A stretch of DNA of 61,406 nt, filler included. It is 4 parts of 4 records of this genome, joined end to end, with 100 filler letters (N's around TTAATTAATTAA, not from the genome) between each part and the next. Parts side by side here need not be neighbours in the genome. Positions count along the whole stretch, not along the records: positions 1 to 22,081 come from DRR723986_7143; 3 more parts are not named here. One strand, written 5' to 3'. The position numbers and the translations under genes are program-made. The stretch's first letter is position 1; every line of letters begins with the position of its first letter. This document shows, piece after piece, positions 1-61,406 of this stretch. The notes under the pieces were generated by a model. The model was not told the DNA's origin, did no database searches, and saw nothing but the letters and a program-made list of their open reading frames with translations.

Positions 1-43
1 CCCCTCGCCCCTCCCCCGGCCCTTTGACAAAGGATAACACATC

Positions 44-2491
44 ATGACCCTTCCCACCCATGCCCGTGTGGTCATCATTGGCGGCGGCGTTGTTGGCTGT
101 TCGGTTGCCTATCACCTGACCAAGCTCGGCTGGCAGGATGTGGTGCTCTTGGAACGCAAACAGCTGACGTCGGGCACAACTTGGCACGCCGCGGGGCTGA
201 TCGGGCAGCTGCGCGCCTCGTCGAATATGACAAAACTGGCCCGCTATTCGGCCGAGCTTTACACCGGGCTCGAGGCCGAAACAGGGGTGGCCACGGGCTT
301 TCGTCAGGTCGGCTCGATTTCGGCCGCCCTCACCGCCGAGCGGCTGGAAGAGCTGCACCGCAACGCCGCCATGGCGCGCGCCTTTGGCGTGCCCGTGGAA
401 GAGCTGTCGCCAAGCGAAATCAAGGCGCGCTACCCGCATCTGAACATCGCCGATGTCACCGGCGGGGTGTGGCTGCCCACCGATGGCCAGGCCGACCCGG
501 CCAATATTGCCCTGGCCCTGGCCAAAGGGGCACGCATGCGCGGCGCGGTGATCGCCGAGCGCACAGGCGTGCGCGCCATTCACCGGCAAGGGCGGCGGGT
601 AACCGGGGTTGACTGGGTCAGCGATGATGGCGCTGATACGGGCCATATCGCCTGTGATATGATCGTCAATTGCGCCGGCATGTGGGGCCATCAGGTGGGG
701 CGCATGGCGGGCGTAAACGTGCCGCTGCATGCGTGCGAGCATTTCTATATCGTCTCCGAACCCATCCAGGGCCTGGGCGCGCTGCCGGTGCTGCGGGTGC
801 CCGACGAATGCGCCTATTACAAGGAAGATGCCGGCAAAATGATGCTGGGCGCGTTTGAACCTGTGGCCAAGCCATGGGGCATGGCAGGCATCCCCGACAG
901 TTTCGAATTTGACCAGCTGCCCGAAGATTTCGACCATTTCGAACCCATTCTCGAAGCGGCAGTGAACCGCATGCCGATGCTGGGCGAGGCGGGCATCCAC
1001 ACCTTCTTTAACGGGCCAGAAAGCTTTACCCCAGATGATGCCTACCATCTGGGCCTTGCCCCCGAGATGGATAATGTCTGGGTGGCGGCCGGGTTCAACT
1101 CGATCGGCATTCAATCGGCGGGCGGCGCGGGCCATGCCCTGTCGTATTGGATGGAGAGCGGCGAGAAACCGTTTGATCTGGGCGATGTTGATATCGCCCG
1201 CATGCAGCCCTTTCAGGGCAATAAAACCTATCTCTACCAGCGGTCTACAGAAACACTGGGCCTGCTTTATGCCGATCACTACCCCTACCGCCAAAAAGCC
1301 ACGGCGCGCGGTGTGCGGCGCACGCCGTTTCATGCGCAATTGGCCCAACAGGGGGCAGTTTTTGGCGAATTAGCCGGGTGGGAGCGGGCCAATTGGTATG
1401 CCAACCCGGGCCAGGACCCCAGCTACAGCTATTCGTGGAAACGGCAGAATTTCTTTGCCAATGTTGGCGCCGAACTGGCCGCGGTGCGCCGCAACCTGGG
1501 CATGTATGATATGTCGTCTTTTGGCAAATTGCGGGTCGAGGGGCCGCAGGCCGAGGCGTTTTTGAACCATGTGTGCGGCAATGATATGTCAGTGCCGGTT
1601 GGGCGCATCGTTTACACCCAGTTTCTCAACAAAACCGGTGGTATCGAGGCCGATGTTACCGTAACCCGCCTGTCGGAAACCGCCTATCTGGTGGTCACGC
1701 CTGCCGCAACGCGGCTGGCCGATGAAACCTGGATGCGCCGCCATATCGGCGATTTTTCGGTGGTGATCACCGATGTCACCGCGGCCGAGGGCGTGCTGGC
1801 GGTGATGGGCCCACAGGCGCGCCACTTGATGCAAAAGGTCAGCCCGAACGATTTTTCAAATGCCACCAACCCGTTTGGCACCATGCAAGAGATCGAGATT
1901 GGCATGGGGCTGGCGCGCGCGCATCGTGTCTCTTACGTGGGCGAGCTGGGCTGGGAGATCTATGTCAGCGCCGATATGGCCGGGCATGTGTTTGAAACGC
2001 TGTTTGAGGCGGGCCAGGATCTGGGGCTGAAACTATGCGGCATGCATATGATGGATTGCGCGCGCATCGAAAAGGCATTTCGCCATTTCGGCCATGATAT
2101 CACCTGCGAGGATCACGTGCTTGAGGCAGGGCTAGGTTTTGCCGTGAAAACCGACAAACCCGCCTTTATCGGGCGCGAGGCGGTGCTGGCCAAGAAAGAG
2201 GCAGGGCTGGCGCGGCGCTTGGTGCAATTCCGCCTGACCGATCCCGAGCCGCTGCTTTATCATAACGAGCCGGTTTTGCGCGACGGGCAAATTGTGGGCT
2301 ATCTCAGCTCGGGCGCCTATGGGCATCATTTGGGCGGGGCCATCGGCATGGGCTATGTGCCCTGCGCGGGCGAAACTGCGGCGCAGCTGCTGGCCTCGCG
2401 CTATGAGATCGATGTGGCAGGCACCCGCGTGCTGGCCGAGGCCTCGCTGAAACCCATGTACGACCCCAGCGGCGCCCGCGCCAAAGCCTAA
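44..2491 (+). CDS. GcvT-family FAD-dependent oxidoreductase (sarcosine/dimethylglycine dehydrogenase-like)
   Basis: 815 aa; N-terminal GGGVVG FAD motif, TSGTTWHAAG, NGPESFTPD; C-terminal folate-binding GcvT domain (DMSSFGK, SYVGELGWE, RIEK); RBS-like AAGGA upstream. Confidence 0.9.
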   Translation: MTLPTHARVVIIGGGVVGCSVAYHLTKLGWQDVVLLERKQLTSGTTWHAAGLIGQLRASSNMTKLARYSAELYTGLEAETGVATGFRQVGSISAALTAERLEELHRNAAMARAFGVPVEELSPSEIKARYPHLNIADVTGGVWLPTDGQADPANIALALAKGARMRGAVIAERTGVRAIHRQGRRVTGVDWVSDDGADTGHIACDMIVNCAGMWGHQVGRMAGVNVPLHACEHFYIVSEPIQGLGALPVLRVPDECAYYKEDAGKMMLGAFEPVAKPWGMAGIPDSFEFDQLPEDFDHFEPILEAAVNRMPMLGEAGIHTFFNGPESFTPDDAYHLGLAPEMDNVWVAAGFNSIGIQSAGGAGHALSYWMESGEKPFDLGDVDIARMQPFQGNKTYLYQRSTETLGLLYADHYPYRQKATARGVRRTPFHAQLAQQGAVFGELAGWERANWYANPGQDPSYSYSWKRQNFFANVGAELAAVRRNLGMYDMSSFGKLRVEGPQAEAFLNHVCGNDMSVPVGRIVYTQFLNKTGGIEADVTVTRLSETAYLVVTPAATRLADETWMRRHIGDFSVVITDVTAAEGVLAVMGPQARHLMQKVSPNDFSNATNPFGTMQEIEIGMGLARAHRVSYVGELGWEIYVSADMAGHVFETLFEAGQDLGLKLCGMHMMDCARIEKAFRHFGHDITCEDHVLEAGLGFAVKTDKPAFIGREAVLAKKEAGLARRLVQFRLTDPEPLLYHNEPVLRDGQIVGYLSSGAYGHHLGGAIGMGYVPCAGETAAQLLASRYEIDVAGTRVLAEASLKPMYDPSGARAKA

Positions 2492-2553
2492 ATCTTTACT
2501 GCCCCGCCCAGCGGCCCTATGCTGGCCCGGGCGGGGCATAAGGACCAGATGAT

Positions 2554-3126
2554 ATGAAAAACGCAGGCATGACGCCACACACGGGGCTGGGGCTGTGCCT
2601 GGCTGTTTTGCTTGCTATGCCGGCCGTGGCGCAAATGGCCAGCCAGCACAGCCATACCCATATGCACCAACCCCACCAGCACGATATGGCCCGTATGCCC
2701 GGCCTGCAGGGGCGCGATACAACCGCCGAAGAAGTGGGCGATATGGCGGCGATGTTTCGCCAGTTTCCCAGCCTGTCACGGCAGGTGACGCTGCTGCCAA
2801 ATGGCATTCGCACCGAAACCAGCACCGCCGATCCCGCCCTGCGCGACGCGCTGCTGCGCCATGTCATTGGCATGATCGACCGGGTCGATACCGGGCGCGA
2901 CCCAAAGGTGCGCATTCAAAGCCCGACATTGGATATTATCTTTGCCCGGCGCGATCGGCTGCAAACCCAGATCGATCTGACCGACACCGGGGTGGTGGTG
3001 GTGCAAACATCTGATGACCCCGAATTGGTGGCCGCGCTGCAAACCCATGCAGCCGAGGTCAGCGATATGGCCGCGCGCGGCATGCATGCGGTGCACGAGG
3101 CGATGGCGCGGCGCATGCAGCAATAA
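2554..3126 (+). CDS. Exported His/Met-rich hypothetical protein with two internal repeats
   Basis: Signal-peptide-like N-terminus (..LAMPAVA-Q), QHSHTHMHQPHQH tract, AAGGA RBS upstream, terminator downstream. Confidence 0.75.
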   Translation: MKNAGMTPHTGLGLCLAVLLAMPAVAQMASQHSHTHMHQPHQHDMARMPGLQGRDTTAEEVGDMAAMFRQFPSLSRQVTLLPNGIRTETSTADPALRDALLRHVIGMIDRVDTGRDPKVRIQSPTLDIIFARRDRLQTQIDLTDTGVVVVQTSDDPELVAALQTHAAEVSDMAARGMHAVHEAMARRMQQ

Positions 3127-3156
3127 AAAACAGGCAGGCGGGGGCCTGCCTGTTTT
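3127..3156. terminator. Bidirectional intrinsic terminator
   Basis: AAAACAGGCAGGC-GGGG-GCCTGCCTGTTTT perfect stem between convergent genes. Confidence 0.8.
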
Positions 3157-3176
3157 CAAGCTGTGCGACATGGCTG

Positions 3177-4217
3177 TCAGATCACCTTGACGATCTGCTT
3201 GCCCCTGTTGCGCCCCACCAGCATGCCCATAAAGGCCTGCGGTGCGTTTTCCAGCCCTTCGGCGATGTCTTCGACAAATTTCACCTGGCCTGCGGCCACC
3301 ATCGGCCCCACCTCGGCCAAAAAGCCCGGGTAATCGGCCCAGTGATCAGAAATGATAAACCCATGCACATGCAGGCGGTTCACCAAGATCGTGCGCCACA
3401 ACTTGGGCAGGTTGTCTTTCGCGCCCCCCGCATTGGCCCCCAGGGCGCCGGCATTATACCAGCTGATCATGCCGCACACAGGAATGCGCCCGCCCACGTT
3501 CATCAGCGGCATAACGCCCTCTAGAACCTTGCCAGCGACGTTTTCAAAATAGATATCCACGCCCTTTGGGCAGGCCTCGGCCAGGGCGGCACGCATGGCG
3601 GCGGCATCGGCGTAATCGTGGTGGTTCAGGCAGATATCAAACCCAAAGGTTTCGCGCGCCATGGCGCATTTTTCAGCCCCTCCTGCCACGCCCACCACAT
3701 GGCACCCACGGGCCTTGGCGATTTGCCCCACCATCGAGCCCACAGGCCCGGTGGCGGCCGCCACCACCACGGTTTCACCCGCTTTCGGCTGGCCATATTG
3801 GGTTAGCCCATACCAGCCGGTAAAGCCCGGCATGCCCAGCACACCCAGCGCCGCGGTGATCGGGCCATGGGCCGGGTCAAGTTTACGGATCATCTTGGCA
3901 GGCTGCACACCATGGGTGGCCCAGCCAAACATGCCAAAGGCAAAATCGCCAGGCTGAAAGCCCGGGTCGTTCGAGGCGATCACCTCGCCCACAGCGCCCC
4001 CCTCCATTGTGCCACCAAGGGGCACAGGGGTGGCATAAGATTTCGCATCATCCATACGCCCGCGCATATACGGATCAAGCGACATGTAATGCACGCGCAC
4101 CAGCACCTCGCCCGGGCCGGGGGTGGGGATGGGCGCCTCTTCCAGGCGGAAATCTTCGTCGGTCGGGGCGCCTACGGGGCGGCGCGCCAATGCGATGCGC
4201 TTCATTGTCTCGGTCAT
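3177..4217 (-). CDS. NADP-dependent alkenal/one oxidoreductase (CurA / prostaglandin reductase-like MDR)
   Basis: LARRPVG, MSLDPYMRGRM, LGVLGMPGFTG, AATGPVG, GLENAPQAF..GRNRGK motifs. Confidence 0.9.
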   Translation of the reverse strand: MTETMKRIALARRPVGAPTDEDFRLEEAPIPTPGPGEVLVRVHYMSLDPYMRGRMDDAKSYATPVPLGGTMEGGAVGEVIASNDPGFQPGDFAFGMFGWATHGVQPAKMIRKLDPAHGPITAALGVLGMPGFTGWYGLTQYGQPKAGETVVVAAATGPVGSMVGQIAKARGCHVVGVAGGAEKCAMARETFGFDICLNHHDYADAAAMRAALAEACPKGVDIYFENVAGKVLEGVMPLMNVGGRIPVCGMISWYNAGALGANAGGAKDNLPKLWRTILVNRLHVHGFIISDHWADYPGFLAEVGPMVAAGQVKFVEDIAEGLENAPQAFMGMLVGRNRGKQIVKVI

Positions 4218-4242
4218 TTCGCGTTTCCCTTTTAATGATCGT

Positions 4243-4641
4243 TTAGCGGCCGCGGTAGCGGAACACGCCGGTGCCTGTGGCGATCAATTCGCCGGTTTCG
4301 TCGGTGATCTTGCCTTCGGCAAAATAGGTTTTGCGCCCACCGCCCGTGCGCCGCCCCTCGCCGATCAGCAGCTGGCCTTTGGCCTGCGACAAAAACTGCG
4401 TGGTCAATGACAGCGTCATGCATTGCTGCGGCGCATCTGGCGTGCCGGTATAGCTGCCCGCAAACCCCATAACCGTATCCAGCATCACCGCATGCACACC
4501 GCCATGCACAATGCCAAAACGGTTGCCCAGAAATTCCACGATGGGCAGCTCAAAGCGCGCGTAGCCCGTGGACCAGTCGGTGATGTAAAACCCCAGATGC
4601 GCTTGCAGCGGGTAGGGTGGCTCTATCAGTTTCGGATCCAT
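4243..4641 (-). CDS. PaaI-family hotdog thioesterase
   Basis: N.FGIVHGG...MLD motif; start taken at MDPKL. Confidence 0.85.
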   Translation of the reverse strand: MDPKLIEPPYPLQAHLGFYITDWSTGYARFELPIVEFLGNRFGIVHGGVHAVMLDTVMGFAGSYTGTPDAPQQCMTLSLTTQFLSQAKGQLLIGEGRRTGGGRKTYFAEGKITDETGELIATGTGVFRYRGR

Positions 4642-4648
4642 CTTTGCC

Positions 4649-5683
4649 TCAAACAGTTTTGGCGGCGTCAAGCCCCGCTTGGGCAAAGCGCGGCACGAAT
4701 TCACCCAGCATCATCGCGCGTTCTGGGTTCGAGGCATTGCCATCCAGCGCGCGTTTCAACACCCCTTGAATGATTGCCCCCATGCGGAAGAAATTGAACG
4801 CCAGATAAAAGCCCAGCCGGTCGATCCCGGCCAAGCCGCGGCGCTGGCAATAGGCATCTACGAATTCGTCATCGCTCATCAGCCCCTGCGCGTGGCGATC
4901 TACCCCCGCCAGGCCACGCCCCTCGGTGCCGGGGGGCATAGACCATTGCATCAAAACAGCGCCCAGATCGGCATAGGGATGGCCGGTTGTAGACAGCTCC
5001 CAATCCAGCACCGCGGCACAGCGCGGGGCGTCTGCGGCAAAGAGCATATTGTCGATGCGGTAATCACCATGCACCAAGGTGCGCTGCCCATCATCGGCGG
5101 GCAGATTGGCCTGCAGCCAGACAATCAGCTCTTCCATGGCGGGGATATTTTGGGTTTCGCTGGCGCGATACTGCTTTGTCCAGCGCCCCACTTGGCGCTC
5201 GTAATAATTGCCCTCGGGGCCATAATCGGCCAGGCCCACAGCGCCCAGATCGACGCTGTGAATAGCGGCCAAAACGCGGTTCATTTCGTCAATGATGGCG
5301 CGGCGCTGGCCCTGTTCTAATTCGGGCAGGCGCGGGTCGTTGAAATGGCGCCCCTCGACATGCTGCATGACATAGAACATCGATCCGATCACGGCATCAT
5401 CTTCGCACAGCACATGCATTTGCGCCACGGGCACATCGCTGCCCCAAAGCGCGCGCTGCACGCGAAACTCGCGGTCTACCGCATGGGCCGATTTCAACAA
5501 TTGCCCCGGCGGTTTGCGGCGCAGCACATAGCTGGCGGTGGGGGTTTTCAGCAAAAATGTCGGGTTCGATTGGCCACCGGCAAATTTTTCCGCCGTCAGC
5601 GGGCCAGAAAACCCCGGCATCGTCTGTTCCAGCCAGGCACCTACGGCATTTACATCAATCTGTGCTGCGGCATGCGCGCTCAT
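4649..5683 (-). CDS. APH-family phosphotransferase, ACAD10/ACAD11 N-terminal kinase type
   Basis: GGQSNPT, VLRRKPPGQLLKSAHAVDREF, HGDYRIDN, LDWELSTTGHP. Confidence 0.9.
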   Translation of the reverse strand: MSAHAAAQIDVNAVGAWLEQTMPGFSGPLTAEKFAGGQSNPTFLLKTPTASYVLRRKPPGQLLKSAHAVDREFRVQRALWGSDVPVAQMHVLCEDDAVIGSMFYVMQHVEGRHFNDPRLPELEQGQRRAIIDEMNRVLAAIHSVDLGAVGLADYGPEGNYYERQVGRWTKQYRASETQNIPAMEELIVWLQANLPADDGQRTLVHGDYRIDNMLFAADAPRCAAVLDWELSTTGHPYADLGAVLMQWSMPPGTEGRGLAGVDRHAQGLMSDDEFVDAYCQRRGLAGIDRLGFYLAFNFFRMGAIIQGVLKRALDGNASNPERAMMLGEFVPRFAQAGLDAAKTV

Positions 5684-5693
5684 ACCGGCCTCC

Positions 5694-6359
5694 TTAACTA
5701 TAGGTCAAAAGCGTGTCTTGATTGTCGCCGTCGATATGGGGGGTTTCATTGAAACTGCCCAAATGTTCGGCCTTTGGCGTGGCCACGATGCGCGTGACCG
5801 AGCAGTTTTTGATCTGCAACTGCAAGCGGATCATGGCATCGGCCGGCGCGCCCATAATTTCAGCCACGCTTTGGCCGATGGCCCCGCCCGAGGTAACAAC
5901 CATCACCTGTTCATGCCCACCTGCCATGGCCTGGGCGCGCGCATCGCGCACGCGGGCGGCAAAATCGGCATAGGGTTCTGGTGGGTTTTCTATCTCGTTT
6001 CGCTGCCATTCCAGCACGGTTTCGCGCAGGGTTTTGAAATGGCTGCGCCGGTCTGTGTGCATGTTGTCTGGCGCCGGGCGATTGCGATAGCGCGCGTTCA
6101 ACAGGCCGCCAAAATCAAACTCGTTAAAGCCGGGCAAAATGCCATCAACCGCCCCATAGCCCAGGGCCAGGTTGATGCCCTCCCATGTTTCGCGATGGCG
6201 GCGTTGCGCGCCGATAAACACCGCGCTTGGGCGCGCGCCCAGGGCTTGCAGCGCCACACCCAGCGCCTGCGATTGCACATGCCCCAGATCTGACAGCTTA
6301 TCGTAATCAGCGGCCCCAAAACTGGCCTGTGCATGCCGGATCAACCATAGCTCAGCCAT
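5694..6359 (-). CDS. Histidine phosphatase family protein
   Basis: LIRHAQASFGAADYDKLS (RHG-type motif), NEFD, VVTSGG; overlaps upstream gene by 8 nt. Confidence 0.88.
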   Translation of the reverse strand: MAELWLIRHAQASFGAADYDKLSDLGHVQSQALGVALQALGARPSAVFIGAQRRHRETWEGINLALGYGAVDGILPGFNEFDFGGLLNARYRNRPAPDNMHTDRRSHFKTLRETVLEWQRNEIENPPEPYADFAARVRDARAQAMAGGHEQVMVVTSGGAIGQSVAEIMGAPADAMIRLQLQIKNCSVTRIVATPKAEHLGSFNETPHIDGDNQDTLLTYS

Positions 6360-7332
6360 CGATCACACCCCGCATACGGGCCTTGGCCGCATCATATTCC
6401 TGTGCCAAACGCGCCACCAATTCGGCCGCGGGCTGCACCTGTTTGATGGCCCCAATACCCTGGCCTGCGCCCCAGATTTCTTTCCAGCTTTTGGGCTTTT
6501 CGCGGTTGGCGCCAAAGTTCATCGCGCTTGGGTCGGATTCGGGCAGGTTGTCTGGATCCATGCCCGCGCGGGCGATTGAAGGTTTCAGGTAATTGCCCCA
6601 AACCCCGGTAAAGAGCGAGGAATACACAATATCTTCGGCGCCGCATTCGGTGATCATGCGCTTGTAATCGGGGTCGGCCCCGGCCTCGGCTGTGGCGATG
6701 AAGGGCGAACCGATATAGGCCAAATCGGCCCCCATCGCCTGCGCCGCCAGGATAGAGCTGCCATTGGCGATGGCGCCTGACAGCAACAAAGGCCCATCAA
6801 ACCATTCCCGAATTTCCGAGATCAAGGCCAGGGGCGATTGCGCGCCTGCGTGCCCACCCGCACCAGCGGCCACCGCGATCAGCCCGTCGGCACCCTTTTC
6901 GATGGCTTTTTTGGCAAAGGTGTTGTTGATGATATCGTGCAAGGTGATGCCACCACAGGCATGGGCGGCCTCGTTCACCTCGACCCGCGCACCCAGCGAG
7001 GTGATCCACACCGGCACCTTCCATTTGTGGCAAATTTCGATATCGCGTTCCAGCCGCGTATTCGAGCGGTGCACAATCTGGTTCACCGCATAGGGGGCGG
7101 CGGGGCTGTCTGGGTTTGCCTGGTTGTAGCGGTCCAGCTCTTCGGTGATGCGTTGCAGCCACCGCTCTAGCATGATCGGCTCGCCCTCGGCCTCGCGGGC
7201 GTTCAGCGCCGGAAACGAGCCGATGATGCCCGCCTTGCACTGGGCAATCACCAAATCAGGGTTCGAGATGATAAACAGCGGCGAGCCGACAACCGGCAGG
7301 CGCAGCGTGTCAAAGAGCGCGGGCAAAGCCAT
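6352..7332 (-). CDS. Nitronate monooxygenase / FabK-like FMN-dependent oxidoreductase
   Basis: PLFIISNP, GAGGHAG, LSGAIANG, AYIGSPFIAT, WGAGQG; start at MALPAL. Confidence 0.88.
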   Translation of the reverse strand: MALPALFDTLRLPVVGSPLFIISNPDLVIAQCKAGIIGSFPALNAREAEGEPIMLERWLQRITEELDRYNQANPDSPAAPYAVNQIVHRSNTRLERDIEICHKWKVPVWITSLGARVEVNEAAHACGGITLHDIINNTFAKKAIEKGADGLIAVAAGAGGHAGAQSPLALISEIREWFDGPLLLSGAIANGSSILAAQAMGADLAYIGSPFIATAEAGADPDYKRMITECGAEDIVYSSLFTGVWGNYLKPSIARAGMDPDNLPESDPSAMNFGANREKPKSWKEIWGAGQGIGAIKQVQPAAELVARLAQEYDAAKARMRGVIDG

Positions 7333-7429
7333 GGGTTTTCCTTCATCATGGCGGGGCGGGCCCGCCTTTTGGCACATCGTTCAGCAGGCGCCGCCCCAGG
7401 CACAGGCCCAGGGCGGCGCAAAGGGTGAA

Positions 7430-8632
7430 TTACAGCACTTCGAACAGGCCGGCAGCCCCCATGCCACCCCCCACGCACATTGTGCACACAACATAGCGCG
7501 CCCCGCGGCGTTTGCCCTCGATCAGCGCATGGCCCACCATGCGCGCGCCCGACATGCCATAGGGGTGGCCAATGGAAATGGCGCCACCATTGACGTTTAG
7601 CAATTCCTGCGGAATGCCCAGAACGCGCGCCGATTGCAGCACTTGGCTGGCAAAGGCCTCGTTCAATTCCCACAGGCCAATATCGTCGATTTTCAGCCCG
7701 TGGGCTGCCAGCAATTTAGGCACAGCGTAGATCGGGCCAATACCCATTTCATCAGGCTCGCAGCCCGCCGCCATCACGCCCACATAGCGCCCCAATGGCT
7801 GCAGGCCGCGGCGTTCGGCTTCGGCCGCTTCCATGATCACGCTGGCCGATGCACCATCAGACAGCTGGCTGGCGTTGCCCGCGGTGATGAAACGGCCCTC
7901 GGATACTTTTTGGCCACCTTTGAACACCGGCTGCAACGCCTGCAGATCTGCCAGCTGGGTGCTGGGGCGGTTGCCCTCGTCTTTGGCCAGGGTCACGGCT
8001 TTTTCGCTGATTTCCTTGGTTTCTTTGTTCATCACCAGCATGGTGCTGTCCAACGGCACGATCTCGTCGTCGAATTTGCCTGCCTCTTGGGCTGCGGCTG
8101 TGCGCTGCTGCGATTGCAGCGCGTAGGCGTCTTGATCTTCGCGGCTGACGCCATAGCGGTCGGCCACGATTTCGGCCGTTTCCAGCATCGACATATACAG
8201 CTCGGGCTTGTTGGCTTTGGTCCAGGGGTCGGCCAGCCAATCGGTGCGCATCTTGTCGTTTTGCACCAGGCTGATCGATTCAACACCGCCGCCGATCACA
8301 ATATCCATACCATCATGGATCACCTGCTTGGCCGCGGTTGCAATGGCCATCATGCCGCTGGCGCATTGCCGGTCTAGCGACATGCCCGCCACCGATACAG
8401 GCAGGCCCGCGCGGATCACCGCCTGGCGGCCAATGTTGCCCCCGGTCGAGCCCTGCTGAATGGCGGTGCCGATGACACAATCGGAAATTTCATGCCCTTC
8501 CAGCCCAGCACGCGCCACGGCGTGTTTCACCGCATGGCCAATCAGCGCCTGCGCCGAAGTGTTATTGAAAGCACCGCGATAGGCCTTGCCGATCGGGGTG
8601 CGCGCGGTCGAGACGATTACTGCATCACGCAT
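7430..8632 (-). CDS. Acetyl-CoA C-acyltransferase (thiolase)
   Basis: RTPIGKA, RQCASG catalytic Cys, [24 protein letters not shown]. Confidence 0.95.
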
Positions 8633-8646
8633 AAACTGTTCCTTTC

Positions 8647-9579
8647 TTACTCGTTCCATGGGGCGGGCAAGCCGCGGGCTTCCGCTGCCATGCGCGCATA
8701 TTTGCGGGTTTGGGCAAAGGCATTATCCATTTCGGTTTGGCCTTCGGGATTGCGAATTTGGCCCAAGGCGGCCAGCACGCCTTCGGGTGTTAGGGCATCG
8801 CCCTGCAGGGCCACACCTGCGGTTTCATACACTTTGGTCTCGGTGAAACAGCCGGCACCGGCGCCCAAGATCATTTTGTTGGGCGCCTCTTGGCTGACCA
8901 GCATCAACAGGCCCGGGGTAATGGTTTCAGGCCGCAGCAAATCCAGCGTTTCGGGCGGCAAAAGCGCCTCGGTCATGCGGGTGGCGGCGGTGGGGGCCAG
9001 CATGTTGACATGCACATTCTTGCGCGCGCCTTCTTGGGCCAGAACATTCATCAGCCCCAGCATGGATGCTTTTGCCGCGCCATAGTTAGACTGGCCAAAA
9101 TTGCCATAAAGACCACTGGCCGAGGTGGTGAAAACAATCCGGCCATATTCGCGCCCCACCATGTGCGACCACAGCGCATGGGTGCAATTGACCGTGCCCA
9201 TCAAATGCACATCCAGCACCACGCGGAAATCCTCCAAGCTGGCCTTGGCAAAGGTTTTATCGCGCAAAATGCCGGCGTTATTGACCAAGATATCGACATG
9301 GCCAAAGGTATCGATGGCCTCGTCCACCATGGCCTGAACCTGTGCTGCATCGGTGACATTGGCACCATTGGCGATGGCCTGCCCGCCCATATCGCGGATC
9401 TCTTGCACCACCGCCTGCGCGGCCTGGCTGCTGGCGCCGGTGCCATCGGTGGCGGCGCCCAGATCGTTGACCACCACCTTGGCGCCACGCGCCGCCAAGC
9501 CCAGCGCATGGCTGCGCCCCAGCCCCACACCCGCGCCAGTTACAATGGCTACGCGGTTATCAAACCTGATCTCGCTCAT
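8647..9579 (-). CDS. SDR, MFE-2-type 3-hydroxyacyl-CoA dehydrogenase-like
   Basis: [53 protein letters not shown]. Confidence 0.88.
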
Positions 9580-10040
9580 GCGTCCCCCCCAAAATAGCGC
9601 CGCCCAATCCATTCGGCGGCCAATGCCGGCTTTTCCTGGCCTTCGATTTCTACGCTGACAGCCATGATCGTGGTGATAAAGCCCGGTTTACTGTCATCCA
9701 CGCTTTTCATGGTGAAATGCGCCCGAATGCGCGCGCCCGCGGGCACCGGCGACAGGAACCGCACCTTGTCGAACCCGTAATTCACCCCCATCGCCACGCC
9801 TTCCAGCACGGGCATCTGATAGACCATGGCCGACAACATCGACAGCGTCAGAAACCCATGCGCAATGGTGCCGCCAAAGGGGGTTTCCTTTGCGGCCTCT
9901 GGATCGCAGTGAATGAACTGCCAGTCTTCGGTGACATCGGCAAAGGCATCGATGCGCTTTTGATCGATGCTGAACCAATCTGATGTGCCAAAATGCTGCC
10001 CTTCTAGGGCTTTGAGCTGGGCAAGTGTGATGGTGGACAT
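9576..10040 (-). CDS. MaoC-family (R)-enoyl-CoA hydratase/dehydratase
   Basis: FADVTEDWQFIH, GGTIAHGFLTLS, NYGFDKVRF; ATGA overlap with the SDR. Confidence 0.9.
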   Translation of the reverse strand: MSTITLAQLKALEGQHFGTSDWFSIDQKRIDAFADVTEDWQFIHCDPEAAKETPFGGTIAHGFLTLSMLSAMVYQMPVLEGVAMGVNYGFDKVRFLSPVPAGARIRAHFTMKSVDDSKPGFITTIMAVSVEIEGQEKPALAAEWIGRRYFGGDA

Positions 10041-10041
10041 G

Positions 10042-10866
10042 TTACAGATCCTCGTTGAACAGGCTGCCGGGTGCGTTTGATTGCATGCCGCCCGAAAGCG
10101 GCAAAATCGCCCCCGAAAGATAGGCCCCGCCGCGCCCGCACAAAAACTGCAAGGCGCCGGCGATGTCTTCGGGGCTGCCCACACGGCCCAGCGGCACGCC
10201 TTCGGCCGATTTGGCGCGCCCCTCTTCCGAGGCCAGTGCGAAAGCCGTCATCTTCGACACAAACGGGCCTGGCGCAATGGCATTCACGGTGATGAATTCA
10301 TGCGCCAGATCATTAGACAACACCCGCGTCATATGGTGCACCGCCCCTTTGGAAACGGCGTATGAATAGGTGGCTGTGCCTTTGGGGATATCGCCCATAA
10401 CGCTGCCCACATTGACTACGCGCGCCGGGTCTTCGGGGCGGGCCGCGGCGCGCAGCAGCGGCAGCAAGCTTTGGGTCAGGTGGAACATGCCGGTGACATT
10501 CAGCGACAACAGCTTGTCCCAGGCCTCGTAGGGGTGTTCGCCCAAAGGTGCCCCCCATGTGCGACCGGCGTTGTTCATCAGTATATGCAAAACATCGGTG
10601 CGCGCCTGAACCGCTTGGGCCAAGGCGGCAATGCCGTCTTGGGTGGCAACATCGCCGCCAAACCCCTCGACATGGCCGCGCAGGCCCAGCACATTCAGCT
10701 CGGCCGCTACGGCCTGGCAGGCATCGGCCTTGCGGCTGGCAATCAGCACCCGTGCCCCCGCCGCGGCCAGGCCATGGGCCGCCATGCGGCCAATGCCCGT
10801 GGCCCCGCCAGTGACCAGCGCCACCTTGCCAGACAGATCAAACAGGCTTTCTGGTGTCATATCCAT
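10042..10866 (-). CDS. SDR-family oxidoreductase (RhlG/FabG-like)
   Basis: TGGATGIG, NNAGRTWGA, YAVSK catalytic YxxxK. Confidence 0.88.
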   Translation of the reverse strand: MDMTPESLFDLSGKVALVTGGATGIGRMAAHGLAAAGARVLIASRKADACQAVAAELNVLGLRGHVEGFGGDVATQDGIAALAQAVQARTDVLHILMNNAGRTWGAPLGEHPYEAWDKLLSLNVTGMFHLTQSLLPLLRAAARPEDPARVVNVGSVMGDIPKGTATYSYAVSKGAVHHMTRVLSNDLAHEFITVNAIAPGPFVSKMTAFALASEEGRAKSAEGVPLGRVGSPEDIAGALQFLCGRGGAYLSGAILPLSGGMQSNAPGSLFNEDL

Positions 10867-10875
10867 TCTATCCCC

Positions 10876-12009
10876 CTAAAAGCCGCGCGCAGCGGCCACC
10901 TGTGCCGCGTGATAGCCGTAATCGCCCAGCCATTCGGTGCCCACGCGGGCGCGTTTCATGTAAAAGCCGATATCATAGGCATCTGTCATGCCGATGCCGC
11001 CATGCATCTGCACGCCTTCGCGCACCGCCAGATCCACCGTTTGCGCCGCGCGGGCCTTGGCCAGGGATACGGCCAAACCGGCCTCGGCGGGTGTGGCATC
11101 CAGCACCCGGCCGGCATTGGCAATGGCGCTGGCTGTCACCTCGATTTCGGCCCAAAGATGGGCTGCGCGGTGCTGCAACGCCTGAAAGCTGCCAATGGTG
11201 CGATCAAATTGCTTGCGCTCTTTCAGGTAGCCCACGGTCATGCCATAGGCGCCCCCGGCAACGCCCAGCAATTCGGCCGCAACAGCGGCTTGGCCCGCTT
11301 GCACCCCGCGCGAAAGCAGCGCCCAGCCATCATCCAGCGTGCCCAGCACCTCGTCGCCCGTGGCCTCGACCCCATCAAACAGCATCTGCGCATGATCTCG
11401 GCTGTCTACCGTGGCGCGGGCGGTTTTGCTCAGCCCGGCGCGATCGGCGGGAATGTCAAACAGGGTCAGCCCTGCGGCCTCGCCCGGGCCACCGGCGGTG
11501 CGCGCCAGAACCAGCACACGATCTGCACAGCCACCATCGGCCACAAAGGCCTTTGTGCCGCTTAGGCGAAACCCGTTGCCAGATTTTTCCGCCGCAAGCG
11601 TGGTGGTCAGCGGCGCGTGTTTGCGCCCCTCGTCCAGCGCTATGGCATAAAGCAGATCACCCTGCGCAATGGCGGCCAGGGCATCGGCGCTGTGCTGGCC
11701 CGCCGCCGCGCGCAAGGTGGTGGCCGCGATCACCGCGCTAGAGATAAAGGGGCTGGCCGCCAGGGTGCGGCCCATTTCCTCGGCCAGAATGCCCGCGGCA
11801 CGCTGGCCCATATCGGCGCCGCCCTGGGCCTCGGGCACCACAACGCCCGCCCAGCCCATTTGCGCCATTTCGCGCCACAGACCGGTATCAAACGGGCGGC
11901 CCTGGTCGCGGTTGGCCCGCAAATTTGCCACGGGCGCTGCATCGGCCAGAAAGCCGCGCGCCGCATCGCGCAGCATGGTTTCGTCTTCGGTTTCCAAAAG
12001 GCTTGTCAT
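10876..12009 (-). CDS. Acyl-CoA dehydrogenase, PimD-like small subunit
   Basis: RKQFDRTIGSFQALQH, QMHGGIG; degenerate EPxxGSD region (ALDEGRKH). Confidence 0.88.
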   Translation of the reverse strand: MTSLLETEDETMLRDAARGFLADAAPVANLRANRDQGRPFDTGLWREMAQMGWAGVVVPEAQGGADMGQRAAGILAEEMGRTLAASPFISSAVIAATTLRAAAGQHSADALAAIAQGDLLYAIALDEGRKHAPLTTTLAAEKSGNGFRLSGTKAFVADGGCADRVLVLARTAGGPGEAAGLTLFDIPADRAGLSKTARATVDSRDHAQMLFDGVEATGDEVLGTLDDGWALLSRGVQAGQAAVAAELLGVAGGAYGMTVGYLKERKQFDRTIGSFQALQHRAAHLWAEIEVTASAIANAGRVLDATPAEAGLAVSLAKARAAQTVDLAVREGVQMHGGIGMTDAYDIGFYMKRARVGTEWLGDYGYHAAQVAAARGF

Positions 12010-12017
12010 GATGGCCC

Positions 12018-13208
12018 CTAGCTGTTTGGCAGTTCAAGAACACGTTTGGCGATGATATCCAGCATCACTTCGCTGGTGCCGCCCTCGATAGAATTGGCCT
12101 TGGTGCGCAGCCATTCGGGGGCCAGGCTGCCATGCGGCCCATCCCATTCTACCGCCTCAGAGCCCGCCGCAGACATCAGCAGCTCGTAGCGCTCTTTGTT
12201 CAGCTCGGTTCCGTAATATTTCAGCATGGCGCTGGCATTCCCCACACCGCGCCCGGCCTCGGCCTGGTCTTTGTAGCGCTCCATCGTCATGGCAAAGGCC
12301 AGGGCATTCACCTCGATACGCATGGCTTCGGCGCGGGTCACAGGGTTATCCAAGGCGCCATCGAGATCACCCAGGAACTGCCCCAGCGAGCGCCCCCCCA
12401 ACAGCCCACGCGCGCCGCCGCCAATCATTTCGCGCTCATGCGTCAGCAGATATTTGGCAATATCCCAGCCACGGTTCACCTGCCCCACCACCGATGGGTT
12501 ATCTTCCCCATAGGATTTGGGCACTTTGACATTGTCGAAAAAGGTTTCGCAAAAGGGCGATTTGCCCGATATCAGCTGAATGGGGCGGGTGGTGACACCG
12601 GGGCTGTTCATATCGATCAACATGAACGAGATGCCCTTGTGCTTTGGCGCGTCGCGGTCGGTGCGCACCAAGGCGAAAATCCAATCGGCGCGATCGGCAT
12701 AGGATGTCCAGATTTTCTGGCCATTCACCAACCAATGATCGCCCATATCCTCGGCGCGGGTTTGCACATTGGCCAGATCGCTGCCTGCGCCCGGTTCGGA
12801 ATAGCCCTGACACCAGCGAATTTCACCGCGCGTGACGGGCAAAAGATGCGCCAGCTTTTGGGCATGGGTGCCAAATTCCAACAGCGCCGGGCCCAGCATC
12901 CACAAGCCAAAGCTTTCCAAGGGCGGCGGGGCTTGCAGGCGTTCTAGCTCTTCGCGGTAGATCTTTTCTTCGGCCCGCGACAGGCCCGCCCCGCCATATT
13001 CAACCGGCCAGCGCGGCGCAGTCATGCCCCGGGCGATGGCCGCCTGCATCCAGGTTTTTTGATCATCATCCTGAAATTGCCATTTGCGCCCGCCCCACAC
13101 GATGCGGTCTTCGCTTATCGGGCGCCCGCGCAGGGCGGCGGGGCAGGCGGATGTGATCCAATCGGCAATCGCTGTGCGGAACGCATCCAGTGCGGCAGTG
13201 TCAGGCAT
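12018..13208 (-). CDS. Acyl-CoA dehydrogenase, PimC-like large subunit
   Basis: WCQGYSEPGAGSDLA, NGQKIWTS, FFDNVKVP, SIEGGTSE; GGAGG RBS before MPDT. Confidence 0.9.
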   Translation of the reverse strand: MPDTAALDAFRTAIADWITSACPAALRGRPISEDRIVWGGRKWQFQDDDQKTWMQAAIARGMTAPRWPVEYGGAGLSRAEEKIYREELERLQAPPPLESFGLWMLGPALLEFGTHAQKLAHLLPVTRGEIRWCQGYSEPGAGSDLANVQTRAEDMGDHWLVNGQKIWTSYADRADWIFALVRTDRDAPKHKGISFMLIDMNSPGVTTRPIQLISGKSPFCETFFDNVKVPKSYGEDNPSVVGQVNRGWDIAKYLLTHEREMIGGGARGLLGGRSLGQFLGDLDGALDNPVTRAEAMRIEVNALAFAMTMERYKDQAEAGRGVGNASAMLKYYGTELNKERYELLMSAAGSEAVEWDGPHGSLAPEWLRTKANSIEGGTSEVMLDIIAKRVLELPNS

Positions 13209-13229
13209 TGGTCTCCTCCCAGAAACATA

Positions 13230-13244
13230 TTTTGCAGTGCGAAA
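13230..13244. promoter_or_regulatory. Putative IclR-family operator
   Basis: TTTTGCAGTGCGAAA, near-palindrome 22 nt upstream of the first gene of the operon. Confidence 0.55.
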
Positions 13245-13322
13245 TTGAATTCCGTCGTTACTGCTAGGCAATATCAACCGGCGGGCATGGTCAAGCCACA
13301 GTTCAGCTTAAAACCAAATAAC

Positions 13323-13359
13323 GCAACGGCAGCACGGCACGGGGCCAGGCTGCCGTTGC
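13323..13359 (-). terminator. Stem-loop after the CoA ligase gene (probable terminator)
   Basis: GCAACGGCAGC...GCTGCCGTTGC 11-bp stem, followed by GTTATTT on the minus strand. Confidence 0.55.
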
Positions 13360-13367
13360 AGCAAAAA

Positions 13368-14999
13368 TCAGCGCAAATCGGGCAGCTGATAATCGGCAAA
13401 TTGTTGGCGCAATGTCAGCTTTGATACCTTGCCCGTGGCGGTCAGCGGCAGGGCATCTACCCAGATCACATCATCGGGCAGCTGCCATTTGGCAAAATGT
13501 TCAGACATATGGGTGTGGATATCGTCAAGCGCGGGCTTGTCAGCGCCGGCGGCCACAGCCACCAACACTGGCCGCTCGTCCCATTTGGGGTGGGGCATGG
13601 CGATGGCTGCACAGGCGGCAATGCCCGGATGCGCCATGGCCACATTTTCCAGATCAATCGACGAAATCCATTCGCCCCCGGATTTGATCAGGTCTTTCGA
13701 ACGGTCCTGGATCGTCAAAATGCCATTCTCATCGATCGAGGCGATATCGCCCGTGCCGAACCAGCCCTCGGCATCCACCGCTTTGGCGCTGGCCTCGGGG
13801 TTGTTGAAATAGCCCGAAACAATGGTGTTGCCGCGCACGAATAATTCGCCCACCGCCTTGCCATCATGGGCCACACGTTGGCCGTTATCATCGATGATTT
13901 TTAGCTGCACGCCAAAGGCACGGCGCCCCTGTTTGGCCTTTACATCTACCATCTTATCAAAGGGCAGCTCTTTCACCCATTTGGGCATATTGCCATGGGT
14001 GCCGATCGGGCTCATTTCGGTCATGCCCCAGGCATGGCCCACATTCACGCCCATTTTCTCGAATGTTTCGATCATTTTGCGCGGCGCGGCCGAGCCGCCG
14101 ACCACCACATCGGAAAAGCCCGATGGCTTGCGCCCCTGTTTTTGGATCTCGCCCAGCAGGCCCATCCAAACCGTGGGCACACCCCATGCCGAGAAGACAT
14201 TTTCTTGATCCATCAGCCTGAACAGGCTTTCGCCATCCAGCGCGCCGCCGGGCATCACCAGCGAATGGCCCAACAAAGGCGAGGCATAGGGAATGCCCCA
14301 GGCATTCACATGAAACAGCGGCACCACCGGCAGCACGCGCGCCTCTTCGGGGATAGACTGGCCCATGATCAGCCCCACCATCATGGCGTGCAGCACAGTC
14401 GAGCGGTTGGAATAAAGCGCGCCCTTGGGGTTGCCCGTGGTGCCCGAGGTATAGCACAGGCCCGCGGCGGTGTTTTCGTCAAATTCGGGCCATTCGAAAC
14501 TGTCTGGCTGCTCTTCCAGCAGCTCTTCGTAGCACAGCGCATCCAGGGTGTTTTCTGGCATATGCGCGCGGTCTGTCATGATGACAAAGCGCAAATCACT
14601 GGGCAATTCGCTGCGCACAGCCTGCAGAATGGGCACAAAGGTGGTATCCACGAAAATCAGCTTATCTTCGGCGTGATTGACGATGTAGATCAGCTGCTCG
14701 GCCGACAGGCGTGGGTTGATCGTGTGACACACCGCACCTTGGCCAGAAATCGCATAATACAGCTCGAAATGGCGATAACCGTTCCATGCCAGCGTGGCCA
14801 CCCGATCGCCCAGCTGCACGCCAAGCGCCTTTAGGGCATTGGCCAGCTGATACACACGGCGCAGCGTTTGCGGGTATGTTTGGCGGTGAATATCACCCTC
14901 GGTGCGCACCGAAATAATCTCGGCCTTGGCATGCGCCTCGGCGGCGTATTCCAGAATGTTACTGATCAGCAACGGTCTGTGCTGCATCATGCCCTGCAT
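13368..14999 (-). CDS. Medium/long-chain fatty acid-CoA ligase (AlkK/DmdB-like)
   Basis: MQGMMQHRPLLIS start with GGAGG RBS; ATLAWN, CYTSGTTGNPKG, WGMTEMSP, DRSKDLIKSGGEWISS, ATGK. Confidence 0.92.
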   Translation of the reverse strand: MQGMMQHRPLLISNILEYAAEAHAKAEIISVRTEGDIHRQTYPQTLRRVYQLANALKALGVQLGDRVATLAWNGYRHFELYYAISGQGAVCHTINPRLSAEQLIYIVNHAEDKLIFVDTTFVPILQAVRSELPSDLRFVIMTDRAHMPENTLDALCYEELLEEQPDSFEWPEFDENTAAGLCYTSGTTGNPKGALYSNRSTVLHAMMVGLIMGQSIPEEARVLPVVPLFHVNAWGIPYASPLLGHSLVMPGGALDGESLFRLMDQENVFSAWGVPTVWMGLLGEIQKQGRKPSGFSDVVVGGSAAPRKMIETFEKMGVNVGHAWGMTEMSPIGTHGNMPKWVKELPFDKMVDVKAKQGRRAFGVQLKIIDDNGQRVAHDGKAVGELFVRGNTIVSGYFNNPEASAKAVDAEGWFGTGDIASIDENGILTIQDRSKDLIKSGGEWISSIDLENVAMAHPGIAACAAIAMPHPKWDERPVLVAVAAGADKPALDDIHTHMSEHFAKWQLPDDVIWVDALPLTATGKVSKLTLRQQFADYQLPDLR

Positions 15000-15050
15000 G
15001 GCATCCTCCCTGAATGTGCTCCCTGTTCCGCAGGTTAACGCTGGGGGCGC

Positions 15051-15114
15051 GTTTGCCAAATGGAAAACGCAAAAAACCCAAGCGAATTTGCACCATTTTT
15101 TCCATATAGCGGAA
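15051..15114. promoter_or_regulatory. Two putative IclR-family operators in the divergent promoter region
   Basis: GTTTGCCAAATGGAA (15051-15065) and TTCCATATAGCGGAA (15100-15114). Confidence 0.6.
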
Positions 15115-15218
15115 TGCCGTTGCGTCATTTCACAGCTGGCTTGAGGCAGGGGCGCAGCATGGCCTAGGCTTTGCACCAACAGGCCCACATGCCGCGGGCC
15201 ACCGATGGAGGGGACCAC

Positions 15219-16184
15219 GTGAAGGCAATCATCTGCAAAGAATTCGCACCACTGGATGCGCTGGAATATGGCGATATCGCCGCCCCCGAGGCCACTGGCG
15301 ACTCCGTGCTGATCAAGGTCGAGGCGGCAGGCGTAAACTACCCCGACGGGCTGTTGGTGCAGGGGCTTTACCAAATGCGCCCCGAACACCCGTTCATCCC
15401 CGGGATGGAGGCCGCAGGCACCGTGGTGGCCCTGGGCCCCGATGCCAGCGGTATTGCCGTGGGCAGCCGTGTGGCCACGATCTGTTCGCTTGGCGGATAT
15501 GCCGAAATGGTGGCTGCACCGCAGGGCCGGGTGTTTCCCATTGGCGATATGGATGCAGCCGAGGTATGCGCGCTGATGGTGGCCTTTGGCACCTCGCATC
15601 ACGCGTTGAAACAGCGCGCCAATCTGCAGCCCGGTGAAACCCTGCTGGTAACTGGCGCCGCAGGGGCCACGGGCATTGCCGCCATACAGATCGGCAAGAT
15701 CATGGGCGCAAAGGTTATCGCCGTGGCATCAACCCCGGAAAAACGCGCCATCGCGGTGGAAAACGGGGCCGATCACGCGATTGGCTATGAAAACCTGAAA
15801 GACGAAATCAAATCGCTGACCGGCGGCAAGGGCGTGGATGTGGCCTTTGAATCGGTCGGGGGCGAGGCCTTTGCCGCCTGTGCCCGCGGCATGGCCCGCA
15901 ACGGGCGGCTGTTGGTGATAGGCTTTGCCGGTGGCGAAATTCCAAAACTGCCGGTGAACCTGACGCTGGTGAAAGAATACAGCGTTGTGGGCGTGTTCTG
16001 GGGCAATTTCACCCGGTTTGAACCGGCGGTTTACGCCCAGAATATGGAAGAATTGCTGGGCTGGTACAAAAGCGGCCAGGTCAAACCGCTGATCGAGGGG
16101 CGCTATCCTTTGGCGCAGGCGGCCGAAGTGCTAAAACGCGTTCTGGGGCGTGGCGCCACCGGCAAGATTGCCCTGATCCCGTAA
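15219..16184 (+). CDS. NADPH:quinone oxidoreductase-family MDR
   Basis: GTG start after GGAGG; GVNYPD, PFIPGME, GAAGATG, IGFAGGEIP. Confidence 0.9.
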   Translation: MKAIICKEFAPLDALEYGDIAAPEATGDSVLIKVEAAGVNYPDGLLVQGLYQMRPEHPFIPGMEAAGTVVALGPDASGIAVGSRVATICSLGGYAEMVAAPQGRVFPIGDMDAAEVCALMVAFGTSHHALKQRANLQPGETLLVTGAAGATGIAAIQIGKIMGAKVIAVASTPEKRAIAVENGADHAIGYENLKDEIKSLTGGKGVDVAFESVGGEAFAACARGMARNGRLLVIGFAGGEIPKLPVNLTLVKEYSVVGVFWGNFTRFEPAVYAQNMEELLGWYKSGQVKPLIEGRYPLAQAAEVLKRVLGRGATGKIALIP

Positions 16185-16208
16185 CGCAGCAATGGGGGCC
16201 TATGCCCC

Positions 16209-17030
16209 CTAACCGCCAATGTGGCGCACAGCATTGACCATATGCAACAGCCTTGGGCCCAGCTCGGCCTCCAGCCGCTCACGCGGCAAAACAAAGGCCG
16301 GGCCACCAAGGTTAAAGGCCAAAAGCGGCGCATCCCCTTGCGGCGAGATATAGGGCACCGACACCGAATTGATGTCAGTTTGCCACTCGCCCACATTGCA
16401 ATAAAACCCACGCTCGGCAATTTGGGCGCGTGCATCTTCGATACCTTCACGCAGGCGCGGCCATTCTTCGGGGCCGGCACGCTGGGCGATACGCTCGAAT
16501 AATTCGGCGCGCTCGGCCTCGGGGGCAACGGCCAGATACGCCCGCCCCACGGCCGAGCGGCTAAGCGATATGCGCGAGCCCACATTCAGCTGCAGCGAGA
16601 TCATTCCCCGCGTCGCGCGCGCCGTGGCGATATAGGTCATGGTCAGGTCATCGCGCCCCCCCATGCCCACCAGCACGCCATCGCCGCATTCATCGGCCAA
16701 TTGCTGCATCAAGGGCTGTGCGGTTTCGCGCACCTTCATGCCCCCCAAACAGGCATAGCCCAACCCCAGCACCGGCACCCCCATACGGTAGCGCCCGGTT
16801 GCCTCGTCATACACCAGATACCCCAGCTTCAGCAGCGTATAGGTCAGCCGCGAAACGGTAGAGTTGGGCAGCCCCGTGCGCGCCGCCAGTTCCCGGTTGC
16901 CAAGGCCCAGCTTATCTTCGGTGGAAAAGGCGCGCAAAATATCCAGGCCACGGTGCAACGCGGTCACAAATTGGCGGTCGCCGCTTTCGGCCTCGGCATT
17001 CTCTGCCAGCTCTTGTATCCGCTTTCTCAC
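16209..17030 (-). CDS. IclR-family transcriptional regulator
   Basis: FVTALHRGLDILRAF, HTH ELAARTGLPNSTVSRLTYTL, SAVGRAYLA, IclR effector domain. Confidence 0.93.
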   Translation of the reverse strand: MRKRIQELAENAEAESGDRQFVTALHRGLDILRAFSTEDKLGLGNRELAARTGLPNSTVSRLTYTLLKLGYLVYDEATGRYRMGVPVLGLGYACLGGMKVRETAQPLMQQLADECGDGVLVGMGGRDDLTMTYIATARATRGMISLQLNVGSRISLSRSAVGRAYLAVAPEAERAELFERIAQRAGPEEWPRLREGIEDARAQIAERGFYCNVGEWQTDINSVSVPYISPQGDAPLLAFNLGGPAFVLPRERLEAELGPRLLHMVNAVRHIGG

Positions 17031-17088
17031 CGTATCGTTCCTGTTTTCATTGGGTTTCTGGCCCTATGCCAAACCGCGCGCCCCGCGG

Positions 17089-18762
17089 TCAAGCAGCGCC
17101 CGCTTTTTCGCGCTCGGCCAATTCGCGCCACAACACCTTGCCACTGCCCGATTTTGGCAAGCTTTCCACAAATTCCACCACGGTCGGGCATTTATAAGCC
17201 GCCATTTGCCCGCGGCACCAGGCGATCACATCATCACCCGACAGCTGGCCATTGGCGCCAGCGCGTGGCACCACAACCGCCTTTACCGTTTCGCCCCGCC
17301 GCCCATCGGGGGTGCCGATAATGCAAGCCTCGGCGATATCGGGGTGATGGTGCATCATCGCCTCTACCTCGGCGGGCCATACTTTGAAACCGCTGGCATT
17401 GATCATGCGCTTGACCCGATCGACCATATAAAAATAGCCGTCAGGATCGACATAGCCCAAATCGCCAGTGCGGAAAAACCGCTTTCCATCCATCTGGAAA
17501 AACGATTTTTCGGTTTCCTCGGGGCGGTTCCAATAGCCCAAAAACACCTGCGGGCCGTGGGTGACAATTTCGCCCACCTCGCCCTGGGGCAGCTCTTGCA
17601 GCGTATCGGGGTTTACCACGCGGCTATCCACCTCGAACACAGGGATGCCCAAACATTGCCGCCGGGCGGCATGCACGGGGTTGATATGGGTGGCGGCCAT
17701 GGTTTCGCTTAGGCCATAACCCTCGACATAATGCAGGCCCGTCAGATCAAACAGTTTTTTCGCCACCGCCTCGGGCATGGCGGCGCCTCCGCCCCCAATC
17801 GCAACAAGGCTGGACAGATCGTAATCTGCAGCATTCGGGGCATTCAGCAGATCGATCGCCATGGTCGAGATCGAGCGCCAGCGCGTCACCCGATACCGGC
17901 GGATCAATTGCGCCGCCACATCGCGGTTCCAGCGGGTCATCAGCACAATGGCACTGCCCGCAATGATGGGCCCGTTCATACAGGCCTGCATGCCAGTTAC
18001 GTGAAACAGCGGCAGCGCCGCCAGGTTTACATCGGCCTCGGTGGCGGGGTTCCACACCACGCCCCCCCAAGCGGTGACATTCACCGTGAAATGGCTGTGC
18101 ATACAGCCCTTGGGCTTGCCCGTTGTGCCCGAGCTATAGGGGATAACCGCCAGATCACCAGCCTGCGCCAAATGCGCGCGCGCAGCATGGCCCGCCGCCA
18201 GTGCATCGGCCCAGCGCACCACCCGCGGATCGGCAATTTGGCTGGCCGACTGGGCATCCAGATCGCCCGGCAAGGCGATGGTGCGGGCGGGATGGGCGGC
18301 CTCGGCATAGGTGGCGGCCAGAATGGTGCCCAGTGCGCCGTCATCCAGCAGTGGGGTGGCATGATCTAACAGCTCTTGCCCGGCCAACATGACACGCGCG
18401 CCGGTATCTTCGGCGATATGGCGCAGCTCGGCCACGCGGCTCATGGGGTTGACGGGCACCACCACCGCATCAGCGCGCAAAATAGCGTAGTAGCCCACAA
18501 TGAATTGCGGGCTGTTTTGCATATACAGCAAAACCCTGTCGCCCTGTGCCACGCCTTGGGCCTGCTGCAAATAGCCCGCCAGCGCCTCGACCTGTGCCAG
18601 CAATGCGCCATAGCTGGTTTCAGCCTCGTGATAGATCAGCGCCGGCCGCGCTGGGTGGCGCGCAGCGGTTTTCTTTAGGTTGTCAAACAGGCTGCCTGTG
18701 GGCCAGCCGGTGGTTTCCGGCACGCCCGGTGGCCAAACTTTCATATGCAAGCGGTTGCTCAT
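17089..18762 (-). CDS. Long-chain fatty acid-CoA ligase
   Basis: PYSSGTTGKPKG, EGYGLSET, FRTGDLG, DRVKRMINASG, PKSGSGK; start at MSNRLH. Confidence 0.92.
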   Translation of the reverse strand: MSNRLHMKVWPPGVPETTGWPTGSLFDNLKKTAARHPARPALIYHEAETSYGALLAQVEALAGYLQQAQGVAQGDRVLLYMQNSPQFIVGYYAILRADAVVVPVNPMSRVAELRHIAEDTGARVMLAGQELLDHATPLLDDGALGTILAATYAEAAHPARTIALPGDLDAQSASQIADPRVVRWADALAAGHAARAHLAQAGDLAVIPYSSGTTGKPKGCMHSHFTVNVTAWGGVVWNPATEADVNLAALPLFHVTGMQACMNGPIIAGSAIVLMTRWNRDVAAQLIRRYRVTRWRSISTMAIDLLNAPNAADYDLSSLVAIGGGGAAMPEAVAKKLFDLTGLHYVEGYGLSETMAATHINPVHAARRQCLGIPVFEVDSRVVNPDTLQELPQGEVGEIVTHGPQVFLGYWNRPEETEKSFFQMDGKRFFRTGDLGYVDPDGYFYMVDRVKRMINASGFKVWPAEVEAMMHHHPDIAEACIIGTPDGRRGETVKAVVVPRAGANGQLSGDDVIAWCRGQMAAYKCPTVVEFVESLPKSGSGKVLWRELAEREKAGAA

Positions 18763-18836
18763 ACGGTTGCAACACCCGGCCCGCAGGCCGCCCCCCCTTT
18801 TGTTCCCAGCACAGGTTTGCACAGGCTTGCGCGCTT

Positions 18837-18872
18837 GTCCAGAAATTCGGAATTTGGTTCCGCATGGTGGGA
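18837..18872. promoter_or_regulatory. Tandem putative IclR-family operators
   Basis: GTCCAGAAATTCGGAA (18837-18852) and TTCCGCATGGTGGGA (18858-18872), centres about 20-21 bp apart. Confidence 0.5.
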
Positions 18873-18958
18873 TGCTGTTTGAGGTGCAGTTTGGGGCGAT
18901 GGTTGCAGCAGCGGCGTTGGCGCGGTATGGGCGGGGCAGCAAGCAAAGGGATTCGACC

Positions 18959-19651
18959 ATGGGCTTTGATCGCGCCATTAAAATTGCACCATCCATTCTT
19001 TCGGCCGATTTTGCAAATTTCGGCGCCGAGATTCAGGCGGTCGAGGCGCAGGGCGCCGATTGGATCCATGTTGATGTGATGGATGGCCATTTCGTGCCCA
19101 ACCTTACCTTTGGCCCGCCGCTGTGCAAGGCGATCCGCCGCCACATCAAAACGGTGATGGATGTGCATCTGATGATTTCGCCGGTTGACCCCTATATCGA
19201 CGCCTTTGCCGATGCCGGCGCCGATATTCTAACCGCCCATCTCGAGGCAGGGCCACATATTCACCGCACGCTGCAAGCCATCCGTGGCGCGGGCTGCAAG
19301 GCAGGTTTGGCGCTGAACCCGGGCACCGGGCTGTCAGATGTCGAGCATCTGCTGGATATGGTCGATCTGGTCTGCGTGATGACGGTAAACCCCGGCTTTG
19401 GCGGGCAGAAATTCATCCATTCGCAAATAGAAAAAGTGCGCCGCTTGCGCGCAATGATTGGCGACCGCCCCATCCATATTGAAATCGATGGCGGGATCGA
19501 CCCAACCACAGCGCCGCTGATGGCCGCCGCTGGCGCCGATGTGCTGGTGGCGGGATCGGCTGTGTTCAAAGGCGGTTCGGTCGATCAGCCCGCGCCCTAT
19601 GGCGACAACATCCGCGCCATTCGCGCCGCAGCGCAGGCAGCACAGGCCTAA
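18959..19651 (+). CDS. rpe: Ribulose-phosphate 3-epimerase
   Basis: IAPSILSADF, HVDVMDGHFVPN, MTVNPGFGGQ, IDGG. Confidence 0.97.
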   Translation: MGFDRAIKIAPSILSADFANFGAEIQAVEAQGADWIHVDVMDGHFVPNLTFGPPLCKAIRRHIKTVMDVHLMISPVDPYIDAFADAGADILTAHLEAGPHIHRTLQAIRGAGCKAGLALNPGTGLSDVEHLLDMVDLVCVMTVNPGFGGQKFIHSQIEKVRRLRAMIGDRPIHIEIDGGIDPTTAPLMAAAGADVLVAGSAVFKGGSVDQPAPYGDNIRAIRAAAQAAQA

Positions 19652-20676
19652 CGCCGGCGCAGCAATTGCGCCATGCGGATCATGCTGCGTTCTATCACCG
19701 CCATGCCCGGCGCGGTTTGCCCGCCCGCGCGCAGCGCCAGATCGGTATCGACCAGAATGCCCAGCGCATCTTGCAGGCGCGCCGCACCCCATACCTGTGC
19801 CTGGCGTTGCATACGGTCGCGGCGGGCACCGTAAACCGGGGGGCGCATGCGGGCGATGCCCTGCGCCGGGCCGCCAGGATCGGCTGCTGCGGCAAACAAA
19901 GTGCGGAAATGGCGCGACAGGGCAATGCACAGGCCCACCGGCTGCACCCCTTGGGCGGCCAGCCGCTGCATCAGCGGGCCGATTTGCGCGGTGTGCCCTT
20001 CGGCCACGATATTCAGCATATCGTCCATGTCTGCCTCGGTCGAGGCGGGGGCGCAGGCCAGCACATCTTCGCTGGCCACAGGCTGGGCATCGCCTAGCTT
20101 GTATAGGGCAATTTTTTCCAGGGTTTGGCGAAAATCACCCGGTGTCAGATCATTGGCCAGCTGCACCAGATCTGTCATCGCCCCGGGGGCAATATTGGGC
20201 AGGCCAGCGCGCGCCAGCTCGGCCTCGATCTCGTCGCGGCTGGGCGGGTCGTCGTAAAGGCCTGCGGCATAGGCATTGGGGTGCTTTTCAAAGGCCAGGC
20301 GCAGCTTGGCCTTGGCGGTTAGCTGGCCTGCGGTCACAACCAGTTGCGCATCGCCCGGCGCCCAGGCATTCAGCGCGCCCTCGATCACCGCGGCCAGGCC
20401 ATCGGTGGCCTCTTCCACGAATACGGCGCGGGGGCCGGGGAAAAAGCCAACCGCTTTCAGCGCATCCATCACCATGGCCGGATCTTTGCGCAGATCGGCG
20501 GCGCTGATCCGGCTGAGGCGCATTTCCTCTTCGCCGGCTTTGCCGATAAGGGCTGCAATCACCTCTTGGCGTTTCAAGGCCACGCGCATGGTATCGGCGC
20601 CATAGATCAGCAGGCCCGCACGATTGGGATCGGGGCGCTGAAAATATTTCGCCGCCTCGCGCCCCGCCAGTTTCAT
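19648..20676 (-). CDS. holA: DNA polymerase III subunit delta
   Basis: LIYGAD, LEKIALY; conserved leuS-lptE-holA order. Confidence 0.9.
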   Translation of the reverse strand: MKLAGREAAKYFQRPDPNRAGLLIYGADTMRVALKRQEVIAALIGKAGEEEMRLSRISAADLRKDPAMVMDALKAVGFFPGPRAVFVEEATDGLAAVIEGALNAWAPGDAQLVVTAGQLTAKAKLRLAFEKHPNAYAAGLYDDPPSRDEIEAELARAGLPNIAPGAMTDLVQLANDLTPGDFRQTLEKIALYKLGDAQPVASEDVLACAPASTEADMDDMLNIVAEGHTAQIGPLMQRLAAQGVQPVGLCIALSRHFRTLFAAAADPGGPAQGIARMRPPVYGARRDRMQRQAQVWGAARLQDALGILVDTDLALRAGGQTAPGMAVIERSMIRMAQLLRRR

Positions 20677-21167
20677 GGCAGCGTATCTGCCGCCGCCAAC
20701 AGGCGGTTGACGATCATATCGGCCAAAATCACCATCAGGCGCAATTCGGCGTTGCGCGCCGCGGCGCTGGTGGCCACGGGGGTGCCCGCTGTGGAATAGC
20801 CTGTAAAGCTTTCCACCGTGCCCTGCACCAACGCATCCTGCCCACCGATTTCGCGCAATTCAAACTGGGCGCGGGCGGTCAGGTTTACCCGGCCCGTGAC
20901 GTTTGTGGCGCTGAGGCCCACGCCCTCTAGCCCGTTTTCCAGTGTCACAGACAGCGCATAAACCGGTGCCGTGGCGCGGCCAAGCCGCCCCTCTAGCTGC
21001 TGGGTCAGCAGATAGGTCTGGCGCCCGGCCGGCGCATCAACCAGCACCTGCCCAAGCAGCTTGTTACCCGCAGATCCGGGGCCATAGGCGGGGGCAAAGC
21101 CGCAGCCCCCCAGCAAGCTCGCCCCTGCCAGAACTGCCCCCAGCGCTGCGCGCCTAGATAACCACAT
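20673..21167 (-). CDS. lptE: LPS assembly lipoprotein LptE
   Basis: Lipobox LGGC followed by GFAPAY; lies between leuS and holA. Confidence 0.85.
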
Positions 21168-22080
21168 TCACGATCCGCCCGGGGACAACGATGATCTTTT
21201 TGGGCTGGGCCCCATCCAGCGCACGTTGCACAGCATCGGATGCCAGCGCCAGTTTTTCAACCTCTGCCTTGTCCATATCGGTGGGCACGGTGATTTCGCC
21301 CCGCCGCTTGCCGTTGATCTGGATGGGCAAGGTCACGCTTTCATCCACCAGCATCGCCGGGTCGGCCTGGGGCCAGCTGGCCTGCGCGATCAGCCCATCA
21401 CCGCCCTGCATCTGCCAGATTTCTTCGGCCAAATGCGGGGTCATCGGTGACATCAGCTGCGCCAAAACCATAATGGCCTGCCGCTGCGCCTGTTTGCTGG
21501 CCTTGGATTTTGCCAAGACATTGGTAAAGGCATAAAGCCGCGCGATGGCCGCGTTAAAGCCAAAGGCCTCGATCCCGTTGGTCACATCTTGAATGGTCTT
21601 GTGCATGGCGCGCAGCAAATCGGCATCAGCGGCCCCTTCGCCCCCCTCTGCCATCTGTGCGATACGATCCGACAAGGCCCAAACCCGGCCAAGGTGCTTA
21701 TGCGTGGCCTCGGCGCCGGCGGCTGTCCATTCCACGTCGCGTTCGGGCGGGCTGTCAGACAGCACGAACCAGCGCGCGGTATCTGCGCCATATTGCGCAA
21801 TGATCTGCACCGGATCCACGACGTTGTTTTTCGATTTCGACATCTTGGCCGAGGGGATGATATCCACCTCGGTGCCGTCTTTCAAAAACCCGCGCCCCTC
21901 GCGCAGCTCTACCTCTTCGGGGTAGTGATACACCGGGCGCCCCTCGGCGTTGGTGGTTTTGTAAATCGCGTGGGTCACCATGCCCTGGGTGAACAGCGCA
22001 TCAAAGGGTTCGGCCGATTTGGCGGGCAAATGCCCACAGATCTGCATCGCACGGGCAAAGAAGCGCGAATAGAGCAGGTG
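21154..22080 (-). CDS. leuS: Leucine--tRNA ligase, C-terminal part (5' end beyond contig edge)
   Basis: [40 protein letters not shown]. Confidence 0.96.
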
Positions 22081-22081
22081 C

Positions 22082-22181
22082 NNNNNNNNNNNNNNNNNNN
22101 NNNNNNNNNNNNNNNNNNNNNNNNNTTAATTAATTAANNNNNNNNNNNNNNNNNNNNNNNNNNNNNNNNNNNNNNNNNNNN
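22082..22181. other. Artificial contig spacer
   Basis: 44 N + TTAATTAATTAA (stops in all frames) + 44 N. Confidence 0.99.
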
Positions 22182-22182
22182 G

Positions 22183-22347
22183 GCGATTGTGATCAAAGAT
22201 CGCAAATGTTCCACCTCGTATATCCAGCGCAAGCTGGGCATCGGCTATAACAAATCCGCACGCCTGGTTGAGCAGATGGAAGAAGAGGGCGTGGTGACGC
22301 CAGCCAACCATGTGGGCAAACGCGAAATTCTGGTGCCAGAACAATAG
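22183..22347 (+). CDS. ftsK: DNA translocase FtsK, C-terminal gamma domain (partial)
   Basis: Hand translation [44 protein letters not shown]; upstream of lolA. Confidence 0.93.
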
Positions 22348-22427
22348 CGCTGGCGCCATTTTGCCAGTCGCCGGAATGTGAGCAGCCGGCACTGGCGCCT
22401 GGCCGCGGGTGGGCATAGGATAAAGCC

Positions 22428-23039
22428 ATGAAAAAGATGCTGCGTTTCTGCTTGGTTTCAGCGGGGCTTGCCCTGCATGCGCTGCCCGTTTCGGCGCAAT
22501 CCTTGGGCCTTGGGCAAATCTCTGATTACATGAACCGGCTTGGCCCTGTAACTGCGGATTTTGTGCAATATAACGACGATGGAACCGTGGCCCGCGGTGT
22601 ATTCATGCTGCATCGCCCCGGCCGCGCGCGGTTTGAATATGCGCCCCCGGCCGAGTTGCTGGTGATGGCGGGCCAAGGCGCCTTGGCGATATTCGACAGC
22701 AAATTCAGCGCCACGCCAGAAACCTATCCTTTGGCTAAAACGCCGCTGTCTTTGGTGTTGGGTGGGCAGGTGCAATTGCAGGGCAACCCGATGGTTGTGG
22801 GCCATTATGAGCAGGGGGAAACCACCATCGTTGTGGCGCAAGACCCGGAAAACCCTGAATATGGCACGATCGAGCTGGTGTTTGGCGCCCAGCCCGTGGC
22901 CTTGCAGGGCTGGCGCATCCGCGACGAGGTGGGCGGTGTGACCGAGGTAATATTACAGCCCCTACAGCCTACCGCCACCCTGCCAAACCGCATGTTCAAC
23001 ATTCAGGCCGAGGCCGCATCGCGCCAAAGCGGGCGCTGA
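22428..23039 (+). CDS. lolA: Outer-membrane lipoprotein carrier LolA-family protein
   Basis: Signal peptide, ADFVQ, RPGRARFEY, YPLAKTPL; follows ftsK. Confidence 0.88.
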   Translation: MKKMLRFCLVSAGLALHALPVSAQSLGLGQISDYMNRLGPVTADFVQYNDDGTVARGVFMLHRPGRARFEYAPPAELLVMAGQGALAIFDSKFSATPETYPLAKTPLSLVLGGQVQLQGNPMVVGHYEQGETTIVVAQDPENPEYGTIELVFGAQPVALQGWRIRDEVGGVTEVILQPLQPTATLPNRMFNIQAEAASRQSGR

Positions 23040-23966
23040 TCAGGGCGCACGCAGCAACGCAACCTGTTGCAGATCAATCGCGCTATCGGCGGCAAAGCTG
23101 GCCATTTCTGTGCCATTTGCCAGCAAGATCAGCCTGCCATCGGCAGGCTCTAGCTGCAGGTCTGGGGGTGTTGTGCCCTGGTAAAACACCACCAGCAGGT
23201 CTTCGCCCGCATCAAACCCATGCACGGTAACAGGGTTTTCCAGCCATTGGCCCAAAAACAGCGTATCGGCGCCCGGGCCGGTATCGATATGGTCGCCGCT
23301 GCCGGGGGTTATACTGTCTTGGCCGGTGCCACCGTTCAGAAAATCGGTGGTTTCGTCACTATCTACGATCGTGTCGTTGCCCGCCCCGCCAAACACTGCA
23401 TCGCGCCCGCTGCCGCCATCAAGCAGATCGTTGCCAAACCCCCCTTCTAAACTGTCATTTCCCGCCCCGCCCAACAGCGTGTCGGCCCCTTCGCCGCCAA
23501 TCAGCCGGTCGTCGCCCTCGTTGCCAGACAGCAGGTCGTTGCCGGTGGCGCCCAGCAGCGTATCAGTGCCTAAACCGCCCTCTAGGGTATCATTGCCCTC
23601 GTTGCCCGCGATGTTGTCATCACCGCTGTCGCCGATCACCAAATCATCGCCGGCCTGCCCCAGCAGCCAATCGTTGCCATCGCCCCCGGCCAGCTGGTCA
23701 TTGCCCGCGCCGCCGCCGATCTGATCGTTGCCAGCCTGCCCCTGCAGCAGATCTTGGCCAGATCCGCCCACCAAAGTATCGTCGCCCGGGGTGCCAAGCA
23801 GGGTGTTTAGCCCGTCACCGCCATCTTGTGCGGTGTTTGCCCCATCGGTATCGGGCTGTGGCCCGTCATCGGTTGTTGGCGCATCGGTGCTGTCTGCCCC
23901 CATTGGCAGCCCAGCAAATGCGGCACCGGCCAGCAGCAGACCGAAAAAACTGGCGAAAACAAGCAT
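23040..23966 (-). CDS. Calcium-binding protein with RTX nonapeptide repeats and N-terminal hydrophobic anchor
   Basis: MLVFASFFGLLLAG.. followed by more than a dozen GGxGxDxL repeats. Confidence 0.85.
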   Translation of the reverse strand: MLVFASFFGLLLAGAAFAGLPMGADSTDAPTTDDGPQPDTDGANTAQDGGDGLNTLLGTPGDDTLVGGSGQDLLQGQAGNDQIGGGAGNDQLAGGDGNDWLLGQAGDDLVIGDSGDDNIAGNEGNDTLEGGLGTDTLLGATGNDLLSGNEGDDRLIGGEGADTLLGGAGNDSLEGGFGNDLLDGGSGRDAVFGGAGNDTIVDSDETTDFLNGGTGQDSITPGSGDHIDTGPGADTLFLGQWLENPVTVHGFDAGEDLLVVFYQGTTPPDLQLEPADGRLILLANGTEMASFAADSAIDLQQVALLRAP

Positions 23967-24091
23967 AGCGAAAACCACCCAAAACCCCAGCTTGCAGTAT
24001 GCGGGCCTGCAATGCTGGGTCAAAGAAGAGTGCAGCAAATGGTTAATAGTGCTTGGGATAACGCGGCCAATATTAGGGCCAAACAGGCTGT

Positions 24092-24622
24092 TTAGGGTCT
24101 AATATCGTTGCCACTGCCCGCTAACCAAAGCTGCGGTTGCTGATGATAGGCGATGTAAAGCGGGTGGCGTGGGTGGCCTGCTTTGGTTAGGCCAAGGTGG
24201 TGCACCGCCCGCCCGCTTTGGCCCAAAAGCGCCGCCACCTGCGCCCCGCGATCCATATGCGCGCCATGGGCGCCCCAGCCCGCCACTATGGTATCGGCCC
24301 AAGCCACAGCGTGCAAAAGCGTGGCATCATTTTCAGGGCCAATGGGGCGCGGCGCTGCCCGCATTTTATGTGGGTTGGTTTCGCGCAGGGCAAAAATATT
24401 GGTCACACGAAACGCGCCATAGCCCAGCGCGCGCGCCCGCCGCTCGCAGCGTTCCACGGTGGGGTCGTTTTGCGCCTCGGTGGCGGTAGAGGGGTTGAGC
24501 AGCACAAACAACAGCCGCCCCCCGCCGCCCCACTGGCGGGTCAAGGCATAGCGATAGGTTTCGCAGGGCGAATACAGCGCGCTAGAGGTGGTATCACCCT
24601 TGGTAAAGTGCCGCTCGATCAT
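24092..24622 (-). CDS. DUF1643 domain protein
   Basis: SPCETYRYAL, LNPSTA, NDPTVERC, NIFALR, WGAHG, HPRHPLY. Confidence 0.85.
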   Translation of the reverse strand: MIERHFTKGDTTSSALYSPCETYRYALTRQWGGGGRLLFVLLNPSTATEAQNDPTVERCERRARALGYGAFRVTNIFALRETNPHKMRAAPRPIGPENDATLLHAVAWADTIVAGWGAHGAHMDRGAQVAALLGQSGRAVHHLGLTKAGHPRHPLYIAYHQQPQLWLAGSGNDIRP

Positions 24623-24659
24623 GGCTTGTCTTGCCGCGCCTGGCGCATCAAAGCAAGGG

Positions 24660-25565
24660 TTACAGGTTGAATACCCGGCTTGGGTGCAATTCGCCGGCCT
24701 TGAAACGGCCCACAGCCAGCGGTTGCCCATCGAAACTGGCCCAGCATTCCTCGCCATAGTCTATGTCATGGGCCACCACCATTCCGGGGTTGCCATTGCG
24801 CAGCCGTGCCGCGCCTTGGGCGGTGCATGTGACCATGGGCAGATCGGCAAGGCCGGTTTCCAGGGGCAGTAAATGTGTCTCTAATGCTGGGGTTCGGGCC
24901 AGTTCATCCACCTGATCCAGCGTTAGCCCATCAGTGGCATCAAAGGGCCCCGACCATATGCGCCGCAGCTGCAGAACATGGCCATAACAGCCCAGCGCCT
25001 GCCCCAGATCCCGCGCGATAGCGCGCACATAGCCGCCCTTGCCACAGGTCATGGATAAAACAGCATGATCGGCATCGGGGCGGTCGATCAACAGCAGCTC
25101 TTCCACCCATAGCGGGCGGGCGGCGAGGGTAAGATCTTCGCCGTCACGGGCCAGTTTATAGGCGCGCTGCCCGTCGATTTTCACGGCAGAAAACTGGGGT
25201 GGCACCTGCATGATATCGCCCAAAAAGCCGGCCAGCGCATCGGTAATCTGGCTATCGGTCGGGCGGGCATCAGACTGGGCGATTACCTGGCCTTCGGCAT
25301 CGTCGGTATTGGTGGCCTGCCCCAGCCGCACGGTAAATTCATAGGCTTTCAGCGCATCGGTGATGTAGGGCACGGTTTTCGTGGCCTCGCCCAGCGCCAC
25401 GGCCAAAACGCCTGTTGCCTCTGGGTCGAGCGTGCCGGCATGGCCCGCTTTTTGCGCATCTAATGCCCAACGCACCTTGTTCACCACCGCGGTCGATGTA
25501 ATGCCTGCAGGCTTGTCGATAACCAGCCAGCCCGAAATATTGCGGCCCTTGCGTTTGCGCCCCAT
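24660..25565 (-). CDS. truB: tRNA pseudouridine(55) synthase
   Basis: [38 protein letters not shown]. Confidence 0.97.
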
Positions 25566-25660
25566 GGCTGTGCCCCCGGCAATGCGTGAAAGAATGGCGT
25601 GAATGAATGCGCGGGGTTACCGCAGCAATTTAGTGCTGTCAAATACAGTGGGCGCGCAGC

Positions 25661-26575
25661 CTAAACCGGGGCATCGCCGCCCAAATGCTTTTCACCGCGC
25701 TGTTGGGCCAGCGCGATTTGCTTTTGGCGTTCGCGAAAGCGGGCTTTGTCGGTGGGGGTGGTTTCATCGATACAGGCATGGCAGCTGACACCATGTTCGT
25801 ATTCCGGGCGCGCGCGGTCTTGTGGCAGCAGCGGGCGGCGGCAGGCATGGCACAGCACATGCGGCCCCTCGCGCAGGCCATGGCCCACCGAGACGCGCCC
25901 ATCGAAAACAAAGCAATCGCCCTGCCAGCTGCTGTCTTCTTGGGGCACTTCCTCGAGATATTTCAAAATGCCGCCTTTCAGGTGGAACACATCGCTTACG
26001 CCCTGCGACAGCAAAAAATTGGTCGATTTCTCGCAGCGGATACCGCCGGTGCAAAACATGGCGACGCGTTTGTTGTGAAAGCGGTCTTTGTTGTCTTCCC
26101 ACCACTGGGGAAACTCGCGGAACGATTTGGTTTTCGGGTCTATCGCGCCCTCGAATGTGCCGATGGCCACCTCGTAATCGTTGCGGGTGTCGATCAGCAC
26201 AACATCGGGGCTGCGAATAAGATCGTTCCAGTCTTGCGGGGCAACATAGTGCCCAACCTGCGCTTTAGGGTCTACATTGGGCTGGCCCATTGTGACGATC
26301 TCGCGCTTAAGCTTTACCTTGCAGCGGGGAAAGGGCTGTTGGCTGGCGGTGCTTTCTTTCCATTCCAGATCGGCGCAACCGGGCAGGGCACGCACATGTG
26401 CCAACACCGCGTCGATCCCGGCGCGGCTGCCGGCGATTGTGCCGTTGATCCCCTCTTGTGCTAGCAGCAAAGTGCCTGTCACCTGCTGGTCTTGCATCAG
26501 CGACAACAAAGGCCCGCGCAAAGCGGCGGGGGTGTCAAAGCGGGTAAAGTGATAGAGGGCAGCAACGATAAACAT
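25661..26575 (-). CDS. trhO: tRNA uridine(34) hydroxylase, rhodanese-domain (YceA/UPF0176)
   Basis: [41 protein letters not shown]. Confidence 0.92.
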
Positions 26576-26606
26576 GGCGGCGCTTTACGCCTTTCTGGGC
26601 AGGCAA

Positions 26607-27824
26607 TCAAGCCGCGGCAATAGCCAGCCCATGCACCACGGCGGTGAATACTTCGGCGTTTTCTTGGCGCGCGTCTGGCAGGCTGTGTGCCAAGGCCTGG
26701 CGGATTACCCCCATCAGGCTAGAGCCGCCGACAAACACCACCATATCCACCTGCGCGGGCTGGCAGCCTGCATCAGCGATTGTGGCCAGCGCCTGTGCGT
26801 TGATCTCGGCGGCAAAGCCCCCCAGCGTGGCCTGCAACAGCGCCGCACCCAAAGGCGCCTGCAGCCCGCGTTCCACCACATCTAGATTGATCTGCGCATC
26901 CTGGCCCTTGTTGGCACCAATTTTACCCGCCTCTACGGCATAGGCCACGTCATGGCCCAAATGCATTTCCAGCACATCGCCCAGCCGTTCAAACAGGCGC
27001 GGCTCTTCGGCCAAGCGCACCCAGCGCCGCACATCGCGCAGCGATTGACCATCGTAGACAAAGGGTATTTTCTGCCAGGTGGCCAGATCGTGAAACAGCG
27101 CGCGTGGTGCTTCGGTTTTGTTGGGGCCAAATTCCGCCCCCAGCAAGGCACCATAGCCCAGCAGCGGCATTGCCGCGGCCAAGCTAAGGCTGCGGTCAAA
27201 ATCGGTGCCGCCCAATCGCAGCCCGCGGCTGGCCAGCACCCGCGTTTGGCCGTTTTCGCGCAGGCATAGGGTGAAATCGCTGGTGCCGCCGCCGATATCG
27301 ACAATCAGCATGCGGCCGGTGCCCTGCACGGCCAGTGCGGCGGCTTCGGGTTCGGGCAGGAAGGCCACATCTTGAAAACCGGCCCTTTCATAGGCGCTGC
27401 GCAAATCGGCCTGGGCCTGGGCATCGCGCTGGGGTGCGTTCGAGTGAAAATGCACAGGCCTGCCAGACAAGACCGCATCAAACTGCATGCCTGTAAAGCT
27501 TTGCGCACGCGCCTTTATTTCGGCCAAAAACGTGGCGATGATATCGATCAGCGTCATTTTCTGGCCCAAAAACTGGCGCGGTTCGTGGGCCAGTGGCGTG
27601 CCCAGCACGCTTTTCAACGCGCGCATAAACCGCCCCTCTTGGCCCATGCGCATGGCCTGTGCCGCGGCGCTGCCGATCAAAAACGCTTTGCTGTTTGGAT
27701 CGATGAAAATGGCGCTTGGCAAGGTATCAAGGCCGGGTTCCAGCGGTATCGCAAAGGGGCGCCCGCCCGCCAAAACGCCCGCGGCGGTGTTTGATGTGCC
27801 AAAATCCAGACCCAACCGTGCCAT
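26607..27824 (-). CDS. Hsp70-family ATPase, YegD-like (no substrate-binding domain)
   Basis: GLDFGTSN, GRFMRALKSVLG, GRPVHF, EPEAAA, DIGGGTSDF, VGGSS; about 405 aa. Confidence 0.9.
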   Translation of the reverse strand: MARLGLDFGTSNTAAGVLAGGRPFAIPLEPGLDTLPSAIFIDPNSKAFLIGSAAAQAMRMGQEGRFMRALKSVLGTPLAHEPRQFLGQKMTLIDIIATFLAEIKARAQSFTGMQFDAVLSGRPVHFHSNAPQRDAQAQADLRSAYERAGFQDVAFLPEPEAAALAVQGTGRMLIVDIGGGTSDFTLCLRENGQTRVLASRGLRLGGTDFDRSLSLAAAMPLLGYGALLGAEFGPNKTEAPRALFHDLATWQKIPFVYDGQSLRDVRRWVRLAEEPRLFERLGDVLEMHLGHDVAYAVEAGKIGANKGQDAQINLDVVERGLQAPLGAALLQATLGGFAAEINAQALATIADAGCQPAQVDMVVFVGGSSLMGVIRQALAHSLPDARQENAEVFTAVVHGLAIAAA

Positions 27825-27938
27825 ATGCGCCCCCAAAGCCAAAGCATCGGGCATAGCCTGTGGTGCGCAATGTGGCAATTGCCTTTGGCTTGGCATAAAT
27901 TGCAGGCATATGACTGACAGACCAAACAAAGGTGCCCC

Positions 27939-28541
27939 ATGGCCCACGCCCTGATTGTGATCGATGTGCAAAACGATTTCTGCCCAGGTGGTGCGCTGGC
28001 TGTGGCAGGTGGCAGCGATATCGTGCCCGGCATTAACGCCGCGATGGCACAGGCCGATTGTGTGGTGCTGACCCAAGATTGGCACCCCGCCACCCACCTG
28101 TCTTTTGCCAGCCAGCATGCCGGGCGCGCGCCCTTTGACATGGTGGAAATGCCCTATGGGCCGCAGGTTTTGTGGCCCGATCACTGCGTGCAAGGCAGCC
28201 ATGGCGCGGCGTTTCACCCGGCGCTGAATGTGGCTGGGGCGCATCTGATTTTGCGCAAGGGCTATCGCCGCGAAATCGATAGCTATTCCGCCTTTTTCGA
28301 GAATGACAAAACCACCAGCACCGGGCTGTTTGGCTATTTGCAGCAGCAAGGCATCACGCAGATCACGCTGGCAGGGCTGGCCACCGATTTTTGCGTGGCC
28401 TATTCCGCCTGCGATGCCGCGCGGCTGGGTTTGCAGGTGCATCTGCGCACAGATCTGTGCCGCGCAATCGATCTGGACGGGTCGCTACAGGCGGCCCAGG
28501 CCCAGATGGCGGCGCTGGGGGTGCAGCTGGTTTCGCACTGA
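27939..28541 (+). CDS. pncA: Nicotinamidase/pyrazinamidase
   Basis: IDVQNDFCPGG, TQDWH, WPDHCVQ, DSYSAF, GLATDFCV. Confidence 0.95.
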   Translation: MAHALIVIDVQNDFCPGGALAVAGGSDIVPGINAAMAQADCVVLTQDWHPATHLSFASQHAGRAPFDMVEMPYGPQVLWPDHCVQGSHGAAFHPALNVAGAHLILRKGYRREIDSYSAFFENDKTTSTGLFGYLQQQGITQITLAGLATDFCVAYSACDAARLGLQVHLRTDLCRAIDLDGSLQAAQAQMAALGVQLVSH

Positions 28542-28604
28542 GGGCGCTTGCCAGCCTCATCGCGCTTTGGTTTAAGCACGAAAACGCAGCCACCGGGGGC
28601 CGGA

Positions 28605-29897
28605 ATGGTAGATATCGCGACACGCGTATGGAACCACAAGTGGAAGATCGACCCGATCGTTCGCTCGTTGATCGATACTGATTTTTATAAATTGCTCATG
28701 TGCCAGTCGGTGTTTCGCAACAGCCCCGATACCGAGGTGACATTTTCGCTGATCAATCGCAGTAAATCGGTGCGCCTGGGCAATCTGATCGACGAGGGTG
28801 AATTGCGCGAACAGCTTGATCACATCCGCTCGTTGCGGCTGACGCGCGGCGAATCAACCTGGCTGCGGGGCAACACATTTTACGGCAAGCGGCAGATGTT
28901 TCGGCCTGATTTCATGGAATGGTTCGAAAACCTGCAGCTGCCGCCCTATCACCTGGAAAAGCGCGATGGCCAATACGAGCTGACGTTCCAGGGCAAATGG
29001 CCCGAGGTGATGATGTGGGAAATTCCCGCGCTTGCCGTGCTGATGGAGCTGCGCAGCCGCGCCGTGCTGAACACGATGGGGCGGTTCGAATTGCAGGTGC
29101 TTTATGCCCGTGGCCTGGCAAAGCTGTGGGAAAAAATCGAAGGTTTGCGCGAAATCGACGGGCTACGCCTGGCCGATTTTGGCACGCGCCGCCGGCATTC
29201 CTACCTGTGGCAAGACAAGGCGGTGCAGGCCCTGATCGAGGGGCTTGGCGATAAATTCGTGGGCACATCCAACTGCCTGATCGCCATGAAACGCGATATC
29301 GAGGCGATTGGCACCAATGCCCATGAATTGCCCATGGTCTATGCAGCCCTGGCCAAAGACGACAGCGAATTGGCGCGCGCCCCCTATCAGGTGTTGGCCG
29401 ATTGGCACGAAGAGCACGATGGCAACCTGCGCATCATTTTGCCCGACACCTATGGCACCGAAGGGTTTTTGCGCCGCGCCCCCGATTGGCTGGCTGGCTG
29501 GACAGGCATGCGCATCGATTCAGGCGACCCGGCGCAAGGGGCAGAAACCGCCATTCGCTGGTGGCAAGAGCGCGGCGAAGACCCAAAGGCAAAGCTGCTG
29601 ATCTTTTCGGATGGTCTGGATGTGGGCAAGATTGCCGAATTGCAGCGGCAATTTCACGGCCGGGTCAAAGTGTCGTTTGGTTGGGGCACTTTGCTGACCA
29701 ATGATTTCCGCGGGCTGACACCAGACGACAGTTTGGCGCCTTTTTCGTTGGTGTGCAAAGCCGTGTCTGCCAATGGCCGGCCCACGGTGAAACTGTCAGA
29801 CAACCCTGAAAAGGCCATGGGCCCCGCGGCTGAAATTGCACGTTACAAGCGCGTTTTTGACGTAGGCCCGCAAAAGCGGATCGAAGTGGTGGTTTAA
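28605..29897 (+). CDS. pncB: Nicotinate phosphoribosyltransferase
   Basis: [33 protein letters not shown]. Confidence 0.96.
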
Positions 29898-29987
29898 GGC
29901 CAATTTCGGCGCGCAAAACTTTACTCAAAAGATAGTTTTTGCTACGTTTGGGTAGGTTTTGTTTGGTTACGCGTGCCGGGGGTTCTG

Positions 29988-32840
29988 ATGCCGACGTATA
30001 TTTTTAATGGTTTTTATTTTGAGACAGATGACAATAACCAAGCCTTAGATTTCGCGCTTGCCACCGTTGGGTTTGCTGTGCGCGACGGGCTGACCAGCTT
30101 TTCCTACCAATATGATGGCCCCCAGGTGCCCGATGATACCACGCCGATTGTGGCGAATAATTTGGGCAGCGATGTGTATAATCTTTCGCTGAACGGTGCG
30201 CCTTTGCTGGCGGGCGATGTGTTTATCGGCGTTTTGTCCTGGGAAATTGATGGCGTTGCCCAGTCGGGCGTGTTTTTGAATGTTGATGGCATCAGCCTAA
30301 CAGGTGGGCTGTTTGGCAACGGGCAGGCGGTTATTCAGTTGGGCGGCGACCCCCTGCCCAACCTGACAACCCTGGCCGAGTTTGCCGATTTTAACGCCAA
30401 TGCCGTAACCGGCTTTGTCGATGTGCCCGCCGGCACACCGGGCGCGGCAAACACGCCCATTGTGCTGGCTGATCTGCCTTTTGCCGAAATTGTGGACGAC
30501 GAATTTATCGGCCTGTTTGATACGCCCGCCAATATTGCCTCTGGCGCGGGCAATGACACTATTCAAACGCTTGATTTGAACGATACGGTCGATGCCGGTG
30601 CTGGCAATGATGTGATCCAGGACAGGGGCGGTGATAACCTTTTGCTGGGCGGGGCGGGCGAAGATTTCTTTGCGCTGTTCAAGCCTGGCAACAGCACCGT
30701 GGATGGCGGCGCTGATTTCGATGTTGCGGTCATCGGCGATGATCTGGTGCCTGCCTTGCAGGTGGTCTATGCTCCGGGCGGCGAAACAAATGCCGTGGCG
30801 CTGGGGCGTAACAGCAACAGCCTGCCCACTGCCGAATTTTTCCGCATCAATCTGCAAAGCATCGAGCGGGTTGAAACCGCCATGGAAATGGCCGAATTCG
30901 AATTTATCGGCAATGATGCAAACAACCGCGTCGGGTTTCGTATTGGGCCGGAATATTTCACCCTTGATGGTGGCGAGGGCAGCGACCGGCTGGATTTGAA
31001 CCGCATCGATTGGGATGAAGACGGCAGTTTTGCCGGTGCCACCTATGCCCAGTTTTTGGCCGAAGTGGGGGTGCGGCTGGCCGAAGGCTCGGCCGACACA
31101 TACGAGGTGTTCGAGCTGGCAACCAACACCGTTTATGGGACGATGCGCAATTTCGAGCAGATCCGTTTCGCAGATCAAACGGTTGATTTTGCAGGCGTCG
31201 TTGCCGATAGCGGCGCCTTTAACGGCCCGGTGGAAAACCTGTCGGTCACAGGCACCGATGGGGGCGATATTTTGCGCGGCGGCGCTGGCAACGACACGCT
31301 GCGCGGTTTGGCAGGCAACGATATTTTGCAAGGCCTGGGTGGCGACGATCTGCTAGAGGCGGGCTTGGGCGATGACACCCTAGAGGGTGGCAGCGGCAAC
31401 GATACGCTGAATGCGGGCGATGGTGGCGCTGCGGGGTATTTCGAAAAATACATCACCCCCGGTTTGGGTAACGATACGGTTGATTTTTCGGGCCTTGGCC
31501 AAGCGGGTGGGCTGGTGTGGGCAGCTTTGTTGCACAAAGACCTGACATCTGGCGTGACCATCACATTGGATGGCATCGCCAATACCGGGTTTGTTACGAA
31601 ATCTGAGGGCACAACCTCGCTTATCAACCCGAATGCGCCCTCGTTTTCTGATGGGCTTGCGCTGTTTGGCACTGCGTTTGCCGATACCTATAATGTGACT
31701 GTGGCCAATGGCGGCTGGCTGGCCCTTCGCCCTGGTGCCGGGGCCGACACGCTGAACATTGCCGATCATAGCGGCTTTTTGCGGCTGGAATTCAACGATG
31801 CGCCCGGGCCCAATGGCATATCGGTCGATCTGGCCAGCCGCAGCGTGATTGACGATGGGTTTGGCAATGCCGATGTGATCACTGGCACAGGCGCCATCAA
31901 CGAGCTGCGCGCCAGCAGCTATAATGATACCATCATTGGCAGCGATGCCGATGAATATTTCATCCTGCAATCGGGCACCGATGTGCTGGATGGCGGCGGC
32001 GGTATCGATACGTTGCGCCTCAATCGCAATGGCGTGGGTGATGCGGTTGTGAACCTTGCCGATGGGACCGCCAGCGGCACATGGGGGGGCAGCGCGTTTT
32101 CCTATAGCCTGTCGAATATCGAGCGGGTTTTCGGCTCGATCGATGGCACAAACACCTTGGTTGGTGATGGCGGCGATAACGTTTTGCAAGGTGGCAGCGG
32201 CAACGACACGATCGATGGCGGTGCCGGCAACGATGTGCTGAACGGCCTGCAAGGCGATGACAGCCTGCAAGGTGGCGCGGGCGACGATGAAATATATCTG
32301 GGCAATGGCAACAGCCAAATCGATGGCGGCGAGGGGTTCGATAGCGCCGTCGTCAGCAACCTGGCGCATTTGATCAAGGTTGATTTCACCACCGGCCCCA
32401 ACGGCGACCAGCTGCAAATCAGCGGCGAGGCCGCAGATGGCACCCAGCAGTTTGCCAGCAACCTGATCAACGTCGAGCGGGTCGAATTTGATAATGCCCG
32501 CGACACGGGCAATTTGCAGGTAACGGGCAACGCCCAAAACAACGTGCTGAAACTGCGCGATGGGCCGGCCAGCTTTGTTTTTGACGGGGGCGATGGCACC
32601 GACCGGCTGGAACTGCACCGCATCCGCAATTACGATGATCAGGGCAATTTCGTCGATACCGGCATCAGCTACGCGGATTTTCTGCAAGAAGTGCGCCTAT
32701 CGGGCACGGTGGCCGATTTGCAGCTGTTGGCCACAGACAATAACGAATTGGTCGGCACCCTGCGCAATGTCGAGGAATTCTGGATGGCCCCATATTTTGA
32801 CATACGAGCGCTGCTTTTCCGGTGGCATTTCCGGGTCTAG
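29988..32840 (+). CDS. Large RTX-repeat calcium-binding protein, probably C-terminally truncated (last about 19 aa read into the antisense of the next gene)
   Basis: Several GGxGxD clusters, repeated IERV motifs, no signal peptide; 144-nt convergent overlap with the phosphoesterase ORF. Confidence 0.8.
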
Positions 32841-33383
32841 CCCGGCGTGCACGCACACCATATTGCCGCTGCGCCACCACGAGGGCAGGCCTTTGACCCA
32901 ACTGATAATTTCTGCGGGCATGGCCTGTTCTAACGCATTGGCGATCTCGACAGAATCTTCGGCAGCCAGCGTTTTGGGCACACCGCGAATGCCATAGCTG
33001 GCCAGCGTTTCCAGCCCACCAAAACTAAGCCATCGGGCACCGCGCCCGGCAGGATCTTCGAAAAACTCGAGCATCATTTTTTCGTGGTTGCCCATCAGGC
33101 AAACCATGCCATCGCTATGCTCTTGCGACAGCGTAAAAAGCTGCTCTAGCACCGCTGCCGAATTGGGGCCGCGATCAATCATGTCGCCCAGCACCACCAA
33201 GGTTTCATCGCCCAACGCTGTGCTGTGCAGTTTTTCCATCAGCTGCGCCAATAATTTGTCGCAACCATGGATATCGCCAATGGCGAAAAAGGGTTTTTCC
33301 GGTGCCAAAACAGTGGTGTCGGGCATGGGGGTGCTGGGCACGGCCGTTTGCGGCGACAACCAATTTCGTAGTTTTCCAAGCAC
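32697..33383 (-). pseudogene. Metallophosphoesterase (Ser/Thr phosphatase-like), C-terminally truncated
   Basis: GDIHG, GDMIDRG, GNHE and VHAG present; terminal GHT and DTG motifs absent after WGHPEF. Confidence 0.7.
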
Positions 33384-33463
33384 CAGTGCAGACCTCGGTT
33401 TTAATCACGCCATCCGTTTGTGCGAAACTGTGCAACAGTCGCGCCAGATGGTCCAGCCATGGG

Positions 33464-34804
33464 TTAGCTGGCCAGTTCTATCGCGCTGCAAATATCGTCG
33501 ATGACAGCGCTTAGCGTGTCTGGGTCTTCGGCCTCGCCCATCACGCGGATCAGTGGCTCGGTGCCAGATTTACGGATCAGCAAGCGCCCCGCGCTGCCCA
33601 ATGTTTTCTCGCCGCGCGCGATGGCATTTTGCACATTGTCTTGCACCAGCGGGTCAAACCCGGCGGCAAAGCGCACATTCTGCAGCTTTTGCGGCACCGG
33701 CTGGAATACTTTTGTAAGCTGGCTTGCGGCGTGCCCGGTTTCCACCATCGATGCCAGCACCTGCAGCGCGGCAATCAGCCCATCGCCGGTTGTGGCATGA
33801 TCGGTCATCACCAAATGGCCCGATTGCTCGCCGCCCAGGTTAAAGCCATGTTGGCGCATGCATTCCACAACATAGCGATCGCCAACCGCGGTGCGCTTTA
33901 GTGCGATGCCATGATCGTTCAAATGGCGCTCTAGCCCTAGGTTGGTCATCACTGTTGCCACCAGCGTGTTATGGGCCAAACGCCCCTCGCGGGCCCAGCG
34001 GGTGGCAATCAGGCCCATCAGCTGGTCGCCATCAACAACGGTGCCGGTTTCATCCAGCAAGATCAGCCTGTCGGCATCGCCATCCAGGCAAATGCCCACA
34101 TGGGCGCCCGTTTCGCGCACTTTTGCTGCGGCGTGTTCAGGGTGGGTCGAGCCACAGTTTTGGTTAATATTCGTGCCGTTTGGTTCCACACCTACGCGGA
34201 TAACCTCGGCACCCAGTTCCCACAGCACGGTGGGGGCCACCTTATAGGCGGCACCATTTGCGCAATCGACCACCACTTTCAGCCCGTCCAGCCGCAAATT
34301 GCGCGGGAAGGTGGTTTTTGCATATTCCACATACCGCCCGCCCGCATCATCGATGCGTTTTGCGCGGCCAATATTTTCGGGGTGCGACAGGGTGATGTCG
34401 TGCTGCATGATCTGCTCAATCTCGGCCTCTGCAGCATCCGACAGCTTAAACCCATCAGGCCCAAAAAACTTGATCCCGTTGTCATGCGCAGGGTTGTGGC
34501 TGGCGGAAATCATCACCCCCACATCCGCCCGCATCGAGCGGGTCAAATAGCCCACAGCCGGTGTTGGCACGGGGCCCAGCAAAAACACGTTCATTCCGGT
34601 CGAGGTAAACCCAGCGGTCAGCGCATTTTCCAGCATATAGCCCGACAGGCGCGTATCTTTGCCAATCACCACGCGGTGTTCTTGGTGATCGCGCCGAAAA
34701 TACCGCCCAGCCGCCGAGGCCAGCCGTAAAACGGTTTCGGCGGTCATCGGGTGTGCATTGGCCCGGCCGCGAACGCCATCGGTTCCAAAAAGCTTGCGTG
34801 TCAT
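33464..34804 (-). CDS. glmM: Phosphoglucosamine mutase
   Basis: [43 protein letters not shown]. Confidence 0.96.
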
Positions 34805-35027
34805 GGGGTGCTTGTCCTCTGTCGCAACTGACCCGCATGTATTGCTTTGGGCTGGTTTTGTCTACCAGGGGGAAATTTGCCCGTTTTGCCGCGCTTTTTT
34901 CCGCCGATCGGGGCAATTGTGCAGCTTGGCACCAGATATAAAATTATCTCAGAAAATTTGGCATGAATGTTTGATTCTTCTTACAGACATGGGGTAACCA
35001 GTGTCTAAGTAAGACGGAGCCGCTACC

Positions 35028-37163
35028 GTGCTATTTCATCAAAGATCTCTGGCGTGGCCGATGGCGCGCAAGGGCTCTGTTGTTTTTATTGTTTCGTGTC
35101 TCGCAACATGGGTTCAGGCGAACCCTGCAGGATATACCTATTCGTCTTATGGTACCCCCGGCCTGATTGATATGCCCACCGCCGAGGTGGCAGAAGATGC
35201 AGAATTGGGCGTAACCTACAGCAGTTCCGCCGCGGCAAACCGGGCCACGCTGACATTTCAGCTGGCGCCGCGCCTGTCAGGTTCATTTCGATACAGCATG
35301 ATCGAAAACTGGTCAGCGGGCGGCGCGCTTTATGACCGCTCGTTCGATCTGCGCTATCAGCTGGTTGACGAACGCGCCGTTATGCCCGCGGTTGCCGTAG
35401 GGTTTCAAGATTTTATCGGCACCGGCGTTTATTCGGGCGAATATATCGCCGCCACCAAACATTTCGGCAGCGCGCTGGCGGTTACTGCTGGTATGGGCTG
35501 GGGGCGTTTGGGCAGCTACAAAGGCTTTAAAAACCCCCTGGGCGCCTTGGATCGCCGGTTTGAAACCCGCCCAACAAGCCGCGCTGCGACAGGCGGCCAG
35601 ATCGAAAGCGCAAAATGGTTTCGTGGCGATGCGGCCCTGTTTGGCGGTATTGCGTGGCGCGCCACCGACAAGCTGACGCTAAAGGCGGAATATTCCTCTG
35701 ATGCTTATACACGCGAAACCGGCGCGGCGGGGCTGTTTCAGCATAAAACGCCGCTGAATTTCGGTATCGATTACGCCTATCGCCCCGATCTGCATCTGCA
35801 GGCCTATGCGCTGCATGGCTCGGCTATTGGGTTTAACCTGAACATGCGCATCAACCCGCGCAAGCCCGCGGTGTATGGCGGAACAGCAGGCGCGCCTTTG
35901 CCGGTTATGCCGCGGGCGGCGGGCGCCAGTGCTGATCTGGGCTGGGTCACCGATGCCGATCAGGCCCCCGCTATCCGCCAACGCCTGGCCGATTTGCTGG
36001 CGCGCGATGGCATGCAGCTTGAGGGGCTTGCCCTGGCCCCAACCACAGCCACCGTGCATATTCGCGTGCAACGTTATTTGAACCGCCCACAGGCCATTGG
36101 CCGCACAGCCCGCATTTTAACCTATGTTTTGCCAGCCTCGGTGGAAACCTTGCGCATTGTGCCTGTGGAAAATGGCATGCCCACCGCCGCTGTTACCCTG
36201 CAGCGCACCCATGTCGAACAGTTCGAGCACGACCCAGATGGCGCATGGCGCATGTTTGCCACCGCAGATATCGGCGATGGCACCGCCGATGCCGCCGCAG
36301 CCACCCCTGTGCCCGGGCTTTACCCGCGTTTGCGCTGGTCTTTGGGCCCCAGCGTGAAAGGCAGCTTGTTCGATCCTGATAATCCTGTGCGTTTAGATCT
36401 GAATGCCGGCTTGCTGGCCGCCTATGATATTGCGCCGGGTTTAACCCTGTCGGGGCAGCTGCAGCACCGCTTGGTTGGCAACCGCAACGAAAGCAGCCGC
36501 TTCGATCCGTCGGCCCTGCCGCGCGTGCGCTCGGATGCCAATATATATAACAAGGCCGATACGGCCCTGTCTGACCTGACGCTGGGCTATTATTTCCGCC
36601 CCGGCGAGGCGCTTTATGGCCGGGTGACTGTGGGCTATCTGGAAAGCATGTATGCCGGCCTTTCGACCGAGGTTTTGTGGAAGCCCGTCAACAGCCGCTT
36701 TGCCCTGGGCGCCGAGGTAAACCGCCTGCGCCAACGCGATTTCGGCCAAGATCTGGGCCTGCGCGCCTATCAGGTTACCACCGGCCACCTGTCGGCCTAT
36801 TACGATTGGGGCCGGGGCTATCATACCCAGCTGGATCTGGGCCGCTATCTGGCCGGCGATTGGGGCGGCACCTTGCGGCTGGACCGCGAGTTTGCCAATG
36901 GCTGGCGCGTGGGGGCCTATGCCACGTTGACCGATGTCAGCGCCAGCGAATTTGGCGAAGGCTCGTTTGACAAAGGCATTATGGTCACAATCCCGCTGGA
37001 TCATGTGTTTGGCCGCCCTGTTGGGCGCAAGACCGAGGCGCTTTTGCAGCCGATCCTGCGCGATGGCGGCGCGCGGGTAAAGGTGGATGGGCGGCTTTAT
37101 GAAAAGGTGCGCAGCTATCACCAGCCCGAGATGCGCAAACAATGGGGGCGGTTCTGGCGATGA
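35028..37163 (+). CDS. YjbH/GfcD-family outer-membrane polysaccharide protein
   Basis: YGTPGLIDMPTA, DRSFD, GRYLAGDWG, FGEGSFDKG; exact start uncertain (35028 GTG or 35061 ATG). Confidence 0.9.
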   Translation: MLFHQRSLAWPMARKGSVVFIVSCLATWVQANPAGYTYSSYGTPGLIDMPTAEVAEDAELGVTYSSSAAANRATLTFQLAPRLSGSFRYSMIENWSAGGALYDRSFDLRYQLVDERAVMPAVAVGFQDFIGTGVYSGEYIAATKHFGSALAVTAGMGWGRLGSYKGFKNPLGALDRRFETRPTSRAATGGQIESAKWFRGDAALFGGIAWRATDKLTLKAEYSSDAYTRETGAAGLFQHKTPLNFGIDYAYRPDLHLQAYALHGSAIGFNLNMRINPRKPAVYGGTAGAPLPVMPRAAGASADLGWVTDADQAPAIRQRLADLLARDGMQLEGLALAPTTATVHIRVQRYLNRPQAIGRTARILTYVLPASVETLRIVPVENGMPTAAVTLQRTHVEQFEHDPDGAWRMFATADIGDGTADAAAATPVPGLYPRLRWSLGPSVKGSLFDPDNPVRLDLNAGLLAAYDIAPGLTLSGQLQHRLVGNRNESSRFDPSALPRVRSDANIYNKADTALSDLTLGYYFRPGEALYGRVTVGYLESMYAGLSTEVLWKPVNSRFALGAEVNRLRQRDFGQDLGLRAYQVTTGHLSAYYDWGRGYHTQLDLGRYLAGDWGGTLRLDREFANGWRVGAYATLTDVSASEFGEGSFDKGIMVTIPLDHVFGRPVGRKTEALLQPILRDGGARVKVDGRLYEKVRSYHQPEMRKQWGRFWR

Positions 37164-37804
37164 CACTGGCACGGCATATCCCGAAACTTGCCGCCTGCGT
37201 GCTGCTGGCCACATTGGCCGCTTGTGGCAATGACCCCACAACCGCCAGCCCTGGTTTGGCCAGCCTCCAGCAAAGCGTTGCCGGGCTTTTCAAACCGGCC
37301 CAGCCCCGGCCCACTGCCGCGCAAATACGCGCAGCCGTAACACCGCAGGTGCGCCAACAATTGGGCGGTGCCACATTGGCCGTGACCGAAATGCCCGAAA
37401 CCGGGCAGGCGGCGCTGGTTTATGCCATTGGGCGCAACGGCGATGTCATCACCTATAGCACCTTGGATAACGTCACCTTTGCGTATCAGCGTGGGGTCTT
37501 GGTGGGCACGCGCGGCCTGGGGTTTGACCTGATCAGCGCCGATGTGGGCGATGTGCAGCGTGCCCTGCGCCAAGGCGGGCGGGCTGTGCGTGTGCATCGC
37601 TATCTTGATGGGGAAGACGCGCTGCAAATTCGCAGTTTCATTTGCGATATCACCGCCACAAACCCCGCGCGGGAAATCTGCCAGGGGCAGGATACGCGCT
37701 TTGAAAATGAATACCAGTTCGATGCCGGTGGGCGTGTGATACGCTCGCGCCAATGGGTTGGCCCCGAGCGGCACTATCTTATCACACAGCAGCTGGACGA
37801 ATGA
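37160..37804 (+). CDS. YjbF/GfcB-family lipoprotein
   Basis: Lipobox LAAC, GVLVGTRGLGFDL, FENEY, SRQWVG; ATGA overlap with yjbH. Confidence 0.85.
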   Translation: MTLARHIPKLAACVLLATLAACGNDPTTASPGLASLQQSVAGLFKPAQPRPTAAQIRAAVTPQVRQQLGGATLAVTEMPETGQAALVYAIGRNGDVITYSTLDNVTFAYQRGVLVGTRGLGFDLISADVGDVQRALRQGGRAVRVHRYLDGEDALQIRSFICDITATNPAREICQGQDTRFENEYQFDAGGRVIRSRQWVGPERHYLITQQLDE

Positions 37805-37883
37805 GCGCGTTCAGCCAAACACCTTTGGCATGTGAGCCGCGTTTTGGGCCGCCCGCCATGAAGACAGGGAAGCGAGTTTGGGA

Positions 37884-39221
37884 ATGAAGATGATGAAAAG
37901 CCTGATTGCCGCAATGGCCCTTGGTGCATTGGTTGGGTGTGGCACAGCCTATGTGCCCTCGCGCGTGTCCGAGGCGGGTGGCAAAGTGCGCGTTGTGCCG
38001 CTGAATGCTGAAACCGTTCTGGCCGCCAACCGGTCGACCTACACGCCCAAAACACTGCCTGCCGTGTTCTTCCAAACCTCTGCAGATACGGCCGCTGGCC
38101 GCGGAATTGGCGCCGCGCCCGATGCCGTATTTGACCCGCAAAACAAACCGGCCAGCCTGCCCATGCGCGTGCCGCCCGCGGTGGCTAATGCGCCCTATGA
38201 AATTGGGGTGGGCGATGTGCTGCTTTTGGCCACCCGCGGTGCATCGAGCACCGTAGAAGAGCTAAGCGGCCTGTTGGCGGCACAAAGCCGGCGCCAAGGC
38301 TACACGGTGCAAGATGATGGCGCCATCGCCATCCCCGATGTGGGCCGGGTGCAAGTGGCTGGCATGACCTTGGAAGAGGCCGAGGCGGCCCTGTTCCAAC
38401 GCCTGCTGGAAAGCCAGATTGACCCGACATTCAGCCTGGAAATCGCCGAGTTCAATTCCAAACGCGTCTCGATCGGTGGGGCGGTCGGCAACCCAACGGT
38501 GCTGCCTGTGGGCCTGTTGCCGGTGACGCTGGATCAGGCGCTGACCTCGGTGGGGGGTGTCACGAGCCCCGATGTTGATTATGCCTCGATCCGCATTTAC
38601 CGCGATGGCACGCTGTATCAGATCCCGCTGCGCAACTATCTGGAAACGCCTTCGCTGCAGAAAACCCGGCTGCTTGGCGGTGATGCGGTCTATGTCGATA
38701 CCGAATTTGATCTGACACGCGCGCAATCGTATTTCAGCGAGCAGCTATCGCTTATTCAGTTCCGCCAGTCATCGCGCAGCCAGGCCCGCGCTGAATTGCA
38801 AAGCGCCATGGCCGAGGCGCGCAGCAATTTTCAGGCTCAGGCCCAGTTTGATGCGGTCGATCGCGATTATGTCTATCTGACCGGCGAGGTGAAAACCCCC
38901 AGCCGCTTTGCCCTGCCCATGGGGCGCACCGCCAGTTTGGCTGACGCGCTTTACGAACAGGGTGGTTTTGCCAGCGAAAAGGCCAACCCCGCCCAGATTT
39001 ACGTGCTGCGCGGCTCGGATAACCCGGCCGAGATGGACGCTGTCACCGCCTTTCACCTGAATGCGCGCGAGGCGGCCAATTTTGTGCTGGCCACCCGCAT
39101 GCAGCTGCGCCCCAATGACGTGATTTTCGTGGCCGAGCAGCCCATCACCAAATGGAACCGCTTTATCCAGCAGCTGACGCCTTCGATCATCACCACAACG
39201 GTATCGGCTGTTAACAACTGA
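37884..39221 (+). CDS. Polysaccharide export lipoprotein (Wza/GfcE-like)
   Basis: Lipobox LVGC, YEIGVGD, GAIAIPDVGRVQVAG, SLBB domains, LRPNDVIFV..PITKWNR. Confidence 0.9.
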   Translation: MKMMKSLIAAMALGALVGCGTAYVPSRVSEAGGKVRVVPLNAETVLAANRSTYTPKTLPAVFFQTSADTAAGRGIGAAPDAVFDPQNKPASLPMRVPPAVANAPYEIGVGDVLLLATRGASSTVEELSGLLAAQSRRQGYTVQDDGAIAIPDVGRVQVAGMTLEEAEAALFQRLLESQIDPTFSLEIAEFNSKRVSIGGAVGNPTVLPVGLLPVTLDQALTSVGGVTSPDVDYASIRIYRDGTLYQIPLRNYLETPSLQKTRLLGGDAVYVDTEFDLTRAQSYFSEQLSLIQFRQSSRSQARAELQSAMAEARSNFQAQAQFDAVDRDYVYLTGEVKTPSRFALPMGRTASLADALYEQGGFASEKANPAQIYVLRGSDNPAEMDAVTAFHLNAREAANFVLATRMQLRPNDVIFVAEQPITKWNRFIQQLTPSIITTTVSAVNN

Positions 39222-39231
39222 GTTGATGAAT

Positions 39232-39272
39232 AAAAAGGGGCGCGCCGGCAGTGCTGGCGCGCCCCTTTTTTT
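39232..39272. terminator. Bidirectional intrinsic terminator
   Basis: AAAAAGGGGCGCGCCGGC..GCTGGCGCGCCCCTTTTTTT between convergent wza and msrA. Confidence 0.88.
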
Positions 39273-39280
39273 GTGGCTGG

Positions 39281-39790
39281 TTATTCCGCTGCGCTGCGTT
39301 TGGGCAGCACCCAATCGGGGCGGGGGAAATGGCAGGTATAGCCATTGGGCAGGCGCTGCAGATAGTCTTGGTGTTCAGGTTCTGCTTGCCAAAAATCGCC
39401 CACCGGTTCCACCTCGGTAACTACTTTGCCCGGCCATAGCCCGCTGGCATCGACATCTGCAATCGTATCCAGCGCCACCTGTTTTTGTGCCTCGCTCGCA
39501 TAATAAATGGCGCTGCGGTAGCTTAGCCCAATGTCATTGCCCTGCCGGTTTGGCGTGCTTGGGTCATGGATTTGAAAGAAAAATTCCAAGATCTGGCGAT
39601 AGCTGATGCGCGCGGGATCAAAGAAAATCTCGATCCCTTCGGCATGGGTGCCATGATTGCGATAGGTGGCATTGGGCACATCGCCGCCGGTATAGCCCAC
39701 GCGCGTGCGCAACACACCCGGCAGTTTGCGGATCAGCTCTTGCATGCCCCAAAAACAGCCCCCCGCCAGAACGGCGCGTTCTTCTGTCAT
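39281..39790 (-). CDS. msrA: Peptide-methionine (S)-S-oxide reductase
   Basis: [30 protein letters not shown]. Confidence 0.96.
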
Positions 39791-40236
39791 TCGATTTCCT
39801 CCACTTGGGGTAAATAGGCGCCATAGCCCTCGTCTGGCATGTCGTCGCGGTGAACAAACCGCAGCGATGCGGAATTGATACAGTAGCGCAGGCCGCCCCG
39901 GTCGCGTGGGCCATCGGGGAACACATGGCCCAAATGGCTGTCACCATGGCGCGAGCGCACCTCGACGCGCAGCATGCCGTGGCTGGTATCTTGTAGCTCG
40001 ACCACGTTTTCAGGCTCGATCGGCTTTACAAAGCTGGGCCAGCCGCAGCCAGATTCGTATTTGGCCGACGAGGCAAACAGCGGTTCGCCCGAAACGATAT
40101 CGACGTAAATGCCCGGCTCTTTGTTATACAAATATTTGCCCGTGCCGGGGCGTTCTGTGCCGCTTTCCTGCGTCACCCAATATTCTTCGGGCGATAGGGC
40201 GGCAATGGCATCTGGGGTTTTGGCATAGGTTGGCAT
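39787..40236 (-). CDS. msrB: Peptide-methionine (R)-S-oxide reductase
   Basis: [33 protein letters not shown] overlap with msrA. Confidence 0.96.
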
Positions 40237-40265
40237 GGCGTCTCCTTTGGCCGTCTTGCTGCTAT

Positions 40266-40292
40266 AAATGGGGCTTTTTGCGGGCTTGCAAA
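40266..40292 (-). promoter_or_regulatory. Putative RpoH (sigma32-type) promoter of msrB-msrA
   Basis: Minus strand TTTGCA-N13-CCCCATTT, 30 nt before the msrB ATG, with a GGAG RBS in between. Confidence 0.65.
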
Positions 40293-40439
40293 GCGGTTTT
40301 TGGTAAAATTTACCGCACCCGAATGTGCAGCACACAGGCCACGCCTGCCATAGAATGCACGCACCGCCCGGCAATGCCCCTTTCGCTTTGGTGCAGCGGG
40401 GCTATTCTGGCGCCCAGTTTGGTAAAAGGTTGGCCCATT

Positions 40440-41285
40440 ATGCACCCGCAAATATTGGGGTTTTTAAGGTTTTCGTTTTTCGGCCCCAGCGATACAAAGC
40501 TGGATTATTCCGACAGGCAAGCAGCCTTTGACAGGCTTTACAGCCCCCGGCGCATGGAAACCCGGTTTCAGCTGTTCGAACATATGGTGCTGCCGGGGTT
40601 TCAGGCGCAAACAGACCCTGATTTTAAGCTTGTCGTCTTAAGCTCGGCCATCATGCCCGAGGCATACCGCACCCGCCTGGCCCAGCTTTGCGCCAGCCTG
40701 CCCCAGATCGAGCTGATTTTTGCAGAAGGCGAAAGCATCGGCCCCGAAGTGGGCCGCTACACGCTAAATCCGGCTGTCGCGGGGCAGGGCTTGTTGCAGT
40801 TTCGCTGCGATGATGATGATGCCATATCGCAAAATTTTATCGCCACGTTACGCAGCTGGGCGCCGCATTTGGCCAGCGACATGTTGCTGACCATGCCCAA
40901 AGGCCTGATGCTGTGGCTACGCGATGGCAAACCCGAATTGTTGCCAATGTTTCGCCCCCATACCGGGGCAGGATATGCGTTTTACGCCAGCGGCCCATCG
41001 CGGCGCAATGTTTTTGGCTTTTCGCATATCAAATCAGGGCGCAGGTTTCCTTCGCTGTCAGATCCACGGCTTTTTGCCTATATCCAGTCGTTCACCGACA
41101 CATCCGATACCGCCGCCCGCGCACCCCGCAAAATTGCGTATTTTTTGAAAACAGCGGGTGTCGATCTGCGCCAAGACCATAGCAAATTCGTGCAGCGCGC
41201 CCTGCAAGGCGATTTTGCCTATACCAGCGCCGATGCTTTGCGGGCGCTTTTGCAACAGGTGCACGATCTGCCCCAACAGCCCTAA
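40440..41285 (+). CDS. Putative glycosyltransferase (roseobacter 'rhamnosyl transferase' family)
   Basis: GFLRFS, RFQLFE...LP...QTDPDF, FRCDDDDA motif. Confidence 0.8.
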   Translation: MHPQILGFLRFSFFGPSDTKLDYSDRQAAFDRLYSPRRMETRFQLFEHMVLPGFQAQTDPDFKLVVLSSAIMPEAYRTRLAQLCASLPQIELIFAEGESIGPEVGRYTLNPAVAGQGLLQFRCDDDDAISQNFIATLRSWAPHLASDMLLTMPKGLMLWLRDGKPELLPMFRPHTGAGYAFYASGPSRRNVFGFSHIKSGRRFPSLSDPRLFAYIQSFTDTSDTAARAPRKIAYFLKTAGVDLRQDHSKFVQRALQGDFAYTSADALRALLQQVHDLPQQP

Positions 41286-41920
41286 TCGACCTGGGGTTTG
41301 CGGGTGTTTTCATTGGCCCGCCCCCACCAGGGCAATTTCAGGCCCAAAAACGCCTCTAGCTGGCTTTGTGCCGCAGGGTCGGCGATATCGTATTCCAGAA
41401 AATCCGGCGCACCGGCAAAGACCTGCCTGCAAAAGGCGTAATGCCCCTCGATCCAGCGGATGCGTTCGCCATCGGTCTGGCCATAGCCCAAGGGCAAGCC
41501 CGGAATGGTGTTTTGCGGCAGGCGCCGGTTGCCCAGGTTCGAACAGCGCGCCATGCTGTCAGATAGCGCTGCTGCGTCGCGATATGTCAGCACAAAGCGC
41601 GCGCCGGGGTGATGCTGGCGAATGGCCGATAGCAGCCCCCAGTCGGTTTGCGGCCACAGGTTTAGCCCGTTGCGCACAATGTCAATTTCGCTAAAGGCAT
41701 CGAATTCGGGCATCAAGGCCAGCGGGTCGCCATGGCTGAAATACCCGTCATACATCAACCGCCCAACGAAACTGCGCACTATGGCACGGTTTTCGGTTTG
41801 CCCGGGCCTGATGCGCCAGTCAGCCACCCGCAGGCCCGCCTGTTTCAGCGCCTCGCCCAATGTTGTGGTGCCTGACTTTGGCAAACCCAAATTGATGATT
41901 TTCAGCGCCGCCGCATTCAC
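41282..41920 (-). CDS. Sulfotransferase-family protein
   Basis: PAPS-binding loop NLGLPKSGTTTL, ARFVLTYR; GTG start inferred. Confidence 0.8.
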   Translation of the reverse strand: MNAAALKIINLGLPKSGTTTLGEALKQAGLRVADWRIRPGQTENRAIVRSFVGRLMYDGYFSHGDPLALMPEFDAFSEIDIVRNGLNLWPQTDWGLLSAIRQHHPGARFVLTYRDAAALSDSMARCSNLGNRRLPQNTIPGLPLGYGQTDGERIRWIEGHYAFCRQVFAGAPDFLEYDIADPAAQSQLEAFLGLKLPWWGRANENTRKPQVD

Positions 41921-41997
41921 GCCATACCCCCAAACACTGGTAAAAACTGCCGCCAAACAGGCCATATAACCCCCCGCACCGCAAGGGGGGCAGGCGC

Positions 41998-42570
41998 CTA
42001 TTCCAGCGGCCTGTGCACAAATTCTGGCCTGGGCCCGCCGCGCGCCCAGGTCATTTGTTCCTCTGTCTCGATGGCGCAGGGGCGGATATGGCGCAGCCTG
42101 GCCAAGGCGGCGCTGGCAGGTTCGCCCGCATCCACCATCAGTCGCAGCGCCACCATGCCCGATCGCCCACACCCGCCCATGCAATGCACCAACACCCGCC
42201 CGCCCCCGCGTAACGCTGTCAGCGCGCCGGTCGATAGCGTGGGCCACTTGGCCTGCTGCGCCTTGTCTGGAACGCCGTAATCAGCGATGGGCATATGCAC
42301 CCAGCGCGCACCGCGGCTTTGCATGTCTTGGCCCAATTGGCTGGCATTTTGCGCCGCCATTTCAGCCGCAGTTACCAGCGTAATCACCAAGGCAGGGCGC
42401 CATTCGCGGATATGCTCAATATCATCGGCATAGGCGCCATCGCGCCCGGGCATGGGGCACAGGGCCAAAATGCCCCCGCCCACGGGTAATGCATGAATGA
42501 CAATGCCTGCCACGCGCGGCCCTCCTGTTATGGGCGCAGTGTGCCGGGCAATCTGGCGGGCGTGCAACAT
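41998..42570 (-). CDS. Cys-based dual-specificity protein phosphatase (CDKN3-like)
   Basis: PIADYGVP, HCMGGCGRSG (CX5R), RPCAIETEEQ; start uncertain (42570 ATG or 42513 GTG). Confidence 0.85.
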   Translation of the reverse strand: MLHARQIARHTAPITGGPRVAGIVIHALPVGGGILALCPMPGRDGAYADDIEHIREWRPALVITLVTAAEMAAQNASQLGQDMQSRGARWVHMPIADYGVPDKAQQAKWPTLSTGALTALRGGGRVLVHCMGGCGRSGMVALRLMVDAGEPASAALARLRHIRPCAIETEEQMTWARGGPRPEFVHRPLE

Positions 42571-42679
42571 CTCTTTCGCGCCTTTGCCCCATCTGCCAGC
42601 ACACCACGGCTGGACGCTTGGCGCCCAAGCGCATAGTGTATGCGCACCTGCCCAACTGGCACCCGAAACCGAGGCCCAA

Positions 42680-42859
42680 ATGAGCGAAACTGCCAAAACA
42701 GGCTATCAGGTTCTGGCGCGGAAATACCGCCCCGAAACCTTTGCCGATCTGGTCGGACAAGAGGCAATGGTGCGCACCCTGCGCAATGCCTTTCAGGCCG
42801 ATCGTATCGCGCAGGCCTTTATCATGACGGGCATTCGCGGCACCGGCAAAACCACCACC
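42680..42859 (+). CDS. dnaX: DNA polymerase III subunit gamma/tau, N-terminal fragment
   Basis: YQVLARKYRPETFADLVGQE, GIRGTGKTT; runs into contig edge. Confidence 0.95.
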
Positions 42860-42959
42860 NNNNNNNNNNNNNNNNNNNNNNNNNNNNNNNNNNNNNNNNN
42901 NNNTTAATTAATTAANNNNNNNNNNNNNNNNNNNNNNNNNNNNNNNNNNNNNNNNNNNN
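42860..42959. other. Artificial contig spacer
   Basis: 44 N + TTAATTAATTAA + 44 N. Confidence 0.99.
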
Positions 42960-43319
42960 GCCGAGGGCCGGCCGCAGGTTCTGATCCCCGCCCCCATGCA
43001 CTGGACCCGGCGCTGGCAACGGGGCTTCAATCAGGCCCAGGATATTGCCGAGGCGGTGGGAAGGCGACTGGACCTGCCTGTCAACGCCCGTCTGGTGCGA
43101 CGAACGCGACGGGTTCACGCACAACGGAAACTGGACCGGACAAGCCGACTGGCCAATCTTCAGGGGCTGTTTGAGGTTACCGGACCGGTGCCGGCAAACG
43201 TCGCCATTGTTGATGACGTGGTCACTACCGGAGCCACCGTTCGCGAGCTGGCCTCGGTGCTCACCAGAGCGGGAGCGAAGGAAATCCAGGTCTGGGCACT
43301 GGCGCGTACACCCGGCTGA
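42960..43319 (+). CDS. comF: ComF-family amidophosphoribosyltransferase-like protein (5' partial)
   Basis: LIPAPMHW..RGFNQA, IVDDVVTTGAT; frame open to contig edge. Confidence 0.9.
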   Translation, partial: AEGRPQVLIPAPMHWTRRWQRGFNQAQDIAEAVGRRLDLPVNARLVRRTRRVHAQRKLDRTSRLANLQGLFEVTGPVPANVAIVDDVVTTGATVRELASVLTRAGAKEIQVWALARTPG

Positions 43320-44432
43320 TCAATTGGCGAGTTCTGTCAGTACGTGTCCGGCGATGGCCAGACACGAGGTGAGTCCTGGCGACTCAATCCCGAACAGATT
43401 GACCAGGCCGTCAATACCATGTTTCTCAGGGCCATCGATGCGGAAATCGGCAAAGCCGCCATCCGGGCCCGCCAGTTTAGGGCGAATGCCCGCATAAGCC
43501 GGCTGCAGACGGGCCTCGTCCAGGGACGGCCACCAGCGCCGGATACTGTCGGCAAATCCACGAACACGCTGCGGATCGACCCGATAGCTTTCTTCGTCAA
43601 TCCATTCAACATCCGGCCCAAACCTGGCCTGGCCAGCCAGATCGAGAGTCAGATGAATGCCGAGCCCACCGGGTTCGGGTATGGGATAGATCAGAGTATT
43701 GAATGGATGGCGGCCACTGAAGCTGAAATACACACCACGGGCCAACCATTGTTCCGGCCGCGCACGCTCTGGCAACCCCGACCACAGCCCCGCAAGTGCC
43801 GGGGCGCCAAGTCCAGCGGCGTTAATCACTTCCCGAGCCTTCAGGGTCAGATCTCCGGCCTCACCCACCTTCAGAACATGCCCCTCAGGACCGGATTCGG
43901 CAAACACCACCGGACTGTTCAACGCAATCTGGCCACCGGCGTCTTCCAGATCACCCTGCAGCGCCAGCATCAGGCCATGACTGTCTACGATCCCGGTTTG
44001 CGAAGACCAGAGCCCGGCAGTCGCCCGGATCGAGGGCACTTGGCACGCCATCGCGGCACCTTCATATAACACCAGCGGTACACCATTTCGGCCCGCCTGC
44101 GCCTGAATGCCAACAAGACGTTCGGCCTGCGCGGCGTCACTGGCGATGATCCACTTCCCGCATTTTCGATGCACAACCTTATGGCTGACACAGTATTCAT
44201 AAAGCTGTTGCCGGCCTTCCACGCACAATCGAGCCTTGAGGGAATACTCCGGGTAGTAGATACCGGCATGAATGACTTCGCTGTTGCGGGAGGATATGCC
44301 TTCACCAATGGCGGCACCGGCTTCCAGCACCAGCACCTCTCTCCCCGAACGGGCCAGCGCACGCGCAATGGCAAGTCCTACTACGCCGGCGCCGATTACT
44401 ACGGTCTGTGTACTGAACTGCTCCTGAGCCAC
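43320..44432 (-). CDS. FAD-dependent oxidoreductase, L-2-hydroxyglutarate oxidase-like
   Basis: GAGVVG, SSRNSEVIHAGIYY, LGIHLT, AGIRPK, GIESPGLT. Confidence 0.88.
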   Translation of the reverse strand: MAQEQFSTQTVVIGAGVVGLAIARALARSGREVLVLEAGAAIGEGISSRNSEVIHAGIYYPEYSLKARLCVEGRQQLYEYCVSHKVVHRKCGKWIIASDAAQAERLVGIQAQAGRNGVPLVLYEGAAMACQVPSIRATAGLWSSQTGIVDSHGLMLALQGDLEDAGGQIALNSPVVFAESGPEGHVLKVGEAGDLTLKAREVINAAGLGAPALAGLWSGLPERARPEQWLARGVYFSFSGRHPFNTLIYPIPEPGGLGIHLTLDLAGQARFGPDVEWIDEESYRVDPQRVRGFADSIRRWWPSLDEARLQPAYAGIRPKLAGPDGGFADFRIDGPEKHGIDGLVNLFGIESPGLTSCLAIAGHVLTELAN

Positions 44433-44555
44433 TCCGCATTCCTCTACCCTGCTCTCTGGCAGGGAAATTACCGCAGATCAACGCTGGTTGCATTACCTGC
44501 CCGCCAAGAACCGTTATACTTGCCCCAAGACAGAACGAACGCATGGAGCCTGGCG

Positions 44556-44978
44556 ATGTCTGATAGAAAACAGTTTATTACCGTTATGGTGGTTGCCGCG
44601 CTTTTTGTTGGCTGGATTGGCTGGCGTGGCTTTGAAGTGACCCACCTGAACGCGCAACTGAAGGAAGACAGAGTCGTCGCCGGTTACCCGTACCAGCACC
44701 GCGTATTGAGGGTTGAGGGAGATACTGCCGTCATCAGTTCTCTTCGGTCCCACTCGGTATCAACCCAGAAGGCCCTGACCGCCGTATTCCCCGGCATGCG
44801 CCATCTGGCAGACACCCATCGCGACTGGCAGAAAGCTGAACGGGAGCTTGCCCAGGTTCAGGCCAGAGCCGGGGATCTCGTTCTGGCCACGGGGCGGGTC
44901 AACCGCATTCGCTGGGAGCTGGACGAAAACTGGTACCATTTGCAATCCATGAAAACCCGATACGACACCACATTCTGA
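44556..44978 (+). CDS. Hypothetical membrane-anchored protein
   Basis: GGAG RBS, N-terminal TM helix, YPYQHRVL, WELDENW; ends 5 nt before srkA. Confidence 0.7.
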   Translation: MSDRKQFITVMVVAALFVGWIGWRGFEVTHLNAQLKEDRVVAGYPYQHRVLRVEGDTAVISSLRSHSVSTQKALTAVFPGMRHLADTHRDWQKAERELAQVQARAGDLVLATGRVNRIRWELDENWYHLQSMKTRYDTTF

Positions 44979-44983
44979 GCCCT

Positions 44984-46003
44984 ATGCAGACTGAACCTCC
45001 GGCGATCACCCCGTCCTCGCATCCCTACGATGCCCTCACCCCGGAAGTCATTCTGGATGCCATTGAGGCGCAGGGATTCGAGGTCAACGGCCGGCTGTTT
45101 GCCCTGAACAGCTATGAGAACCGCGTCTATCAGGTCGGCATTGAAGACAAGCCACCGGTAATTGCCAAATTCTACCGTCCAGGCCGCTGGCCAGATGCGG
45201 CGATTCTGGAAGAACACGAATTTACCCTGTCACTGCAGGAGGCCGGGGTGCCCGTGGTTGCCCCTTTGGTGCTGCCGGGCGGGCATTCCCTCGGCCAGTA
45301 CGGGGATTTCAGATTCGCGGTATTTCCGCAACGCGGCGGCCAGGCCCCGGATACCAGTGTGACCGACACCCTGTATAGACTGGGCCAGTGGCTGGGGCAG
45401 ATTCACAACATTGGTGCCCTGAAATCGTTCGAGTACAGACCCGGGTTTGATCTGTTGGCGGGGCTGGAACAAAACAACCAGGTGCTGGTGGACGGCAACT
45501 GGATTCCCGATGATCTCAAACCGGCCTGGAATTCCCTGGTTCCGGACCTGATCGCCAACTGCCGTGAACGGATAGCCGAAGCCGGCCCGGTAGACACCTT
45601 GCGCATTCACGGTGATTGTCACGCCGGCAACATTCTGTGCCGGGACGAAACCATGCTGTTTGTGGATCTGGACGACTGCCGCACCGGCCCGGCAGTCCAG
45701 GACATGTGGCTGCTTCTGAACGGAGACGCCAGTGAGCGGGGCGCCCAGCTTGGCGAATTGCTCGAAGGCTATGAAATGTTCCGGGATTTCAATCGTCGCG
45801 AACGCCACCTGATTGAACCCCTGCGATGCTACCGGCAAATCGCCCACTGTGCGTGGCTGGCAAGGCGCTGGGAAGATCCGGCCTTCCCGAGATTCTTCCC
45901 CTGGTTTTCACAGCCGCGGTTCTGGTCAGACCAGATCCTGTCCTTACGGGAACAGCTGGCCGCACTACAGGAACCGGCTATCAGCCTGCCGGGCCAATTC
46001 TGA
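44984..46003 (+). CDS. srkA: Stress response Ser/Thr kinase SrkA (RdoA/YihE)
   Basis: LNSYENRVY, KFYRPGRW, IHGDCHAGN, DLDD, WEDPAFP. Confidence 0.93.
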   Translation: MQTEPPAITPSSHPYDALTPEVILDAIEAQGFEVNGRLFALNSYENRVYQVGIEDKPPVIAKFYRPGRWPDAAILEEHEFTLSLQEAGVPVVAPLVLPGGHSLGQYGDFRFAVFPQRGGQAPDTSVTDTLYRLGQWLGQIHNIGALKSFEYRPGFDLLAGLEQNNQVLVDGNWIPDDLKPAWNSLVPDLIANCRERIAEAGPVDTLRIHGDCHAGNILCRDETMLFVDLDDCRTGPAVQDMWLLLNGDASERGAQLGELLEGYEMFRDFNRRERHLIEPLRCYRQIAHCAWLARRWEDPAFPRFFPWFSQPRFWSDQILSLREQLAALQEPAISLPGQF

Positions 46004-46023
46004 TTTTCTGACACGAGGTACCC

Positions 46024-46404
46024 ATGAGCGATAACGAACGGCGTTTCACAGCCAAAAGCCTGATTGTTACCGGAGTTGCCGCCATCGTCGGCACGGTACT
46101 GGTGCTGGAAGCGTCTGGCCGGATTGATCACTCCGACAACAAGGACCACGCTCCGGTGGGTGAATTTACCGCCATTCACGTCAAACCCGGCGAAACCTTC
46201 CGTATGTCCCGCAAATCCTCGGAGCTGCATGCCGTTTGTGAGAATGGCTACCTGGCCATTGCCGCCGATGTCGATCCCTCTTTCCGGGGCATTCTGGTCG
46301 ACTACAAAAACCGTGGGGTTCGCTGCGCACGGCCGTCTCCTACCGACAAAGATCTGGCTACCCCTCGCCCTGATGAGCGCGAGGCCGGAGCGGGCGATGA
46401 GTAA
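46024..46404 (+). CDS. Hypothetical membrane-anchored protein with two Cys
   Basis: GAGGT RBS, N-terminal TM helix, overlaps cmoA start by 8 nt. Confidence 0.7.
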   Translation: MSDNERRFTAKSLIVTGVAAIVGTVLVLEASGRIDHSDNKDHAPVGEFTAIHVKPGETFRMSRKSSELHAVCENGYLAIAADVDPSFRGILVDYKNRGVRCARPSPTDKDLATPRPDEREAGAGDE

Positions 46405-47149
46405 TCGCACGCCCCCGGAGCAACTAACCGACCGGTTATTTGCCACCGAGCGCAATCCGGACGATTTCCGCTTTGACGCGTCCGTAGCCCGGGTGTTTCC
46501 GGACATGATTCGTCGCTCTGTACCCGGCTACACCACCATCATCCCGATGATTGAGGTGATCACGGAACAGTACGTTCAGCCGGGCTCACATTGTTACGAC
46601 CTTGGCTGCTCGCTCGGTGCGTCCACCCTGGCCATGCGCCACGGCATACCCTACCCGGACTGCACCCTGGTGGGCGTGGACAATTCCGAGGCCATGATTG
46701 AGCGATGTGAGCATTATGTCGCTCTGGATGATCACGACCTGCCGGTTACACTGCGCTGCGAGGACATCCTGGGCACCGAACTGAGCAATGCCTCAGTCAC
46801 CACCCTGAACTTCACGCTGCAGTTCGTGCCGCCCGAGCAGCGGTTGGCCCTGCTGACCCGTATCGGCGACGCCACCCTGCCCGGCGGCGTGCTGGTTTTG
46901 TCCGAGAAGATCCGATTTGAATCCGACGCGGAACAGGCCATCCAGACCCGCCTTCACCACGAGTTCAAGCGGGCCAACGGCTATTCGGATCTGGAAATCA
47001 GCCAGAAGCGTGCCGCCATCGAGAAAGTGCTGATCCCGGAAACCCTGGCAAACCACCGGGACCGATTGCAGCGCGCCGGCTTTGACCAGGTACTGGTGTG
47101 GTACCAGTGCTTCAATTTTGTCTCGATGCTGGCCATCAAGAATTCCTGA
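46397..47149 (+). CDS. cmoA: Carboxy-S-adenosyl-L-methionine synthase
   Basis: VFPDMIRRSVPGY, YDLGCSLGA, NFTLQF, KRANGYS, QCFNF. Confidence 0.96.
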   Translation: MSNRTPPEQLTDRLFATERNPDDFRFDASVARVFPDMIRRSVPGYTTIIPMIEVITEQYVQPGSHCYDLGCSLGASTLAMRHGIPYPDCTLVGVDNSEAMIERCEHYVALDDHDLPVTLRCEDILGTELSNASVTTLNFTLQFVPPEQRLALLTRIGDATLPGGVLVLSEKIRFESDAEQAIQTRLHHEFKRANGYSDLEISQKRAAIEKVLIPETLANHRDRLQRAGFDQVLVWYQCFNFVSMLAIKNS

Positions 47150-47171
47150 CTTATCCACCGAAAGACACTCC

Positions 47172-48164
47172 ATGGCACTGTTTGACTGGCACAAGCACTT
47201 TGATCCCGTTCTTTCCTACCTGAACGAAACCGGTAACACCCGGTGGACCACAGCCCTGAAAGAACAACTCACTCGACGGTTTGAGGACAACCCCCACGGC
47301 GATATGGAACGCTGGCACAACGCACTGCAGTCCTTGCCAGACGTTGCCGATGCCAGGGTCGACCTGAATCAGTCTGCAATCACGTTGACCAGCCCCAGCG
47401 GCCTGGATCCAGACGCCATGAACCGCCTTGAGAACGGATTACGGGGACTGATGCCCTGGCGTAAGGGCCCGTTCGATTTCTTCGGCACCTATATTGACAC
47501 CGAATGGCGCTCAGACTGGAAATGGGACCGGGTAGCGCCGCATCTGGCCGATCTACGGGGGCGCACCATTCTGGATGTGGGCTGCGGCTCCGGTTACCAT
47601 TGCTGGCGCATGGCCGGTGCCGGGGCCCGGCAGGTGATCGGCATCGACCCAGGGCTGCTGTTCATGTTCCAGTTCCTGGCGGTCAAAGGGTATCTGGGCC
47701 AGGCACCGGTAGACCTGCTACCGGTGCGCATGGAAGATCTCCCGGCCGACATGGAATGTTTTGACACCACTTTTTCCATGGGCGTGCTGTATCACCGCCG
47801 TTCCCCGCTGGACCATCTGCTGGAACTCAAGGGCACGCTGCGTCGCGGCGGCGAACTGGTGCTGGAAACCCTGGTTGTAGACGGCCCGGAGGGCTACAGC
47901 CTGATGCCCGAAGACCGTTACGGCCAGATGCGCAACGTCTGGTTCTTGCCGAGCTGCCCGACGCTGCTCAGGTGGCTGGACAGAACCGGGTTCCGCAACG
48001 CCCGGGTGGTAGACGTCAGTGAGACCACCACCGATGAGCAGCGCCAGACCGACTGGATGCGTTTCAATTCACTGGCGGACTTTCTGGACCCAGACAATCC
48101 CTCGAAAACCATTGAGGGCTACCCGGGCCCCAAGCGGGCGACATTGATCGCGGAAAAGCCCTGA
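47172..48164 (+). CDS. cmoB: tRNA U34 carboxymethyltransferase
   Basis: PWRKGP, IDTEWRSDWKW, LDVGCGSGYH, MGVLYHRRSP, TIEGYP. Confidence 0.96.
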   Translation: MALFDWHKHFDPVLSYLNETGNTRWTTALKEQLTRRFEDNPHGDMERWHNALQSLPDVADARVDLNQSAITLTSPSGLDPDAMNRLENGLRGLMPWRKGPFDFFGTYIDTEWRSDWKWDRVAPHLADLRGRTILDVGCGSGYHCWRMAGAGARQVIGIDPGLLFMFQFLAVKGYLGQAPVDLLPVRMEDLPADMECFDTTFSMGVLYHRRSPLDHLLELKGTLRRGGELVLETLVVDGPEGYSLMPEDRYGQMRNVWFLPSCPTLLRWLDRTGFRNARVVDVSETTTDEQRQTDWMRFNSLADFLDPDNPSKTIEGYPGPKRATLIAEKP

Positions 48165-48188
48165 CACCCTGCACCGGAAAACCGGCAC

Positions 48189-48226
48189 AAAAAAACCGCC
48201 TGGGGCATCCACCACAGGCGGTTTTT
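48189..48226. terminator. Bidirectional intrinsic terminator
   Basis: AAAAAAACCGCCTG...CAGGCGGTTTTT between convergent cmoB and purA. Confidence 0.88.
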
Positions 48227-48240
48227 ATTAGCTTCTGAAC

Positions 48241-49545
<1,305 letters not shown>

Positions 49546-49609
49546 TCAATTCAGACGGGCCAGAAGCACACGCCCTGAAGATTTACCCCGGAAATTAAAC
49601 AAAAACGGC

Positions 49610-50791
49610 TCAGGCGATGGTTTCTACCACCCATTGGCCATCACGATTCACCAGTTGACGGTCACACCCCCGCTCCGAGGGATCCGTCTCACGATCATCC
49701 GGCAATGCCCGGATCACCGTTTCAGTCATTCTCAGGCCGGAAATCACGCCTTCCAGCCTGGCATCGTTGTCCGCTGGCGCCCATATGGCTCCGGCTTTAC
49801 GGAACGGGCGTTCGCCCAGCGACACCAGTGCACGGATATCCAGACTGAACCCGGTGGCAGGCCGCGCGCGGCCAAAGTCACTGCCAATAGCGTCATATCG
49901 ACCACCTTTCGCCACAGCATCGCCATGGCCCGGCACATAGGCCGCAAAGACCAAACCGGTGTGATAGTTGTATCCGCGCAATTCACAAAAGTCGAAGCCC
50001 AGGCTGACTTCCGGAAAATCGCGGTTCAACATGTCCGCCACTCGGGCAAGTTGATCCAGCGCCGCATCAATAGCACCGGAGGCGCCACTGAGAATTTCCC
50101 GGGCATCGGCCAGGGATTCTACCCCACCGCTGACCCTGGCCAACTGGCGCAACCTGAAACCGGCAGAGCCCGGCACACACTCACCCAGCAGGCGATCCAG
50201 CTCGGGTACGGACTTGCGTGCCATGGCATCAAACACCGCCGCTTCGGTATCACGATCAAATCCGGCGTCAGAAACCAGGCTTTCATAAATCGAAACGTGA
50301 GCCAGGTCCAGATGCAGTCTGGGCAAACCGGCCACGCGCAGGGTTTCCAGCATCAGACTGATCACTTCCATATCGGCAGCTTCGGAGCCACTGCCAAACA
50401 GCTCACAACCGGCCTGTATCGGTGTCCGTCCGGTCAGCATGTGGCGAGGTCGGGTATGCAGCACATGTCCGGCATAGCAGAGCCGGGTAATGCCGTCCTG
50501 GCCCAGGGTATGGGCGTCTATGCGGGCAGCCTGGGGCGTCATATCGGCGCGAACACCCATCATCCGACCGGTCAGCTGATCGGTCAGTTTGAACGTCTGC
50601 AATTCCAGGTCGTGGCCTGTACCGGTAAAGAGGGATTCGAGATATTCAATCAGCGGAGGAATAACCAGCTGGTAGCCCCAGCGCTGGCAGGTATCCATAA
50701 CATCCCGGCGCAGGGACTCGATCCGCCCGGCCAGCGGCGGCAGAATGTCCTCTACCCCGTCAGGCAGTAACCAGCGATCAGATACAGTCAT
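49610..50791 (-). CDS. hisZ: ATP phosphoribosyltransferase regulatory subunit
   Basis: WLLPDGVED, RADMTPQAARID, GGRYD, RPATGFS; upstream of purA. Confidence 0.94.
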   Translation of the reverse strand: MTVSDRWLLPDGVEDILPPLAGRIESLRRDVMDTCQRWGYQLVIPPLIEYLESLFTGTGHDLELQTFKLTDQLTGRMMGVRADMTPQAARIDAHTLGQDGITRLCYAGHVLHTRPRHMLTGRTPIQAGCELFGSGSEAADMEVISLMLETLRVAGLPRLHLDLAHVSIYESLVSDAGFDRDTEAAVFDAMARKSVPELDRLLGECVPGSAGFRLRQLARVSGGVESLADAREILSGASGAIDAALDQLARVADMLNRDFPEVSLGFDFCELRGYNYHTGLVFAAYVPGHGDAVAKGGRYDAIGSDFGRARPATGFSLDIRALVSLGERPFRKAGAIWAPADNDARLEGVISGLRMTETVIRALPDDRETDPSERGCDRQLVNRDGQWVVETIA

Positions 50792-50913
50792 GAGATTCTG
50801 TTGTCCGTTTCTCCCACGCTGGCCATAGGACCAGGGGGTAACTCAGGATTTAGGCGCTCGGGCTCAGAAAACCCGACACAAAACCGCCAGAATTTTACAC
50901 GGTTGGCAGGCAC

Positions 50914-50962
50914 AAAAAAACCGGAATCCAGGGGTTCAGTAAAAATTCCCCGCAGATTCCGG
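50914..50962 (-). terminator. Intrinsic terminator after hflC
   Basis: Minus strand CCGGAATC...GATTCCGG followed by T7. Confidence 0.75.
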
Positions 50963-50982
50963 CTTGGCTGGTGTCAGCCGGC

Positions 50983-51858
50983 TCAGTTAGCGCCGGCAGG
51001 ACTCTTCAGGAACTTCATAAAGTCACTGTCGGAATCAATCACCATGATGTCGTCCTTGCTGGAGAAGGTATTCTGGTACGCCTGCAGGCTGCGGTAGAAG
51101 CTGTAGAACTCCTCGTTGGCACCGTAGGCCTGAGCGTAAATGGCGGCCGCTTCCCCGTCACCTTCACCGCGTGTGGTTTCGGCTTCTGCAAAGGCGTTGG
51201 CCAGGATCACCGTTTGCTGACGGTCGGCATCAGCACGGATACCCTCGGCCAGCTCCTGCCCCCGGGAACGGAATTCCTGGGCCAGCTTCTGGCGCTCCGT
51301 GGCCATCCGCCGATAGACGTTCTCGCTCACCTGTCCGGGGAACTCGATGGCTTTCACCCGAATATCCAGGACTTCGATACCAAACTCCTTGATGGAGGTC
51401 TCGTTGACCCGATCACGTAGCGTGTGCATCAGCTCGTCCCGCTGACCGGACACCACCTCATGCATGGTACGGATACCGAATTCATCCCGGAGACCGTTGT
51501 CCACGCGAGACAGGATCAGGGTCTGCGCACGGAACTCATCGCCACCCGTGGCGCGATAGAACTGATCCACGTTAAGGATCTTCCAGGCAACATAGGAATC
51601 CACATCCAGCGGCTTCTTCTCAACCGTCAGGTACTGGCGGGAAGGCAGATCCATCGTCAGCACCCGGATATCAAACTCCCTGATCTGGTCAATAACCGGC
51701 ACCTTGAAATGCAGGCCAGCCTGAATATTGGTTTCAACCAGCTCCCCGAAGCGAAGTTTCACGCCCCGATGGGTCTCAGGAATGATGTAAACACTGGACA
51801 GCACGAGCAGGACAACAATAAGGGCGCCTGCAAGGCCCACTACACCTTTAGGTCCCAT
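50983..51858 (-). CDS. hflC: FtsH protease modulator HflC
   Basis: TM helix + SPFH domain, RMATER, FYSFYRSLQAY. Confidence 0.95.
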   Translation of the reverse strand: MGPKGVVGLAGALIVVLLVLSSVYIIPETHRGVKLRFGELVETNIQAGLHFKVPVIDQIREFDIRVLTMDLPSRQYLTVEKKPLDVDSYVAWKILNVDQFYRATGGDEFRAQTLILSRVDNGLRDEFGIRTMHEVVSGQRDELMHTLRDRVNETSIKEFGIEVLDIRVKAIEFPGQVSENVYRRMATERQKLAQEFRSRGQELAEGIRADADRQQTVILANAFAEAETTRGEGDGEAAAIYAQAYGANEEFYSFYRSLQAYQNTFSSKDDIMVIDSDSDFMKFLKSPAGAN

Positions 51859-51861
51859 AAC

Positions 51862-53046
51862 TTATCTGCTCCTCCGGGTATTGGTGTCCTGGCGGGTGCG
51901 CAGCTCCTGCAACACCTGATCGGTCAGGGTCTGGATATCCACCTGTTGGCCACTGCTGCCGGACATCCGGCTGCCAGATGACGAAAGCGAACCCTGCGTC
52001 AGACGATCCAGGGGCAGATACATCATGTTGCCGCTGCTCTCGGTATCGACAAGGATTTTGCTGCTGTTACCCAGCACCTGCTCCAGTGCCTGGATATACA
52101 TGCGCTCACGGGTAACGACCGGGGCCTGCTCATACACGGCCAGCAGCTGGTTAAAGCGTGCAGTTTCACCGCGTGCCCGCTCGATTACTTCCTGCTTGTA
52201 CGCGTTGGCTTCCTCAATCATGCGCTGTGCCTGACCTCGGGCCTCGGGAACAATCTTGTTGCGGTAGGTTTCCGCTTCTTCCTTCAGACGCTGCTCATCC
52301 TCGCGAGCACGCTGAACCTCACGGAACGCGTCCTGTACCGGCGCTGGAGGCTGGGTGCTCTCGACGTTGACCCGGACAATCTCGAGGCCGGTTCCGTAAT
52401 CTCTCAGGAAGCTTTGCAGGCGCTGCTCAACCCGCACGGCGAGTTCCGCCCGACCTTCAGTCAGTACGTCGTCCAGTGAAGAACTACCGACCTCATGACG
52501 CAGGGCACTATCGGTGGCAAAAGCCAGGGCCTGGTTGGAATCCCGTACATTCAGCACGTACGCCCGGGCATCACCCACGCGATACTGGACCTGAAGATCC
52601 ACGGTCACCAGGTTTTCATCCTGGGTCAGCATCTGGCCGGAGGACTCAGCGGTACGGATACTGGTAACGCGAACCTTGTTGACAGTGTCAATCAAGGGCA
52701 CCTTGAAGCGGAGACCCGGCTCCTCGGTACGGTTGTATTCACCGAAGCGCAGCACAACCGCCCGCTCCTGTTCGTCAACCGTATAGAACGACTGGTAGAT
52801 GACATAGCCCGCGACCAGGATGGCCGCAATGGCCAGAATGGCACCAAAACCACCTGCGCTGCCGCCGGAGCTGCTGCCACCACCAGAATTACCGCCTTTG
52901 CCGCCCAGCATGCGATTGAGCTTGTCGAGCCCTTTTTTCAGCGCTTCGTCGAGGTCTGGCGGCCCCTGATCATTGCCGCGACGACCACCACCGGTTCCCC
53001 AGGGATCGTTGTCGTTACGGTTTCCACCCGGTTCATTCCAGGCCAT
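51862..53046 (-). CDS. hflK: FtsH protease modulator HflK
   Basis: MAWNEPG, GPPDLDE, MLTQDEN, APVVTRERMY. Confidence 0.96.
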   Translation of the reverse strand: MAWNEPGGNRNDNDPWGTGGGRRGNDQGPPDLDEALKKGLDKLNRMLGGKGGNSGGGSSSGGSAGGFGAILAIAAILVAGYVIYQSFYTVDEQERAVVLRFGEYNRTEEPGLRFKVPLIDTVNKVRVTSIRTAESSGQMLTQDENLVTVDLQVQYRVGDARAYVLNVRDSNQALAFATDSALRHEVGSSSLDDVLTEGRAELAVRVEQRLQSFLRDYGTGLEIVRVNVESTQPPAPVQDAFREVQRAREDEQRLKEEAETYRNKIVPEARGQAQRMIEEANAYKQEVIERARGETARFNQLLAVYEQAPVVTRERMYIQALEQVLGNSSKILVDTESSGNMMYLPLDRLTQGSLSSSGSRMSGSSGQQVDIQTLTDQVLQELRTRQDTNTRRSR

Positions 53047-53124
53047 AGTTCTCTCCGTTCGTGTTTAATCGAATGGCTGCAAATACTAGGGATTTATCAA
53101 GGCCCCGGCAATAGCAGGGGCCGT

Positions 53125-54423
53125 TCAGACCGGCCGGCTTTCCAACCGGATCACGTCTTCACGCACACCGGCACGGCTCAAAAGCTGCAGCCAGTCCCGG
53201 TTCTGCAGCCGGACTTCCAGTACCTGATCGCCGTTGTCGCAATGCTCTTCGCTCAGAACCGAACCGGCTTCGTGCAGCAGCGCTCTGAGCTTGCCATCGG
53301 CCGGACCCAGGCGCACAAAGTGGTGCACCACATCCTCTGCCAGACGCTCGACGATGGCGTCAAACAGCAGCGGCAGGCCTTCACCGCTTGCGGCCGACAC
53401 CCAGGCTCGCACCGGCAATCCTTCTTCGTTGCGATCAATGCGGGGCTCAAAACCATCAAGCAGATCAATCTTGTTGAACACCTGTAGCATCGGAATTTCA
53501 TCGGCTCCGATTTCGGCCAGCACATTTTCCACCTGCTCGATGTTTTCATCCCGGCGGCTGTCGTGACAGTCGATCACATGCAGCAGCAACGTGGCCTGTG
53601 TGGTTTCTTCCAGCGTCGCCCGGAAGGCCTCCACCAGCTTGTGCGGCAAATGCCGGATGAAGCCCACCGTATCGGCCATTACGACCGGCCCGATGTCGGG
53701 AAGTTCCAGCCGGCGCAAGGTCGGATCCAGGGTCGCGAATAACTGGTCTGCTGCATATACGCTGGAAGTGGTAATTCGGTTGAACAGCGTGGACTTGCCG
53801 GCGTTGGTATAACCCACCAGAGACAACGTAGGTATGTCGGCACGCTTGCGGGCGCGGCGCCCCTGATCCCGTTGCTTGCGAACCTTTTCCAGACGCCGGT
53901 GTATGGATTTGATGCGTTCGCGCAACAGCCGGCGGTCGGTTTCGAGCTGGGTTTCACCCGGCCCCCGCAAACCGATACCACCCTTCTGGCGCTCGAGGTG
54001 AGTCCAGCCCCGTACCAGCCGGGTAGACATATGCTCCAGCTGCGCAAGCTCTACCTGCAGTTTCCCCTCATGGGTACGAGCCCGCTGCGCAAAGATATCC
54101 AGGATCACGCCCGTGCGATCAAGCACCCGGCACTTGAGCTCTCGCTCGATGTTACGCTCCTGGCTCGGGCTCAAGGCATGATTGAACAGCACCACATCGG
54201 CCTCGGAGGCAGCCACCGCATCCCGGATTTCCTCAAGCTTGCCTTCTCCCACAAAAAAACGAGGGCTGGGCTGTTTCCGGGTGCCGGTTACCGTAGCAAC
54301 TGGCTCTACGCCAGCGGAGGTCACCAGTTCCCGGAACTCTCCCGGATCTTCCGTATCGTCATGGGCGGTAAAATCAATGTGAACGAGAACCGCCCGTTCT
54401 CCGACATCTGGACGCTCAAACAA
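53125..54423 (-). CDS. hflX: Ribosome rescue GTPase HflX
   Basis: TTG start; GPGETQLETD, GYTNAGKS, DQLFATLD, DTVGF, NKID. Confidence 0.97.
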   Translation of the reverse strand: MFERPDVGERAVLVHIDFTAHDDTEDPGEFRELVTSAGVEPVATVTGTRKQPSPRFFVGEGKLEEIRDAVAASEADVVLFNHALSPSQERNIERELKCRVLDRTGVILDIFAQRARTHEGKLQVELAQLEHMSTRLVRGWTHLERQKGGIGLRGPGETQLETDRRLLRERIKSIHRRLEKVRKQRDQGRRARKRADIPTLSLVGYTNAGKSTLFNRITTSSVYAADQLFATLDPTLRRLELPDIGPVVMADTVGFIRHLPHKLVEAFRATLEETTQATLLLHVIDCHDSRRDENIEQVENVLAEIGADEIPMLQVFNKIDLLDGFEPRIDRNEEGLPVRAWVSAASGEGLPLLFDAIVERLAEDVVHHFVRLGPADGKLRALLHEAGSVLSEEHCDNGDQVLEVRLQNRDWLQLLSRAGVREDVIRLESRPV

Positions 54424-54517
54424 GTTTCATCAACTCCATAAACACAAACACCCGCGACCATTCAAGCACATAGGCTGTCCTGGAGCGCGGGTGTGAAAGC
54501 GGGAAAAACAGGCGTTA

Positions 54518-54769
54518 TCAGTCTTCTGACTCACCTTCACCTGCCGGGTTCTGCTGCGGTAGCCGGACGTTACGAGCAGGAACCACAGTGGAAATAGCGT
54601 GCTTGTAAACCATCTGGCTCACCGTGTTCTTGAGAAGAATCACGAACTGGTCAAAAGACTCAATCTGGCCCTGAAGCTTGATACCATTGACCAGAAAGAT
54701 GGAAACCGGAATGCGTTCCTTGCGCAATGCATTGAGGTAAGGGTCTTGTAAAGAGTGCCCTTTTGACAT
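54518..54769 (-). CDS. hfq: RNA chaperone Hfq
   Basis: [40 protein letters not shown]. Confidence 0.98.
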
Positions 54770-54842
54770 GTGTTTTCTCCTGTTTATAAGTAAATGCAGA
54801 TCGTCATTATTCAACGTTAAATGTGGTGTGAAGCCCGGATTT

Positions 54843-54942
54843 NNNNNNNNNNNNNNNNNNNNNNNNNNNNNNNNNNNNNNNNNNNNTTAATTAATTAANN
54901 NNNNNNNNNNNNNNNNNNNNNNNNNNNNNNNNNNNNNNNNNN
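54843..54942. other. Artificial contig spacer
   Basis: 44 N + TTAATTAATTAA + 44 N. Confidence 0.99.
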
Positions 54943-54943
54943 C

Positions 54944-55090
54944 GAAGCGGCCATGAAACTGGGCGAAGCCATTTATAAGGCCGCGCAGGAAGAAGGCGAA
55001 GACGTTCCCGAAGCGGCAGATGCTGCAGGTGGCGACGATGACATCGTCGATGCCGAGTTCGAAGATCTGGACGATGACAAGCGCGCGTAA
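54944..55090 (+). CDS. dnaK: Chaperone DnaK, C-terminal tail (partial)
   Basis: Hand translation EAAMKLGEAIYKA...DIVDAEFEDLDDDKRA; upstream of dnaJ. Confidence 0.93.
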   Translation, partial: EAAMKLGEAIYKAAQEEGEDVPEAADAAGGDDDIVDAEFEDLDDDKRA

Positions 55091-55112
55091 ATTGATGCGC
55101 TGAACTGACGAC

Positions 55113-55142
55113 AGGGCCGGTCCGATAGACGGGCCGGCCCTT
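55113..55142 (+). terminator. Stem-loop between dnaK and dnaJ (leaky terminator or mRNA stabiliser)
   Basis: AGGGCCGGTCCG...CGGGCCGGCCCT with a short U tract. Confidence 0.55.
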
Positions 55143-55169
55143 CGTGTTCCGGAAAAAGGACATTAATCC

Positions 55170-56324
55170 ATGGCAAAACGTGATTATTACGAGGTACTTG
55201 GCGTCGCCAAGGGGGCCTCTGCCGACGAGATTAAGAAAGGCTATCGCAAGAAGGCCAAAGAACTGCACCCGGATCGCAACGCCGACAAACCGGACGCCGA
55301 AGCGCAGTTCAAGGAGGCCAACGAAGCCTACGAAGTGCTGAAAGACGCCGACAAGAAAGCAGCCTATGACCGTTATGGTCACGCCGCATTCGAAGGTGGC
55401 ATGGGTGGCGGTGGCCGTCCCGGCGGTGGCTTTGGCGGCGGTCAGGGTGATTTCTCATCCGCGTTTTCCGACGTATTTGACGACCTCTTTGGTGACTTTA
55501 TGGGCCAACGCGGTGGCGGCGGTGGCGGACGCCGGGCTGCACGTGGATCCGACCTGCGCTACAACCTGCGCATTTCCCTCGAAGACGCCTTCTCGGGCCT
55601 GCAAAAATCAATCAACGTGCCCACGTCGGTCCCTTGTGACAGCTGTGAAGGATCAGGCGCAGAAGGCGGCGCAGAGCCGACAACCTGCCCCACCTGTTCC
55701 GGCATGGGCAAGGTGCGCGCGCAACAGGGCTTCTTCACCGTTGAACGCACCTGCCCGACCTGTTCCGGCATGGGCCAGACCATCAAGAACCCCTGCAAGA
55801 CCTGCCGGGGCGCAGGCCGTGTTGAAAAAGAACGGTCGCTGTCTGTGAACATCCCAGCGGGCGTCGAGACCGGCACACGCATTCGCCTCGCTGGCGAAGG
55901 CGAAGCAGGCATGCGCGGCGGACCATCAGGCGATCTGTACATCTTTATCGAAGTGCAGGAACACGAACTGTTTGACCGCGACGGTCCAAACCTGTTCTGC
56001 CGCGTGCCAGTGTCCATGAGCACGGCCGCACTGAGCGGCACAATCGAAGTGCCCACCATTGATGGCGGTCGCGGCCGCGTATCCATCCCATCCGGCAGCC
56101 AATCTGGCCGGCAAATGCGCCTGCGAGGCAAGGGCATGCCAGCCCTGCGCGGCAAAGGTGTAGGTGACATGATCATCGAATTGGCAGTTGAGACGCCCGT
56201 CAACCTGACGTCCAAGCAGAAAGAACTGCTGCGCGAGTTTGAAGAGCTGTCATCGGAAAACAACCCCGAAAGCAGCAGCTTTTTCTCAAGTGTGAAATCC
56301 TTTTGGGATTCGATGAAAGGCTGA
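55170..56324 (+). CDS. dnaJ: Chaperone DnaJ
   Basis: J domain HPD, G/F region, four CxxCxGxG repeats. Confidence 0.98.
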
Positions 56325-56373
56325 CCAATTGGCCCGACCACAGGTCCGGCGATTGGTCTAACGAGTGTGAAAG

Positions 56374-56409
56374 GAGGCCACGGTGTGCGACCGTGGCCTC
56401 TTTTCTTTT
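56374..56409 (+). terminator. Intrinsic terminator after dnaJ
   Basis: GAGGCCACGGT-GTGCG-ACCGTGGCCTC-TTTTCTTTT. Confidence 0.85.
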
Positions 56410-56412
56410 GGG

Positions 56413-56895
56413 TCAATCGTAATCATAGCCCAGATAGAGGTTGGGCTTGTCCGCATCTTCAGGTTTGCCAATAAACCGGGCCCAAACCCCGCCGGGCCGC
56501 CATATGCCATCCATCAGCGTAAATGCCATGTCTACATCGCCGCCGCGCCCTTCCAAAGCAAAGCGATAGAAAAACGCTGAAACCCGTGCGTTGTAGATGC
56601 AATGCACATGCAATGGCGCATCTGGTGCCGCCTCGATCGCCGCACAAAAGGCCGTCCAGTCCGTTTCGGTAGGATTGGAAAAATCCACCGGGATATAGAC
56701 ATATTCCATCCCGAGCCGCGCAACACTTGCCGCCTCATCATCCAGCGCGCCGTCATTGCTGTGCGGGCCAAGGTTGATGATCTGCACGACACCAGATCGC
56801 GCAAGCGTGCCGAGTTGCCCTTCCGTTGGCTGCCCGGACAGGCTGATCCACGTATCCCAGCGCCGCCAGTTCAGGATGTCTTGCTCGGCTGTCAT
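56413..56895 (-). CDS. DUF442 / PTP-like phosphatase-fold protein (possible sulfurtransferase)
   Basis: SGQPT, IINL, YVYIPV, HVHCIYNARVSAF (CX4R). Confidence 0.8.
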   Translation of the reverse strand: MTAEQDILNWRRWDTWISLSGQPTEGQLGTLARSGVVQIINLGPHSNDGALDDEAASVARLGMEYVYIPVDFSNPTETDWTAFCAAIEAAPDAPLHVHCIYNARVSAFFYRFALEGRGGDVDMAFTLMDGIWRPGGVWARFIGKPEDADKPNLYLGYDYD

Positions 56896-56970
56896 AGTCG
56901 CCTCTTTCTACGGCCTGTGTTTGCGCCGCGATGTGGCATTACACTGCAACCCTCTCACGCGCTGTTAATC

Positions 56971-56986
56971 TTAACGCTTCTCTAAC
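56971..56986. promoter_or_regulatory. Putative CtrA box upstream of radC
   Basis: TTAA-CGCTTCT-CTAAC, one mismatch to TTAA-N7-TTAAC, preceded by another GTTAA. Confidence 0.55.
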
Positions 56987-57008
56987 CCTCTGCGTCCAGT
57001 GTTTTCCT

Positions 57009-57758
57009 ATGTCTGCGCTTCCCGATTCCCATCAACCCATGCTTTTTGATGAGGCCCCTGCCACTGCTCCTGTGCAGGGCAAACAACCTTCCTACATTCT
57101 CGATCATCGTCAACGTTTGCGGGCCCGCTTCATGGCAGGCGGCGCCGATGCCATGCCAGATTATGAGCTGCTTGAACTGGTGCTGTTTCGCGCCATTCCG
57201 CGCCGCGATGTTAAACCCGTTGCACACGCGTTGATGGACAGGTTTGGCGATTTCAATCGTGTGATCACAGCACCAGAACCCCGCTTGCGCGATATTTCCG
57301 GCGTTGGTGATGCCGTGGTCGTCGAATTGAAGATCGTGCAAGCCGCGGCGCAGCGCATGGCGCGGGCCAAAGTTCTGCAAAAACACATCCTGTCAAGCTG
57401 GGACGCGCTTTTGGAATATTGCCAGATCGCAATGGCCCACCGCGAGACGGAACAATTTCGCGTTCTGTATCTGGACCGCAAGAACCTGCTGATTGCGGAT
57501 GAGGAGCAGGGCAAAGGGACCGTGGACCACGTGCCGGTCTATCCCCGCGAGGTCGCCAAACGCGCGTTGGAGCTGAACGCATCCGCGCTCATCCTCGTGC
57601 ACAATCACCCCTCTGGTGATCCGACCCCCTCTGCCGCGGATATCGACATGACCCACCAGATTGAAAGCGCCTGTGACGCGCTGGGGCTAACGCTGCATGA
57701 TCATCTGATCATCGGAAAATCAAAGGAGCTGAGCCTGCGGTCCGAGGGCTTCATTTAG
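57009..57758 (+). CDS. radC: RadC family JAB-domain protein
   Basis: HRQRLRARF, DYELLEL, GTVDHVPVYPRE, HNHPSGDPTPS..D, DHLIIG. Confidence 0.95.
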   Translation: MSALPDSHQPMLFDEAPATAPVQGKQPSYILDHRQRLRARFMAGGADAMPDYELLELVLFRAIPRRDVKPVAHALMDRFGDFNRVITAPEPRLRDISGVGDAVVVELKIVQAAAQRMARAKVLQKHILSSWDALLEYCQIAMAHRETEQFRVLYLDRKNLLIADEEQGKGTVDHVPVYPREVAKRALELNASALILVHNHPSGDPTPSAADIDMTHQIESACDALGLTLHDHLIIGKSKELSLRSEGFI

Positions 57759-57774
57759 GCTATGAGGTCCAGTA

Positions 57775-59331
57775 CTAGCGCACCCAAACTTCAACCCGGC
57801 GGTTTGCCTGCCTGCCCCATGCGGTATCATCACAAGCCATCGGCAATGCCTCACCAAAGGCATCAACGCCGAGATCGACCCGTTCCAGATTGGCCGTAAC
57901 AGCCGCTGCGCTTACCGCCCGCGAGACAGCCTCGGCGCGGCGCAGGGCGATGTCTCGGTTGGCCTTTGCCGCCCCCTGCCCATCACTAAACCCGACAAAG
58001 AGAATTTGCCGCGCATCGTATTTGCCCTGCTCCAGAGATCGCGCCAATTGCTGCACATTGGAACGGGACTGCGCATCAAGCCGGATCGACCCTGCCTCAA
58101 ACCGGAACGACGTCGTCAAACGCGCCATCGGGCCAAGCGTGGCGATCATGCGTTGCAGCTCTTGCAAGGAGGTTTCGGGACCAGCCTCAGTGATTGCATT
58201 GGCAAACCTGTTGCCCTGATCATCCACTGGAATTTCCTCGGGCCGTTGATCTACAAATCCGGCGCGGCGGATCACATTCTGTGCGGACGGACCACGGGTA
58301 AAGGCCAAGAACTCCCGCGCGATCAACGGCAAACGCCGCGCAGGGAAATACAGGAACATCGGCGCCGTCAATGGATAATCTTCGGTCTTGATCGTCCGCC
58401 GCGCCGCATCCAGATAGAACCCGCAGCTCCCGCTCAGGGTCAGAACCTGCGTGTTGCGCCGTTCGGCAAAGCTGGTGATGCCCAAGGCAAAACTGTCCTT
58501 TGCCACGGCTTGAGCGAGGGCACCGGGCAGTGCATGGCGGGTGATCTGTTCGGCCAGAGAGGATTTTGCAGGCAGCATCACCTGATCCTCAATGGCCTGA
58601 CTTAACCCGCTGGCCAAATCGGGCAAATGCAGTTCAATTGGCGCGTTCGGACCGCCCAGCTCCTGCCAGTTTGTGATCTTTCCTGCAAATACCTGGGCAA
58701 GGGTCAATGGCGAGATATCTTTGATCGGATTGGTCGGCGCGACCACCGGCACAACCGCATCCAACGCCAGAACACGGCTGCGGTTCGGCCCGGTCAGATC
58801 CCCCATACCAGCCTCACGGGCATTGATCCGTTCGGTTTTGCGTATTTCACGCAGGGACATGACGATGTCAGCCTCATCAGCCAGCAGATCGGCAAACCCT
58901 TCATCGGCATTGGTGGCGCGAAAGCCAAAGCGGGCGGCCAGTTTGCCTGTGTCTTTGCGGTGCAACAACAGATCAAACCGCGTCGCATCCACGGTTTCGC
59001 GGCTCACATCATAGCCACCGCGTTGGGCATAAGCCTCAATCAGGGCCGGCATCAAAACCGCGCCCATGGTCGCAGAGCCGGACAAATGCACCTCGGCAAC
59101 ATAGTCTTGTAAATTCGGGCACCCCGGACCGGCGCAATTCACACCGGAACCATCGACTGTCAGTTCCCCATATTCGGTTTGCACACGGTAGAACTCACCA
59201 TCAAAGCCGGAGAGTGTTCCGTTCAATTCCACTTTGCCGTCCCGCGAGGTCAGCGTGACGTCTTGGGCCCACAAAGCGGATGCACCAAACAGAAAAAATG
59301 CGGCGAAGGCCGCCGCACATTTCAATCTCAT
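57775..59331 (-). CDS. Periplasmic PstS-like substrate-binding / OmpA-domain fusion protein
   Basis: Signal peptide; SGSATMG, LALDAVV, FAGKITNW.ELGG, YPLT (PstS-like); GFSDGQG, RRAEAV, NRRVEV (OmpA peptidoglycan-binding domain). Confidence 0.88.
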   Translation of the reverse strand: MRLKCAAAFAAFFLFGASALWAQDVTLTSRDGKVELNGTLSGFDGEFYRVQTEYGELTVDGSGVNCAGPGCPNLQDYVAEVHLSGSATMGAVLMPALIEAYAQRGGYDVSRETVDATRFDLLLHRKDTGKLAARFGFRATNADEGFADLLADEADIVMSLREIRKTERINAREAGMGDLTGPNRSRVLALDAVVPVVAPTNPIKDISPLTLAQVFAGKITNWQELGGPNAPIELHLPDLASGLSQAIEDQVMLPAKSSLAEQITRHALPGALAQAVAKDSFALGITSFAERRNTQVLTLSGSCGFYLDAARRTIKTEDYPLTAPMFLYFPARRLPLIAREFLAFTRGPSAQNVIRRAGFVDQRPEEIPVDDQGNRFANAITEAGPETSLQELQRMIATLGPMARLTTSFRFEAGSIRLDAQSRSNVQQLARSLEQGKYDARQILFVGFSDGQGAAKANRDIALRRAEAVSRAVSAAAVTANLERVDLGVDAFGEALPMACDDTAWGRQANRRVEVWVR

Positions 59332-59352
59332 CTTAAGACCCCTGGCGCTGCG

Positions 59353-60378
59353 TTACTTGGCAGCGACTTTCAGGTCTTGCAGCAGATTATTCAACACCAG
59401 AAACCCACCAATCTCGTCGCAATCGGGGACGGGCAGTGTCAGGTTTTGGGTTTTGATGGAGTAATCGCCCAGAACTTCAAGCGACTGCGCCTCAATCTCC
59501 AACCCGCAATTGGCCTCGGTGATCTCTGCTTCGACGCTCAGGGCAATGATGCCAGAGCGACCGTTTGTATCACTGGGAAAGCTGTAGACCTCTGCCAGCA
59601 GGGGATCACCTGCGTTTGTATCACCATGCCGGGTCAGAACCCCGCCATTGCCGGTGACAGCATCGGCAATCTCGCCTGGTGCCGCTTCCCACAGATGGCC
59701 CGTTTCGCCATAGCCCGCGCCAAATTCACGGGCATGGATTTGAAACCCGGTGTTGCCCTTCCATTGCAGAACCGAGCGGTCAAAATCGGCAAGATCCTCG
59801 ACCATGGTTTGCGCCACAGCGCCGTCACCATTGGTAAAGGCCATGATAAACACGGCATCTGTCGCCAGGGCCGGCACTGTCAGGTCCAATGTCCCGTTAA
59901 AGGTCGTCGTTTCGGTGAAAATCATGCCGTTGTGATGCACAGTTACCCGCTCGTTGGGCAGACAGGGCGCCTCCATGCTCAGCTTGACCATCGCCGCCGC
60001 AATCGGCTGCGCAACTGCGGAAATGGTGCAGGCATCTGCGATCTCCATCGTTGGCAGGACCGGTTCAGGCAGAACGCTTTTCGGCGAAGCAACCTTGACC
60101 ACTTCAGGATCGGCCTGGGGCACATCAATCGCACTGCTGAACTCCGCCGAAGTCAGTTTGATTTCCTGCACATCCAACAGGGAATTGGCCGGATCAGAGG
60201 CATCAATCGTTTTCACCATGGGGATGGCATTGCCAGCCACACCATAGCGTTGCTGCGCGGTATCGGTGCTTTGCATGACAAAGCCGATGGCAAGCGCGCA
60301 GGTCAATGTACCTGCCGCGGTTGCGATACCTTTTTTCTGCAAAACAAATGTCTGCAACATGGATCCTGTTCCTTTCAA
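59353..60378 (-). CDS. Hypothetical membrane-anchored periplasmic protein
   Basis: N-terminal hydrophobic segment, Pro-rich linker, beta-rich C-terminal part with Cys pairs; start may be 60360. Confidence 0.75.
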   Translation of the reverse strand: MKGTGSMLQTFVLQKKGIATAAGTLTCALAIGFVMQSTDTAQQRYGVAGNAIPMVKTIDASDPANSLLDVQEIKLTSAEFSSAIDVPQADPEVVKVASPKSVLPEPVLPTMEIADACTISAVAQPIAAAMVKLSMEAPCLPNERVTVHHNGMIFTETTTFNGTLDLTVPALATDAVFIMAFTNGDGAVAQTMVEDLADFDRSVLQWKGNTGFQIHAREFGAGYGETGHLWEAAPGEIADAVTGNGGVLTRHGDTNAGDPLLAEVYSFPSDTNGRSGIIALSVEAEITEANCGLEIEAQSLEVLGDYSIKTQNLTLPVPDCDEIGGFLVLNNLLQDLKVAAK

Positions 60379-60466
60379 CGGAATCGTTCAGGAACTTTGT
60401 CGCAAACAAAAAGGGCCGCCTTATGACCCGTTTAGGCGCAGAATGTGGCGCTTAAGTGTCAGATGT

Positions 60467-61405
60467 TTAACCCAAACGCCCGTGGCAATGCTTGAATTTC
60501 TTACCGGACCCACAGGGGCACATATCATTGCGGCTGGGGTTGCCCCAAGTGGAGGGGTCATCCTCGACAAACCCATCCAGCGCGGCACCCGCTGCGGGCG
60601 TTTCCTTGGCCGCCGCATCGTTCATCGCCACTTGCCGGGCTGCCATTTCCTGCATCATCGCGTCACGCTCTTCTTCGGTCATCGGCTGGATCTGGGCCAG
60701 CTTTTGCGTGACGTCCTGACGCAAACTGTCGAGCATCGTTTCAAACAGCTGGAAGGATTCGTTTTTATATTCGTTCAACGGATCGCGCTGCGCATAGCCG
60801 CGGAAGCCGACCACAGACCGCAGGTGTTCCAGCGTCAGCAAGTGATCGCGCCACTTGCCGTCAATCGCCTGCAACAACAGCTGCTTTTCGATGTTGCGCA
60901 TGTTTTCTTCGCCAAAGACCTCGGCCTTTTGCGCCATCAACCCGTCGGTCGCTTCGATCAGGCGTTCGCGGATCACGTCATCATCCACGCCTTCTTCTTC
61001 GCACCATTCAACGATCGGCAAATCCATGTTCAGCTGTTCGGCAACCGCTGTTTTGAACCCTTCCGTGTCCCACTGATCGGCATAGGTTTTGGGCGGCATG
61101 TAGGTATCAATCAGGTCATCAATCACCTGATGGCGCATATCGGTGACAATCTCGTTCAGGTCTTCCGCTTCCATAATGTCGCGGCGCTGACCAAAGACGA
61201 CCTTTCGCTGTTCGTTCATCACATCGTCGAACTTCAACAGCTGTTTGCGGATGTCAAAGTTGCGGCCTTCGACCTTGGCCTGTGCCCGTTCCAGCGATTT
61301 ATTGACCCAAGGGTGAATGATCGCTTCACCCTCTTTGAGGCCAAGCGTCGTGAGCACTTTCTCAAGCCGTTCGGACCCGAAAATGCGCATCAGGTCATCT
61401 TCCAA
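60467..61405 (-). CDS. secA: Preprotein translocase SecA, C-terminal part (5' end outside window)
   Basis: [39 protein letters not shown] motif [14 protein letters not shown]. Confidence 0.97.
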
Positions 61406-61406
61406 A

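Follow-up and report, generated by a model that had tools for sequence, protein, structure and literature searches.

The genes found between positions 3177 and 18762 of the window, i.e. the whole stretch of 61,406 nt of DNA that was analysed, are listed below, with the matches used for their assignment.

3177..4217, minus strand: CurA-type NADPH-dependent enone/alkenal reductase (PTGR1/LTB4-12HD family MDR), last gene of the probable operon; Pfam ADH_N_2 2.3e-41; NF058644, 451.5 bits (cut-off 440)
4243..4641, minus strand: PaaI/4HBT hotdog-fold acyl-CoA thioesterase; Pfam 4HBT 1.9e-08; TIGR00369, 52.8 bits (cut-off 36.6); the start is a chosen internal Met, the longest ORF beginning at 4704
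4649..5683, minus strand: ACAD10/ACAD11-type (LvaA-like) small-molecule kinase, predicted 4-hydroxyacyl-CoA kinase; Pfam APH 8.7e-52
5694..6359, minus strand: histidine-phosphatase-superfamily (branch 1) protein; Pfam His_Phos_1 1.1e-18
6352..7332, minus strand: NMO/FabK-like FMN flavoprotein, probable enoyl-thioester reductase; Pfam NMO 2.1e-19; alternative start at 7377
7430..8632, minus strand: thiolase (acetyl-CoA C-acyltransferase); Pfam Thiolase_N 5.6e-58, Thiolase_C 8e-42; TIGR01930, 402.6 bits (cut-off 240.55)
8647..9579, minus strand: MFE-2-type (3R)-hydroxyacyl-CoA dehydrogenase (SDR), assigned from solved relatives
9576..10040, minus strand: MaoC-type (R)-specific enoyl-CoA hydratase; Pfam MaoC_dehydratas 1.4e-27
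10042..10866, minus strand: classical SDR, candidate 4-oxoacyl-CoA reductase; Pfam adh_short 7.6e-46
10876..12009, minus strand: ACAD, small subunit of a heteromer (PimD/ChsE5-like); solved relative Tcur3481
12018..13208, minus strand: ACAD, large catalytic subunit of the heteromer (PimC/ChsE4-like); solved relatives Tcur3483 and 4x28_A
13368..14999, minus strand: acyl-CoA ligase 1 (DmdB-like, medium-chain type); Pfam AMP-binding 6.8e-68; NF005426, 739.6 bits (under its cut-off of 822); NF004837, 527.3 bits (over its cut-off of 476)
15171..16184, plus strand: QOR/PIG3-type MDR oxidoreductase, start uncertain; Pfam ADH_zinc_N 9.6e-31; TIGR02824, 204.3 bits (cut-off 296.8)
16209..17030, minus strand: IclR-family regulator; HTH_IclR 1.9e-15, IclR_C 1.5e-15
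17089..18762, minus strand: acyl-CoA ligase 2, upstream of IclR; NF006181, 834.6 bits (cut-off 705)

Eleven of these genes, from 13208 to 3177 on the minus strand, are closely packed: neighbours overlap by 8 and 4 nt or are separated by at most 25 nt, with the single exception of the 97 nt found at the thiolase/NMO junction. Both the gene content and the close spacing had been described in a first-pass annotation of this DNA, and are borne out by the ORF list, Pfam, NCBIfam and the coordinates. Since 159 nt separate CoA ligase 1 from the ACAD pair that follows it on the same strand, the ligase is probably the twelfth gene of the operon, which would then extend from 14999 to 3177 with ligase 1 as its first gene. 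The QOR-type gene is transcribed divergently from the operon. Just beyond the CurA stop a terminator-like hairpin is present (3151-3128, minus strand), in a scan that overall showed no enrichment (22 sites, 19.0 expected).

Gene neighbourhoods were compared at 71 kinase loci sampled in the family, genes within 10 kb of the kinase being counted as near. The whole order, kinase and all eleven partners (ligase 1 plus the remaining ten of the packed genes), is also found in another genus of the Rhodobacteraceae (locus L098), where the cluster proteins are 54-86% identical to those of the window, and at least one core orthologue is present at 47 of the 71 loci; because of this recurrence, complete in one case and partial in the others, the cluster is not a chance assembly. 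In the nearest genome (G001) the cluster is 99% identical to that of the window. Taken singly, the MaoC gene, which adjoins the MFE-2-type SDR, and the SDR at 10042-10866 are each near the kinase at 28 of the 71 places, the NMO flavoprotein at 25, the PaaI thioesterase at 23, IclR at 19 (mostly just downstream of the kinase), the CurA-type reductase at 16 and ligase 1 at 14, including a compact type with the order Lig1-MaoC-ACAD11type-kinase-PaaI. A QOR-type gene is divergent from the cluster at 20 places, with 38-94% identity, and ligase 2 is linked to the cluster at 2, one of them being in another genus, with 52% identity, a linkage otherwise confined to the genus of the window. The smallest, Ruegeria-type loci have the order SDR, kinase, IclR; the SDR at 10042-10866 is only about 30% identical to the kinase-adjacent SDRs of other classes, an uninformative level.

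Comparison with solved structures was informative for several members. The SDR at 8647-9579 matches the yeast (3R)-hydroxyacyl-CoA dehydrogenase (2et6, 7.8e-120), human 17beta-HSD4 (1zbq, 6.6e-75) and its rat counterpart (1gz6, 2.9e-74), and the best solved relatives of the NMO flavoprotein are FabK enoyl-ACP reductases (2.2e-18). For the ACAD pair, whose two genes occur together at 21 of 21 places, the best matches are Tcur3481 (6wy8_A, 2.5e-35) for the small subunit and Tcur3483 (1.1e-44) and 4x28_A (1.7e-41) for the large one; these Tcur and 4x28 heteromeric ACADs are presumably steroid side-chain enzymes. The large subunit has the canonical Glu, which is missing from the catalytic column of the alignment in the small one. 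Neither carries the Arg-His-Arg triad of ACAD11, in agreement with the earlier view that the pair differs from the ACAD11/LvaC type.

The ACAD10/11 character of the kinase, which the first-pass annotation had seen from its motifs, is confirmed: its homology to the ACAD11 kinase domain extends over the full length. It matches 3dxp at 8.5e-108 and mouse ACAD11 (8v3v) at 1.3e-80 over residues 8-342, and is 43-51% identical to animal ACAD10/11 proteins among the matches listed. All 16 of the 16 orthologues compared keep Asp207 and Asn212 of the HGDxxxDN motif, the DWE motif and Arg163. In the mouse ACAD11 alignment D207, N212 and R163 correspond to D220, N225 and R176, residues named in PMC12440821, a source in which the CoA moiety is described as required for substrate recognition. 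Natural fusions join the kinase to ACAD, His_Phos_1, NMO, SDR, enoyl-CoA hydratase and CoA ligase domains; in an NMO-kinase fusion (P0027), the NMO part is 36% identical to the window NMO protein.

In 24 of the 68 genomes that have the kinase, the gene immediately upstream of it encodes the histidine phosphatase, in which R8, H9, R54, E80 and S157 are invariant (16 of 16 orthologues). In a profile alignment this Ser falls on the His of 'HGG'/'HQG' in solved CobC/PGM-family chains, so that, judging from the alignment, Ser takes the usual position of the second catalytic His in this subfamily; an unlinked paralogue likewise lacks the second His. The place of the phosphatase beside the kinase parallels the HAD domain of ACAD10, and the comparison drawn in the first-pass annotation is right in this respect. 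Co-conservation of kinase and phosphatase with the beta-oxidation genes, to which that annotation had tied its reading, was found in part: core orthologues accompany the kinase at the 47 loci mentioned above, but at 18 of the 71 an ACAD11-type ACAD is its only neighbour of the genes scored, and the phosphatase is present at 24.

Besides its single kinase, G001 encodes one stand-alone ACAD11-type ACAD, at an unlinked locus, whose best PDB match is human ACAD11 (2wbi, 1.1e-124); on the evidence of this and of one further genome in the genus, the organism of the window is expected to carry an unlinked gene of this type as well. The earlier statement that an LvaC/ACAD11-type dehydrogenase is missing is thus correct for the cluster, where the ACAD pair is of another type, but probably not for the organism. 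Among 151 Rhodobacteraceae genomes, 65 have both kinase and ACAD11-type ACAD, 3 the kinase only (all of them assemblies of 200 to 1160 contigs), 1 the ACAD only and 82 neither. In the 65 genomes, the two genes are less than 200 nt apart in 27, 277 nt apart in 1, separated by one small gene in 6, by 0.9-20 kb in 9, and unlinked in 22, the distance being within about 750 nt in 34. The Arg-x8-His-x3-Arg triad and the Asp of 'ADGPD' are kept in 47 of 47 ACAD11-type hits examined, some of which are the same locus counted twice. Bacterial stand-alone kinase and ACAD orthologues are reported in PMC11342911 to substitute for the ACAD10 domains in vitro.

On balance, and with moderate confidence, the operon is read as serving the beta-oxidation of fatty acids with a hydroxyl or oxo group at C4, either present from the start or acquired. 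As predicted from family assignments and gene neighbourhood, a CoA ligase would activate the acid, the ACAD10/11-type kinase would phosphorylate the 4-hydroxyacyl-CoA, and the stand-alone flavoenzyme of ACAD11/LvaC type, the product of an unlinked gene, would eliminate the phosphate to yield a 2-enoyl-CoA. The MaoC hydratase, the MFE-2-type (3R)-hydroxyacyl-CoA dehydrogenase and the thiolase would then carry out R-specific beta-oxidation, ordinary dehydrogenations being left to the heteromeric ACAD pair. Substrates are probably brought to the 4-hydroxyacyl-CoA stage by the CurA-type reductase, the FabK-like flavoprotein and the second SDR, through saturation of C=C bonds or reduction of a 4-oxo group, and the PaaI thioesterase would release CoA from dead-end esters. 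Its position suggests that the phosphatase-fold protein belongs to the pathway, where it most likely processes the 4-phosphoacyl-CoA intermediate or keeps it in check, a role that would equal the one discussed for the ACAD10 HAD domain. Lipid-peroxidation products or oxylipins, put forward as substrates in the first-pass annotation, are a speculative choice.

It is unlikely that the operon serves other acyl-CoAs, be they dicarboxylates, as for pimFABCDE, or alicyclic or steroid-like acids, with kinase and phosphatase as passengers or in a side reaction. PimC and PimD are the best NCBIfam names of the ACAD pair, whose best solved relatives are heteromeric ACADs, with IpdE2 also among the small-subunit matches; all Pim scores are, however, far under the curated cut-offs (TIGR03204, PimC, 238.6 bits against 623.85; TIGR03203, PimD, 175.4 against 652.7; PimA, 291.1 against 705.6), and no further steroid or ring-cleavage families were seen among the window proteins scanned. 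Moreover, the pair is upstream of the kinase, on the same strand, at 20 of the 21 places where it is near it, all 21 having been found through the kinase search, with pairs lacking a kinase outside the sample.

A route in which the ACAD11-type enzyme is dispensable, close to the idea of the first-pass annotation, is quite unlikely. The ACAD pair would oxidise the 4-phosphoacyl-CoA to a 4-phospho-2-enoyl ester, the phosphate would leave with the help of the phosphatase-fold protein, and the dienoyl ester so formed would be reduced by the FabK-like flavoprotein; for ACAD10, PMC11342911 proposes a chemistry with a transient 2,4-dienoyl-CoA, which would permit such a split. The phosphatase does track the ACAD pair (19 loci have both, 5 the phosphatase without the pair, 2 the pair without the phosphatase, and 45 neither). 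Pair and ACAD11-type gene occur together within 10 kb of the kinase at 3 loci, the pair only at 18, the ACAD11-type gene only at 35 and neither at 15. As an ACAD11-type gene is mostly lacking within 10 kb where the pair is present (18 of 21 pair-bearing clusters), the intermediate may be handled in another way there. Against this, among the 18 genomes in which pair, phosphatase and both SDRs stand at the kinase locus, 17 have an ACAD11-type gene at another place, the exception (G018) being 91% complete and in 200 contigs. The gene is clearly constrained, as its invariant triad and Asp indicate, and the pair has no phosphate-binding triad. Three window-like clusters (L097, L117, L126) combine the pair with an ACAD11-type gene just before the phosphatase and kinase; a fourth (L103) has the same arrangement without the pair. 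Together with the G001 gene, the co-occurrence in 65 of 68 kinase-bearing genomes and the close linkage in 34 of 65 indicate that the variant working without an LvaC/ACAD11-type enzyme is probably not the actual route.

A function of the kinase in ether-lipid salvage, as a 1-O-alkylglycerol kinase, with the phosphatase acting on a lipid phosphate, is very improbable: a 2026 preprint (PMC13596139) describes phosphorylation of 1-O-alkylglycerols by ACAD10 kinase domains, several prokaryotic homologues acting on chimyl alcohol, some only with acetyl-CoA, and ascribes to the HAD domain the activity of a lipid-phosphate phosphatase, but all neighbours of the kinase here belong to families acting on CoA thioesters, the ACAD11-type ACAD is the near-obligate genomic partner of the kinase, and the CoA requirement reported in PMC12440821 goes with conservation of the CoA-contacting Arg.

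The putative operon for 4-hydroxy or 4-oxo fatty acids looks like a bacterial variant of the recently solved kinase-plus-lyase pathway rather than a new pathway. In animals the kinase is part of ACAD10/ACAD11, which degrade 4-hydroxy fatty acids, whereas in this marine bacterium it is a separate gene of the operon, with the partner enzyme probably encoded at another place in the genome: the known route would be present in split form, within an R-specific, MFE-2-like beta-oxidation operon that also encodes the heteromeric ACAD pair, the flavoprotein related to FabK and the CurA-type enzyme. Unlike lva, which includes LvaB, the cluster has no gap wide enough for an LvaB-like ORF of about 100 aa, and the absence noted in the first-pass annotation is confirmed by the intergenic distances. 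A kinase beside a histidine phosphatase has already been published for the levulinate cluster of Pseudomonas citronellolis (PMC6692424).

The genes of the cluster, as obtained by ORF list, Pfam and NCBIfam, are reported below; every gene named by the first-pass annotation was confirmed in its place.

Genes of the kinase cluster (position, strand, product and supporting evidence)
3177-4217, minus strand: CurA-type reductase (passes the CurA/PTGR1-type equivalog test, NF058644, 451.5 bits against a cut-off of 440, the family name being the annotation of its members and not a substrate)
4243-4641, minus strand: PaaI/4HBT thioesterase (ORF list, Pfam, NCBIfam)
4649-5683, minus strand: APH kinase (Pfam APH, 8.7e-52)
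5694-6359, minus strand: His_Phos_1 protein, phosphatase-fold (Pfam, 1.1e-18)
6352-7332, minus strand: NMO/FabK-like flavoprotein (FabK nearest, 2.2e-18)
7430-8632, minus strand: thiolase (Pfam, NCBIfam)
8647-9579, minus strand: MFE-2-type SDR (MFE-2 dehydrogenase domains, up to 7.8e-120)
9576-10040, minus strand: MaoC (Pfam MaoC_dehydratas, 1.4e-27)
10042-10866, minus strand: SDR (Pfam, NCBIfam)
10876-12009, minus strand: ACAD, small subunit (ORF list, Pfam, NCBIfam)
12018-13208, minus strand: ACAD, large subunit (ORF list, Pfam, NCBIfam)
13368-14999, minus strand: CoA ligase 1 (159 nt upstream of the ACAD pair)
15171-16184, plus strand: QOR-type gene (divergent from CoA ligase 1)
16209-17030, minus strand: IclR (the only regulator family in the region by Pfam)
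17089-18762, minus strand: CoA ligase 2 (PimA score 291.1, cut-off 705.6)

The junctions between the packed genes range from small overlaps to gaps of at most 25 nt, with the exception of 97 nt before the NMO gene, and the operon probably begins with CoA ligase 1. A terminator-like hairpin is found on both strands just beyond the CurA stop (3151-3128); the hairpin scan as a whole was not enriched, and the promoter scan returned 2 sites where 7.1 were expected. Elsewhere, the window contains housekeeping genes, none of them lipid-related. Convergent with CurA lies a 190-aa ORF (2554-3126, plus strand) with no Pfam family and a His- and Met-rich N-terminal region. Just outside the cluster, an 815-aa protein (44-2491, plus strand) combines DAO, FAO_M and GCV_T domains, as in dimethylglycine or sarcosine dehydrogenase-like enzymes. 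Two proteins, one of 332 aa (23040-24038, minus strand; 1.1e-40) and one of 955 aa (29973-32840, plus strand; 2.8e-30), contain RTX calcium-binding nonapeptide repeats (HemolysinCabind).

The kinase was compared with proteins of solved structure, the best matches being 3dxp (8.5e-108) and the kinase domain of mouse ACAD11 (8v3v, 1.3e-80), the latter covering residues 8-342 of 344. Residues D207, N212 and R163, as well as the D227-W228-E229 motif, are invariant in 16 of 16 orthologues, and the first three align with D220, N225 and R176 of mouse ACAD11 in the 8v3v alignment. In the portions of the literature consulted (PMC12440821, PMC13596139), D220 and N225 are described as the catalytic Asp and Asn, R176 as a CoA-contacting Arg and DWE as the metal motif; R86, also named there, has no unambiguous counterpart in the alignment. 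The likeness to ACAD10/11, originally proposed on the basis of motifs, thus extends to a full-length match with the catalytic residues kept. Among longer proteins, the matches listed include many animal ACAD10/ACAD11 sequences, with which the kinase shares 43-51% identity; according to the excerpt of PMC11342911 available, LvaA of P. putida is only 29% identical to the ACAD10/11 kinase domains. Because of this difference, the window kinase is placed in a bacterial group truly close to ACAD10/11. Fold, conserved residues and the co-occurrence with a partner described below all lead to its prediction as an ACAD10/ACAD11-type (LvaA-like) 4-hydroxyacyl-CoA kinase.

A second APH-family phosphotransferase is encoded at 44984-46003 on the plus strand (Pfam APH, 5.2e-30), adjoining two methyltransferase genes (46064-47149 and 47082-48164), one of which is of the Methyltransf_9 (DUF1698) type. 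It is not considered of the ACAD10/11 type, since in the nearest genome the kinase search, at a threshold of E 1e-5, returned a single match.

The best solved relatives of the two ACADs encoded by the operon are the two chains of the heteromeric ACADs 6wy8/6wy9 and 4x28, which we take to be steroid side-chain enzymes; no ACAD11 chain is found among the best 60 matches listed for either. A reading in terms of steroid degradation was rejected, as the window contains no other steroid gene families. The absence of an ACAD11/LvaC-type ACAD from the operon, already pointed out at first pass, is borne out by the alignment of ACADs, in which both proteins lack the Arg-x8-His-x3-Arg triad and the Asp of the 'ADGPD' motif. 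The large subunit has an ordinary catalytic Glu, one column ahead of the Asp position, and no Glu of the small subunit aligns at the catalytic column. The triad is linked to binding of the 4-phospho group in the part of PMC12440821 available. When an ACAD11-type protein was searched against the window, the sole match was 30% identical over 170 aa, inside the large ACAD subunit.

The description of these genes as a PimC/PimD-like pair holds as far as a heteromeric pair receiving Pim names is concerned, but the scores are far below the curated cut-offs (PimC, 238.6 against 623.85; PimD, 175.4 against 652.7; PimA, for CoA ligase 2, 291.1 against 705.6). The pair shares with the heteromeric (alpha2beta2) ACADs PimCD, 4x28 and 6wy8 the two adjacent genes and the Glu in the large subunit only; it differs from them, besides the low Pim scores, in being set among a kinase, a phosphatase and MFE-2-type enzymes.

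An ACAD with the expected features is encoded elsewhere in the nearest genome, G001. In this genome, where the cluster proteins are 99% identical and a single kinase of the ACAD10/11 type is found, a search with P0003, an apparent ACAD-kinase protein, identified an ACAD on another contig (68% identity). Its best solved relative is human ACAD11 (2wbi, 1.1e-124), with the triad and the 'ADGPD' Asp kept; its gene, not present in the window, has unrelated neighbours (sulphur transport, lipoate ligase). P0003 itself was rejected as a true ACAD-kinase fusion: the C-terminus of its ACAD part, including the catalytic Asp, is replaced by unrelated Arg/Ala-rich residues ahead of the kinase part, and it is therefore a probable frameshift-merged gene call, which is evidence of adjacency only.

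Both proteins were searched in 151 Rhodobacteraceae genomes, representing roughly one per genus; only one of these is less than 90% complete. Both were found in 65 genomes, the kinase only in 3, the ACAD only in 1 and neither in 82; the three kinase-only genomes (G004, G018 and G020) are assemblies of 200 to 1160 contigs. As the 151 genomes are kin, the Fisher value for this co-occurrence overstates it; the pattern over some 150 genera is still plain. The two genes are less than 200 nt apart in 27 of the 65 genomes, 277 nt apart in 1 and separated by one small gene in 6, which makes 34 genomes with a spacing of no more than about 750 nt; distances of 0.9-20 kb are found in 9, and in the remaining 22, including both genomes of the window's genus, the genes lie on different contigs or at distances above 20 kb. 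Of the 47 ACAD11-type hits in loci, none has lost the triad or the Asp, a few of the loci being the same place taken twice. These genomic, rather than biochemical, data indicate that the kinase is predicted to work with an ACAD11-type ACAD, forming a near-obligate pair in 65 of 68 kinase-bearing genomes. The suggestion of a route lacking an ACAD11-type enzyme, made by the first-pass annotation, is accordingly improbable, the eliminase being encoded elsewhere in G001 and the pair being that frequent.

A divergent subgroup of ACAD11-type proteins was also observed, 53-56% identical to the G001 protein, with triad and Asp kept and located 8-16 kb from the kinase. One of its genes, at 19269-20531 (minus strand) of locus L082, lies beside genes for a TetR regulator and an acyl-CoA thioesterase II; the kinase cluster of this locus is on a plasmid (Sulfitobacter sp. 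S190).

Orthologues of the window proteins were scored in the flanks of the kinase, about 10 kb either way, at all 71 kinase places, found in 68 genomes.

Genes near the kinase at 71 places in Rhodobacteraceae (number of places)
ACAD11-type ACAD: 38
SDR 10042-type: 28
MaoC: 28
NMO: 25
Phosphatase: 24
MFE-2-type SDR: 24
PaaI: 23
ACAD pair: 21
QOR: 20
IclR: 19
Thiolase: 18
CurA: 16
Ligase 1: 14

The conservation within Rhodobacteraceae that had been put forward as a check is partial: the phosphatase, the SDR and MaoC recur with the kinase, whereas at 18 of the 71 places the ACAD11-type gene is the only scored gene beside it, and at 4 there is none. All eleven partners of the kinase, that is the ten other packed genes and CoA ligase 1, are present at only three of the 71 places (L095, L096 and L098); locus L023 (Marimonas lutisalis GH1-19), of a cultured relative, carries all eleven as well. 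A recurrent compact type is composed of ligase 1, MaoC, the ACAD11-type gene, the kinase and PaaI, with a divergent CurA in some cases. At loci L097, L117 and L126, the order is window-like and includes the ACAD pair, and an inserted ACAD11-type gene precedes the phosphatase and the kinase; the same insertion is found at L103 without the ACAD pair. In a quick kinase tree, the earliest branches are the places where an ACAD11-type gene alone accompanies the kinase; the large clusters fall inside a derived group, whose own support is only 83, nested in sets supported at 96 to 98. The same picture was obtained from a second sample, the best 80 loci of a public species collection, mostly from Ruegeria strains: the minimal form consists of a divergent QOR, SDR, kinase and IclR, the phosphatase is upstream of the kinase in 41 loci, and the ACAD11-type gene is directly upstream of it in 6.

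In 24 of the 68 kinase-bearing genomes, the phosphatase gene immediately precedes the kinase gene on the same strand, at 10 to 62 nt. Over the 71 places, it occurs together with the ACAD pair at 19 and without it at 5, the pair occurs alone at 2, and both are missing from 45. By fold and family (Pfam, 1.1e-18) the protein belongs to branch 1 of the histidine phosphatase superfamily, with an incomplete canonical core: R8, H9, R54 and E80 are invariant, and the second catalytic His is replaced by Ser157 in 16 of 16 orthologues, the Ser being aligned under the His of solved members in the profile alignment. No match at E 0.01 was obtained by phmmer against the PDB, the solved relatives being reached only by profile search, and a protein-cluster search returned only generic 'histidine phosphatase family' clusters. 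With a limit of E 1e-30, the subfamily numbers 1160 representatives; 148 of the best 150 have the Ser. Since the nucleophile His, both Arg and the Glu are strictly conserved, the protein is more likely to be an active enzyme than a dead domain. In other lineages, where His_Phos_1 domains occur fused to kinases, they have the canonical form, with 'HGG'. The Ser trait is not specific to the pathway, as an unlinked paralogue, present in G001 and in two genomes without the kinase, also has it. These paralogues (L169:6660-7463, minus strand, on G001 contig C24; L170; L171) are about 37% identical and have the same Ser; that of G001 lies among saccharopine-dehydrogenase-like and M20 peptidase genes. 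Prediction of a complex between kinase and phosphatase gave a score of 0.01, in a run made without controls and in which the supplied alignments were not used, a result that is neutral as to binding.

The parallel drawn at first reading with the HAD domain of ACAD10 stands, in that a phosphatase-fold partner, of another fold, is found beside the kinase. According to the excerpts available, the HAD domain shows hardly any phosphatase activity but holds the kinase in check (PMC11342911), and ACAD10 has been proposed as an alkylglycerol kinase and lipid-phosphate phosphatase (PMC13596139). Two roles may be imagined for the protein of the window, which even jointly are regarded as improbable. The Ser-variant phosphatase, the ACAD pair and the FabK-like flavoprotein could form an add-on module, providing the kinase with a second, lyase-independent or substrate-specific way to resolve 4-phosphoacyl-CoA, in which oxidation, phosphate loss and reduction would follow each other, each by a separate protein. 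Otherwise, the phosphatase-fold protein could have been recruited by convergence and limit the phospho-intermediate, as is thought for the HAD domain of ACAD10. If either were true, a phosphatase-fold partner of the kinase would have arisen at least three times: as a fused HAD in animals, as a fused canonical His_Phos_1 in some bacteria, and as the adjacent Ser-variant His_Phos_1 found here.

The kinase and its unlinked ACAD11-type partner are predicted to feed a beta-oxidation set. The SDR at 8647-9579 resembles the (3R)-hydroxyacyl-CoA dehydrogenase part of MFE-2 from yeast, human, rat and fly (2et6, 7.8e-120; 1zbq, 6.6e-75; 1gz6, 2.9e-74). As the MaoC gene is adjacent, the two would constitute a split MFE-2, and a predicted R-specific line; MFE-2 is a peroxisomal enzyme. 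The SDR at 10042-10866, compared for equivalence to LvaD, is about 26-33% identical to SDRs beside kinases in other classes, all at a similar level that does not tell an LvaD equivalent apart.

In mammals, the route for 4-hydroxy fatty acids was resolved as late as 2024-2025; to our knowledge its bacterial form is known mainly from a small levulinate operon. The kinase-eliminase pair is a split form of known biology. Novelty lies in its inclusion in an MFE-2-type operon, alongside a heteromeric ACAD, a FabK-like flavoprotein, a thioesterase and a CurA-type reductase, in the unlinked eliminase and in the recurrent Ser-variant phosphatase partner. As kinase and eliminase are often encoded apart, an annotation based on neighbourhood only would miss half of the pathway. 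The pair is built into large R-specific beta-oxidation operons, resembling the peroxisomal setting of ACAD11, and a distinct histidine-phosphatase subfamily recurs immediately before the kinase gene. What the ACAD10 HAD domain does is disputed (regulator, lipid phosphatase, or neither), and a small, separate bacterial protein in this position would be an easier test system. Ecologically, the operon would mark roseobacters predicted to use hydroxylated or oxidised lipids.

Among the matches listed by literature searches, none was relevant to lva genes in roseobacters, nor to the kinase with nitronate monooxygenase, and the three annotation phrases occurred together only in the P. citronellolis paper. 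Among annotated sequences, a Caballeronia plasmid encodes a histidine phosphatase (37% identical to that of the window, with the same Ser variant), kinase, SDR and ACAD11-type ACAD. In Acinetobacter, the genes run SDR, ACAD, kinase, hydratase, thiolase, NMO, hydratase and ligase; in Variovorax, the kinase comes last, after NMO, an NADP-dependent oxidoreductase sharing 40% identity with the window CurA, a ligase and SDRs. In natural proteins the kinase is joined to ACAD, His_Phos_1, NMO, SDR, enoyl-CoA hydratase or CoA ligase, although at least one of these fusions (P0003) looks like a merged gene call.

The lvaABCDE(FG) operon of P. putida, as far as described in the excerpts of PMC6692424 and PMC11342911, follows the same logic, with CoA ligase, SDR, kinase and an ACAD-family eliminase leading to beta-oxidation. 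It differs in having the sigma-54 regulator LvaR, where the only regulator in the window region is of the IclR family, and an LvaC-type ACAD, which the window operon lacks; the latter adds a full R-specific beta-oxidation set. LvaB is a protein of about 12 kDa (PMC6692424, excerpt), and no ORF of that size is found in the operon, whose largest gap is 159 nt, in agreement with the first-pass annotation. The levulinate-induced cluster of P. citronellolis LA18T, compared by description only, comprises an LvaA homologue, a histidine phosphatase, LvaC and LvaD, with no LvaB in the part of PMC6692424 available. A histidine phosphatase adjoining the kinase and the absence of LvaB are thus common to both; in P. 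citronellolis, the LvaC-type ACAD is adjacent and the cluster small, whereas in the window lineage the ACAD is unlinked and the beta-oxidation operon large.

Also close to the window system are mammalian ACAD11 and ACAD10, the former located in peroxisomes; stand-alone bacterial kinase and ACAD orthologues substitute for the ACAD10 domains in vitro (both from the portion of PMC11342911 available). The likeness includes the kinase, at 43-51% identity and with its catalytic residues kept, the G001 ACAD with triad and Asp, the hydratase and dehydrogenase of MFE-2 type and, for ACAD10, a phosphatase-fold partner next to the kinase. The mammalian proteins are fused, whereas kinase and ACAD are separate, unlinked genes in the window lineage; the partner has a histidine-phosphatase fold instead of a HAD fold, and the kinase is one of 12 operon genes, others of which encode a heteromeric ACAD, a FabK-like flavoprotein, a thioesterase and a CurA-type reductase.
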